64,000 nt of DNA from Girardia tigrina (Eukaryota): positions 14,606-78,605 of the forward strand of contig MQRK01237146.1 in assembly GCA_001938485.1 (NCBI GenBank), given 5' to 3'. Position 1 is the first letter of the stretch, and each line of letters starts with the position of its first letter. Made by a program: the position numbers and the translations under genes. The notes under the pieces are model-generated. The model was not told where the DNA came from, ran no database searches, and was given only the letters and a program-made list of their open reading frames with translations. Positions 1 to 64,000 of this stretch are shown here, in pieces.

Positions 1-348
1 GCGACCGTTTCTATGGTAATCCCAACCGTTGCCATGGTAACCACGATAACCCATATCGTTGCTATGGTTACCAGCAGGGGGGGGGTAGTGAGGGAGAATG
101 CCCATTTTTACACTACTCAAAACGGTGCATATCTGAATCCAAGAGGACAATCCAAAACATGTTAAATAAAGTTTTGAATTTCACACCAAAATAATGGATT
201 TATTTTTCCCCTACCTAATATAGATAGGTATAAATGAATTTAAATGATTGTAAAATAAATTTTACGTTCATTTTATTTGGAATTAAACTTTTCAAAATTC
301 ATTATTTAAATGTTTAAAACCCTCGGAATAAGTAATTGATAATATATA

Positions 349-1588
349 TTGGGTTGGCCAAAAAGTAATTGCGTTTTTGAGTACGTCCTAATAAAAAGCT
401 TGAAAATATAAAACGATGTGATAAAATTTAAATTCAATTATATATTCTGAAACCTTAATTTTCAGACTATGTTTATACAAAATATTAATTGATTTGTTTT
501 AATTTATTACTTTACCGTCAATTCTAAATGGAAAATCAAAATGAGCATATTCGTCAAATTTTGTTGCATTATTTTCGCAAATGGAAAACCGCTGTGCAAA
601 ATCATAAGAAGATATGTTTTGTATATGGTAGTGACTCCTTAAAACTTCGACAGTGTCAATACTGGTTTTCTAAATTTCGTTCTGAAAAATTTCATCTGAA
701 AGATGCACCACGCTCCGGTCGACCAGTTGAAGTTGATGGCGACAAAATGACAGCACTGGTCAAATCTAATCCACATATGACGACAAGAAAAGTTGCAGAG
801 ACTCTGGAAATATCAAAATCAAGTGTTGGAAGTCATTTAAAGAAACTTGGATTCGTAAGTAAACTCGATATGTGGTTACCACATGAACTGAAAGAAATTC
901 ATTTGGTGAAACGTATATACATTTGCGATTCCCTTTTGAAGTGAGAACAAAGTGATCCATTTTTGAAGCGCTTGATTACGGGTGACGAAAATTGGATTGT
1001 TTACAACAATGTGGAACGCCGACGATTATGGACAAAACGTGGTGAGCCTGCCAAAACGATCCCAAAAGCAGAAATTCACCAAAAGAAGGTTATGCTTTCC
1101 GTCTGGAGGGATTTCAAAGAAATTGTATTTTTTGAACTCCTTCCGTGGAATGAAACCATCAATATACATTGTCTGCTGGAGAAATTGGCTCATTCAATTC
1201 AACTGGAACGTCCTGAATTGGCAAATCGAAAAGGAGTTGTAATTCAGCATGATAACGCAAGACCGCATACAAGTTTGACCACTCGCCATAAACTCTTATC
1301 ACTGGGTTGGGAGGTTTTGCCGCACCCACCGTATTCTCCAGGCTTGGCCCCATCTGATTTTCACTTATTTAGATCACTGCAGAATTCCTTAAACAGAAAA
1401 ACATTCGCCAGTGATGCTGACAAAGGCAAAGGTTTTTATGAATCAGGAATAATGAAGCTACCTGAAAGGTTGAAGAAAGTTATTGAAAATAATGGAAAGT
1501 ATATTGTGTAAAAATATTTGTGCATTCATGTCATTTTTTGATAATAAATATTTTAGTAAAAAACGCAATGACTTTTTGGCCAACCCAA
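349..1588 (+). mobile_element. mariner (mellifera-like) DNA transposon, near full length, inactive
   Basis: TIR TTGGGTTGGCCAAAAAGTAATTGCG at 349, inverse ending 1588; TA TSD at 347-348 and 1589-1590. Transposase 528-1511 has PRSGRP, WLPHEL, TGDENW, HDNARPH and HPPYSPGLAPSDF (D,D34D), an in-frame TGA at 942-944, and a deletion near 1415. Confidence 0.95.
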
Positions 1589-1810
1589 TACCTTGATTTA
1601 GAAAGGTTATAATTAGGATTCACGATATTTTTTCCGCGCCGCGAAAATTTAAGATTTTGAAAGAAAAGGCAGCCACTCCGCGAATTCCGCCAAACAGCCG
1701 TGGAAATAGCCTACCAGCACATAAAATATTAATGCATTTTTAAATAAATTTATTAAAAAAACGCATTAATATTTTATTTTCAGTGCTAGTAAGTTAATTC
1801 TACTATTGTA

Positions 1811-3086
1811 TTAGGTGTATAACTTAGTTTTTTGGATTTTCTAAGAGATGATGTAACCTTTGTGATAAGCATTATTTTACAGTCGTACGTACAGATTTTT
1901 AAAGTGCTGAAATCGAGGCAATAAAAAATAAGTAGGTCATTGACCTTAAGTGCGTCATAAACATATTTTTAATCACGTTTTAGCATGACAACTTTCATAC
2001 CAACAAAACAGCATTTGCGGGAAGCACTACTGTTTTGCTTTAATCAAAAGAATAAAGCTGCAGACAGTTTTCGGTTTCTTGAAGAAACTTATGGTTAACA
2101 TGCACCAACTCAACAGACTTGTGAGAACTGGTATAAACGTTTCAAAAGTGGAGATTTCGACGTAAGTGACAAAGAGCGTTCCGGTCAACCAAAAAGATTC
2201 GAAGATGGAGATTTGGAATCATTACTGAAGGAAGATTCCACTCAAACAGAGAAAGAGCTTGCAAAACAGTTAAATGTTACTCAAACAGCCATAAGTAAAT
2301 GTCTACATGCTATGAAAATGATTCGAAAAGATGGAAAATGAATACCACATGAATTGAATCAAGCTAACATTGAAAGTCGATTACTGATATTCAATTCATT
2401 ACTTACAAGACAACGAAGATGGTCGTTTTTGCATAACATTGTGACTGGAGATGAAAAATGGATTTATTATGTTAACTCTAAACGCAAGAAATCGTGGGTT
2501 CATCCGGGCGAACCATCCACTTCAACAGCAAAAAGAAACATTCATGGAAGCAAGGTTATGTTGTGCATTTGGTGGGATCAGAAAGGTGTACTGTACTATG
2601 AGCTGCTTAATTCGAATGAAATTGTTAATGCAGAACGTTACTAACAACAGTTAATGAAATTGAACGATGCATTGAAGGAAAAACGTCCTATTCCAGCCAA
2701 CAAACAGCGCTCAGTGATTTTGCTCCATGACAATGCTCGGCCACATGTCGCAAAACACGTAAAAAACACGTTGGAAGCACTTAAATGGGAAATTCCACCG
2801 CATGCTGCCTATTCACCAGATTGTGCCCCATCAGATTATCATCTGTTCCGATCAATACAAAGCGCTCTTTGGGACCAGCACTTCAGAAACCAGGAACATA
2901 TAAAAAATGGCTGGAACAATGGATCGCATCAAAAGACCAAAACTTTTTTTTCGATGGAATTCATAATTTGCCTGAAAGATGGTCGAAAGTCATAATTAAC
3001 GATGGAAAATATAAAACTTATTATGTCATATAAATAAACATGTCTGTTCTGCAAAAAAAATCCAAAAAACTAAGTTATACACCTAA
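1811..3086 (+). mobile_element. mariner (mauritiana-like) DNA transposon, full length, inactive; copy A
   Basis: TIR TTAGGTGTATAACTTAGTTTTTTGGA at both ends; TA TSD at 1809-1810 and 3087-3088. ATG at 1985 (MTTFIPTKQHLRE). Motifs TGDEKW, HDNARPH and HAAYSPDCAPSDY; several stops and a frameshift. Confidence 0.95.
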
Positions 3087-3379
3087 TAATTACAAATGCT
3101 CTGAGAAATTAAAATAATATCTTTAAAGTAGTAATTGTAGTTATTGTCATTATAAATTATTAAAGAAAAAGCTCTTCCAAATTACTTTAATCAGCTTTGA
3201 ATAATTCGTAAAAAGGCGGAAACGCTGCACAAATTTGTAAAGAAAAATAAAAATATTGACGTTGTTAAAGTCTTTATTGTAAAAAAAGAAAAAAAAACTC
3301 TTGTAAATACAGAATATATTGATTTTTTATTTTATCGGCATAGTGAAATTAAATCTTGATCGTATCATTTTACTTGTAT

Positions 3380-3630
3380 TATTAATAATAAGAGTTGTGT
3401 ACAACTCTACTTCAGTTTTCTTTCTGTACATTCTAGTTTCATAGCAATCAGATCTTCTGCTGATCAATATGTCTAGATTTGGTAGAGTACTTTGCGCTTC
3501 TTCTTCTAATGTGAATTTCATTAGAATGTATGAACTCATATAATTTTTAAATGATAGTGCGTGATCTTTATTTTCAAAGATTAAAAATATGTTTTCAAAC
3601 AAGTGGTTTAAGTACAAGAACAACAAGAAA
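3380..3630 (-). mobile_element. Penelope-like RT C-terminal fragment
   Basis: MKFTLEEE...LPNLDILISR...TRMYRKKT..LY parallels the PLE RT end and the 48234-49100 ORF (MKYTCEIE..ISFLDVLIKR..TQVFRKSTDTGLY). Confidence 0.7.
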
Positions 3631-5099
3631 ATGTTTAAATTTTCTTTTAGAAGAAACTGAGCTAAGATGGTTTTAATTTATTTATTCTACTTTTAATTCG
3701 ATTGTTTTAGTTAAGGTTTTTACCTTTAAGGTAAGTGTTCAAAACATGTTTAACAACTTAACTGTTTCGTAAAAAATTACAACTGCTCCAAGTTCATTAT
3801 TTTCTTTTTTTCTGTTAGTCTAAATGGCATTCCCACTGTAATTAAATATAAACATGATAAATATATTTACTGTTTTTAATTTACTTTACTTTAGATTATT
3901 TAATGACTTGTACTATTCCTTGTGAGTCATATATGACTCATTGCACAGTTAAGTTCTTAAGATTTGCTTGAAACGTTAAATAAAAAAATTATTAATATTT
4001 TATTTTTTGTCGAAAATTGAAAATTTATTGTCAATTTTATAAAATTAAAATTTTATATCATTAATAAAATTTTTATTAAAAAATTTTTATTTTTAATAGA
4101 CAAAAAAACTGACAATCAAACGGTTTTATTAAAATTATCACGAATAAAAATTTCAATTAAAATGCATTTTTATTTTGAGAAAATTAAAATTTTTTCGAAT
4201 GAGTAATTTTAAAAATTAGAATATTTTTATTTTTTAAAAACAAATCTTTTCCCATTTCTATTTAAAATCTTTATGACAATAAAAATATTTTGTTTTTGCA
4301 TCTAAAAAAGTTTTTTGTTAATAAATAATAAAAGTTTTGATTACAGTAAAAGTTTTTTTTATATTTATTTATATATTTATTAAAATATTATGTTTTGTGA
4401 AATCCCGAAACTAAACTTTATCTAACGGTCAATTTCAAATAATTTCATTTTAATTTTTTTTCACTTTAAATGTTTCTTTCAAATGTTTAAAAAGTTTAAT
4501 CATGAGGTGTAAAAAATTAATCATACTTTTAACCAAGTACATAATATTCGGCGGGAAAAAGAACTATGGTACAACTTTTATGACAATAATATACAACGAA
4601 ATAATACAGCTAAGTGTAAATACCAATCATCTAGGTAATTTGTACCTTTCTGAACAACTGACTTTAACATAATGGTAGATAATGAAAATCTGTGTTGTGT
4701 TATTTTATTGATTTGCAGTTAAAGGGGTTTCCAACTGCAGTTTTCGATTTATTAAAAGTTGCTAATGTTTTTCAATTTGATACGGCCGTTAAGATCCTGA
4801 GATCCTATCTATGTCTCTTGAGATCCTTCAATGTGCGGTTGTTTGAGTTGGTTGTCCAAGGTAATCTGGCATTCACAAGAAATTCAAAAAGTGCCTTGGA
4901 ATTAAAACATTTATCAAGAAATTTATTAAAACAAAAACACCTACCAAAAGCGGTTCCTAGCCATGGGACCATGAGATTGGGGAAAAAGTTTTTTGAAAAA
5001 TTCCTCGATCTCTGCATCTTTTTTGTGCTTTCTAATTGAAATTCTAATCTCAGTCATATTATTTATTTAAAAGCATGATATTGAAAATGGTCACATGCA

Positions 5100-7850
5100 A
5101 TTGAACACAAACGAGTTGAAACACAAGCTAGTGGTGCACCAATATTGACATATGTGGACCCGAATAAGAATTTCATCTTAGATACATACGAATCATTTAG
5201 AATAATAGGAGCAGTATTTAGTCAAAAATCAGAAGATAAGAATTTAGTAGTCGTGTATGCATTGAACACTTTTATCACACATGAAAAGGGTACTGTATCA
5301 CAAGAAAAGAGCTATTAGTTTTACAAGAGTTCATGATACATTTTAAGCAATATTTATATGGCAAGCGATTTACGGCATGAAATGTTCGTAAAGCACTGGT
5401 ATATGCGAAGAGTACTTCCAAACCAATAACTCCTCAATTCCAAACATGGTTTGCAAACATGACAGATTTTTACTTCGATTTAAAATAAAGAAAAGATTAA
5501 TAACATGGACATAAAAATCGACTATCAATATTATATGGCGATGTCTGTGTGCAATATGAAACAAAACACTAAGAACCTATTCAAGAAAAGCAAGGGTGAA
5601 ATACATCAATACAGTGGTGACTCAGTCTACAATTCTATGGATAAAAGAGGAGCAAGAAAAGTGCTCAGAGTTGAACCAGTTGAAAAAATATGGAGGAAAG
5701 AAGGAAATACGAATCAAATAACCAAAGAATTACTGCAACTAATGAACCAATTAGTCTGTCAGAATTGATTATATGGTAGGAAAGAAGGAAATTATGTTAA
5801 CGCTTGTTCTGAAGCAAAATAGAAGAGATTTTATCAGAAAAAGACACAGAGATTTATGTCATTTAAGTATAAAAAGGACAAAGAAATTTATCTCAAATCA
5901 TTTTATGCTACCAGATTTAGTCAAAGAGTAGCAATTTGTTATCGGAAAATATCAGGAATGTTAAAACAAAAAGGTTAGAAGTTTTTCCACTTAGAAGTGA
6001 CGACGTTTTAGAGTAATTCATGATGGACATCGAAAAATCTGGATGACAAGAATAGCAAGCCAAATCTGATAATGGAAAATGTTTTACTAGCAAAAAAATT
6101 AATGAATTTTGCCAGAGATTCGGAAATGAACAAAGATTTAGTAACCTATTTCAATATCGATCAAACGAACTCGCAGAAAAAAACCATTTGAACAGTAAGA
6201 GACGGTACCACGACAAAAGCGCTCACTTTTTAAAATATTTGTTTGAATTCTTAACTGAACTAATTCTTAAATGAATCAATTTTGAGAGTCAAAAAACTTT
6301 TTAACAAGAAAAATATTTTAATTAGAAACATCATAAAATTAGATAAAATGACATTTTGTGAACACTTAAAAAATGTGGTGCACTAGGCAATATAAAAAAA
6401 TTACAAATTGAAGATACTACATGGTACAAAAAATGGACAATTTGTTCTCCATCAAGAAATTTTCCATCCACTTTGTTGAATATTGTAATTTTTCCCTAAT
6501 TATTTTGGAAGAATGAGATGCAACCGTAGAATAGTACCAATGTTTCCATTAAACGTTTGGAATATGTTTGGTAGAGTTAATAGTGATTTGCGCGTACAAA
6601 TAATTCAGTTGAAGGTTGGCATAGAGACTTTCAACAGACCGTGGAGTGCAACCATTTCTTAATTTTTAAAATATTGGAATATTTAAAAAAAAAGAACATA
6701 ATCAAATAGAAATAGAATATGAACGTTTTCAAGCCGGATTTTGATGACCACAAGCTTAGAAAAACAAATATGTAAGCCTAAAGAAACGGATAAAAATATT
6801 AACAGAAAATTATAATCAAAATGATGTTCTAAATTATCTAAAAAGATTATCATATAATGTGTAATTGTTTTTACTTTTTTCTTTTCATTTTATTACTTTT
6901 ATTTTCAACATTTCGTTGATTTTGTTATTGTTTCAATTTTACAAGTCGCCTTTTTCGGGGCGCTATTATTTATCCTATCATTATATTTTAAAAATCCCAA
7001 ATAATATAAGTTTTACAATTTTCTTTATAAAAAATCAAAAAGTCCTTTAATATTTGGAATTTAAACAATATAATAATAGTAGAAATAATGATGGCACTTT
7101 AGTCGGGGCGCATTTGTTAGTGGGCGCTTTTGTCGAGTCACCGTAAGAGACATACTTGTAACAAGCTGATGAGACAGACAAACGCTCATGGCGGCGAATT
7201 GTTCCGAAGATAGAATTCTGTCTAAATGCAACATTCCAGAGTGCAACTGGATATTCTCTCTTCGAAGTTGTGTTTGGCTGAAAAATAAATTTACATGCTG
7301 CAGCAGGATTAACTAACTCCACGAAAGCAACGTGATCACGATTAATGTTTGAAAAAATTTAGAAAAAGTGGTAAGACGAATGGAAATTTGAAAGAGAGAA
7401 AAGATAACAAATTGACATTTCGAGAATGATCAGAAAGTCTTTGTAAAACTAGATCCTATAAAACAAAGAAAAATATTTCCATTCCAAGGAACGTGTCAAG
7501 TACAAGGCATATATCACCACACTAATTGGAACTAAAGAATCTAAAAGACAGAAGCATAATTCGTCGAAGAATTGAGTGACTTAAGAACTTCAAAAACGAA
7601 TAATAAAAGAGGAGAAGGTTGTTGTTAATTAGTGGTTTGTTTTTATATTTAAAAAGCGTTTTGATAATTCAAATATCTTTTAATGTTACATTAATGATTT
7701 CTTATATGAAACCTGAAGATTTAACTGGGTCTTTTGTTCTTGGGTTTTTTGCACTTACATTTTTATTCTTTGAGTCTTTTTGCTTTCGGCGCCTTTACTT
7801 TTGTGTTTTTGAATTTCTGCTTGTTTTTATTTAATTTCTTTTCTTATTTT
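5100..7850 (+). mobile_element. degenerate Ty3/gypsy LTR retrotransposon remnants (RNase H, integrase end, probable 3' LTR), interrupted by a MULE
   Basis: ~5135-5375 reads APILTYVDPNKNFILDT...IGAVFSQ...VVYA...YCITRKELL...HFKQYLYGKRFT (gypsy RNase H). ~7170-7280 reads WRRIVPKIEFCLNATFQSATGYSLFEVVFG (integrase). A purine tract AAAAGAGGAGAAGG precedes TG at ~7620. Confidence 0.75.
6204..7142 (+). mobile_element. MULE (Mutator-like) internally deleted element nested in gypsy
   Basis: TIR GGTACCACGACAAAAGCGCTCACT / AGTGGGCGCTTTTGTCGAGTCACC; perfect 9-bp TSD GTAAGAGAC at 6195-6203 and 7143-7151; internal FPLNVWNMF...RTNNSVEGWH (MULE transposase C-terminal motif). Confidence 0.9.
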
Positions 7851-9221
7851 AAAAAGAAATAATTGAGATTATAAAAATTAAAAATCCTGTATTTATATGA
7901 GTTTGTATTTTAAATCAAGACATGCGAGCATACTACATTAAAAATTTCATACAAAAACGTATATTTTCAATTATACCCGACACTCAGTAATTATTTGTGA
8001 ATGGTTGATGATCTTACTATGACATTTTACGACAGACCAAACGAATTCAAGTACTTCATCTGACCCTCAAGAAATTTTTTTTAAGATCAGACAATAAAAA
8101 AATAATAAATAACACACTAATTTATTTTTTTAGTTTTTTTCTGACATTTTTTTTCAAATAATTATGGTTAATAAAGAGTATTAATAAAAGTCAATTTTGT
8201 CAGATTAATAATCAAGTATAATCAGAAAACTTTTTTTATTAAATTTTATCAAAAAATATAATTTGCAGAAAATATATTTATTTAAAAAATTACGGGAAAG
8301 GCATCGTAAACATAAATTGCTCAAATTATTCAATGGCAAACAATATTGAAATATTTTTGATTACATTAATTATCTTTTTTTAATTAAATTAAATTGAATA
8401 ATCGTTATTATTTTTAGGAAGAACTTTTATGAAAGTCAATTTTTATTTTTGTTTTATAATTAACTGTAAATTATATTAAAACACGTCTTTAAATCAAATA
8501 TAAAATTTTAAATTATAAAAGAATTAAACTTTCTATTTACACATTTTCACTGAATTTATTTATTTTATTTATTCATTATTTGTTTAATTTCTTAAATATA
8601 AATTTGAATATTTGTTTGGTTTTAATTTCAAAAATTTTATTATTCAAATCTTTTGCGTTATTAACAATGAAAAATTTATTAAAATGTTATTATTTTTTTA
8701 TTCTTTATTTTTTTTAGTATTATCGTTTTTTTATTTCATTATATAAAATTTATTTAATTTTTTTTTATTTATTTATTTTATCATAAGAATAAACAATTTT
8801 AGGAACAGAGGAAAAAATATTTTTTTATGAAAATCAATTAATTAATTTAATTAATTTAATTAAAATATTTATTTTTAAAATATCTGTTGTTTAATTAATA
8901 AAAATTAAATATATTAAAAATTCATAAGAACAATTATCATCCTAACATGTTCACCTTTGAGATTGATTTTCCTTAAGCTGCAAGCTAACGAAACATTTTA
9001 TTAAAGTGATCAAGGATGATTCAAATGTTTAATAAATGATCCACACCATCTATGATGAATAGTTTCATTGGATGTTTATTATTATTATTATTATTATTAT
9101 TATATTTCTTATTATTATAATTATTATTATATATTTACTAATTTTTATTCTTATTCTTATTGTTCGGAATTTAAATTTTGTTTTTATTTATATTTTCGTT
9201 ATTATTATTCTTTGATTCGCA

Positions 9222-9850
9222 TTGGGGGCTGATGCAGCTGATCTCGCTGGTGCAAATTGGGAATATGTGGAGTTGTTTATACAACTCTTCGAATTAACGT
9301 CTCATCACATCAATTTATTCAAATCTGAAAAATCGTTCACGTCTCATATCAACCATTCGTCAACTATTCAATTTAATTGCCCAATGTGTCCCAACTATTT
9401 TCCCTATCGACATGTTCGAATGGCTTATAAAAGCTTAACAATTTTTTTCAATTGCAAACAGTGCGACCGATCTTTTTGTGAAATGTCAAGTTTGAAGTAT
9501 CGTTGAATATTTCACCATAAATTCCCACCACATCCCGATTAAACTCTACAAAACATCACGAAAAAGAAAACAAGCATCTATTAATTCGGCTAATTGTTCA
9601 ATCTCTGAGTCTCAAAAAATCTGATTTCAAAAACTCATTTTGACGAAAATGGAAGGGAGTATTTTGTTGCAAAAGAACTGGAAAGAGAACGCCGAGAAAT
9701 TATCGCAACCAAAATATTTCCATAAGGGCTCAATTGAAATAATCGAAACACCGCAACTAATTGAAGATAAATTATCATGTACAACAAAATTTACAAAAAC
9801 CTAGAACTTAAAATTGACTTGATAAAAGCAATTTGTGTTAATGACAGAAA
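9222..9850 (+). pseudogene. decayed C2H2 zinc-finger coding remnant, origin unknown
   Basis: FNCPMCPNYF...RHVRMAY and FNCKQCDRSFCEMSSLKYR*IFHH are two degenerate C2H2 fingers; stops follow downstream. Confidence 0.5.
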
Positions 9851-9965
9851 TTAGTTCATATGATATTTTTTTATTTTTATTTTTTTTGCCTGTTATCGTG
9901 TGATAAATATTGATGATATTAACTAAGAATAATGTTTTTATATACAATTGGACTTTAATTCATAA

Positions 9966-10430
9966 GGGGCCGTTCATAAATTATGTCACACAAAAAGATG
10001 TCTTTTTTAACCCGCTCCCTTCCTGTCACAACGTGTCACAAAATCTCCATCCACCCTTGTGACAACGCAAAAAAATAATTAATTTTTTTATGAAGAAAAA
10101 ATACAATAATTCACATTTTTTAGTATATAAATATCATTTTTATTCAAAATTCTATATTTTTCAAGTGTGTTTCAATATTAATTAAATGAATGTTTCCATC
10201 GAGAGTGCATAAATCAGGTTCACTTACTTGAGCATCGAGATGTTCTTCATTTATCCATTCGACATCTTCATCAATTTCAATCAAGATTTCTTTCTTTCGC
10301 TTTGCTATTACTTTTTTTGGCTTCTTCTTAGTGTTGATAATACGATTATGGATGCTCTTACGATGAATTTTTAACATTTCTAAAGAAGCGCAACATAAAT
10401 TATAGTCTATTTAAATAATCGATAAGGAAA
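9966..10430 (-). mobile_element. probable Zator transposon 3' remnant
   Basis: Terminus TAA|GGGGCCGTTCATAAATTATGTCAC (GG end with TWA flank). The minus-strand ORF end (SLEMLKIHRKSIH...IAKRKKE...EDVEWINEE) resembles the Zator transposase C-terminus. No second terminus found. Confidence 0.55.
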
Positions 10431-10958
10431 ATACATAAATTAAAATTAATTAATTAACAAAAGTGTTGCTTTTAAAAAACTAATAAAAAAATTAAATTGA
10501 ATTATGTTGAAAAATTGCGTTGTTTTAAAGCACTTATTAAATCAAATAATAAATTGTTGTTGATTTTGATTAGCTGCGCAAATTCGTTGATGTTAATGTG
10601 ACATTGAGAAAATTTATGATCATAATCTTTTAAGATTGATTGTGTGAAAGCTGGATTTGTGTGAGAAAAAATTATGTTTCGTATGGCTGGTAAAATAAAA
10701 AAAAGGTCGTTCGAGACTTTTTGATTTGAATAATTTTTATTGTGAAAAAAGGGCATATAGAGAGAAATTTCTTATAGAATTTTGTACAAATTTATAATTT
10801 GATTTGAGTTCTTGAAAAATTTATTTATGAGCTGAAAATTTGTGTGTAAGAAGTTATGTTACAATTATTGATTTGTAAAATTGAAATTATAAAATAGAAA
10901 AATTGTCAAATCGATCTGTTTTTTAATTTAATAATAAATGATATATTCAGTCAAATTC

Positions 10959-12655
10959 GTCAAATTGTTTGTTACCTTCCATTGAATAATCTATCTGAAT
11001 TATAAATACGCATCTTATAGCTGTTCCTATTTTAAGTTCAGTCCCGATGGAAACATTTTACTGGTGAATATGGGCGGCGAGCAAGTTTATATGTGTGATG
11101 CGAATATAATTCATTCACCTTTCTCCTTCAAAACATCCTTGGTCCCAGATTCTCCCGTTTGTGATTGCGACTTACTTTCAAAGCATAAATCGATCCCAGT
11201 GGAATATAATGGGATATTAGGGTGAGTCATAAGTTGTGGGGCACTCTTTCAAAAGTAATTATCTTTAATTACAACATGAATTGTCGAATCGATATTAATT
11301 GAATTTGTATATCGTAATAAAGCTCATAAACTGAAGTTTCAGTATTTGTAAGAAAATCATGATTATGTTCATTCTAATTTTTTAAACATTTTAGAAAATT
11401 ATGGAAAAATTTGAAATTAGAGTACTTTTGAAATTTTTCTAGAAAAAAGGTCTGAGTTCAAGGGCTGCCGTAAAGAAAATTNNNNNNNNNNNNNNNNNNN
11501 NNNNNNNNNNNNNNNNNNNNNNNNNNNNNNNNNNNNNNNNNNNNNNNNNNNNNNNNNNNNNNNNNNNNNNNNNNNNNNNNNNNNNNNNNNNNNNNNNNNN
11601 NNNNNNNNNNNNNNNNNNNNNNNNNNNNNNNNNNNNNNNNNNNNNNNNNNNNNNNNNNNNNNNNNNNNNNNNNNNNNNNNNNNNNNNNNNNNNNNNNNNN
11701 NNNNNNNNNNNNNNNNNNNNNNNNNNNNNNNNNNNNNNNNNNNNNNNNNNNNNNNNNNNNNNNNNNNNNNNNNNNNNNNNNNNNNNNNNNNNNNNNNNNN
11801 NNNNNNNNNNNNNNNNNNNNNNNNNNNNNNNNNNNNNNNNNNNNNNNNNNNNNNNNNNNNNNNNNNNNNNNNNNNNNNNNNNNNNNNNNNNNNNNNNNNN
11901 NNNNNNNNNNNNNNNNNNNNNNNNNNNNNNNNNNNNNNNNNNNNNNNNNNNNNNNNNNNNNNNNNNNNNNNNNNNNNNNNNNNNNNNNNNNNNNNNNNNN
12001 NNNNNNNNNNNNNNNNNNNNNNNNNNNNNNNNNNNNNNNNNNNNNNNNNNNNNNNNNNNNNNNNNNNNNNNNNNNNNNNNNNNNNNNNNNNNNNNNNNNN
12101 NNNNNNNNNNNNNNNNNNNNNNNNNNNNNNNNNNNNNNNNNNNNNNNNNNNNNNNNNNNNNNNNNNNNNNNNNNNNNNNNNNNNNNNNNNNNNNNNNNNN
12201 NNNNNNNNNNNNNNNNNNNNNNNNNNNNNNNNNNNNNNNNNNNNNNNNNNNNNNNNNNNNNNNNNNNNNNNNNNNNNNNNNNNNNNNNNNNNNNNNNNNN
12301 NNNNNNNNNNNNNNNNNNNNNNNNNNNNNNNNNNNNNNNNNNNNNNNNNNNNNNNNNNNNNNNNNNNNNTTGAACATAATGGACTTTATTTCGAATCATA
12401 ATCTTTATTGTGCGTTGTTTTATGAACATTTTAATTTTTAATAAAAAGTGCCCCACAACTTATGACTCACCCTAATATATAATATAATGTATATATAATA
12501 TGTATAATATAATGGAATATAATGTATGTGTTTGGGATCAGAAAAATGATAATATAATGAGTACGATTCGCGGAGTCAGAACTATTATCAATTGCTTAAA
12601 GTCGTATCTATCAGTTTGTTTCCTGGCGAGCAGTTGAATAGATAACGCAAACCTA
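10959..12655 (+). pseudogene. WDTC1: WD and tetratricopeptide repeat protein 1 (adipose/DCAF9) fragment, internally deleted and split by a Tc1/mariner insertion
   Basis: 10959-11211: SYFKFSPDGNILLVNMGGEQVYMCD (cf. WDTC1 FSPxGTELLVNMGGEQVYLFD). 12513-12655: VCVWDQKNDNIMSTIRGVRTIINCLKSYLSVCFLASS*IDN (cf. FIWEK..NLVRVLQGDESIVNCLQPHPSYCFLATSGID). In-frame stops present; TPR region absent. Confidence 0.8.
11217..12475. mobile_element. Tc1/mariner element, interior lost in assembly gap
   Basis: Perfect TIR TTAGGGTGAGTCATAAGTTGTGGGGCACT; TA TSD at 11215-11216 and 12476-12477; about 1.26 kb; Ns at 11482-12369. Confidence 0.85.
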
Positions 12656-13749
12656 ATTATGAGATCAAATTGTTCTGACAATGGAAAATTCTCTGAGCTT
12701 TTTTTGAATTGTTCTTCACCACGACCCGCCAACCCCTAATCTTTGTCATTGCGCGACTGCCACGCCAAGCCCGCTCTCGTACCAACAATTATTGTTTATA
12801 TTTCAAAATGTCTTTCATTGAGTCAAAAGACAATCAATGGCATTCGAAAATTTAAATCATTAGCTGAACTATTTATCACTATTTCTTGCTGCTCGAATTG
12901 ATAATTCATCGAGTCATTATTGCCGAGTATTATCGTGCTAGGCCGAGTTTGTGTGTCAGTATCGAATTGATTGAAATGGTTCGCTCTGATTGGTTTGAAA
13001 TGTCAAGTGATTTTTATTCACAATTTTCTGTTAGGCTTTGATTTCTTATGGATGATGATTTTATGGACATTGTTTTGTGAGTTACAAAAATTATTTTTTT
13101 TGTTGAAAGTCGATGAAAAATTATTTGATAAAATCAAATCAAATTTTTGTCGACATTTAATCGATTGATCGCCAATAGTAAATTGTGAAATTAAAAATTA
13201 ATTCCAAATATTGAAATTTGTTTAACTGGATCAATTGAATCAATTTTTTGTTGACGCCAATTTGAGGCAATCAATTCGATAGTTTGAAATCGCATCAAAA
13301 CAGAATTAATTGAATTAAAACTCGGTGAAATCGTTGATTGGTATTTTGTGAAATTATTTTTCTGATAAAAGAAATCCGTTTCTGTTTAAAAATCGATCAA
13401 GATAATTTATATTGTTCGCACCTCATTTGATAATTGAGATCGATCAATAGTGAATACAATTTAATTATTCCAATAAACCGAATCAATATAAATTTCGTGT
13501 CGAAAAATTTCCTCAAATTTTAATTGATAGAAAATTAATTATTCAATATAAATACAGAAAATTTCTCTCAATGAAATCGAATTCGACCTCTAAATCAAAG
13601 TCCAATTGATATCGAGTCGAGAGCGATCCAACTTTTTTTCTATTTTTTCTTGTTCAAATTTGAATTTTTGTCGAGCGAAAAGATTTTTTCAATAATTTTT
13701 TTCTGATTAGTTTTTAAAAATTAAAATAATATAAGTACAATTATTTCAT

Positions 13750-14410
13750 TTAATGATTTCATTTCCTCACGAAAAAAGCTTTTGAATTCCGATAAACCGA
13801 AATGGTTAATTATCGGCAATGAATCATTCGATATTGACAGTTTAGTTTATGGATTTTACAAGCATTTGTAATGTCGTCGATAATATCATACCGATTAGCT
13901 TTTATTCCAAGCAAAACGTGATGTTAAGACGCGATGTCCTCGAATGGTTGCAACCAAAGTTTGATATCAATGTCGTCAATGATTTGGTTTATTTGGATGG
14001 AATAGAGATGTGTTCCGATGATTGTCGATTTTAGGAAAATGTACGAGTCACTGGCGACCGTCATCGAGCACGGAACGATCACGTGTAACGTGCCAGAGAT
14101 CATTGATCATCGCGAGATCACATGCAGAATTCCTCCGGGTCAGCTCGAGACAGAGAGCATTCAGACAGTCAGTTCTTGTTCTACGCTCGTTCCGTAGTGT
14201 GTATTGACTGATAGATCACTGCCACAACAGGAGACTCTGCTGAAGCTTCTTTACGGAGCGATTCTCCTTGATACGGACTGTCTCGGTCTTAGCAATAATC
14301 GAACTACAAAAATGGATATCGGAGTGTCGAGTGAAATCGATCAATTGCTTTCCTTGATTAAAGATCAACGATTCGAAATTGATCAAAGATAAGACAATTT
14401 TCATGTAACG
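13750..14410 (+). pseudogene. PRUNE1: Prune/PPX1 exopolyphosphatase (DHH family) N-terminal half, frameshifted and truncated
   Basis: Collinear DHH motifs over three frames: LIIGNESFDIDSLV (GNExxDxDS), IIPIS...MLRRDV, EIIDHRE, TVSSCSTLV (GSCxTLV), LLYGAILLDT...RTTKMD. The DHH triad is corrupted and there is no DHHA2 domain. Confidence 0.85.
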
Positions 14411-14429
14411 AGTGAGAAAGTAATTTTTA

Positions 14430-15804
14430 TTTCCCCTGACCCCACTACCCACCCCCGAATACAGGGTGCTCCAGCCGCGCTGTATACGCTCTCTCATCAG
14501 ACAGAATATCAATTTTTTTGAACTAGCTTGTGTTTGTGAATATCGAATTTTGAATCAGCTGATGTTTTCTCTATTTATCATTTTCCTGATACCAAAATTA
14601 TTGTACAATTTCTTTTAAACAAAAAACTAGTAGTTTTTGTTAACCAAGTTTGAATTCATTCACAATTGATATTGTTTTTTTGATTTGATTGTTATTAACG
14701 ATAAAAAGAAAAAGATACTTTATGATCTCGACTCAAATAATGATGACCAGTCTGAAGAACAGAAAATTGGCCAAACACAAAATGTCTCTGATACCACCGT
14801 CCAGAATATTAAATGATTATTAATTTAGAAATTTTAAACGATTAGCAACCGAAGTGTAATTGAGAACTGTAAAACAATTCTGGTGGTGATGGTAATTAAT
14901 GTTTTAGTAGTAATCTTAAAGGTTCTAACATCGCCCTGTAGAAAAAATATTATCTACTGATATGTATTGTATATTGACATCTACAAGACTCTATACAATA
15001 TCATAAATATAATATTGATCTATACGATTTTCTTAAAAGAGAAGAACTTTTATTTTTGAAACACATGGAAGTCAACATAAGTAAATATTTATTCTCCATT
15101 TATGGCTCCTGTGGCTCCATCCTTTCTACAAGCGCTGTAGATCTTCGAAAAATATTTCATACGTCAACGAAACTAATATATCAGGGTACTAATTAGAGGG
15201 TACAAGACGAGGCGGAGAAAGAGGAATTCTTAGCCGAAAGAAGGAGACTGCAGTATTTTGTCTGAGCTTCAGGAAATAACAGAATAGACGGACCTTTAGA
15301 ACTTTTGAGCTTCATACAGAGAGATCACCTTGGAGACTCCGTCCCTAATATTGTGATTTTGCTGCGCATCTTTCTTACCCGGGCTATTAGCGTTGCCAGC
15401 TTCGAACGCTCGTTTTCCAAATTAAAGCTCATTAAGAACTATCTCCGATCTACAATGAGCGAAACAAGGCTTACAGACTTGGCAGTCCACTCCATTGAGA
15501 GGGAGCTTGCTGCTGAACTGAATTTTGATACTGTTATCAATAAATTTGTAGAAATGAAAGTGCGAAAAGTCCGCTTGTAAATTGTAAATAAAATTGTAAA
15601 TTTTGAAATAACTTCGTTACTTGGTAATTTTTAGTATGAGAATAAAAGTATTGCAAGAAAAATATGAAATTAAAGTAAATATTTTGTGACTCTATTTAAT
15701 TTTTAGTAAAAACAGTAATTAAGGGTTCCGAATAATCGGTTAGGGTTAGGGGGCGGCAAATTTTAGGACCGCCCCGGGCGCCAATAACAGTTGCTACGCC
15801 ACTG
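14430..15804 (+). mobile_element. hAT (Tip100-like) remnant with dimerization domain and right terminus
   Basis: ORF 15305-15580 PNIVILLRIFLT..SVASFERSFSKLKLIKNYLRSTMSETRL; terminus ...GCCCCGGGCGCC...GCTACGCCACTG at 15804; left boundary approximate. Confidence 0.8.
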
Positions 15805-17361
15805 CCTTTCTACAATACGTAGTTCTCTTATGGTACATTTTTTCGTAAAGCTCAACAATATTGATTTGTCCGGTTTAAAAAACAATTTAATTAAAACAAA
15901 TAAAATTAACAATAAAATCTTTATTATACATATTGTTAAATAAAACACCTGCTTAAGATTAAATAAATATTATAAAAATTTTATTTTTTTCTTGTTTTTG
16001 ATCAATTAATAACAAAAATCTTGTAATTATAATTTTATAATTAAAGACAAATTGATTTTAGTAAATAATGTTTTTCTAAGGATTGATGTAAATTATAATA
16101 TTTTTGTTAAATAAAAAAAATATTTCGCTTTTCATTAGATTTATTTAAAATATTTCAATTTATATTAATTATATATGAATATTTATTAATATTAATTAGA
16201 AACAAATCATATTAAAATAACATATGATTTTATTGAAGGATAAAACGTCATATTTTGACAACAGTTATTAAGATTCGATAAACTTAATCATAATAAAAAT
16301 TTGGTTTTCAACAGTTAAATAAAAATAATAATTTATTTAATTAATTTTGTTTTAATCTATCTAAAGAGATTGACATTATTTATATAATCGTTAAGTAATC
16401 AATTTGATATAAATAATTTATGTAAATAAATAAGTAACATATTTATTCTGAAAATAATTATTTAAAAATTATATTTATCCAATTGGTAATATTATATTTT
16501 ATTATTATTAATAATAAATATGATTATGAATATTTTATAAATTTTAATTTACTGTTTTCATTTTATAATTTTTCAAACTACGATTTTATAAATATAATTT
16601 AAGACTCATTTTTTTACAATTCAACAATTTTTACTATTTATAACTTTACAGCATTTATAATTTCAAATTTTCCCAATTTAAAAATTTTCCAATTTTTTAA
16701 ATAATAAGTTTACCATATCTATGATTTCACAATTATTTAATTTTGCGTAAATATATTTTTTTCACACTGATATTTTACAAATTTATTTAATCTTCATAAT
16801 TTACTAATTAAACAAATTTTAATGTTCAAAATATTTTCTGAACTACGAACCAACAACAATAATAATAATACTAATGATGGAAAACGAGCGTGGAGCCGTA
16901 TCCGTGAGGTATCGGTCCGAGGAGGAACTGTTCCTCATTCTCTCTAATCTCGTGTGGAGCTTTGTCATTGGGGCCCTCGAGTACATCAACCACCAAGCTT
17001 GGATCGACGAGAGATCGCCTTGCCACCAGCCCGGATATGCAAGAGTTTGCATCTGTCCGGAAAAAGGAGTTAATGCTCAACGAAACCGAAAAGCTCACCA
17101 AAATGGGTTGGCTCAAAATAATTCGAGAATAGGCAGCCATCTTGACTACAAAGTGACCGAGTTTGAATTATCCATACAAAAATAAACTCAACAACGGAAG
17201 ATGGAGTCATGATCAGCAAAGTGCATTTATTTATATGAAGCCGACGTGAAATTAAAGAATAACAACACGGGGACAGTTTTATTTTGTATTTACAAGACAT
17301 TTTTTTAAATCGTTATTGAATGTTTTATAAATCAAATGTTTTTTTCTCAATTGATATAGAT

Positions 17362-20080
17362 CAGGGGTCTCCAAACTACGGCCCGCTGGCCAAATCCTGC
17401 CCGCGTCATAATTTTATCCGGTCCGCGACACAATTCCACAAATGTAGACAACTTATATTGAATAAAAAAATCAAATAACGATTTTCAATAATGTAAACTT
17501 TAAATTTAACTTTAAATTGTAAAGTTAATAATTCTTTAGTAAATATAAAAAATAATTTCATTTTTTATTATTAATACTAACAAGAAAAATTTTAAACATG
17601 TAAATTTACTTATATATTAAAATAACATATTGTTAATATAACTTAATTTCGTTTCCAAATTTGGTCAAACTGTTCGTCGGAAATCTACCCCCATCAGAAT
17701 CTCCAATCGGAGTTTAAAAGAATTTTATTAAAAATATTTGTTAAATTTAATTAATTTTATTATGTAAAAATTTGTTTTATCTTACTTTATTTTGGCAACT
17801 GTTTTGAAAGATATTAATAAATACATTATTTCTTGATTTTTCAAATTAAACAAATTACTTATATATTTTCGTTGTGAAAGAAAACGACTGAAATTTTTCG
17901 ACTGATTATAATTATCAGAACGCAAAACTTGGCGATACATAATTATAAGTATCTCACAAATTTAGTTTTTTAATTAATTTATAAATTTTACTTATTTAAA
18001 TTGAAGGTGGATTCTAAAAAAAGTCATATGAAAAGATACGAAAAAAGGATGACGAAGGGCGTATTTTTAATGATGAATGGGACATAAAGTACTTTTTCGT
18101 GCAATCAAAAGCAGGAGAAAAAGCTATTTGTGTAACATGCACAGAAACAATAGCTGTATGGAAAGAATAAAATATACGTCGTCACTATGACACCAAACAT
18201 GTTGAAATCTTTTCCCAATTTAAAGAAAAAGAGCGGCTAAATAAATTTGAATCATTATCTCAAGCTCTACAATCACAACAGAATTTCTTTATGAAACAGA
18301 AAAAGGATAATGACAACTATACCTTGACAAGTTACAAAATTGCGTATGTGCTGGCTAAAAGAGGATGGCAATATGATTAAAGATTGTATCATGGAAGCAG
18401 TGACTGAGTTATGTCAAGAAAAGATTAATATGTTTAAAATGGTAAGTCTTGCACCAAATACAATTGGTCGACGTGTTGAACATATCGGAAACAAGATTTT
18501 TAAACAAACAATTAATAAAGCACAAAGTTTCAATTGGTACTCTTTGGCTTTGAACGAATCAACTGATATTTCTAATACCGCACAGCTTGTGGTATGTTTT
18601 CGTGGCGTTGACAATAATCTTAACGTTACACAGGAATTAGCTTCACTTTGTAACATGTATAGCACCACAACAGGAGATGACATTTTCAAGGAAGTTGAAA
18701 AAACATTAAAGGATTATAAGTTAGATTGGAGTCGATTACAATGCGTTAAAATTGATGGCGCAAGAAACATGGCTGGTATAAAAAAAAGTTTGGTTGGACA
18801 AATCTCAAAAGCGTGTGAAATAATTGGAAAATCAATGTTTTTTCACTGTATGATCCACTAACAATCACTTTGTGCAAAATATATTGATATGAGCTGCGTA
18901 TTGAAGCCCGTCATTTCAATGGTAAACTTTATTCGTGCTCATGCACTTAATAATCGCCAATTTTTAACTTTCCTTGAAGAATGTGATTCCGAATATATAG
19001 ATTTGACATACTACACCGCTGTTCGTTGGCTTAGTTGTGGAAAAGTTCTTTTCCGTTTCTTTCAACTCAGACATGAAATTGATATTTTCCTTACCGAGAC
19101 AGATCACTCTGAACCACTTTTGTCAAATTGTGAATGGCTCTGGAAGTTGGCAATTTTTGCAGATTTGATAAATCATATGAACAATTTAAATTTAAAATTA
19201 CAAGGTGAAAATAATTTAATTTGCGATTTATACACAAATATAAAGGCATTCAGAGTAAAGTTGCTACTACTAGAAAGCCAAATAAACAATTATAATTTTA
19301 CACATATGCAATGCTGTGCAGAATTGTATAAACGTGCCAAGGGACATTTCCTTTGCCTTTCGCAAATATAGTTATCGAAGACCTAAAACAACAATTTCGG
19401 AAACGTTTTGCTGAACTGGATGCAAATGCTGCGGAAATAAGGTTTTTTCAAAATACGTTCGATTGTGATATTGTAAATATTCCAACCCATTTTCAAATGG
19501 AAGTAATTGAACTGCAGAAGATGTATTAAAGATATATATAAAATATAAGGAAGAAAGCTTGATTGATTTTTATAAAAATTTGGATTTGAAGCACTTTCCA
19601 AATTTAAAAAATTTGCTTGCCAGTTTATTTCTATGTTTGGCACGGCTTACCTTTGCGAACAAATTTTTTCTAAAATGCAGTATATCAAATCAAAATACAG
19701 AACTTCTTTGTCAGACTCACATTTAAAATCCTTACTTATGATTATTGCTTCGAAGATTCTATCGGATTACTCAGATATTTTACAAAATCAACAACAGTTA
19801 CACCATTCTCACTAGTTAGACCTCCTGCTAATCGTCCAATTTTTTGATAAAACAGTTATTAAATGGAATTTAATGTTATTGTTTTGAATATATTTTCAAA
19901 ATTTTCAGTATCATGTAATTACAATTATAATTTTATATGTTCATATTAATAATAAACTTATCATTTATCTCTGTATTCACTGATTATGCGTTTTTAATAT
20001 CATAATTTATATATGTGGCCCGAGGGACTATCTTCCAATGCACCATCCTGCCAGCGTTGTCAAAAGTTTGGAGACCCCTG
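17362..20080 (+). mobile_element. hAT Buster/Charlie (SPIN/GTF2IRD2-like) element, full length, inactive
   Basis: 16-bp perfect TIR CAGGGGTCTCCAAACT; 8-bp TSD ATATAGAT/ATACATAT (6/8 match). Transposase ~18000-19815 with BED-like CVTC...RRHYDTKH, SLALNESTD, DGARNM, HCMIH, VRWLS and MFGTAYLCEQIFS; stops and frameshifts present. Confidence 0.95.
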
Positions 20081-22053
20081 ATACATATATTTGATTTTTT
20101 ATTCACAGATTTTTATACATTCAAATTTATTTGCGATTATTTCGGTGTAATCTTGTTTTTTTTCTTTTATTTTTTTTACTGCTTACTTCATTGAAAATTT
20201 TTTTTATCTAAAACGAATTGAGAACAAATTTTTGAAATGAAAATTAATTTGTATTTTGAAAAACAAATATTTTATGAATTCACCACACTAATAATAATCA
20301 TTAATTACAATAATAATAAGAAGAAAAATAAGAATAATATTTTAAAAAATATTTAAAAGTATGTTTTTTTAAAATTCTCCAAAAATTTAAATTATATTTA
20401 TTTACAAATAATCTGAATATAAACAATAAAATTTAATTAATTCAATTAATTTTACAAGAATTATTGTAACGTAAAAAATAAATGATCTGTATCATTATTA
20501 TAAAAAAAACAAAGAATTTCTTCAAAAATATAATTAATGTTATTTTCACGAAGTTATAATATTCTGTTAAAATTCTAAAAATAGATAAAAAATCAAAATT
20601 ATAATTTCATTTGAAGACAAAATTAAAAAGAAAATCTGAGAATGTATCTTTTAATTTTTCATAGCAGGAAAAAAATAGAGAAATATTTTCCTGTATAATA
20701 ATAAATAAAACTGAAATTGAAGCGTTCAATAAAAAACGAGAATTCGAAAAGTCAGTGATGTCTGATTTTGAATTAAAAGAAGATAAAACTCAAAAAAGAA
20801 TTTATGGAATCGGCCCAAAAAGGAAAGTCTTCAACAATGAGACACGGCTTCCGCTCCAAGGATTAATAGAGAATTAGTTTCATATGAAAAAAGAACATTA
20901 GAAAATAAAACCCCAAAAAATTTATATTTCAGAATATTTTAAAAAAGAAACCTTTGTTAATTCTTGGACAGATGGGCTTTATGTACATACTAAATAATTC
21001 TCTTCTGCCTCACTTAAAACTGACCCTTGTATTATGATTGATTCAAAGGATTGTTCCAAGAAAATATATTTATAATGAAATAAATTTAAAAAATAATAAA
21101 AAAATAATATACAAAATTTTTAGAATAAATAATTAATAATTTTTAATACATTAATATTTTAAATTATAATTGACGTTGAAATTTTATCAGACATCTCAGG
21201 GTCTCTTTTTTATGTTTTAATATTCATTGCAGAACCATCAAATAACTTCATAATATAAATTAATAATATAACTTAATAATATAAATAATAAAATAATCTC
21301 TAAGGTCCCTCTTATATGACCCGAGGGTAAAGAAATAACAAATACTTCTAATTAAAAATTGTTTTTTTTCCATGTTTTAAGCATCTCGAATAAAATAATA
21401 CTTAAATAATTTTTAGGAAATAATTTTTTTAAGAATATAAATAATAAATAAATTTGTTCCTTTTAATTAGGAAATTAGTTTATATATTTTGTAAATGATT
21501 TAAGGGCATTAAATACTTGATTCCTGTTTACTTTATATATATTTTTACCAGATTATTTTGTTTGTCTATCCTCAAATAATTAATTTATATTATATTCTTC
21601 TATACATTCAGAACGCGTCGAATTTCCTTACGCGTAATAATAAAATAATCCTTTTATTTTCATATACTTTTACTTTGAGATAATACAACTAAAACTTATT
21701 TAAAATCGATTTTTTTCTAATCATTTTTCCTAATTAGTTTTTCGTAATTATAATTAATTTTCTATTTTTAAAAAAATATTTTTAGATAGAAAAAAATCTT
21801 TGATAATTATTTAAGATAAAATAAGAAAAAAAATACTTAATTTAATAAATGTTTAATTCTAACATTGTCCATATATATTCTAAAGTAAAAAGATTTGATT
21901 GATCTTCTTTATAATTTATGGCAGGGGCTTTTAAGATTCTTTTTTGATATATTTACCTATTCTAACATTCATTTCTGTATTCATTTATAATAATTAAAAT
22001 TCAATGATATTAAATAAAGAATTAAAATTTTTTTTAAAAAAAATATTTTTTAA

Positions 22054-22089
<36 letters not shown>

Positions 22090-22379
22090 TATTGAGTCTT
22101 GTGAACACTAGTTTAGTATTTTTTAAAAATAATTTTGTTAAATCTATTTTTAAAATTGATTTATTGTACCAGTTTCTGAAATTCTTTTCCCATCCTCAAC
22201 AATTATATATGTTAGCTATAATGTTACAGTTTTATAAAGTTAGTTTAAAAGGCAGAATTTATTATTTTTTGTCTTCATTTAAGATATTATTGGATAATAA
22301 TGGCAACATGTTTAAAAAATTTAAGATTTGAAACGGCTTTACTTCGTAAATTTTAAATGTTTATTAATGAGTTGTAGTG

Positions 22380-22730
22380 ATTTACAAAACTGCAGCTCAT
22401 AAAGTGAATCGAATCCAATTTTGAAACCCCAAATCATGGTTTAAATATTCTTAGAAGACTCTTGATGGATAAAATGTACACAAAAAAATGATAAATCAAA
22501 AAATTAAAATTACATTAGACAAATTTTGTACACAAACACGGGTTAAGAAAAGACTAAGTGAAGACAATATTGAAGAGCACAAACAAATAATCAAAATGCC
22601 ATATTCCTAAGGATTTAAAGCCTTTAAGAAGAGTATTTGTCAGAATATAAGTAGTGCCAAAGTGGTTTCAATGATATCCGAAGTTCAAAGCTTTCTATCA
22701 AATAAATCAAAAATTATACCCCTAACAATT
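22380..22730 (+). mobile_element. Penelope-like linker fragment (between RT and GIY-YIG)
   Basis: IIKMPYS*GFKAFKKSI...VQSFLSNKSK parallels LKIPFSEGAKDFKNSL...VSGFFSNKSK in the 48234-49100 ORF. Confidence 0.55.
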
Positions 22731-22999
22731 TTCCAAACTATTAAATTTCCAAGAATATTTATTAAAATTAATAATTTTACCCACTTCTTTAAACAAATTC
22801 AAAATAATTAAAAATGTTATAAAATTTTAAAAAATAAATTTAAATTTTTTAAGTTTTATTTATATCTATTTAAATGCTTTTCATTTTTAAAAAAATATTA
22901 AACTTAATTTCAATTGCTAAATTCAAAAATTTAAACTTATCAAATTATTATCACTTCGTTATTATTATTTTAATTATGTTCTAATAGTCCATCACTGTA

Positions 23000-24300
23000 T
23001 ATACAAAAAGAATAGCAATTTTCATCTGGGTTGAAGAATCAACATTCTAAGTTCAACATACTCAAATCAAAATACATCATTCAGACATTCATTCAATTTA
23101 AAATATTCTTCACAATCCCCATTTTTGATGTGGATCCCTTTGATGCGTCTGTTGACCTGGAATCCGCCATTGGTGTTTGCTTTTCTAGTTTTCGTAGACA
23201 ACCCAATTTTCATCGCACGTTTAAATCCGTTACAATCTCTCACGGCTGAATTTATGAAAAAGCCAAGAACAGTCATTAATTTGTTGCTTTGTTTTGCATT
23301 TCGTTGAGTTCACATTGGACCTTTTGACCACGTTTATTTTTCTTGTTCATTTACTGAAGGTTCCAAATAATTGGTTACATTAGAAGTCTAGAGTTCAGCA
23401 ACCAGTTCACGCGTTGTTTGGATCGGATCCGTTTCAATGGAATAGCGCTCCTTTATCAATCGTCGTTGGGCGTCTGCAACTTACTTGGTCTATTCCCGAT
23501 GTGGAATTTTGCATACCATTGGAAATATGTTCTTTCAGTCGTAGAATCTCGGCGGTTGCTAGCACAAATGTCTTTAAACGCTTCCGTTGATGTACGAATA
23601 AGTTTTAATTCGTTGAAAATCAAATTGCGAATTTCTTTACTCTTTTGACATTTCAACTTGTTTCTAAAATCAACAGCCTTTAATAAAAATACTATACAAG
23701 GCAAATACATATCGAAATGCTCCTATGAACGTATAATATCTAAAATCCATAGAAGACAAAATTAAATTAAAAACTTTATCTAAAGGTTTTTAAATAACTG
23801 ACAAAACTTTCTATCCAACATATAATTTAACTTCAAAATTAAAAAAATGTTTATAGCGCATTTTTTCATATGAAAAAATGTCCTGTTGTATTTGGTTTGC
23901 CCGTATATGTAGGCATCGATGTGAATGTTATCACACCTCTTTATGGCTACAAAACAGTTTCAAGACCCATAAACTATGTATCGTTGGAAAAATATCATTA
24001 ATCCTGATATCGACCAATAACCAGTAATCAAAGTCTTTCATCATCGAATGTTTGATTTTCGCAGTCTCACTCTCGGAAACTTACATAAAGTGATGGATCT
24101 TAGCTTCTGATGTAAGTCTAAAATCACTCAAGGTCATCCCGATTTGGGATACTCAAATCAAATGCTTAAAATTTTAATTACAGCTTTGGCGATTGAGAAT
24201 TTCATGCTAAAATTGATTTTGAGTTATATAGTCATGAATTTACTTGTATATCATTTAATATCTTTCATGATCATTTTAGACCCCAATCTATATCTCAAAA
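23000..24300 (-). mobile_element. highly decayed mariner-like remnants
   Basis: EIRNLIFNELKL.RTSTEAFKDIC...TTERTYFQWYAKF..G resembles a mariner HTH; ~24000-24050 KTLITGYWSISGLMIF resembles KxMxTVFWDxxG. Confidence 0.45.
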
Positions 24301-24799
24301 TCAAAGTTTTTTTAAAAGTTTTTTCAGGTTCTTGAACAACCAAAGAAAAAATTATTCATTTTCTAAAAATGTTTTTTGCAAAATACTGATGCATTCACAA
24401 TATTGAACTCTATTTAATAGGTAAATCTCATCTTAACATACTCCACTATCAAGAACTGATCTATAAAAGAGAAAATAAATACATCACTGACTGATGTGAA
24501 TACTGATTTATATTTTTTATTAATTTCTGTGTAATTTAATGTTGTAGAAAACTTATTTAAATAATAGTTTTTAAAATGTTACTTTTAAAAAATAACTTAA
24601 AAAAATTAAGTGGTATTATATTTATGATTAAAAATCAAAAAGCAAATTTTCATTTACATAAAGTAACCTGTCTAGACATTGTTATGAAAATAATTTCAAA
24701 AATTTTGGAAAATGATTACTTTGATTTGATTTTACAAACATTGATTTTATAAAAAAAATAAATAAATAAATTTTTTATTTAATGGAAAGTATCAGATAT

Positions 24800-25100
24800 C
24801 ATTAATATCCTTTTAAAAGAAATTATTATAAAATTATTATTTTTTTTCGAATACATGATTATTTTAAAATGATTATAATATAATTTAAAATAATTTTGAC
24901 ACAAATTGTGAAAAAAATGTTTTTAAAGCGTTGTTAATAAAGCATCATAAACTACACTTAAACGTGCAAGGAGATTCATCTAATACATTTAAATATTTTA
25001 AAGCAAGCTTTTCGAATTGAGTTTTCAACGTAAATAGTAATTAATCACTTACTTTTAATTACACTGAAGATACTTTTGTATTGTGAATTAATTTAATGAG
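24800..25100 (+). repeat. left arm of a diverged inverted repeat (partner ~28980-29300)
   Basis: TAAACGTGCAAGGAGATTCATC (~24959-24980) versus GATGAATCACCTTGCACGTTTA (~29111-29132), with patchy similarity extending on both sides. Confidence 0.65.
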
Positions 25101-25229
25101 AAGCGACATTTTTCATTTTTCTAAAAAGTTTAATTATTTTTTACCAGATAATCAATTACAAGAATTAAAGAAATTGTTGAATACCCAAAAAATTTTTATA
25201 TATTGAATGTAGAGAAAAAGAACATGGCT

Positions 25230-26235
25230 ACTAATTTTTAGAAATCGTGTGAAGAATGGTACTTAATGGTGTTTCATAATTTGTGTACTCGCACAATCAT
25301 GAAAGTGCAGAAGACTGAGAGGATACAGATGGACACTATCGACATTGAACTCCCGCTCCCCATGGATATCATTGCAAGCAGAAGACTTACCTACCATAGC
25401 AGGTTGGACACCTCTGATACACCAAACATTATGAGGTGTGTGTGGAGAGCAACAATGTCAATGGGAAAGAAGATCAGTGGGAGAAAGAAGCAAGCTCTCT
25501 CCGAATGCCTCAGAGTGAATATACAGTGGCTCTTTGGGGATAGTGCAAAGTATGAAGACTTCCTACACCACATTGTCCACAGAGACCCCACAATAGAAAT
25601 AAGGCAATACATCAACTCCTTTATAAGAAAAGGGAAGTAGAACAGAACAAGAGCCGATCTGCAGAAATTACTCAATGAGAGAGATAAACTCCTTCAATGT
25701 ACGATAGAAGATTGCTTTAAGGAGTTTGCCGAACAAAAGAAGCTAAATAGACATCTCAAGCGGGATCACACGGAATCAACAGTAAGCATCCAGCTTCAGC
25801 TCCCAGAAGATGAAAACCCGTTTAAATGTACCAAATGCAGCAAAGGTTACAAAACGAAAGGATGGTTCACTAGGCATCTGCGTAAAGATCATCGAATAGA
25901 AGCGAGGAAGAATATCAATGAACATCCGACAGAATCATCAGTCAAATCCAACCGAAGAAGCGACAATCCAAACGACTTATCCCGAAGAAACACATTTGTC
26001 TTTTATGATCGCAGATCCAAATGCGAGGGGAAAGTTCAAATGTCCCTTTCGCGGCTGTACCAAGTCCACCAATACAGCCAAAAAGGATGCTCAATCATGG
26101 TACCACAATTCATAATTGGTCGTTTGCAACAGGGAAGCCCAAGAAATTTCGGAGACTGAAGCACTCTAATATGAGCCTAGTGGCTCAATACCATTCGAAA
26201 GAGAAGGGAGGCCCACTTAATTGTGTTTAATGCAA
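25230..26235 (+). mobile_element. 5'-truncated RTE-like non-LTR retrotransposon with three C-terminal C2H2 fingers
   Basis: LMVFHNLCTRTIM...IIASRRLTYHSRL...GRKK (RTE post-RT region), followed by CTIEDC..LNRHLKRDH, CTKCSKGY..FTRHLRKDH and CPFRGC..MLNHGTTIH. Confidence 0.7.
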
Positions 26236-26283
26236 ATATAGACCATTTTTCCATTCTTTTTATTAGCTTACTTTCTATATATA

Positions 26284-28565
26284 TGATATGCCGAATTCGT
26301 GAATTCGGCAACTTTAGAAATTTTTTTAAATTCAATTATGAAATTGATATTAATATTTAATTTGAAATAATATATATTTTATATGAAAAATTTTGTATTT
26401 AATATGAAAACATATAAATTTAATACGAAAAAATCAATTTAATTTGAAAAAATATCGATTTTATATGAAAAATTATCGATGTAATGGGAATAAAATATCA
26501 TTTTAATATGAAAAATATCGATTTAATAAGAAAAAAAATATCAATTTTATATGCAAAATCAATTTAATTTGAAAAAATATCTATTTAATAAGAAAATTGT
26601 ATTTAAAACTGTAACACTAGAATAATTCAACGACACAACAGGTATAAAAAATATTCAAAAAACACGCGTTTTAATTTAAACCCACAAAATCAAGAATATT
26701 GAAACAAAGTTTAATCATTAATATACATCTCCACCAGATTCGGAAGAATCTAACTCATCCCATGTGACATAATCACAGAATCTCCTCGGAGGTGGGCTCT
26801 CACGAATGATTGATTCAATTTTATCTTGTTGTGAAGAATCACTCAGATCCGAAATACTCAGTTGAAATCGCGTTCTTAGATCAGCAACATGGCACAAAGA
26901 GTCAACATTCCTTATGGTTACTAAGAATTGGACTGGACTTACTATCCCCTTAATAACTCCTTCTACCCATTTTTCGTCGCATCATTGGGCCTGATTTGGT
27001 TTCACCCATACTTTATCTCCCTCTTTGAACTTGGCTGAAAATTTATCTTTGCCAATATGATGTGTTAGGTTAACGACCAACTTAAACCAAGGTTTATTCC
27101 CGTAAAGAATTTCGGCTGGGGCGTACTGTTTTTTCGTAGAGTATTATTCATCCAATACATAGCTTCTTGGATTCCATTCCCTGCTCTTGCTGATAACACC
27201 TTGATAGTTTGATCACTCCTTTCCATTATTCCATTACAATTTGGTCTATTTACAACACTATATATGACATTGATGTTCCACGCCTTCATCTCTGATTTAA
27301 AGGTTTCAGAATAGAAAGACGAATAATTACCGTCGACTTGTTTTGAATCGAAGACATCCGCCGCAGTTCAAATCCCTTTCTAACAGCCGAAAACGGCATC
27401 TTTATCAATTTTCACACCTCCAAACTTCTGAATCACATCAAGACCGTTAATAGCTTTATAACCCGAAAACATTTTACTTATAATCAAACCTGTCGTAGAA
27501 CATTTTTTTATCACCAACAATAACCTCCAACTCGGCTTCCAGAACTCCAACTCTACTACCATCAATCATAGTTATCGTCCTATGAAATTTCGACGGCTTT
27601 CCGACGACAATAGTTCTGGATGCACCTGAATCGATTAAAGTTTCAACTTTACGGCCGTTAATGATACGGGACCTAGTAATTAATCTTAAACCAGGAGTAC
27701 ATCCGGCCTCTACTGCGAGGTACTCCCATCTCCGTTTCCCGAATAACATATCTTAGCTGAATGACCATAACTCTTACATGATTTGCATCTTAAGCCGTTT
27801 CTACACATGTTGGCGAAATGACCTTCCTGAAAACCTCTAAAACACATTACGTTAGACTTATTTGACTGCCGTGGAGAACTTTTATGGCGATTCTCTTCCG
27901 CCGTTCTAACATCACTGTCACTGAACTCTTGTGGCTTTTTATAGACTTTAACATTGCCATTGTTAAACCCACCATGTCCTCTTGTGATATTAGTTAGAGA
28001 AGCGACCATCAAGATCTCATTCCCTTTCAACTTTCAACAACTCTCTAGCCATCTTCAACATTTCAGGAAGCGACGCTACCTGACTTCGTCTGATTTCATT
28101 TTTTTCATATTAAATTGATAATTTTTCATGATAAACTCATATTTTTGTCATATTAAATACAGAATTTTTCATATTAAATTGATATTTTTTCGAATTAAAT
28201 TGATATTTCTTCATATTAAATTGATATTTTGTCATATAATATTGATTTTTTTAAATGTAAAATTATTATTAATTCATATTAAATACCCATTTTCATATAA
28301 AATTAATATTTTTTTCTTAAGTACATAATCTTTCATTTTGAATTGAGAAATTTTCATTTTAAAATGAAAATTTTTCATATAGTTAATGAATTCGGCAAAA
28401 ATTGACTAGTTCAAAAATTCGGCAAATACACTATTTAGTAAACTGTTGCCGATTTCACGAATTCGGCAAAATATTTTGCCTTATTCGGGAATTCGGATAT
28501 TTTTTGCCTAATTCACGAATTCAGTTGCCGATTACACGAATTCGGCAATTATACAAATTCGACAT

Positions 28566-28568
<3 letters not shown>
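26284..28568. mobile_element. non-autonomous TIR element (TG...ACA ends, Ginger-like or unknown family) with inverted subterminal tandem repeats
   Basis: Ends TGATATGCCGAATT / AATTCGACATAACA in a (TA)n context; GAATTCGGCAA repeats; ~21-bp tandem units TTTAATATGAAAAAATATCGA at 26340-26600, inverted at 28095-28380. Confidence 0.7.
26610..28095 (-). mobile_element. gypsy LTR retrotransposon remnant: gag-protease-integrase-PPT-3'LTR, with RT/RNase H missing
   Basis: Two zinc knuckles (CFRGFQEGHFANMC, CKSCKSYGHSAKIC), protease LIDSGAS, integrase RPNCNGIMERSDQTIK. PPT GGTGGAGA is followed by a 118-bp TG...CA LTR at 26727-26610. Confidence 0.85.
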
Positions 28569-28618
<50 letters not shown>

Positions 28619-28668
28619 NNNNNNNNNNNNNNNNNNNNNNNNNNNNNNNNNNNNNNNNNNNNNNNNNN

Positions 28669-28711
<43 letters not shown>

Positions 28712-28713
28712 AT
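28569..28713. repeat. (TA)n microsatellite spanning a gap; others at ~22060, 46065, 47825-47940 and 58023-58067
   Basis: Directly visible. Confidence 0.95.
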
Positions 28714-28979
28714 AACATATAAACTTATTCATTTTCGATGACAATAAATGATTTTGTGGGAATAAACGGAAAATTATTAGTTCCAGGACAATATTAATTG
28801 AAAAATATTTACTTATAAATTACAAGTAGTTTATAATAATTTTTATTGTGTGTTTTTTAATTAAAATTTTTTAAATGTTAATTGTTTTAAATTTTAAAAA
28901 TTTTATTGGCAAAGTAGAATTCTGTCTATATAAAGAATGGTTATAAAAATTAATTTTTTTGATTTACTAGTTAGTTTTA

Positions 28980-29300
28980 AATTTATGGAAATAACGCGTT
29001 TCACTATTACAGTGGTATGATTAATTACTCTTTAGAGGTAAAATCTGTTAATTTTACTTAAAAAACATACTTAAATTTTTTGATGTTAATTAAAAACTTT
29101 ATTATGATAGGATGAATCACCTTGCACGTTTAAACATGGTCTATAATGATGTATAGGCAATGCAACAACTATAATCCTTTCGCAATTTGTATTAAATATA
29201 CTTCACATTTAAATCATGATCGTTATGATTATCTTAACATTTTTTAAATATTACTTAAAATCAAAATACTTCTATTCGATTGAGTATGTTTAGCTATTCT
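28980..29300 (-). repeat. right arm of the diverged inverted repeat (partner ~24800-25100)
   Basis: Reverse complement matches 24880-25070 in several blocks. Confidence 0.65.
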
Positions 29301-30118
29301 AGTACGAAAATCATGACTTGTCTTTTCAATCTACAAGGCTTCATGCATGTCATATTTGAATTGATAAACTGGATTAGATTTAATACATAAATGAGTTTTG
29401 ATTTATTAGAAAAAAAGTCGTTTTGACATTTAATAGTTACAAAGATTATTCTCAATGTTAAGTCGAACGAGATTCAATATTCTAAAAGTCGTTTGAACTC
29501 TTGTAATATTTTGTCAAAGATTTTTGGAAATGTAATCGAAAGTCAAATTACCATATCTAAAATTACCGTAGAGTGCGAAACTTAGTACATAATATAAAAA
29601 TATTAACAAAAATCTTATTTTTGAAATTAATTGGAAAAATGTTTAAATTGGTTGGGAAAAAAATTTTGGCTATAATTCCTTTTTTGAATTTTTTTGGATG
29701 ACATAATTAATTTCGCGTTGCAATTTAGAATTAGTTAGAATTAATTTAATTTTGTGTTGTTTTTTAAATTTAGTAGATAATTTAAATTACTAAATAATTA
29801 CTAAACCAATGGAATGAATTTCTCATTGGAATTAATTTTTCGTTGCTATTAATTTTGCGTTAGAATTAATTTCGCATTGGAATTTAAATTTGGAATACAT
29901 CTTTGCAATCCTTGGGTCTTCACCGAAAAATTGATAAATATTATCGATGACATGAAGTTAGAAAGCTTATACATACGAAATAACTTACAAACAACGAGTC
30001 AAAGTGACCCAAATGATGGCATTAATAAACGGAGACATAAGTCAATTGCAGTTTTTGTGCAACCACCCCAACATAATTGTTAATTTATTTTTTATTAAAA
30101 TTCGAAAGCCAATTGAAA

Positions 30119-30160
30119 ATATTTATTAATTTCGACGGTTTAACCGTCATCGTCAGAACA
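30119..30160 (-). ncRNA. minimal type I hammerhead ribozyme (PLE-associated)
   Basis: Minus strand: GTT-CTGACGA-T-GACGGTT-A-AACCGTC-GAAA-TTAATA-AAT. Confidence 0.75.
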
Positions 30161-30498
30161 AATGATTTTTCAAACGAAATTTACTTATATAGTGCAGTTA
30201 ATGGTTATGTAATCCATACGTAATCAGTACATCATTTAAAAACTCTCAACAAAGTTGTAGAGAGTGCAGTTTGAACGTTAATTTTAGGATCCAAAGATCT
30301 TATATATAACGCTCAACATGTCACTCTCTCCCAATAATTTTTAAATTGAGTACACAGAATTTTAAAGTGTTGTGAAGTTATATCTCCTTTACAATGTCTT
30401 CTATGTCCTGCAATGTTTTTAAATGATGTACTGATTACGTATTGATTGCATAATCATTAACTGCACTATATAAGTAAATTTCGTTTGAAAAATCATTT

Positions 30499-30538
30499 GT
30501 TCTGACGATGACGGTTAAACCGTCGAAATTAATAAACG
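30499..30538 (+). ncRNA. minimal type I hammerhead ribozyme (PLE-associated)
   Basis: GTT-CTGACGA-T-GACGGTT-A-AACCGTC-GAAA-TTAATA-AAC: CUGANGA/GAAA core, 7-bp stem II, palindromic ATTAAT stem III. Confidence 0.8.
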
Positions 30539-30847
30539 TTTTCAATTGGCTTTCAAGTTTTGATTTTAATAACTTGCCAATTTTATTTCAATTTATTCAC
30601 AATTATTTTTTATTATTATTAATTTTTGAGTATATTTTTAGTTTTTTTAATTTTTTTATTTAGTAATTTAAATTATCTACTAAATTTTAAAAAACACAAA
30701 ATTAAATTAATTCCAATGCGAAATTAATTCTGCGTGAAATTAATTCTAACGCGTAATTAATTCCGCATCCCATTTTTTTAGTCAATTTCCTTATTTTCTG
30801 GAAGTAATGATTAAAAAATATCAAAATAAACTTAACACCCTAGTAGG

Positions 30848-32980
30848 CATGGTACATTAAAACGTAGAAAATAAAATGCGGAATGTGGAAACTAAAAATG
30901 TCAAAAACAAAAATATCGAAAATAAAAATTTTTAAAATAAAATATGAATAAAACATAGAAAACAAAGAAGAAAAGATGTTTATATTTAGACCAGAAAGTT
31001 TCAAATACAATTATTGTAGTTGAAGAGCTTGGTCTAAGCGAATGTTTCATTTAAGTCAAAACATTTTTTTTTAAAAAAATGTTAATTGTGGGCTAAAAAC
31101 TAATTATAATGAGGATGAAAACTTAGAAATGTATACAAGGGCGTTGTACATAAAAGCGATATTAGAAATGTATTTCTTTAAATGCAAAACATCATTTCAT
31201 ATTTATCTTCAAAAATATACTTTTATTTTTGAAATTTTATGTTGGATCTGTCTTAAATAAGATGGTTGGTTTAGTAATGTATCCAGTAGATATGTAGCAT
31301 TCTATAACACGACTTTTTAATGATATCCCACGATGATGATTTGTTAGATTTACAAAAAACTATATTATTCAAGCAAATTAGATGATCTAATTAATTACAC
31401 AAACAATGTTATTGAAGGTTTGAATAACTCATTCAAAACAATATGTGGTAATATAAATCTAACATTTAAAAATTTTATTTTGAAAATAAAGCACGAGGAA
31501 CGATCTGCTTATCAAAAATTTGTAATGTTGACTAATTGAGAAAATATACGAAGAAAAACAAAATATGTTGTTGTAGTGTCGGCGGATTGAAGCTTCGGTA
31601 GTGGGACCTGATTGTCTCATGTGCCCTCCTGGGTGGCAGGGTACTGGAATGCACCAAAGGGAGCCCCGATCGCCGACTCAAAAATCTTACCGTATTTTGA
31701 TGGCGTGTACAAAACGCTGAAGGGGCCGCCATCACACCCGCAAGTAATCTTGGCACCGACGTTGGAATTGATCGCGTGTTGTCGCCGGAGATCGCAACTC
31801 GATCGTGTCATTCTTGGCAAATCGGTCACTTGTTGTTTTGACGAATTATCAATTTAGAAATAACTTCCATTTTTCATTATTTCCGGATATTTGTCAAAAA
31901 TATCTAGTGATTTGAGAACGTCGATAAAGCTGATATTAAGATGTCATTCGTGAATATTTATTAAGACATCAATTTATGAATTTAAATTTTTCAAAAAAAA
32001 CGCAAAAGTAATTTATTTCGGAATGCATTAAAACAATCGTTTGTCAGTCAATATTATAAGATTTTCTTGTTTTAAACGAAAGATTAATTGAATTTTTATT
32101 GGAGCGTAATAATAAAGATCCTACAACATACATTTTTGAAATGGCTGGTTATATTTATAATTAACAAATTATGGCTTCTATATTGATAATATTAATAATT
32201 ATTTAATAAACATACTGTTGGGGTTTCGAGAGATACATATGAGCACTTTTGACAAAATTTTATGAAAAAAAATTTAAAATTATTCTTTTGGTAAAATTAT
32301 TAATTTCAAACAAAATTTGGAATTTAAAATTAAAAATATTTTATTCTTTGTTTTATTTTATCAATTTTCAAGGCTGATGAAAACTACTATATAAACAGCA
32401 TCAAATTTAGTTTAGTTCGCCCAAAAATTCTCTTAACAAGAAAACAAAAACAAAGGAGTCAAGTAAATTTATTATAAAAATTTATTTTTATTTATTATTC
32501 TTTAAAACATTTTTTATAAAACCGAAAGCATCCCGTATGGGAGAAAAGGGTTTTTATTAAAAATTTTAACTATCGTTCGTTTTGGAGATTCACAGTTTTT
32601 ACTGTAATCTGTTAACTCGTACGAAATATTGATTTTTGTTTGTTCTGTCATCAATAATTGAATTATTATTATTATTTTTGACGTGTTAATTTTGTTATTT
32701 GAAATAAAGTTTCATAAAAGAATTTGTGTTCAGCCTTTATATATTTATGTTGGAAGTCCTTACTGATTAATTGGAGTCAGATTAAAGATTAAAGATTTGT
32801 GTTTTTAAAAAGTACATATTTAAAATTAAAGATTTTAATACCCAACAATACTTATTTTTTTTAACTATATTCATTTATTTATTTAAAAATATTAATTCTT
32901 TCACTTATTTTCTTGCTAAGTTTTTCAAATGGTTTTGAGACATTTATTGACGTTCATTTTTCGACTTTATAACGTCGTAT
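30848..32980 (+). mobile_element. MULE remnant containing a host-gene fragment
   Basis: 9-bp direct repeat CCTAGTAGG at 30839-30847 and 32981-32989; degenerate TIR. Transposase tail YTNNVIEGLNNSF...RRKTKYVV breaks at 31572 and resumes as LNERLIEFLL...YIFEMAGYIYN* from 32072. Confidence 0.75.
31573..31970 (+). pseudogene. probable DEAD-box RNA helicase N-terminal fragment, decayed
   Basis: Ordered degenerate motifs across frames: LLGGRVLECTKGS (motif I region), ILPYF, PQVILAPTLEL (motif Ia, APTREL), SVTCCF, VDKADIKMSF (motif II, DEAD..xMGF). Confidence 0.5.
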
Positions 32981-32999
32981 CCTAGTAGGATAAAAACTA

Positions 33000-33990
33000 A
33001 TTGCTTAATTAATCAATGAACAACACTCTCTGATTAACTTCATTTGAAAACTCGCGTAGGGGAAAGTTCTTTTCCAAATAAGTGGAAGAAGTCAAGCAGC
33101 TACTCCTCGTGCAGAAGAATTTTCTGAAGTACTTAAATACTTAGTACTACAGTTTATAATAAATGTAAGTTAAATTGTGAATTTAAAACAAGATAAGAAT
33201 GCATATTTGACTCAGGCAATCGAACGGATGATAAATCATTTTTCTTGTCTTGGTCAAATGAAGAATCGGCTCTGTGTCTGTTAGTAAGAGTTTTGAAAGA
33301 ACACTTTTCCAACACTGTAATATGCATCTATTTCAGATAAATCCCCCAATAAAGTTAACACAGCATTACAAACAAGATTATAAAAGGGAGAATATGAAAC
33401 TTGTACATCTAGTTTTTACTGAAGATGGTGAAATTTGGACATGTCATTAATAATTAGAATGAAAATGTCCATATTTCGGTATCTTTGGCTTCAAACGAAC
33501 TCTTACAAGTAGTTGATCTCTAAATATTGGTGTTTGCCACATTGGGGATTATTTAATATCTCGAAGAAAGATTCAATTGTTTTTTTGATGAGCTCCAGTT
33601 GTTAGATCCAACATGTTTTATGTTTAATTAACCGTTTGATGAGTAGAATTCTGACCAGTAATCGTTTCAATTCCTTGATATAATGCTCACATATCTCGAA
33701 TGATGATTCGGTTTGGAGCGATGGTTCGATCTTGCATTGTATACATGAACATTTTAGTCTCCTGGCAGATCCATCCATAAATCAACTGCTAGGAAATTTT
33801 CCTGTGTGATTTTCCCAGTGAGATATAAGCGTTTTATCAATTTTCACGTGTAAACATAGCCATCGAAAATTGTTGGAGTTCAAAAAAGCTGCCTGGAGCA
33901 AATTTTGAGCAGAAAGTTCTTCAAGTAAATAGCGATCTTGAAGCTAAAGGACAATTCCTGTGAGAATAATTTGATTGTTCCCATAATTTT
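33000..33990 (-). mobile_element. very decayed Tc1/mariner remnant
   Basis: Patchy KVML-like and FHLFG...FSNEV motifs; no TIRs identified. Confidence 0.35.
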
Positions 33991-34029
33991 AGACAAGCAA
34001 CAACAAAAAAAAATCATATGTTTGAATGT

Positions 34030-34620
34030 GTGAATGCATTGATGTTGTATGTTGATTTGAGTATGTTGAATTTAGAATGGGGAATCTCCCACCCAGATGG
34101 AAATTGGTATTTTTTAAATTGAAAGTGATTGACTATTCGAACATAATTAAAATAATAATTTGATAACTTTATATTTTTTAAATTAAAAATTTAAATTAAG
34201 TTTATTATTTTTAAGAAAAGAAAAGCATTTAATCATATTTAAATAAATTTAATAAGATTTAAATTAAAGTCATTTTTAAAAATTTGATAACATTTTTATA
34301 ATTTTGTGTTTTTATTTAGAAATTATTTAAATTGTTATTTTTAATATTTTTATAAGCGTTTTATCAATTTCAACGTATAAACCTGGCCATAGAATATTTT
34401 AATTAAATATTTTAAATTAAATATTTTAAAAAGATTTAGAAAAATTGTTCGAATAATCATGATTAAAAATAGAAATAACGAAACTTATTAGAGCGATGTC
34501 AAACGGTGAAAGACCTTCTGAGAGTTGTAATGACTAAATGCGATAGTATTCAAAAGTTTATAATAATTAAAATGAAAAAATTGATTCCCAAAACAAAAAT
34601 AAGTTATTCAAATTCAAATA
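34030..34620 (+). repeat. dispersed diverged repeat (copies at ~50130-50700 and partial at ~55700-55780)
   Basis: Shared blocks CACCCAGATGGAAA, TTGTTCGAATAAT and CGATGTC...GAAAG...CTGAGAGTTGT in the same order and similar spacing. Confidence 0.6.
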
Positions 34621-35149
34621 ATCAGTTTTTAAAAAATGAAATATTATTGAAGTTTATTTATGTAAAAATTAATTTCTAGAATAATTAAATTTTCGTAAAA
34701 TGAATTTTTTAAAACATTAAAGTATTGAAATCATTATTCCGAAAATTTAATATTTAATGGTTGAGTTCGGAAAATTAAAATACCTGAAAGGATAAACATA
34801 AAAATATAATTAAAAAATCTATTTAAATATGAAACTGGAAAATAAATTACATTGCTGAACAAATAGGATATCTAGTTGTGCTAGTTCCTCAGAAATTTGT
34901 TTAAAAAATCATTGTTTGTTAGAAATAAAGTTTTGGGAGTTAATGAATCTTGATTTTAATCTCGAACCCAACAAGATATATTAGGTCGTCAAGTATGAAT
35001 TTGTAGATATGATTACAATAAATTCAAATAGTTATGATTTACAATGACTTAACATTTTGTTGCCCAGGTCTTTTTATTTGATTGTTACATTTCTTGGCTG
35101 TTGAATAAACATCAAATAAAATTAATTAAAATTTTTGATAACTTGTTTT

Positions 35150-35340
35150 AATAATCAGTATTTTGAAAAATGGGAAAGGCAGAAATTCGAACTATAATGA
35201 AGTACAAGTTCCTACGTGGAACCTCAGCTTCAGAAAACATGAGAAACATCAATAGTGTATTCAGATAGAAATTGGTTCAGAAAATTCGTGAAAGGTAATT
35301 TTAATCTCAATAATGAATCTCGGCGTCACTCACGAAGTTC
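35150..35340 (+). mobile_element. mariner N-terminal fragment
   Basis: MGKAEIRTIMKYKFLRGTSASENMRNINSVF...WFRKFVKGNFNLNNESR. Confidence 0.65.
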
Positions 35341-36084
35341 CTAGATGTTTATGATTCAAAAATCGATTAAAAAGTTACCACCCGCTCCAGTCTGTGGAAA
35401 ACCATTTAATCAATATAAATAATGTTAAAATTCTGCTGACAAAATATAATAATCAAACGTATAATAATTTAAAGATAATAAAGATATAGTAAGATAAATG
35501 TACAAAAGGCTCTTGATAACCTTGTTTCATAGGTATTTAAAAAAAACTTTTGTAGAACAAGTTTCAATAATAATAATAATAATTCATCATTTCTGCAAAT
35601 TAATATTTTGATATTACAAAATTAAATATAAAACAATTTATTGAATGTTTTATCATGATTGAATTTTATTGGATACTAATTATTATTTAATTTTTGAATA
35701 ATATAATTTTTGAAAGCTACTTTACCTTTATTATTTGATTATTAATCAAAAGATTTAAGTCTGATCAACAATGATTCACAATATAACATCTCATGATGTG
35801 TATCGAAATTCATCTTGTGTACAAATTTAATTGTCATGAGTGTCGAAATTTGTACAAAACGCGCATTATTAGATCTAGTAAGGTTGATGATTTATTGATT
35901 TTTTGCAAAGATAGAACTTTTTCAATTAAAAAAGACAATATTTCTATTCTTCAGACGACTTTCGATTCACATTATGGGAAGTTTCATGGTGAGTCTTACT
36001 AATCAGATGATTTAATCAGTCACCGATTAATGACTAAAATGGAAAAGATTAAGCAACTTCCTTATTAAATATTTACAATTAATA

Positions 36085-37480
36085 CAGTCTGAGTCATATA
36101 ATTATCACTTTTTTAAATAAAGCCCTATCTTTTCTATTATTTAAGATATATCTCTGTAATTTAGTAGATATATATTACTCATGTTATATAACAATATTTT
36201 AAATAAAAGAAATTAATATGATAGCTATAATTGAAAAAAAAACACAAAATCATTATTTTCACCATTTTAGGCTGAGTCAGATAATTNNNNNNNNNNNNNN
36301 NNNNNNNNNNNNNNNNNNNNNNNNNNNNNNNNNNNNNNNNNNNNNNNNNNNNNNNNNNNNNNNNNNNNNNNNNNNNNNNNNNNNNNNNNNNNNNNNNNNN
36401 NNNNNNNNNNNNNNNNNNNNNNNNNNNNNNNNNNNNNNNNNNNNNNNNNNNNNNNNNNNNNNNNNNNNNNNNNNNNNNNNNNNNNNNNNNNNNNNNNNNN
36501 NNNNNNNNNNNNNNNNNNNNNNNNNNNNNNNNNNNNNNNNNNNNNNNNNNNNNNNNNNNNNNNNNNNNNNNNNNNNNNNNNNNNNNNNNNNNNNNNNNNN
36601 NNNNNNNNNNNNNNNNNNNNNNNNNNNNNNNNNNNNNNNNNNNNNNNNNNNNNNNNNNNNNNNNNNNNNNNNNNNNNNNNNNNNNNNNNNNNNNNNNNNN
36701 NNNNNNNNNNNNNNNNNNNNNNNNNNNNNNNNNNNNNNNNNNNNNNNNNNNNNNNNNNNNNNNNNNNNNNNNNNNNNNNNNNNNNNNNNNNNNNNNNNNN
36801 NAAAATGAATTCTATTGCGTATCAAGAAATGCTTGAAAGTCATTTACTACCATTTATAAATGAACTCAACGACGAGAATATCAGTTTTCAACAAGATAAT
36901 GCACCAATCCACGTCTCTGGGATCGACAAAGGAGTGGTTTGACAACCAAAATATTGATCTTTTGGATTGGCCTGCAATTAGTCCAGACTTAAACCCCATC
37001 GAAAACATCTGGGGTTTAATCACAAGGGTTGTTTACAAAGATGGACAACAATATCGTGACAAAGATGATCTAACAAATGCCATTGTACGGGCTTGGGATG
37101 GGTTACCTTTGGATACTCTTCAAAACCTGATAAAATCGATGAAGACTAGAGTATTACAATTGATTAAAGCTGGTGGANNNNNNNNNNNNNNNNNNNNNNN
37201 NNNNNNNNNNNNNNNNNNNNNNNNNNNNNNNNNNNNNNNNNNNNNNNNNNNNNNNNNNNNNNNNNNNNNNNNNNNNNNNNNNNNNNNNNNNNNNNNNNNN
37301 NNNNNNNNNNNNNNNNNNNNNNNNNNNNNNNNNNNNNNNNNNNNNNNNNNNNNNNNNNNNNNNNNNNNNTTATATAACATGAGTAATATATATATATATA
37401 CTAAATTACAGAGATATATCTTAAATAATAGAAAAGATAGGGCTTTATTTAAAAAAGTGATAATTATATGACTCAGACTG
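36085..37480 (+). mobile_element. Tc1-like (DD34E) element with long TIRs, gapped
   Basis: TA|CAGTCTGAGTCATATAATT...ACTCAGACTG|TA with a near-perfect TIR of about 100 bp or more and an inner repeat of the end motif at ~36272; FQQDNAPIH and DWPAISPDLNPIENIWG. Confidence 0.92.
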
Positions 37481-37711
37481 TATATAATACTACAAATTGA
37501 AAGTACAATTAATATCCATTAAAATTTAACCGTATAAAAGATTAATTAAAATGTTTTATATACACTCTTGTGACATCAAAGTACTAATTTGCTGAAGACG
37601 ATAAATTACTAAGATTGAATAATATTTAATGATATTTTTAGAAATGCTTTAACAAATATCTATTCTAAAAATATCCAATTAATGTTCACTTGATTACATA
37701 CATTGATTATA

Positions 37712-38285
37712 TGTGACCGCAGCTGAGAAAAGAGACCACAAGTCGCTGCACAGAAAGCCACGAAATCGCCTGTAATAGTGGATTTGTCAAAAATGGGGCA
37801 AAAGTAGTTCTCTATCTATTTCAATAGGTCAATCCATGCCCCTGAATACAGTATGCATCATTTGTTGTTCTGACCTATTTATAGGCCTTAACTACCAACT
37901 TCAAGTGACTGAGTGAAAAAGGACCACAAGTCGGCCATTGTGTTTTCACTAATAAATCATACCAATACTGAGGAAAATACTTTTTGTCATTAGGTATATA
38001 TAGCGGGCTTGATGTTTAATTTTAGTGAAAATATTTAAAGTCAGGTGAATCATTATTCAGACTGCTGCTGCTGACTAAAACGCATTGCATAATAGACAAT
38101 GTTTCAATTCGCGTTTTCTCAAGAACGAGTTTTTACGAATATGACCATTGTAATATCTGTAGAAGAGTCAAATGATGGAATATCAGCATGATTTTTTGCA
38201 CAGTTGTTATCTATTATGAGACCTACAACGTGGCACTCTTAACTCAGTTTCATACTTGTGGTCCCTTTTCTCAGCTTTGGTCACA
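37712..38285. mobile_element. MITE with TGTGACC termini, superfamily unassigned
   Basis: TGTGACCGCAGCTGAGAAAAGAGACCACAAGT / ACTTGTGGTCCCTTTTCTCAGCTTTGGTCACA; internal repeat of GACCACAAGTCG at ~37922. Confidence 0.8.
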
Positions 38286-40149
38286 AAAATAGAATCGAAA
38301 AATGAATTTTTGACATTTGAATAATAATGAATAATAATGATAATTGACATTTATCTAATCCATTCGAAACAATTTACATTTAAGATGTAAATTTAAATAT
38401 TAAATATTTAAATATAATAAATATTAAAATAAATATAATATAAAAAATAAATTATAAAAAAATATTAAATAAAAAATATTAATAAAATTATAATAATATT
38501 TTAAAATAAATATTTATTTTTTTAATATTTAAAATATTTTGTTTGTTCGTGATTAAGATCAAGACTCATGATACTAAAATTTTATTTCTAACACATTACA
38601 TTTTAAGAACAAATTTATGAGGAACAATATTTTTAATAAACATAAACCAGATTTTTTAAATCTAAATATAAATATCAATATAATAATTAATGATATAGCA
38701 TCGATTTTATTTTGAAAGGTTTTTTATACTAAATTAAAAATTTATTTGCAATTTTTGTTAATCCGAAATATGATTTTAAATATTAATTATAAAAGTAATT
38801 TCCAATGTAAATTTTACAGCTAAAATTAATTTCGTAAAATATTTATTTTCATTCTTTTATTTTAACATTAACTGTAAAAATCCTTTTCAATTAAAATTTC
38901 CATTTTTAAATTACTGTTGTATAAACTTATGTTAATAAATTATTTGAACTTATTTTAGTTAAAAATATTATTTTATATTTTAAATATTCAAAAATTTAAA
39001 GTTCACCTAAAGTTCTAAACAGTTCAAGGGACATTTTTGTTTACCAATCAAAACTACATATTCAAGGATCCATACAAATTTAAATACTTAAAAATGGCAA
39101 TAAAAATCTCCTTTCATCTTGTCAATAAACTTTACAAATAAAATATTGACAAAATTAAATGAAAATTAATTAAATTTCCTTATTTAACAAAGTGCTCTTT
39201 TCATTTCGTTTAATCGAAATGGAAAATAATTTTTAATTTAATTAATTAACTTTAAAAAAGTTTCAGTTGCAACTGTTATCAGACAAAAACATTTCTAAAG
39301 TCGCAAATTATCAAAATATTTCGTTTAATATTTTCTATATGTTCATATGAAGACTAAATAATTTAGACGCCCAAGGGGAATGGAATATTTATGTAACTTA
39401 TTTATGAGGTTTTTAAAATGATGCTGTTAGTGAAAGAGTTTCCGTTCCACTAATTGAGCGGACCCAATATCGTCCTGGGGGAAAAGACGGTTTTTGAAAT
39501 GATTAAAATGAGAGCAATTTAAATATTTGTTTTACATTTATTTGGTCTAATTTCCATTATTTTAATTATATCCTTTCAATTATATTTTCATCATTTGTTC
39601 CGTATTTGCATATCTAGAAGAGCTTATTATTTTCGAAATAAAAAAAACAGATATTGATATAATATTTGATTTTGAATTATTGAATAAACTTTTATATCAG
39701 GTCTTACTCATCCATGGTTCCCTAAAACATTCTATGTGGATGATGGAATTGTAAAATGTATAAACATATTACATTGCTCACAACTCCATCATACCAACCA
39801 GGATATCATCAAATGGTAGGTATCTGGGAATGCGTATTTAGTAACCTCACCAACAACTATAGTCTAATTGATCCAGGAACTTTATTAATTACCTCAAATT
39901 AAACAAAGGAAAGTCAAATTAACTTTTTTTATTGTGTACCTCATCTGTGTCGTCGGTGTGTGAGAATTGAAATAAATTGAACTAAAATTAATTAAATTAT
40001 TAACAAAGTAATTAAATAAACAGAAATTTGATGTATGTCTTAAATAAACTCTTGTAATTCTTATCATTTTTATCATAATTAATTATCATATATTGAGTGT
40101 TGTTTGGGTGACATAGCCATACATCAAACAGTGTCAATATACATATATA

Positions 40150-41190
40150 CATTAGCTTAATATAAGCCTCCCCCGACTGGGCGGATAACTGAGTATCGTA
40201 GAGACTGCAGTACGAGCATTGACGCACAGGGTAGTGAGCCATAGACTGTGTATCGGATAGAAACCAGAAATAGACAATACAGAGCCTATTGAGTTTCTCG
40301 CAAGGCTTTATATCAAATAATGCGAGACTTTGCTGTTTAAAAACATTTCATACACTGAGTAAAGTGCAGTGAAATATCCCCACATCAATTGTATTACTTA
40401 ACCGTAAGTCAAGAACAACCCTTGAAATCACTCCTGAGTCCGTCTCCGCGGCACCGTCGAGGGGACTGATACATCATCTATCACGATCGGGTTCTAAAAT
40501 TCTGTACGTCCTTCATCTTCGTTATTTAGTGAAACGCTTGTACCACTAGTAATGCCTTGGTTTTGGTGATCGATAAATAAATGTCGGTTTAACAATCTAT
40601 CCATTTTATAGGTCTTGTGAAACTATTCCATGGGACATTTAAAAGGTTTGTCACCATTCTAATGATGCGACGTCGTGACTATATGCACATTTTTGATGTG
40701 TCTTTTTAGTTCCTTCTGTTCCGTAACAGCTTTGAAACAAGGAAGATAAGTGCATTGCACTCTTTTGATACGCAACTGGAGCATTTTTGAATACTCTTCT
40801 CTCTGTTTAATCACTTCTGTCAGTGATTTGCCAAATAACCAGAGCATATAGCGGAAAATTAACGCTCTTTTATCAACTGCTTTTACGGCCGCTGACTGTT
40901 CTATTTCCTAAGGTCATTTCAGAGTTTAAAACTTTTTTTATATCACGTGCATCTTTTCGTTTATCGTAGTCAAAGAATAAAATACACCGTTTCACTAGTA
41001 CCACATGCGCCTCAGTCAAGCCAATTGACAAATCCGTATTACATATTCTGTCAAATTTAGTTTTACTAAGAGCAGTGCTTATGCAGGTATTGTGAAAAGC
41101 TTTTAACCAGACTAACTCTTTGTCAGGTGTTGCCCAGCACTCATTCCCATAATACACTGCAGGAAAATGCTTGATTCGATTAACCTTCAT
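40150..41190 (-). mobile_element. 5'-truncated RTE-like LINE with C2H2 tail (second, divergent family)
   Basis: PAVYYGNECW...LKAFHNTCISTAL...SGRKSS, then WLFG, then CTYLPCFKAVTEQKELKRHIKNVH; collinear with the 25230-26235 element. Confidence 0.7.
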
Positions 41191-43608
41191 TAAAATTAGG
41201 TTAATAAAAACGTTTTACACGATTATTTTAACATTTCAATTTTAATTTATAATTATTATTTTCTTAAAACAATGGGCTTAGTTATCTTACATCTGACTTG
41301 TTTTCTTACTTTAATTTTTGTCATGGATCAATAGGACCAATGTTGATGTATTAATTCAAGAATCGAAAAGAACACATTCATTCTCGATGGTTTATAATGT
41401 TTGGAACACATTGCTACTGCAATACGACTGTTAAATATTTTAAATTAACATAAGTACAAGTTACAATTTTTATTTTGTTGGAATTCCATACCTCCTTAGG
41501 CATGTCCCTACCAAGCAGAGGTTGAAATGGATGTGTCTGAAATTGAGTTATCTTAATATTTGTAAATATATTTGTATATTAAAATCACATATTCTTATTT
41601 ATGATAAAAAAATTAATCGTGATATATATCTACAATTTACAATTTGTTTATCTGACTTATTATAAATAAAGTTTTAAACACCTTGTTCTGAAATTTGTAA
41701 AATATATTTCCAATTGCTCAGAATTTTGATTGTGAATTTTATGAGTGGTAATTTGTGATCAAACCCTTAGTGCTAAAGTTGACAGCGAGAACAGTCGCAT
41801 CAATTGATATTAGGAAACATCGATTTTGTTCGACGAAATTGCCAAATTAGCGAAAAAAAATCGTTGATTGTATATTGCCGATAATTCAGTCACATTTCCT
41901 CATCGAGGATATCCAGTCGTATAAATCTTCGAGGATCATCGATCGATCGAATCAAAACTATGTGAGTGGCAGATTGAATGGCGCATTTGTGGTGAGATTG
42001 AACTCGAATATCGCGGCAAATCACGGTTCATTCGGGATGCCTAAAAATCCCTTACTTTGCTAACTCTCACTCGCCCCGAACTCAAAAAAAAATTAAATAG
42101 GTTGATACTAATGAAGTGACTGCAAAAACAAATGTAATATTTTTTTTCAAACCCTACTATTTTGAAATATAACAAAAATAAACCAAAAAGAAATTACAAC
42201 TGTACTTAATCAAATACTAAAAAAAATAAAATCAATAATGAATACCTTTCTGAAGTGACCAAAATGGTTTCGACAAATGCTGCTGTGAGGAATATGCGGT
42301 GTGTAATTGTTTTTTGTAGTGTTTGCATGTTTAAATGTTGTGTGTTAATTTGGGATTGTGCCTCTCCTAACCAGATGGATGATCAATATTTTAATTCTTG
42401 TTATCTGAAACTAATTTATTTAAATTTAGATTTAATATTCAAATTTTTATTATTGGGACTTTTAAATAATTTTATTGATTTTATTTTTGTAAATTTTTAA
42501 ATAATTAAAATCAAATTAATGTTTAAAAATGACTATATAAATATTTTATTTAAGCCAATAAAATTTAAATTAAATATTTTTTAATAAAATAATTTTCTCA
42601 AGTAAAGTTCAGATTATAATGAGAGAGATTGAAAATTGAGTGATGGATTATAGTGAAAGCAATAATATTGATCATCATAAAGGTGATAAGAAATGTGAAT
42701 GTAATAAATGTTCTGTCAAATGTGTGAGTTCTATTAACAGCTAGTGTAAGTAGCGTTTATGCCACTTTCATTATTATCGCATTCTAAAGTCATAATTTAA
42801 CACCACAAAAATTTATTCATATCAACAATTCACATACTTAAACAAATTAATTCAATTATTTCGCCCAAAATTGATTTACCATTCTTTTCGATTAAATTTT
42901 GAAAATTCACGAAAATTAAACCTTAAAAATAAATTTACATTTTTTGCAAAAATTTTACAAAATCTTTACCTTAAAATAATTTTGCATTTTTTTACTAAAA
43001 ATTTTATAAAATTTAAAATGTAAAATACTTTTACATTCTTACGAAACTTTATCATAAAAACTAATTAATTTAAATTTACAATAAGACCTTTTATTAAAAA
43101 AATTATTTCTAAAAATATTATTTATTTTAAACTTTATTTAAACTTATTCCACTTATAAAATATATTAATTGCTATCAATGTAAACATATTTTAAACACAT
43201 ACTCATTTTATCATACTTTTACTCTGCATTTTAATTTTCTAATTTATTTCCTTTAAATTTTCAAAACTAAAAAAAATAATAAACTATTTTGGCGAAACTT
43301 AAAACTAACCCCTCATAGCTACAAAATAGAAATTTTTAAGGTTTGGAAACGGTGTTTAACATACACATATTTATTGATATAAATAAATCACATTCGTCTC
43401 GATCACATCAAAATATCGATCAAATTAAAAAGTTTTAAAAAATTAAAATCACAAAAAAAATAAAAGAAAATTGATTATCAGTTTGAAATAAATCTTGAGG
43501 ATGTCTTCAATAAGTTTCAGATACCCGTCCAGTTCAATGAATATAAAACTGTGCAAATAGATTATTGTTGAGTTCGATATGTAAAAGATTTCATCTGAGT
43601 AATAATCT

Positions 43609-43790
43609 TTATTGTAATCTTCTGCAATTTTTAATTTTTTTACAAAGACCTGAAGAATTTCCAACAACAATACATTTCCGGCACCTGAAGACGCATCTGT
43701 CCTTGATGTGTTTGTTACAGGAGAACTTTTGACAAACAATACGCCTTGTTCCGGGGCAGCCTGTATTTGTAATGTTTACTGAAGCTGAAA
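43609..43790 (-). mobile_element. possible piggyBac cysteine-rich C-terminal fragment
   Basis: TRRIVCQKFSCNKHIKDRCVFRCRKCIVVGNSSGLCKK Cys spacing; no termini seen. Confidence 0.4.
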
Positions 43791-44049
43791 TATAAATAAA
43801 TAAAATTATATTATTCATTCAACGAAAGGGATTATCTGTAAAACGTTTCAGACACCAATTTATGTAATCCTTTTTTAAGATAACAGTTTACGTATTTGGA
43901 CTTATTTTGTTTTTATTATTTATTCGAGAAAAATGTGGCTTTCAATTTCTTTAAATTATTTTTAAATTAATGTAGATAAAATAAAATATTTTACACTTGG
44001 AAAAAATATATTGTAATTATTATTTATGCAAGGGTAGTCCTTAAATGTA

Positions 44050-45100
44050 CTCAACCATTTGTTAAGATCAGGACACATGTAGAGTATACTCACCATATTT
44101 TAAAGTTATCTTTAAAAAGGTTTGGTGAAATTTGGTCATGATATTTAACCCGGCTCGGATTCGAATTGAGTGTTACTCCAGAAATCATGCAAAAGGTGCT
44201 AAAATACGTATTGGGTCGGATGTGGCGGTTTAAGAGAATAACGAGGCGTACTATGATAATATTGTAAAGATAATATTTAGAAAATACTGCCAATGTGTCA
44301 GTGATGGCGGTGCTGGAGAGTCTTGATCTGGAAGGAAAAGCTCCCTTGGCGATAGACCGTTGCTGATTCTTGGGGCTGGTAGTAAAAACTGGAATAGATT
44401 GTCAGCTGCAGGGGTGTTGGGATCGGAGAATTTCGGAACTGCTAGAAGGTATTACCCGTTGTAGTCTTTTTGCACGGCACTAGAATTAATGTGGATGGTT
44501 GTGGCCGGTGTGTAATGTTGCCAAGCAACTTGCGTGAGGTAGAGGCTGGGACTCAATGGTGGAACCACAAGTAGCCAAAATTGTTAGCACTTATCTGAGC
44601 GGGTTAAAACTAAAGATCTTGCCTGGGGAGCCTGAAAAGTGCTTATAATTTGAAAGGGCGTCATGATTGAAGATATCGGGGTCAAGGATGCCTGCTGGCT
44701 TCGTTTGAAGGACGATAGTGGTCACATAAACTATGCATAACTTCAGGCATCAAATTGGTGCTCGAAATTGGCAGTGAAATAAGAAATCTGTGAGTTTAAG
44801 CTTCTAACCAACTGTACAAAATCTCACAAATGGCTCAGAACAGCGATTACTGGATAAAAACCCATTTTATCTCAGTTCCTCAGTGAGCTATGGATTAGGT
44901 ACAGAATCAAGGAATCTCGGAAGGGCAAAGGAATGCGATAATACCTCTAGTGAGCTTTGAAGAGAATAAAGAGGATGCGTTGACTTGAGTGCAAACTCAT
45001 TTTGGACGATGGCTAAAACCTTGACAGGGTTTTTTTTGCATCAATAACATCTTGAGAGTAACGAGAACCTAGCGACAGTCTAAAGCAACTTCATGATATC
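44050..45100 (-). mobile_element. very decayed non-LTR RT remnant
   Basis: GC-richer block with SILDPDIFN (GSxLGPxLF-like) and RVKY..ISPNL (KYLG-like) traces. Confidence 0.35.
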
Positions 45101-46062
45101 AATCATTTCGGATTCAGGTGCATAATATCAGTTAATGTATCAATAATTCCTCACAATCATATTTTCTTTAACTAAGTTATTTATCAATGTTTTCTATATT
45201 AAAATGACTCTAACGATTGAACAATATTGAATATCACAGAAAATACCCTTGTTGATTTTCTAGCTTCCTTTGCATGCATCATACTAAAGATCAATTTTTT
45301 ATTCTTTTACTTCAAGCTTAGAAGAGTATTGAAGCTTTTATCTGATCAAATAAATAATCAATGGAATATTGAAAATTGCTTTCCTCAACGTCAGCATAAT
45401 AACAAGAGATTTGAGGTACAAAGCAATATTTTCTTTGACTTCTTTTAAATTTAGATGAGGACATATGAATATTTTAAGTATCAAAACAATAAAGATAACT
45501 TATCGTTAATCACAAATGAGATATTTACACATACATATATTCAAATATAATGCTATGTAAGAGAATTGTCCAGGTCAACCCTACCAAAGTGAAGTAAATA
45601 AATAAAATCAGATCATTTGAATCAAAACCAGATAAACGTATTTTGGTCACCAAATTCTCAATGTACAGCAACTGAAATCGTCCAAACCTTCCAAAAACCA
45701 TGACGTGTGACTAAATGGTTTCTTTTGATGACGTAGAGTACTCACATCAGTGACTCAGTATCACCAGCAACCTTGTTTTTTTGTACTTTGAAAAAAATAT
45801 GCAACATAAAAATAGATGTAATAACACGAAAATGATCTTTCACGATGAGTAATATTATAACAAAAAATAGAGTATTCTCCAGAGTTCAAAAATCCATTCA
45901 GATAGCTGATGTTTCCAAAAACACAGATACCAAAAATCAAATCTAAACATTTAATAGAAAAGCTTGATGCTCAAAATTCTTTGGGTTAATAATATAGACA
46001 TTTGTGCAGACTTCTAAGAGAAAGACATCAGACTGAACCTTTCATACTTCTGTAATCTCGAG

Positions 46063-46097
<35 letters not shown>

Positions 46098-46245
46098 TAC
46101 ATATATAAATATATATGATAAAAACATATACAATAAAATACCGCATTAATTATTTCATTTACACCATATAATCATTTTTATGACAAAAAATCGATATTAA
46201 GATTATTAAAATTTATTATTTGTAGGTTAAAAAAAGATTAATTTT

Positions 46246-47365
46246 TTAGGTTTGTACAAGGGTTTTTAATCTTTTAAGTTTTTAGATCTATTTTAACGGA
46301 ATGAAATCATCTGATATTTTCTGGTACAAGATAGTCAGATTGGAAAGCCTTTCTAATTAAATCGGTTCTCTGACTTCGAAAGGAATTTGAATCCAATAAC
46401 TACATAATTTTCATAATATTTATTCAATTTTATCGAAATAATAACCATTAGAATCAGCACATTATTGCTAAAAAGTCGCAAGGCGATTGATTTCATAAGC
46501 GAAAAGAGTTAATAGAAAGGATTGAAGTCAAAGTATGTTCCTTTTGGTTAATCCTGATTGGGAAAGGTCCTACCGAGGAGAAAGTTTTTAAGATGCTTGA
46601 AATAATAATAATTCATTTTCAAAAGATCTGTGGAGTATGGTCAGGCTTTGTCATGCAAGATTATTAAGGTTTTATATTAGACAATACGGCTGCTGTTGAC
46701 GTAAATTTTCAAACATATCATTGATTCTTAGTCAATATGACACTGCTGCAATAGTCTGACCCATTTTCTGAAAGTTTTAGTGGATGTCATCTGCTGCAGA
46801 CAATCATATCATAACAATAACCTCTTAGCGAGTTATTAATAATGTTTTCAGAGCTCATTGTTGTCCAGCTACTGTCCATAACGCTCTCAGTTGCCGCACG
46901 GAATCCATCAGACACAATCATCAAACCAATCAGACACTTCCAATAGTGGGTCGCGCAAATTTATTGTTGCGCAAAATCAGGGATGAAGAACTTAAATAAG
47001 AAAATGCTTTCCGATCATTCAAATTGTGAGGGAACCCTTTATCAAGCTTTTTCTCTTTCTCCTTTCGATTCAAAGCATCCTCAACTGCATGGGGACTAAA
47101 GTTAAGTTTCTTTTGCTATACCTCAAACTACTTGGGACAAAACGGCTTCAACCAATGCTCTCATTTTGTCATGCTCGATAACTGAAGATTGACCGGTCCT
47201 TGGTGCATCTTTAATACCAAAATGAAACATTTAAGTTTTTGAAAAAAAGTGTCACCTTATAATACAGAAATTTTTCAATAAAACAATTTATTAAAACAAA
47301 TATATTAAGAAATATGCGACGAAAAAGCATACATAAAAAGATTCATAACTTTCTTGCAAACCTAA
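46246..47365 (-). mobile_element. old mariner element
   Basis: Diverged TIRs TTAGGTTTGTACAAG...AATCTTTT and TTAGGTTTGCAAGAAAG...AATCTTTT; IKDAPRTGQ...DKMRALVEA and IILHDKA*PY. Confidence 0.75.
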
Positions 47366-47819
47366 TATTCTGTAAAATAGAATTTTACTATGTTTCAAAA
47401 AAAATTAAATAATAACGTTAAGTTATAAAATCTCTAATTCAATAACTAATTTGTCGAAGTATCAGTTAAAATTTCTGTTATGTGGTTTTCATCCCTGAAT
47501 CAAGTTTTAAAGGCAGAAATTGAGTCATTTTATAAAAATTAAATTAATAAATTAAAAATATCGATATTTGTTTTCTAGTTTTAAATAAGATATAATTTAA
47601 TTTTAATATTTATATCAATGATTTTGAATTTTTTTTGTAATTTAATACAAACTAACCGTTTATAGTTTTAAAAAACTTTTTAAATGCAGCAAGAGAATTT
47701 AATGTGATTCAGTTGTTTAATTAATTGGGCTATTTGGGGTAAATTTTAAATAAATCATTCATTATTGTAGTGATATTTTTTCTTTGTTCACTTTTTAAAA
47801 AAATGATATTTTTAAATAT

Positions 47820-47865
<46 letters not shown>

Positions 47866-48233
47866 AAAAATAGNNNNNNNNNNNNNNNNNNNNNNNNNNN
47901 NNNNNNNNNNNNNNNNNNNNNNNATATATATATATATATAAAACAAAAAATAGCCATTTTTCCAAACATTTATTTTTATTTTGCAATACTAGTTTCGCCA
48001 TCTTCAGTTGACTAATTGAAATTTCAGATTTAAGTCCCTGTTATATAGCGGTAGACTGTTACGCAATACTCAATTTAAGGCTTTTTTTATTTTAATTTTT
48101 TTAAATAAAAAAAATAACAAGAAAAAACGTCTAAAAATCAATATTCAAAATTTTAATTATTTATTCAAAAAGAAAAAAAAGACACAAAAAAGAAGAAAAC
48201 TTAAAAGAAACAGAAGACAAAAAAAACTAAGAA

Positions 48234-49100
48234 TTAAAATATTTTAATATAATTTGAGGAATCACTTTGAACATTTAAACATGGTTTATAATGCTTAATT
48301 AACAATGCTTTAGTGATTATCCTCTCCTTATAATTGTCAAAATTTTTACATAAAACTTTAAATTCTCTATCACTCCCTATATTTTCTCGATCCCTACAAT
48401 TCAATATATGATTAAGAATGGAACTGTTTCGACTCGATTGAGTGTGTTCAGAAATTCTAGTTTGAAGATGACGGTTTGTCTCTCCAATGTACAAGGCTTC
48501 GCACGGGTGACATTTAAACTGATATACTATATTTTCCTGCACATTCAATGGAGTTTTTGATTTATTAGAAAAGAAACCAGAAACTTTATTTGTGGTAAAA
48601 ATTACCTTCAATTTAAAAATTGAAGAAGTTCTTTTCATTAATGAATTTTTGAAATCTTTTGCTCCCTCAGAAAATGGTATCTTTAAGGTGATGTTTAACA
48701 CATTCTCAGTGTTATTTGGAACTTCGATTATGTTGTGACTTTTATTATTTGATTTCCTAAATATGGAGTCAATGGCATCTTTAATAAGCTTATTTACATA
48801 GTTTTTATTGTAGCCATTCTTTTCTAATCTATTTTGAAGGTCGTTTAAACCATCGTCCACATTCCCATATGAGGAAGATAAATTCCATACTCTATGCACT
48901 AGTCCATTTACCATAGTTCTGTTATACTTAGGGTCACAAAAGTTTTTGGGACCACTGTATAATCCAGTATCAGTGGATTTTCGAAACACCTGTGTACTGT
49001 TGTTCATCGATATTCTTTTTATGAGGACGTCCAGAAATGAAATACTTTTAGATTTTTCAATTTCACAAGTGTATTTCATGTTTGGGTGTAACCCATTCAT
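48234..49100 (-). CDS. Penelope RT C-terminus plus GIY-YIG endonuclease (partial ORF, uninterrupted)
   Basis: LHPNMKYTCEIE..ISFLDV..VFRKSTDTGLY; IVYQFKCHPCEALYIGETNRHLQTRISEH...SILNH (CCHH); ALLIKHYKPCLNVQ. Confidence 0.9.
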   Translation of the reverse strand: MNGLHPNMKYTCEIEKSKSISFLDVLIKRISMNNSTQVFRKSTDTGLYSGPKNFCDPKYNRTMVNGLVHRVWNLSSSYGNVDDGLNDLQNRLEKNGYNKNYVNKLIKDAIDSIFRKSNNKSHNIIEVPNNTENVLNITLKIPFSEGAKDFKNSLMKRTSSIFKLKVIFTTNKVSGFFSNKSKTPLNVQENIVYQFKCHPCEALYIGETNRHLQTRISEHTQSSRNSSILNHILNCRDRENIGSDREFKVLCKNFDNYKERIITKALLIKHYKPCLNVQSDSSNYIKIF

Positions 49101-49300
49101 AAATTTTAAAAACTCCTCAATATCACCCTTATTTTTTTCTTTCTGAATAAATAATTAAAATTTTGAATATTGATTTTTAGACGTTTTTTCTTGTTATTTT
49201 TTTTATTTAAAAAAATTAAAATAAAAAAAGCCTTAAATTGAGTATTGCATAACAGTCTACCGCTATATAACAGGGACTTAAATCTGAAATTTCAACTAGT

Positions 49301-49335
49301 CAACTGAAGATGCCAATATGGCGAAACTAGTATTG
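49301..49335 (+). ncRNA. minimal type I hammerhead ribozyme (PLE-associated)
   Basis: CAA-CTGAAGA-T-GCCA-ATA-TGGC-GAAA-CTAGTA-TTG; palindromic ACTAGT stem III; GUA cleavage triplet. Confidence 0.8.
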
Positions 49336-51558
49336 CAAAATAAAAATAAATGTATGGAAAAATGGCTATTTTTTGTTTTATTAACCCGATTGCCATTGGA
49401 ATTAATTGAAAATATATATTTACATCAATATTACACATAATAATATTACTTTTTAGTGGTTATAGAAATTTAATAAATCCTTCAATTTTTTTAATAATTA
49501 ATAAATTATTAAATGTATTTTTGTCAACGTTTTAAATTATTTAAATTCTTCAGTTACAATTTTTTATTCTTGAAATATCAATAATAAGATATGAAAATTA
49601 ATATATTTTAAGATATTTACTTCCACGAGCTAAAATTTATTTAGTAATCATTTTAATTAAATTTAGAGTGTATGTAGTTAGTTTAAACTTTGTCTAGCTA
49701 AATATTTATTTTAAAATTGAAAAAAATTAAAATAAAAAATCCCCAAACAATTTTTTATAAATTTTTAAGTGTAAGAATTAGAATGATAAAAGTAGATATT
49801 TTGATTTCTAATATTAAATTATCAATATTTTAATATTATTTCATATATCATTTATTTATAAGATACAGTTAAAGTGAAAAATCACATAAATCACATAAAA
49901 GTTGTTTGAATATTCAGAAATATTCAGAAATGATGATAAAATACATTTTGGAAATTTTTTTTTACAAATTATATTGAATGAAGAGGAAAATATAAACGCC
50001 ACCAATGACACTCCTAGTAATAAGAAAAATGTCAATTTAAAATAATAAAAAATAAAACAAAATAATTCAGTATTTTAAAAGCATATATATCAGTATATTC
50101 AGAAAATTTAAAACTACATCTGTGAGGAATATTTTAAATTTGGTATGTTGAAATTGGTTTGTTGAATTTTGTATGTTGAGTTTAGTATTTCGAAATGTGT
50201 TTCTCACACCCAGATGGAAAACTGATATTTTAGATGTTCACGATAAATAATTATTGGAGTATAATTTGCATTTTAAAGTACAGCATAAGATATTTAAAAA
50301 ACTTTAAAAATATTAAATCGTTTCAAATTTTCATATTAAAATTTAAATAAAATAAATAGTTTTAACTAAGTTTTGAATTAAATAAATGTTCTTTCTTTAC
50401 ATAAAATCATTATTTAAATAAAATTAATATGTAGATAAAATTATTACTAAAATTACCAAATTTGAACTGTAAAAATAAAATCTGAAAATAATAAAAAATT
50501 TGTTCGAATAATTGTTTATTAACAAACAATAACTAAAATTTATCAATTTAGAACGATGTCGAATTACGAAAGCTTTGCTGAGAGTTGTCCAAAAGACAAT
50601 TCTGATTGTATTGAAAATAAAAGTTTGAAAACCCATGTTGGTGTTCTTAATAACATTAAAGTTGAAAACCTTTTAAAATTAAAGTTTTATTTCAAAATCA
50701 CCCAGAAAAAACTAATGTGTTCAATTAAAACATGGGCTTAAATATATAAAAATTAAAAAAGATATTTCAAGAAAAATACTGAAAAATAAACAACCCAAAA
50801 AGATTAATAAATGTTTAATTCAATTCTACTTAAAATAAAATATAAACACATTTTCAAATATTTAATTTAAACTAATGAATTATTTAAAAGAAATTAATTT
50901 AATTAAAAACTATTGCAATAATTTTTTTAATTTTTAAAAAAGAAAAAGGATTAACCAAATAAATGAAATTGGCGATTAAAGTTATTTAAGAAAATGAGAT
51001 AAAAATTTGTTTAAATTTATGTAATATCATTATTAAAAATTTGATCATCATGAATTCTAGTTCGAATATTGAAATTAATATAAGCTCAACTAACACAGAG
51101 AAAGCTAAATTCAGAAAATATTTTAGAATATCTTTTTAGAGTATTTGGTCATTATATATCCACGTTTTATTATCCATTTCAATGACATTAAATATGAATA
51201 GATAATCAAAAGGTAGAATAAACCGGGATTGAAAGTATTAAATACATCTAATTATGATTGTGACACTTCAACGTAAATATTTTTACTTATAGAACTATTA
51301 TTCAAAAATTATACATAAAAAATTAAAATAGATATAAAAAATTAAATATTTTAAGTAAAATTCAGGATGTTCTTTAAATAAAATAAAGTATCAACTAAGG
51401 CCAAAAAATATGTGGACGCTAATAATTCAAGAATGTCATAAGTTTGTTTTTCATAAATTAAAATTAAAAGATTCAAGTATTTCAATTAGGTCTTTAAAAT
51501 TTTAGCAATCATAAACTTAATATGAGTATAGCTTTATGAATTACCATGTGCTAAATTA

Positions 51559-52549
51559 GGGATCTGTAAAATTCGTTCCCCAAATTTGTCTCCGTGAAAT
51601 TTCAGGAAAATGTATTTATTTTCAAAAATATAGAAAAATTATTTTTTCAAAAATGTATTTATTTTGAGATGATCGAAAATTTTCAGAATGATTCTATGTC
51701 TTACATTTATTCACCCATCAGATGTTCCAGATGTCTTCAAAGAATAACTAAACTGTGACGAATTCTCTATTGAAGTACTTTCAATTACTTATTTTTGAAA
51801 GATACATAAATTGGAAAAAAGATGCGCTTTTACGTAGATACTCTATTTTCGAAATAGAGATTTGGAATCATTACCAGCGAACATTAAATGAACATCCTCG
51901 TTTAAATAATTATATTGAAGGTTGGCATTATAGACTCACACAGTGTGTGGTACAATTTACCAAAATATACATATAGATTCATCGATTTTCTCAAAAATAA
52001 CAAAGTTACATCAATATGATCGCTCTCAGCTAAATTCTGATCTCATCACTACTAAAAATGAGAAATATCAAAAGATTTTAATACGAATTCATACAATTGT
52101 TTGTGACCATGATATGCGTAATAATATTGAGTTTCAAAGAGATATTGCTTTTAATCTAAACATATAATTTAAAAGAATTTAAAAATGTGAATAAATAAAT
52201 TTTATAAAATAATCCTTCTTAGTTTTGATTTTATTTTTAATTTTATTTATTATTTGTAATGCGTCATATTAATATAAAAATGGTTTTACATTTACAGTGG
52301 TTATTTTAACCCTATATTTGGAATAATTTAAAACAAAATCATTTTCTTAAAAATCAACAGATCCTACTAATCCGTACCAATGAATTTGATATGCATTTTG
52401 ATCAATAAATTTGTCACAATAATCTTTTTTATGATTAATTAATTACTTGTCATCATGGGGACGATGTTATTATCTCTATATGAAATTAAATATGACATAA
52501 AGTATAGTTGTTTAAGTAACGAATTGTGGAGGACTACTTTACCGACACC
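51559..52549 (+). mobile_element. MULE internally deleted element
   Basis: GG...CC ends with a degenerate TIR; TSD TGCTAAATTA (51549-51558) / TGCTCAATTA (52550-52559); IEIWNHYQRTLNEHPRLNNYIEGWH. Confidence 0.85.
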
Positions 52550-52819
52550 TGCTCAATTATGAGTTGATAATTGGCATTACAAAAATTTACTTTTGAGATA
52601 ATCAAAATAAGTATAGAACAGTCAATTAATATTTTTCAAAAAAATATGTATACAGGAAAAATATTACTAACGTTTATCCTGTGACACCATTTAAAAATGG
52701 AACCATAATAATTGACTATACACTTTTTACATAATTTCGAAAGCTTTTACTTTGTTTTATTACAAATTAAAGCTTAAATTCATTATTGATGAATTTTCTC
52801 CTCAAATGTTGTATCAAAG

Positions 52820-55170
52820 TTTTCGAATTAATATTGTTTTGCATTATGAATACAAAAGTGGTTTTAAAGCATCTGGAACAATGGGGAAAGTACAAAAAAC
52901 TATTATGGAAAGTTCTACAATAGATTAAGTCGTACCTTTTTAGTTTTTTTGCAAAATTTAATCTGGAATTCCTAAAATCTTAAACTTTGAAGGAAAATCA
53001 TGCAAAGAGTTATTGGTATTTGAAGATGAAGACAATCGTAAGTGTTAAGATTAAAATCCATGAGTGACATGTACAGGAATCGGGGAAATGTTCAAATCAG
53101 ATGAATCGAAAGCCAAAACGCGTTTTCTTGTTACTGGTTTTAGTATAAATATTTTAAAATGAAAAAGTACAAAAAAAGACTTTCTGAGAGAAAGACTATG
53201 GGAACGATTTGGTGGAATTCAAGGAAGTCGTTCATGGGAATTATCGTCCTCTAGAAGAAAATTTTCTGTTGACGAGTATTGTCCTACAATTCATATAGTT
53301 CAATAAAAGGTGCTGGAAAGTCGAGCTTTAATGGCAAACATAAATTGAATTCTTGTACTCCACTATCACGCATGACCATATATCAGAAATAAGACCAACG
53401 ACAAGTTAATGGTAGTTGGCTGAGAGATTTAGTCACATCTGCGTGTAGACCAGATATTACTCCAATAGATTACCATTGTTTTCAATAGTTCTCAAATTTC
53501 CAGACTCACTAACATTTATTAGGTGTATAACTTAGTTTTTTGGATTTTCTAAGAGATGATGTAACCTTTGTAATAAGCATTATTTTACAGTCGTACGTAC
53601 AGATTTTTAAAGTGCTGAAATCGAGGCATTAAAATGAAGTAGGTCATTGACCTTAAATGCGTCATAAACATATTTTTAATCACGTTTTAGCATGACAACT
53701 TTCATACCAACAAAACAGCACTTGCGGGAAGCACTACTGTTTTGCTTTAATCAAAAGAAAAAAGCTGCAGACAGTTTTCGGCTTCTTGAAGAAACTTATA
53801 GTCAACATGTACCAACTCCACAGACTTGCGAGAAGTGGTATAAACGTTTCAAAAGTGGAGAATTTGATGTAAGTGACAAAGAGCGTTCCGGTCAACCAAA
53901 AAGATTCGAAGATGAAGATTTGGAATCATTACTGAAGGAAGATTCTACTCAAACAGAGAAAGAGCTTGCAAAACAGTTAAANNNNNNNNNNNNNNNNNNN
54001 NNNNNNNNNNNNNNNNNNNNNNNNNNNNNNNAGATTCGAAGATGAAGATTTGGAATCATTACTGAAGGAAGATTCTACTCAAACAGAGAAAGAGCTTGCA
54101 AAACAGTTAAATGTTACTCAAGCAGCCATAAGTAAACGTCCACATGCTATAAAAATGATTCAAAAAGAAGGAAAATGGATGCCACATGAATTGAATCAAG
54201 CCAACATTGAAAGTCGATTACTGATATTCAATTCATTGCTTACAAGACAACGAAGATGGTCGTTTTTGCANNNNNNNNNNNNNNNNNNNNNNNNNNNNNN
54301 NNNNNNNNNNNNNNNNNNNNGTGACTGGAGATGAAAAATGGATTTATTATGTTAACTCTAAACGCAAGAAATCGTGGGTTCATCCTGGCGAACCGTCCAC
54401 GTCAACAGCAAAAAGAAACATTCATGGAAGCAAGGTTATTTTGTGCATTTGGTGGGATCAGAAAGGTGTACTGTACTATTAGCTGCTGAATTCGAATGAA
54501 ACTGTTAATGCAGAACGTTACCAACAACAGTAAATAAAATTGAACGATGCATTGAAGGAAAAACGTCCTATTCCAGCCAACAAACAGCGCACATTGATTT
54601 TGCCCCATGACAATGCTCGGCCACATGTCTCAAAACAAGTAAAAAACACGTTGGAAGCACTTAGATGGGAAATTATACCGCATGCTGCCTATTCACCAGG
54701 TTGCGCCCCATCAGATTATCATCTGTTCCGATCAATGCAAAGCGCTCTTCGGGACCAGCACTTCAGAAACCAGGAACATATAAAAAAAGGCTGGAACAAT
54801 GGATCGCATCAAAAGACCAAAACTTTTTTTTGTCTGAAAGATGGTCGAAAGTCATAATTAACGATGGAAAATATTTTGATTAGAATAAAACTTATTATGT
54901 CATATAAATAAACTTGTCTGTTCTGCAAAAAAATCCAAAAAACTAAGTTATACACCTAATAATAAATGATGATGATGTCCAAATAGAATTGAATCAGGTT
55001 TTTTATCTAAAAGCTCCGGCTTCTATTTAATCGACATGATCTCGTTTGTTGATGGCAGAATGTGGTTGATGCGAATGAGGGATATTTTGGAACAAAAAGT
55101 TGTTTGGTAGATTATACAGGCTTTTAGAATTGGTTGAAATCCTTTTTAATTTGTGCTTGACGCTAATAGT
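52820..55170 (+). mobile_element. old mariner interrupted by the younger mariner copy B
   Basis: LHYEYKSG, KTMGTIWWNS, LVLHYHA*PY and PDITPIDYHCF lie before 53517; NDDDVQIEL...WQNVVDANEGYF follows after 54961. Confidence 0.7.
53519..54959 (+). mobile_element. mariner copy B (same family as 1811-3086), inactive
   Basis: Same TIR as copy A; TA TSD at 53517-53518 and 54960-54961; ORF pieces 53692-54883; two N-gaps. Confidence 0.95.
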
Positions 55171-56699
55171 ATTAATACTATTTCCTATCTAATATACCAC
55201 AATTATGTATCCAAAAAATAGTTTAGATCAATTTTTATGAATTTGTTTTTAAGATAAAAAAAAGAAGATTATAAAACAAAATTTAACCAAAAATTGTAAA
55301 TACGTTTAACTTAGTGAATTGAACAGTAAGTGAAAGCATTTCTGTAAACCATTTAAAAATTTGTTCATTTTGTTCTCAAACAAAATTGCTAACTTTAAGA
55401 ATAACAATAAAAAGTCACGTTTGAGTTAATAATTGTTTCATATTTTTTGTTTGATGAGTAACTTACCATCATCAAAATGATTTACACATTCTAGAGGGTA
55501 TTAATTCCTAAATTATGCATTTGGTTTCTAAAATTCCTCGTTATATATTTTGACTAACTGCACAGTCTAAATTAGTAAGGATTTTCCTTTTCTTTCATGC
55601 TACTAAAAAGGTTGTTCAAATCACTAAAAACTTTAAGATTACAATCCAATAGATAAAAAATAGTTTGAGGAAAATTTTCTGATGATGTTTATTGTAATTT
55701 GCATTTGGAATGTTGTTTTTTTACCTATCTAGATGGAAGAGGATTGTTTTGAATGTTTTCGATATTCAGATTATCCGGACACTAAATATTAAAACTGATA
55801 TTATAAAATTGATGTGTCATTATTTTTGTGATAATAATAATTCATAAATTCATAATTCCTAAACTAAAGTAAATTAATTAATTAAATTAAATATACGGTT
55901 TAAGAATATTCTCAACAAAACTCTTCAAAAGAAATTTAAATAATTGTCTACATATGAAATTAAATATGACATAAAGGATTTCCTTAGGAAGACTTTTTCC
56001 GGGATGGCGGGGAAATTTCAAACTTCTGGGTAGACTGTTTTGAAAATATCAATTTATTTAATTATTCAGTTTTGTTCTTATCAAATTCAAAATTATAAAA
56101 AAACACATTAATAAACAACATAACAAAGAAAATATTCAAATTGATTGTTATTAGAATAGGCATGCTCTTTGAAAGGTATTTATCATAGGGTTATTGTTCT
56201 TAAATAAGTTTTTGTACACCACTTATTTTTCCGGCCATGAGAGAGTAAAAATCTTTATGAAAATAATCTTTAATTCTTTGTTATTCATTTATTTGATTAT
56301 TAATTTATTTTTGGAATAGAATTTTCGGAATGTACTTTTCTCAGCTTATTTATCTAATATATTTTTTTAGATTTTTAGCAGCCAATATTGTTCTAGCATC
56401 CAATTATAATTTTCCAATTTCTTAGTGAAATATTTTTTTTCAATTTTTTAAAACATTATTTGTCCAGGGGAGGCCAAGTGCCCTACTTTACCTTCCCCTG
56501 TGGGCACCCATGTATATATCTCGTCCTTTCTCTCATAGCGACCTACTCAAACTTTTTGCACCATATGATTCATGAAGCGTATAACAGATAGCAAAATCTG
56601 TCAGATTTCATAGTGAATTTCCGAAGATTTTTCGAGATTTCAAAAATCGAATGAAAAATCAAGTCAATTCTGGTCAATTGATTTTCGATCAAAGAATGA

Positions 56700-57330
56700 A
56701 TCTTAACTTATGAATTGGGGATGCCAAAATTTTTCCAAATTTTGATGAAGGATTGGTAATTGCCTCTTAGAAAAAGCCATAATTAATTAAAAATTTTATG
56801 TCGCTTTACAATTACGACAAAGGAAAAGTAGTCGCCAACGATTTATTTTCAAAAAAAATAGATCAAATGAAAGACAAATTGTTAGTACACAAGTGGAATA
56901 AAGAGGAACTAAGAATATATTTTCAGTTCATTGTGTGAAGAATGCGGAGACGGAGTTGAGATTACATGCTGAAACAGAAAAAATATTAAAAATCTGATCA
57001 CAAGAATAAAGTTCGTGTTGGAAGACTATGAAATAACCACAGTACATAGAAAAAAGACATTTGTGAACGTAATAAAAAATTAATTTCTAGAACAATATAA
57101 TCAAATATAAAATTTACATTTAACAATAGCCAGTATTAAATTTTCAAGAGACATTATCTGTTATCTGCTTCACGAGAAAGGAAAGATTCATAGATATTGT
57201 TCGAAATTTAAGCAATTATTTTTTTGTTTGCAGAGAAGAAGGGCGAATAAGAAAAGAATATCCGAATATTTCATGTTCCTAGGGCAACAAAGGTGGTCAT
57301 CTTCGATTTCAATGCTTCCAAATCGAATAA
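56700..57330 (+). mobile_element. decayed gag remnant
   Basis: FVCREEGRIRKEYPNISCS*GNKGGHLRFQC is a tandem pair of degenerate CCHC knuckles. Confidence 0.5.
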
Positions 57331-58020
57331 AGAAATGTGAATTTCGGTGAAAGAAAGAATATATTTTTCAATCAAGAACGGTGTTTAATTACGAATGTTG
57401 AGAATTCCCCTGAGCAGAATTAAATGTATTATGAATAAAAATGCAGATAAATCTTTTAAAAGCTAAAAAATATATATAACATTCTTAATAAAATTTCTAT
57501 ATAGAAAATTTGTGCTTAACCTTTTAATTTGAATAAATTATATGAGATATTTAATTTAGTTCGCTGATCAAACTTTAAATGGGTTTAAAAATTATTTTGA
57601 CCTGAAATCAAATTGAAAATTTTAAAAATTAAGTAGAATGATAATTAAATATTTTAACTTTGAATTAAAAATATTCTTTATAAATAATTTGATTTAAAAT
57701 ATTAGTTTAGTAAAAAAGTAAATGAATTAAGAACAGATAACGGATAAAACAGTATTTTAAAAAATAATAATTTTATTTGAATTTTATTAAAAATTTTATT
57801 AATATCTGTAAAAATTATTTTTCAAATTTTAAAATTAATTAAAGATATGATAAAAAATTAAATATTTAAAACATAAAAAATTGAGTTAAAATGACTTCTG
57901 ATATTGACGTTACAAATACTTTTCATCGAATCGCAAAATACATTATCTATTATGACAAATGTTAAACCAATTCTAAGATGTAAATCACAGATAAAATAAT
58001 ATTATTTGCCTCTTTATAAT

Positions 58021-58071
<51 letters not shown>

Positions 58072-58279
58072 CGTTTGAATGCTAAAAATAATTTTTGATC
58101 CTAAAACTAACCAAAAAATATTTCAAAAAAAATTGAATTTTCACTAATTATTATTTATATTCTGAGTTAAGATTTCTTCTGGCCATGAACCTTACCATTG
58201 TTTAACACATCCTTTCTATTTAATATGTACACAGATTCAAACAAATAATATAATTTTTTCAATGGATTTAATTATATTT

Positions 58280-60290
58280 CATTCAAATGTACTTACGTAT
58301 ACTGAGAACATCATCCTTAAATTTGCCCGAAGGATCGTGTTTCCTCGTTTGCCAATGTCTCCTTGGACATTCGATTACGGTAACGAGTAGTACAAATAAG
58401 CACACTTTTATCAGCATTTGATAGCGATTGTGACCAAATGTGGTTGAAGGTGATGGCGTAAGTGATATCGATTGACGATTGCTGGCCAAGATGCCACCAC
58501 TGAGTCACCGAAATTCAAATTTTAAAATGAAAACTGTTCATTTGTAGGCCTGCGTGGTGTGACAAATCTGCTCACATACGCACACGTACATTCATTGTTA
58601 CGGTATCCGTACTTAATTTTTTCAAACACACATCACTTTTATGTAATAATTAAATAAAAAATATTTTTTAAAGTTTATTAGAAATTAAATTAATTAAAAA
58701 CTAAATTATTTTATAATATGATAATCGTAAAGTATCATAATGACCAGTTATCATTATTAAACGAATATAATTAATTTTTTTCATTTAATTAAAAATTGTG
58801 ACGTAAAAATGACGTAAAAAAGTATAATGTAGGCTGAACTTGTTGAGGTTTATGAATTTGTACTAATGTTTATAAAAATCTTTATTAATAATAATAATAA
58901 AAATAATAAGTGGTGTACCAATAAGTGTGACTAATAGAAAGAACTTTGTGAACACAAATACTTTTTATGTTTACTGTTATGAGCATCAATGTGTTTTTCG
59001 ACATTTTATTAATACCACTAATTGAATTGTTCTCAGGATGATTTTTGAAAAAAAACGAATTAAGCACCGTTTATTATTATTAACAACATCACCAGTTTCT
59101 TGACTGGTAAAATGATTCGAAACAGCTTTGAATGCAGTCACAATAACTTGAACCTCTGGCACTAGCGAGGCGAGACTTTCTTAGCACATTTAATTACGGA
59201 AGATAATATCCCATTCAGTATGTATTTTCCGGAAACAAAGCGAGAGTCAGCAGAGTGGAAACTACCCGAAGAGAAGAAATCTTTGAAAATGTGAACAAGG
59301 ACAAGTCATGGACGAGCTAAGATGTTTTACTTTTTCTGCAATCATAAAGGTGTTATTTTCAAAGATTTCAAGGATAATTATATAATATTAACAACATCAA
59401 TATGAGGTTTACAACATTTATTAATATCACAAGCGCATTCACTATTTGACATCTCTCTTGATCAATATATTTCTGAGTTCAAACTAATTATTTTCACTAA
59501 ATGAAAATCTGTTAATAAAAATTATTAATTATAAAGAATCTAATTGGTTGAAATTAAATCTAAACATTTTTAAATAAAGAACATATTAAATTAATATATT
59601 AAAATTTTAAATTACATTAAAAAATAAATAATACATTCAATAATTATTTAAAATCTTTTTACTTTAAAATTAAATTAAATTATTTTTAATTAGTAGGAAT
59701 CAAAGAAAATATCAATCATCCATCTGTGTAGGAGAGGCACAATCCGAATCAACATACAACATGCACAATATCAACACACAATTCAAAATATTCCTCACAA
59801 GGGCATCATCATAAATGGTGCCTATTACAACCATCTCGTGGCAACCGCCATAAAGAATAGAATGAAGCAGAGAAACACACCACTATGGTTTCTCCATAGC
59901 AATGCCCCAGTGCAGATATCGGGAATTTTTCCGGCCACAATTGAAGATACTAGACTATTGATTGCGGATCATCCGCAGTACAGTTCAGATTTGACATCGA
60001 GAATTTGTCACCTCTTCAGACATATAAAGAACCATTTGAGATGCATCCAATTTTGATCTAAAGACGATTTGAAGGTTACCGGGAAAGTTTACTTCGCCAC
60101 ATGCCCAAGGAATATTTCAGAAAGGCGTTTTCTAAATTGATTATTCCTTGAGGGAAGGGTGGGGAGCGAAATGGAAATTATGTTGAAAAATGATGCACAC
60201 ATACGTTAAGCTTGTTGTATTATAAAAATGGTCCTTTTTGAAAGTCGTTTTTTTTCTTCAGATTTGGTACTTATGCAACGCAACACGTAC
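58280..60290. mobile_element. rearranged mariner: 5' part on the minus strand (58280-58590), catalytic part on the plus strand (59150-59370 and 59800-60290)
   Basis: FLAHLITED...YFPETKRESAEWK; WFLHSNAPVQ; HPQYSSDL...HLFRHIK. Both TIR-like ends read ...CACGTA on the plus strand (~58588 and ~60288). Confidence 0.6.
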
Positions 60291-60826
60291 ATGTGAGTAA
60301 AATTTGTCCCTTTATTCCAATCATCAAAAACATTTTAAAATTCAAACTATAATCTTGATAAGAGAGGTACTGTTCTAACGAATTTTTCGTAACGTATTCT
60401 GTAAACAAACATTTTTCTATTTTATGGTCTTTAGTAATCTAATTTTTCAGTTACAATTTTTCTAACAAATTACGAAGAGATTCACATTTATTGAACGTAG
60501 AACATTTTAAGTTGTTTTTATTATTATTAATCACTTTTAAGTCTGCCTGACAGACTATTTCTTTTTTAAGACAGTTAAAAACACGACATAAATATAGTAT
60601 ATTTGATAAATCTTATTTTAATAAGAAATTAATATCTGTTTTAGTTAAGAAAATAAAATTTAACTTGTTATGATACTGCAGATGAGGTCAAACTATGACA
60701 CTGAAATAAGGTTCTTGAACTGTGTCGTCTTAAAACTTGAAAGATTCTCCAATATTATCGTTTTGATTAGATAAGTTGTTAAAAAATGTACATTAGCCCA
60801 AATCGAGCTTGATTGCTGAAAGATAA

Positions 60827-60997
60827 GACAAATCAAGTCTCCCGAACAATATTTTCACTTGGGTAGTCGCGGGTTCGATAGTGACTGGTATTGTCATTGG
60901 TTGTTTGATCGCCGGGTCGATCATTCTATGTCTATGTGCGGATTATTGGGTGCCGCGTTCAAAAATAAAAAAAAATAAAAACCGTCCATTGTTTTGA
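60827..60997 (+). pseudogene. C-terminal fragment of a type-I membrane protein (TM helix plus basic tail)
   Basis: NNIFTWVVAGSIVTGIVIGCLIAGSIILCLCADYWVPRSKIKKNKNRPLF*; stop codon immediately upstream. Confidence 0.4.
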
Positions 60998-63025
60998 TCA
61001 GAGTACATCGATTAAATTTGATCGATAAGAGCAAATTCTAAAGAATTTCCAACGAAAATAATTTATTAAAACAAAAACATTGTGTTTCTCTATCAAACAA
61101 ATCTTTCATTTAAAAAGGGAATGTTTATACAGATCAGAAATTCTAACAGAGAAAAAAATATATACAATACCAATTTTGGAATTTAAATAATTTGTTATTA
61201 TTGTTACGTTTATATTACATTTGTCGTTTGTGAAATTTATTTTGTTGGGTATTTTGGAAATTTTCTCCTTATTTATGTGAGTGGAAATGTGGTGGTCCAC
61301 AACAACCCATTTGGTACTATTACCTAGATCTAAAAGGTAATATCTTACAATACTATTTTATGTTAAAGTAATATAATAAATACCATTTGACTGACTAGAC
61401 TGAAAGATTTCATCACCTGAAATGTATAAAAAATTGGAAAATAAAAACACAAAGTCGTTATTTGACGATAGTGGTATCTAATGTGTTAGACAGCTGAATG
61501 ACAACATTAGAATTTTAAAAGACTAGTTTCAGTAAAATTGTGTGATACAACCTGCGGAAATTCAACGAACATACAATTCACAAGGATTGAAGCATTGTAT
61601 TTTAAATTTTTGTAAGAAGTAGTTCCGGGTTACAGTAGGAGAAGGTTTGCTTGATATTTATTATGCGTTTTAAGATCCGTTGAATATGTTGTAATATAGC
61701 TGTAATATTTAGACCGATAATTTAAAATGATTACTTAATAAACAATAAATCACGAACCCTTCTTAATACGATTTATATTAAACTGAGTAAAATTAGGGTT
61801 CTTTTAATTTTGTTCAACTTATTGTAAATTACTCTTAAAATATCAGATATTATGTTTTTCAAGTTGTGCTTTTGAATTATTCAAATAAATTTTAATTGAT
61901 TTAAAATTTAAAGAGGTATGATGTATAAATATTGATAAAATGAATAAAATGGATAAATTTTGAGAAATAGAGATGATAATTTTATTTTTTGAAAAAGGAT
62001 ATTTTTTAATGTTTTGAAAGGTGATAATTTTTGACAAAAAATGTAATTATATGCATTTAAATTTGAAGAACGAGATATTCATCGCGAAAAGAAAAATATA
62101 TCAATGAAGTAGAAGAAGAGGTTTATTGAAAAAATTGATTTTTGTTCAGATTTTCGGAGTCGAAAAATTCTGTACAAATCATAATATTATAAAGTAAAAA
62201 GAAATAATGAATGAAACTTTCGTGTTCATGAGAATATCCGGATCCATAGAGAGACAATCCACTTTCCGATTTATTTTAAATACTGTAGGACCGAAATTTA
62301 AAAAAGATTGCAAAATTAAGAACTATGATACAGTTACGAAATCAGATCACCTCGTCTAATTTGAGATTGGAATCAAGGTAGTGGATAGATCTCAGTTCAG
62401 GTTGATCAAAGGAACATTAAGTGTTCGGGATTCGAACATTTTAATTATTAAATTTTTGTTTTTTATATTAATTATTATGATTATTATATTCATTTCAAAT
62501 TGGAGAAAGTCAAATCAAATTGAAATGGAAAATTAATTCATTATTTTTTGTCATTTTGAAATTATTCGATGGAAATTGAACAATTTGAATTGTAATTTTG
62601 ATTTTTTAGTTATTGAGAATTGATAGTTTGAAATGACCTTGAGTTTTGTTTAGCGGAATAAATTGATGAACTTGTAAAAACGATAGAGATTTTGATGAAA
62701 ATAAATTCGATACGTGACTTAATATCGTTTTGAATTGATTAAAGAGTGAATTTCTTTTCTGGATGCTGAATTATGCTAATCGTGATGTTAAAAAAAGACC
62801 GCAAATATTAAAATTACAAAAACATTAAATGATACGATTTTTGATGCGCCGATTCTTCTCGTCGATTTTATCAAACTCGAATCGATTTTAGATTGAAATT
62901 TAAATAGAAATAATCAAATAAACGGCGCAGTATTTCTGTGTGATCGGCGAATAGAGAATTGTTCCAATAAGATTTGTTTTTACAAAGCGAAATGTGAATC
63001 AATCAATTCGAAAATCGATACTGAA

Positions 63026-63700
63026 ATGGTTAAAGTATTCTGTGAAAGATTCGAAAGATTTAATGACAAATCGAATTCGATAAGCGTTAATTTTCAAACG
63101 CTTCATCCATTCAAACCGTCATCGACTAAATGCATGAAAAACATCCGATATAATGCAATCGATTGTCGGGCCGGATTACTGGCGTCGATCGCTGGCAACG
63201 ATGTGGATTTCTTCAGTGTCTCTTCGTGCGAGAGAGCGAGTATTGAATCGGTCGACTTGAGGGACGGGCTCGTGAGTATCGATCCACTTTTCTCTATTAA
63301 ATTCCGGTTGATGTCGCCTGGATCGAGTTCAGTTGCAGTGGATCGATTCTGCTGGTCGCCTTGTTGACCGATGATGGTCGATTGGTGACTGTCAGGTTGT
63401 TCCGTGTCGAGAGATCACTGATTGAGAGTGGAGAATCAAATTTTTGTGAATATACACTGAATACCGAGAGTCAGTTGGTCGATTTGCGGTGGCATCCAAA
63501 TGAGAAAGAGTCGTTTTTGATGGTTTTGAACGATACGGTCTCACTGTGTTGTGTGAAAGAAAACAAAATCGATATTATAAATCAGAAATCGAATGCGTTT
63601 TGTGTATCCTGGAGTCCGAAGGGATTTGTCATTAATCAATACGACAATTTGATGAATGAAAAGCGGTCGAGTGCAATCAAAGACATTATTGACTCTCTCA
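63026..63700 (+). pseudogene. NUP214: nucleoporin Nup214/Nup159 N-terminal beta-propeller fragment, frameshifted and internally deleted
   Basis: LVDLRWHP...FCVSWSPKG|FVINQYDNLMNEKR versus NUP214 VIDMKWNP...SVCWSPKGKQLAVG..GTVVQY..LQEKK. The KQLxVG block is missing and there is a frameshift near 63360. Confidence 0.75.
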
Positions 63701-64000
63701 GAGCATCTCTATGGGCCAAGATGCTGCCTTCTTCCCGAAAATTCGGAAAGATTAAGTATTTATTATCTGATCCACTCTCCTGGACCGCATCTCACACCAA
63801 CCAGTTACCAGTCTACTTGCTACCGATCGTCCAGTGCAATGAATATATCAAACGCACTCAATATCTGAAATGAATAAAAACCTAATTGGTGTTATCGTCG
63901 ATGCTATTATATTTTAAAACAGAACTCGAATAAAATCTATACGGAACCCATTTACCATTGAGAAATAGTAAGATCAATTTTTTGATGTTACATTTAACTT

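Follow-up and report, generated by a model that had tools for sequence, protein, structure and literature searches.

The 64,000-nt stretch of Girardia tigrina DNA analysed here (the window) is dominated by transposon frames, yet a sequence-only reading had recognised in it pieces of five host genes (WDTC1, PRUNE, a DEAD-box gene, a transmembrane tail and NUP214) plus several unassigned islands, which it attributed to a recurrent dispersal of broken genes into transposon territory. We asked which of these pieces are genuine and what kind of process would account for them. The count of five proved too high, as the PRUNE, NUP214-like and WD40 pieces held up (Table 1), whereas the remainder stayed unproven. 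For PRUNE, residues 25-225 of P0007, a DHH/DHHA2 protein and the sole database match for this piece (1 of 193 candidates), are colinear with 13806-14377 in three frames (E 4e-12), and these ~200 codons, aligned with a distant relative, contain no intron-sized gap, in agreement with the earlier remark that introns are not evident. For the NUP214 piece, the top Pfam family was the NUP159/214 propeller (E 1.3e-4, under the curated cut-off), a language-model search returned only a beta-propeller, and PDB searches gave no NUP214 match. The WD40 nature of the next piece was also supported, with 12524-12694 matching a designed WD40 protein (E 0.0015) and 10986-11222 reaching a top E of 0.05 to WD40 proteins. 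Its motifs are WDTC1-like, and it would presumably be the middle and C-terminal part of that protein rather than the 5' part. It is also longer than was supposed, consisting of two halves around a transposon whose inverted ends are identical at 35/36 positions. In this instance the proposed direction of movement is reversed, since the transposon entered the gene piece, although recurrent movement is otherwise supported.

The other islands were less informative. The frameshift-aware DEAD-box test employed five bacterial helicases and is insensitive (a PRUNE control scored 182); the proposed DEAD-box fragment, which we took as 31560-31860, scored 28.8 and was matched by 15/25 shuffled profiles, while the island near 16850 scored 34.0, a value reached by 1/25 shuffled-profile maxima and suggestive of a DEAD-box piece. 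Neither the transmembrane tail nor the islands near 41800 and 62200 gave a credible Pfam or PDB match, and PDB searches returned no macrodomain, UBX or helicase matches.

Table 1. Positions of the features discussed, numbered within the 64,000-nt window
Feature	Position	Strand	Basis or remark
Weak inverted copy of the WD40 cassette end, perhaps the left end of the cassette	10637..10733	-	19/30 identical
WD40 gene piece, first half	10950..11213	+	WDTC1-like motifs
Later transposon with 36-bp inverted ends, splits the WD40 piece	11214..12478	.	mostly assembly gap (11482-12369)
WD40 gene piece, second half	12520..12690	+	E 0.0015
Shared GC-rich end, clear copy, closes the WD40 piece	12670..12787	+	L001 match
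TCGA-rich segment and PRUNE leader	12788..13750	+	composition; no similarity to other leaders
PRUNE pseudogene piece	13751..14390	+	DHH region of the N-terminus; frameshifted and free of intron-sized gaps
Probable diverged copy of the shared end, closing PRUNE	14395..14499	+	shuffle test, profile ranks
GC-rich island; candidate decayed DEAD-box piece	16870..17200	+	motif II look-alike
GC-rich island, unconfirmed DEAD-box motif Ia look-alike	31560..31860	+	score 28.8
AT-rich, G-skewed leader	62446..62790	+	3' part from 62585 common to L001 copy
Decayed coiled-coil reading frame	62791..63080	+	common to P0001, P0008, P0010 and P0013
NUP214-like beta-propeller piece	63081..63735	+	one frameshift near 63310
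Possible internally deleted end sequence, weak	63736..63802	+	shuffle tests

A single GC-rich end of ~120 nt with a fixed CA terminus follows, in sense orientation, pieces of unrelated housekeeping genes. This end was found in 7/1680 candidate database proteins, where its partners are sideroflexin, CTP-transferase-like, MAP65/PRC1, SNF transporter, PTPA and NUP214-like sequences, six unrelated housekeeping genes, and none of the seven proteins contains a transposon domain despite the dominance of transposon frames in the window. The gene part lies 5' and the end 3' in the same sense in all seven of these fusions, a set that is skewed toward open, in-frame and intron-free cases and whose JGI and ENA contigs may be DNA or RNA, and the same arrangement is seen in L001 and in the WD40 and PRUNE pieces. 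All five Pfam-matched fusions begin at profile position 1-2 and stop early (226/319, 91/133, 135/477, 328/524 and 165/293), and the PRUNE and NUP214 pieces are N-terminal as well. The leaders of different genes are mutually unrelated, and thus only one end is common to the cassettes; residues past the end are likewise unrelated among the end-bearing proteins.

Within the window, closure of the WD40 piece by this end at 12787 is a firm assignment from sequence comparison: its terminal bases agree with L001 at 16/19 positions, the single such site in 64 kb (0/100 shuffles), none of 500 shuffles was as good over the whole module, and it ranked first in 4/6 external profiles and in their sum. A protein-level HMM of the end also placed this copy at the top of the window, with 5.2 bits, which 6/30 shuffles equalled. 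The PRUNE piece is probably closed by the same end at 14499, given that 0/500 shuffles compared as well with L001 over a region chosen by eye and that the site ranked second with the L001 DNA profile and tenth in the six-profile sum. The NUP214 piece is perhaps closed by it at 63802, weakly, as 8/500 shuffles were as good against the WD40 end, 245/500 against L001 and 12/500 in a second test, and the site lay outside the top 20 of the external-profile ranking. At 16870..17200 the best result was 7/100 shuffles, which is not significant, and both strands of 13 other islands yielded no convincing copy (best 0 and 1 of 100 shuffles at 58250-58620, among 52 tests).

The NUP214 case further demonstrates that a cassette was copied as a unit. 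Its leader, coiled-coil frame and NUP214 piece occur together in several copies, which have differing downstream flanks and have diverged neutrally. Beyond the end, five tail-bearing copies (98-100% identical) run on into four different read-throughs, with a stop or contig end in the remaining case. The window and L001 cassettes show 100 substitutions across 866 bases (24/25/20 at the three codon positions; dN/dS 0.6-0.7, p 0.32), with 168/198 aligned leader bases identical. L001 is a genomic contig, so the fusion is present in DNA, with no intron. The DNA upstream of NUP214 had been described as non-coding, but 62790-63080 is instead a decayed coiled-coil reading frame. In other copies this frame stays open and runs in phase with NUP214, and it also occurs in two other proteins. 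Enrichment of TCGA in the fragments, the other shared property that had been proposed, is real but not general: 71 occurrences in 5597 nt of fragments (12.7 per kb) compare with 164 in 56608 nt elsewhere (2.9 per kb), a count that includes some islands picked for being TCGA-rich, and observed/expected ratios of 4.4 for PRUNE, 5.4 for NUP214 and 8.0 for the PRUNE leader fall to 0-1.2 for the WD40 halves and the DEAD-box piece.

The shared end and the recurring NUP214 package argue for a cassette family rather than for independent repair scars or one duplication, and we consider it quite probable that the fragments are carried by non-autonomous mobile cassettes, a family with a shared end. The proposal of a recurrent process is supported, although its break-repair and extrachromosomal routes fit poorly with an end that argues for capture by a mobile element. 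Neither one old segmental duplication, standard poly(A)-tailed retrocopies with target duplications, nor chimeric scaffolding accounts for the pattern, since the flanks differ between copies, no retrocopy hallmark was found, and PRUNE with both adjoining end sequences lies within one gap-free contig. Independent arrival by break repair, eccDNA or old duplication, with the end as a common small repeat adjoining by chance, would fit the plentiful internal deletions, the diverged and statistically modest PRUNE and NUP214 ends of the window and the five other islands that have no end; it is nonetheless highly improbable, as the single close end copy in 64 kb closes a gene piece, every one of the seven fusion partners is a host gene, and the NUP214 chimera moved whole.

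How the cassettes formed is a more tentative matter. At somewhat less than an even chance, we favor a process in which gene 5' parts were fused at the RNA level to the end of a retroelement; a Pack-type DNA transposon ranks second. The shared end would be the 3' recognition end of a retroelement, whose reverse transcriptase would start there and move on to a host transcript, either by a template switch or after an earlier trans-splicing or ligation. Copying to the 5' end of the transcript would leave gene pieces that are complete at the 5' end, truncated at the 3' end and free of introns and poly(A), and a transcribed fused copy, retaining the recognition end, could be copied again while gathering deletions and further pieces. 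Of 17 mRNA/LINE-1 chimeras, 15 map to transcript starts, most in sense, in the passages of PMC13174262 that describe them, and we counted this shared polarity in favor of the retroelement-end reading. Several observations run against that reading. The end varies rather little in length, which resembles a terminal repeat more closely than a randomly truncated LINE, 3/4 ends are preceded by weak inverted copies, the WD40 piece is presumably not a 5' part, and the 700-nt PRUNE leader is long for a 5' UTR. Poly(A), a target duplication and an autonomous element were all missing from the searches made: none of the four ends is followed by poly(A) or a simple-repeat tail (the next 20 nt have an A fraction of 0.25-0.35), consistent with the earlier remark that poly(A) tails are not evident; the longest target-duplication matches there, 0-8 nt, are at chance level, in copies that are old or truncated at contig boundaries and whose left ends are undefined; and no RT-coding element with the shared end was found in the window or among the seven database matches.

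The alternative at the DNA level, which we regard as somewhat unlikely, is that a non-autonomous TIR element, with the shared end as one of its terminal inverted repeats, took up genomic gene pieces as DNA and was moved by a transposase. The long leaders would then be accounted for, and symmetric inverted ends predict the sense polarity equally well. A candidate bounded by TG...CA spans 10637-12787, its ends matching in inversion at 19/30 positions (0.006 expected in the searched region and 0/100 local shuffles, though one of 160 tests), and 17/30 matches lie upstream of the window NUP214 end (0.04 expected) and the L001 end (0.047). The multi-copy cassettes of one structure with differing flanks also resemble Ssk-FB4 and other multicopy Pack-TIRs as presented in the relevant parts of PMC8277862. 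On the other hand, G-skewed leaders inflate such chance matches, the PRUNE end has no partner (14/30, with 3.1 expected), the young L001 family matches at only 11/20 terminal bases (0.9 expected), the two successive ends share one orientation and enclose no inverted partner, direct reading shows no duplication beyond 2 bases around 10637-12787, and ~200 PRUNE codons free of intron-sized gaps are awkward for genomic capture. An LTR or TRIM origin, in which the shared end would form the final part of a short LTR, an mRNA would have replaced the interior by two template switches and the coiled-coil would be the start of gag, is improbable. It would suit the terminal CA, the missing poly(A) and the coiled-coil frame ahead of NUP214, a structure common to other proteins, and this route is reported in sections of PMC5131818 to yield partial retrocopies with more truncation at the 3' end, chimeras of several genes and copies that are mobilised again; but no direct copy of the end was found upstream in 3/3 tests (16, 55 and 4 of 60 shuffles), no primer-binding TGG lies within 8 nt past any of the four ends, and the coiled-coil piece has no gag match.

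Helitron or Penelope/Terminon transport, raised by the sequence-only reading, is already largely refuted and retains a very small probability. Both are known carriers of host pieces and Penelope-like elements are present in the window; head-to-tail arrays with captured genes are described for Terminons in portions of PMC6431247. At the shared end, hammerhead searches gave no Rfam match, the motif is absent in L001 and at 12787, and a word at 14500 that resembles the core has, on direct reading, no stem to close it, whereas Penelope ends elsewhere in the window do show the hammerhead core motif. Helitrons finish in a hairpin plus CTRR and insert at an A|T target, but the shared ends finish in CA rather than CTRR, are followed by A, G or C rather than T, and fold no better than shuffles (z-scores -0.8 to 2.0). 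Foreign donors, meaning that TCGA-rich pieces came from another organism with compact genes, would be compatible with any of these readings and seem distinctly unlikely. The contrast in composition points that way, as does the lack of close full-length parents among 109 and 193 candidates and among 1.84 billion representatives searched exhaustively, but the host's own proteins may be missing from databases, the contrast is against transposons and AT-rich filler in a window with no host genes for comparison, and the WD40 and DEAD-box pieces are not TCGA-rich. Searches of viral and prokaryote collections gave 12 pattern matches and one tblastn match, all chance-like, and nothing for P0001 or P0013; an atlas search of P0013 gave no lead.

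The closest known systems each differ from the cassettes in some properties. The mRNA/LINE and small-RNA/LINE chimeric retrogenes (PMC13174262, PMC2104539) similarly have a cellular 5' part and an element 3' end in sense, favor transcript starts and are occasionally three-part, but our cassettes have no poly(A), no target duplication found and no LINE frame, the element part is only ~120 nt, six to eight different genes share one end, and the chimera spreads secondarily. Pack-TIRs and Pack-MULEs such as Ssk-FB4 (PMC8277862) also place a host gene 5' region and upstream DNA within a multi-copy non-autonomous element with differing flanks, but here the second inverted end is weak or absent, and neither a 9-10 bp duplication nor a retained intron was seen. 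LTR-mediated retroposition (PMC5131818) shares the CA terminus and the partial, tailless, multi-gene retrocopies that moved again, without the counterpart here of paired direct LTRs, a primer site or a recognisable gag/pol remnant. Terminons and Penelope-like elements (PMC6431247) have a fixed 3' end, head-to-tail neighbours, a coiled-coil frame and captured host genes, whereas the cassette end lacks a hammerhead and telomeric repeat. Unlike classic processed pseudogenes, which are 3'-complete, 5'-truncated and carry poly(A), 5/5 Pfam matches are N-terminal and stop early. We found no description of an element of this kind in the main texts of the open-licence literature searched.

In plants, the capture of genes by mobile elements is a familiar phenomenon. 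Reported animal cases are rare in the material presented in PMC8277862 (370 Pack-TIRs in 100 genomes), and the human reference holds 17 mRNA/LINE-1 chimeras according to the corresponding part of PMC13174262. In the present case, pieces of six or more genes in databases share one end, and two or three cassettes lie within 64 kb. If that density held genome-wide, the cassettes would constitute a large exon-shuffling engine, might supply small RNAs directed at host genes and would inflate annotated gene counts. It is rather doubtful, but conceivable, that they form an undescribed tailless class that systematically takes 5' parts of housekeeping transcripts onto one short end and copies them repeatedly, at such a density that decayed, shuffled copies of a large part of the animal's genes lie throughout the genome, from donors that could be foreign.

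Some smaller observations concern individual segments. Two DNA sequencing runs of one study contain fractions of 0.60 and 0.51 of the words in 12400-15000 and, as they may be the assembly source, were not counted as support; no RNA run was listed as containing them. The segment 12808-13038 ahead of PRUNE gave no Pfam match. We also considered the end as a tRNA-like or ribozyme RNA and rejected this, finding no tRNA, no Rfam family and no stable fold. Finally, 63627-63707, an 81-nt stretch present in the window and missing from P0001, was dropped as a retained intron because it is open and in frame. It resembles, we presume, NUP214 coding sequence, and is provisionally read as a coding stretch deleted in the other copies.

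Exhaustive search with P0001, a database protein in which a coiled-coil frame and a NUP214-like piece are followed by a GC-rich end of ~120 nt finishing in CA (the shared end), identified seven proteins, three of which have in common with P0001 only its last 41 residues, while full-length NUP214 was not found. A profile of this tail returned seven proteins from 1680 candidates: two NUP214-like proteins and one each of sideroflexin, CTP-transferase-like, MAP65/PRC1, SNF transporter, and PTPA, with a transposon domain in none. In all five having a Pfam match, the gene part starts at profile position 1-2 and stops early. The shared tail stops at the identical point in every protein, beyond which the residues are unrelated, and the five tail-bearing NUP214 copies exhibit four distinct continuations past the end plus one stop or contig end. 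From these alignments, we interpret the shared end as the fixed terminus of an element, seen at insertion sites that arose independently. It should be noted that the protein set is biased, as it reveals only open, in-frame fusions, and that the JGI and ENA contigs may be DNA or RNA. The join in L001, a contig carrying another copy of the NUP214 cassette (leader, gene pieces, and shared end), lies in genomic DNA and has no intron.

Within the 64 kb window, only one site matches the terminal 19 bases of L001's shared end at ≤3 mismatches (0/100 shuffles); it lies directly 3' of a WD40 piece, and profiles built solely from outside sequences ranked it first in 4/6 cases and in their sum. The PRUNE piece is probably closed by a more diverged copy (0/500 shuffles against L001; rank 2 by DNA profile, rank 10 in the profile sum), while a deleted copy, a weak candidate outside the top 20 of the profile ranking, may close NUP214. 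Thirteen other islands had no convincing shared end, and leaders are unrelated between different genes.

A query with 63301-63627 matched two proteins among 109 candidates, one representing a cluster of five; the matched NUP214-like proteins are mutually 96-100% identical. One such copy was traced to DNA, namely L001 (1 locus out of 220 pattern matches), which matches the window in 769/940 columns, including the leader and the coiled-coil frame that precede NUP214. Across 866 bases, the 100 substitutions are spread evenly over codon positions (24/25/20), and dN/dS is 0.6-0.7, indistinguishable from neutral; therefore, the chimera was copied as a unit after ceasing to be a gene. Relative to P0001, L001 is missing 107 codons, and 54 nt of L001 are in turn missing from the window; deletions build up copy by copy in these cassettes. 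Directly upstream of the L001 cassette (1-200) is a minus-strand piece, which we take to resemble a Penelope-type reverse transcriptase.

The cassettes resemble known gene-capturing elements in their working, yet each family tried has a defining test that they fail, and they are therefore assigned to no known family. Poly(A), a primer site, and an upstream direct copy are absent at the shared ends, and target duplication is not above chance. Searches of the end for a tRNA, an Rfam family, a hammerhead, and a stable fold were all negative, whereas nearby Penelope ends contain a hammerhead core. No description of such cassettes was found in the open-licence literature searched, and they are probably an undescribed family of gene-carrying elements.

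As PMC13174262 and PMC2104539 describe them, mRNA/LINE chimeras share the cassettes' polarity: the gene start is kept, the gene end is lost, one fixed element end lies downstream, and no intron is seen. This polarity favors, tentatively, a fusion of the gene piece to the element end at an RNA or reverse-transcription step, after which the fused copy would be re-mobilized. The data directly demonstrate the fragments, the shared end, several different flanks, and neutral divergence, while we infer both the RNA step and its enzyme. A Pack-type DNA transposon, as outlined in PMC8277862, is the less likely origin, even though it would account for the constant end length, the long leaders, and the weak upstream inverted copies. 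These copies match at 19/30 for the WD40 cassette (0.006 expected) and at 17/30 for both the window and L001 NUP214 cassettes (0.04 and 0.047 expected), with none for the PRUNE end; a functional inverted repeat should give a far better match in the young L001 family, unless its left end is off the contig. Retroposition by an LTR element fits the cargo (PMC5131818), but the second LTR is missing, making this route quite improbable. The presumed donors are host genes. Because searches with the NUP214 and PRUNE pieces and P0001 found no parent gene, a foreign donor source can also be entertained, albeit as an outside chance.

The sequence-only reading had proposed a scatter of broken host-gene fragments, a real observation that was partly mis-counted. 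PRUNE was borne out. The NUP214 fragment is a beta-propeller for which NUP159/214 is the top Pfam family, with a match (E 1.3e-4) that falls short of the cut-off. The fragment called WDTC1, a presumptive name, is a WD40 piece whose halves were separated by a later transposon insertion with 36-bp inverted ends. The DEAD-box candidate does not stand out from shuffled profiles, 15/25 of which reached its score; the 16850 island fared slightly better (1/25). The TM tail and the 41800 and 62200 islands gained no support as gene fragments. TCGA occurs 12.7 times per kb in pooled fragments and 2.9 elsewhere; the distinct composition holds for PRUNE, NUP214, both their leaders, and two islands, which supply the excess, but not for the WD40 and DEAD pieces.

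Positions of features in the window
Position	Feature	Observation
1809-3090; 53517-54963	Mariner, same family	Two copies, ~95% identical; the second contains 50-N gaps whose ends are duplicated (assembly trait)
9216-9503	Weakly zinc-finger-like frame (E 0.004)	Could be an additional gene piece
12769-12787	Shared end, WD40 piece	
13806-14377	PRUNE piece	Colinear with residues 25-225 of P0007, a DHH/DHHA2 protein (E 4e-12)
14499	Probable shared end, PRUNE	
16875	Left edge of 16850 island	Weak inverted look-alike of the shared end's last 19 bases (13/19)
22760-23091; 34031-34346	Inverted pair	75% identical, 11 kb apart; possibly ends of an old large element
25242-26159	Two C2H2 zinc fingers, decayed frames	TCGA not enriched; probably transposon-derived
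26337-28378	LTR-type remnant	Zinc knuckle and protease, inside inverted arrays of a 21-bp minisatellite
30094-30564	Inverted pair (150 nt, 95%)	Hammerhead core in each arm, similar to that at 47938-49381; no coding frame between arms; perhaps a minimal Penelope derivative
31560-31860	DEAD-box candidate	
44093-44401	Weakly leucine-rich-repeat-like frame (E 0.045)	Could be an additional gene piece
47938-49381	Penelope-like GIY-YIG fragment	Inverted terminal repeats (250 nt, 95%); hammerhead core motif in each arm, 49304 (+) and 48007 (-), with no Rfam report and a fold no better than shuffles
58490-58594	Full-length alignment with shared end	0/100 local shuffles in one out of 52 tests; no recognizable gene piece precedes it; could be a mariner leader
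62198-62356	Short motif resembling a macrodomain (GDAP2-like)	No Pfam or PDB support
62585-63460	Segment aligned with L001	
63081-63735	NUP214 piece	
63802	Candidate deleted end, NUP214	

The window itself, apparently part of an invertebrate animal genome, is AT-rich (GC ~27%), contains seven gaps, and is dense with remnants of mariner, hAT, LTR-type, and Penelope-like elements.
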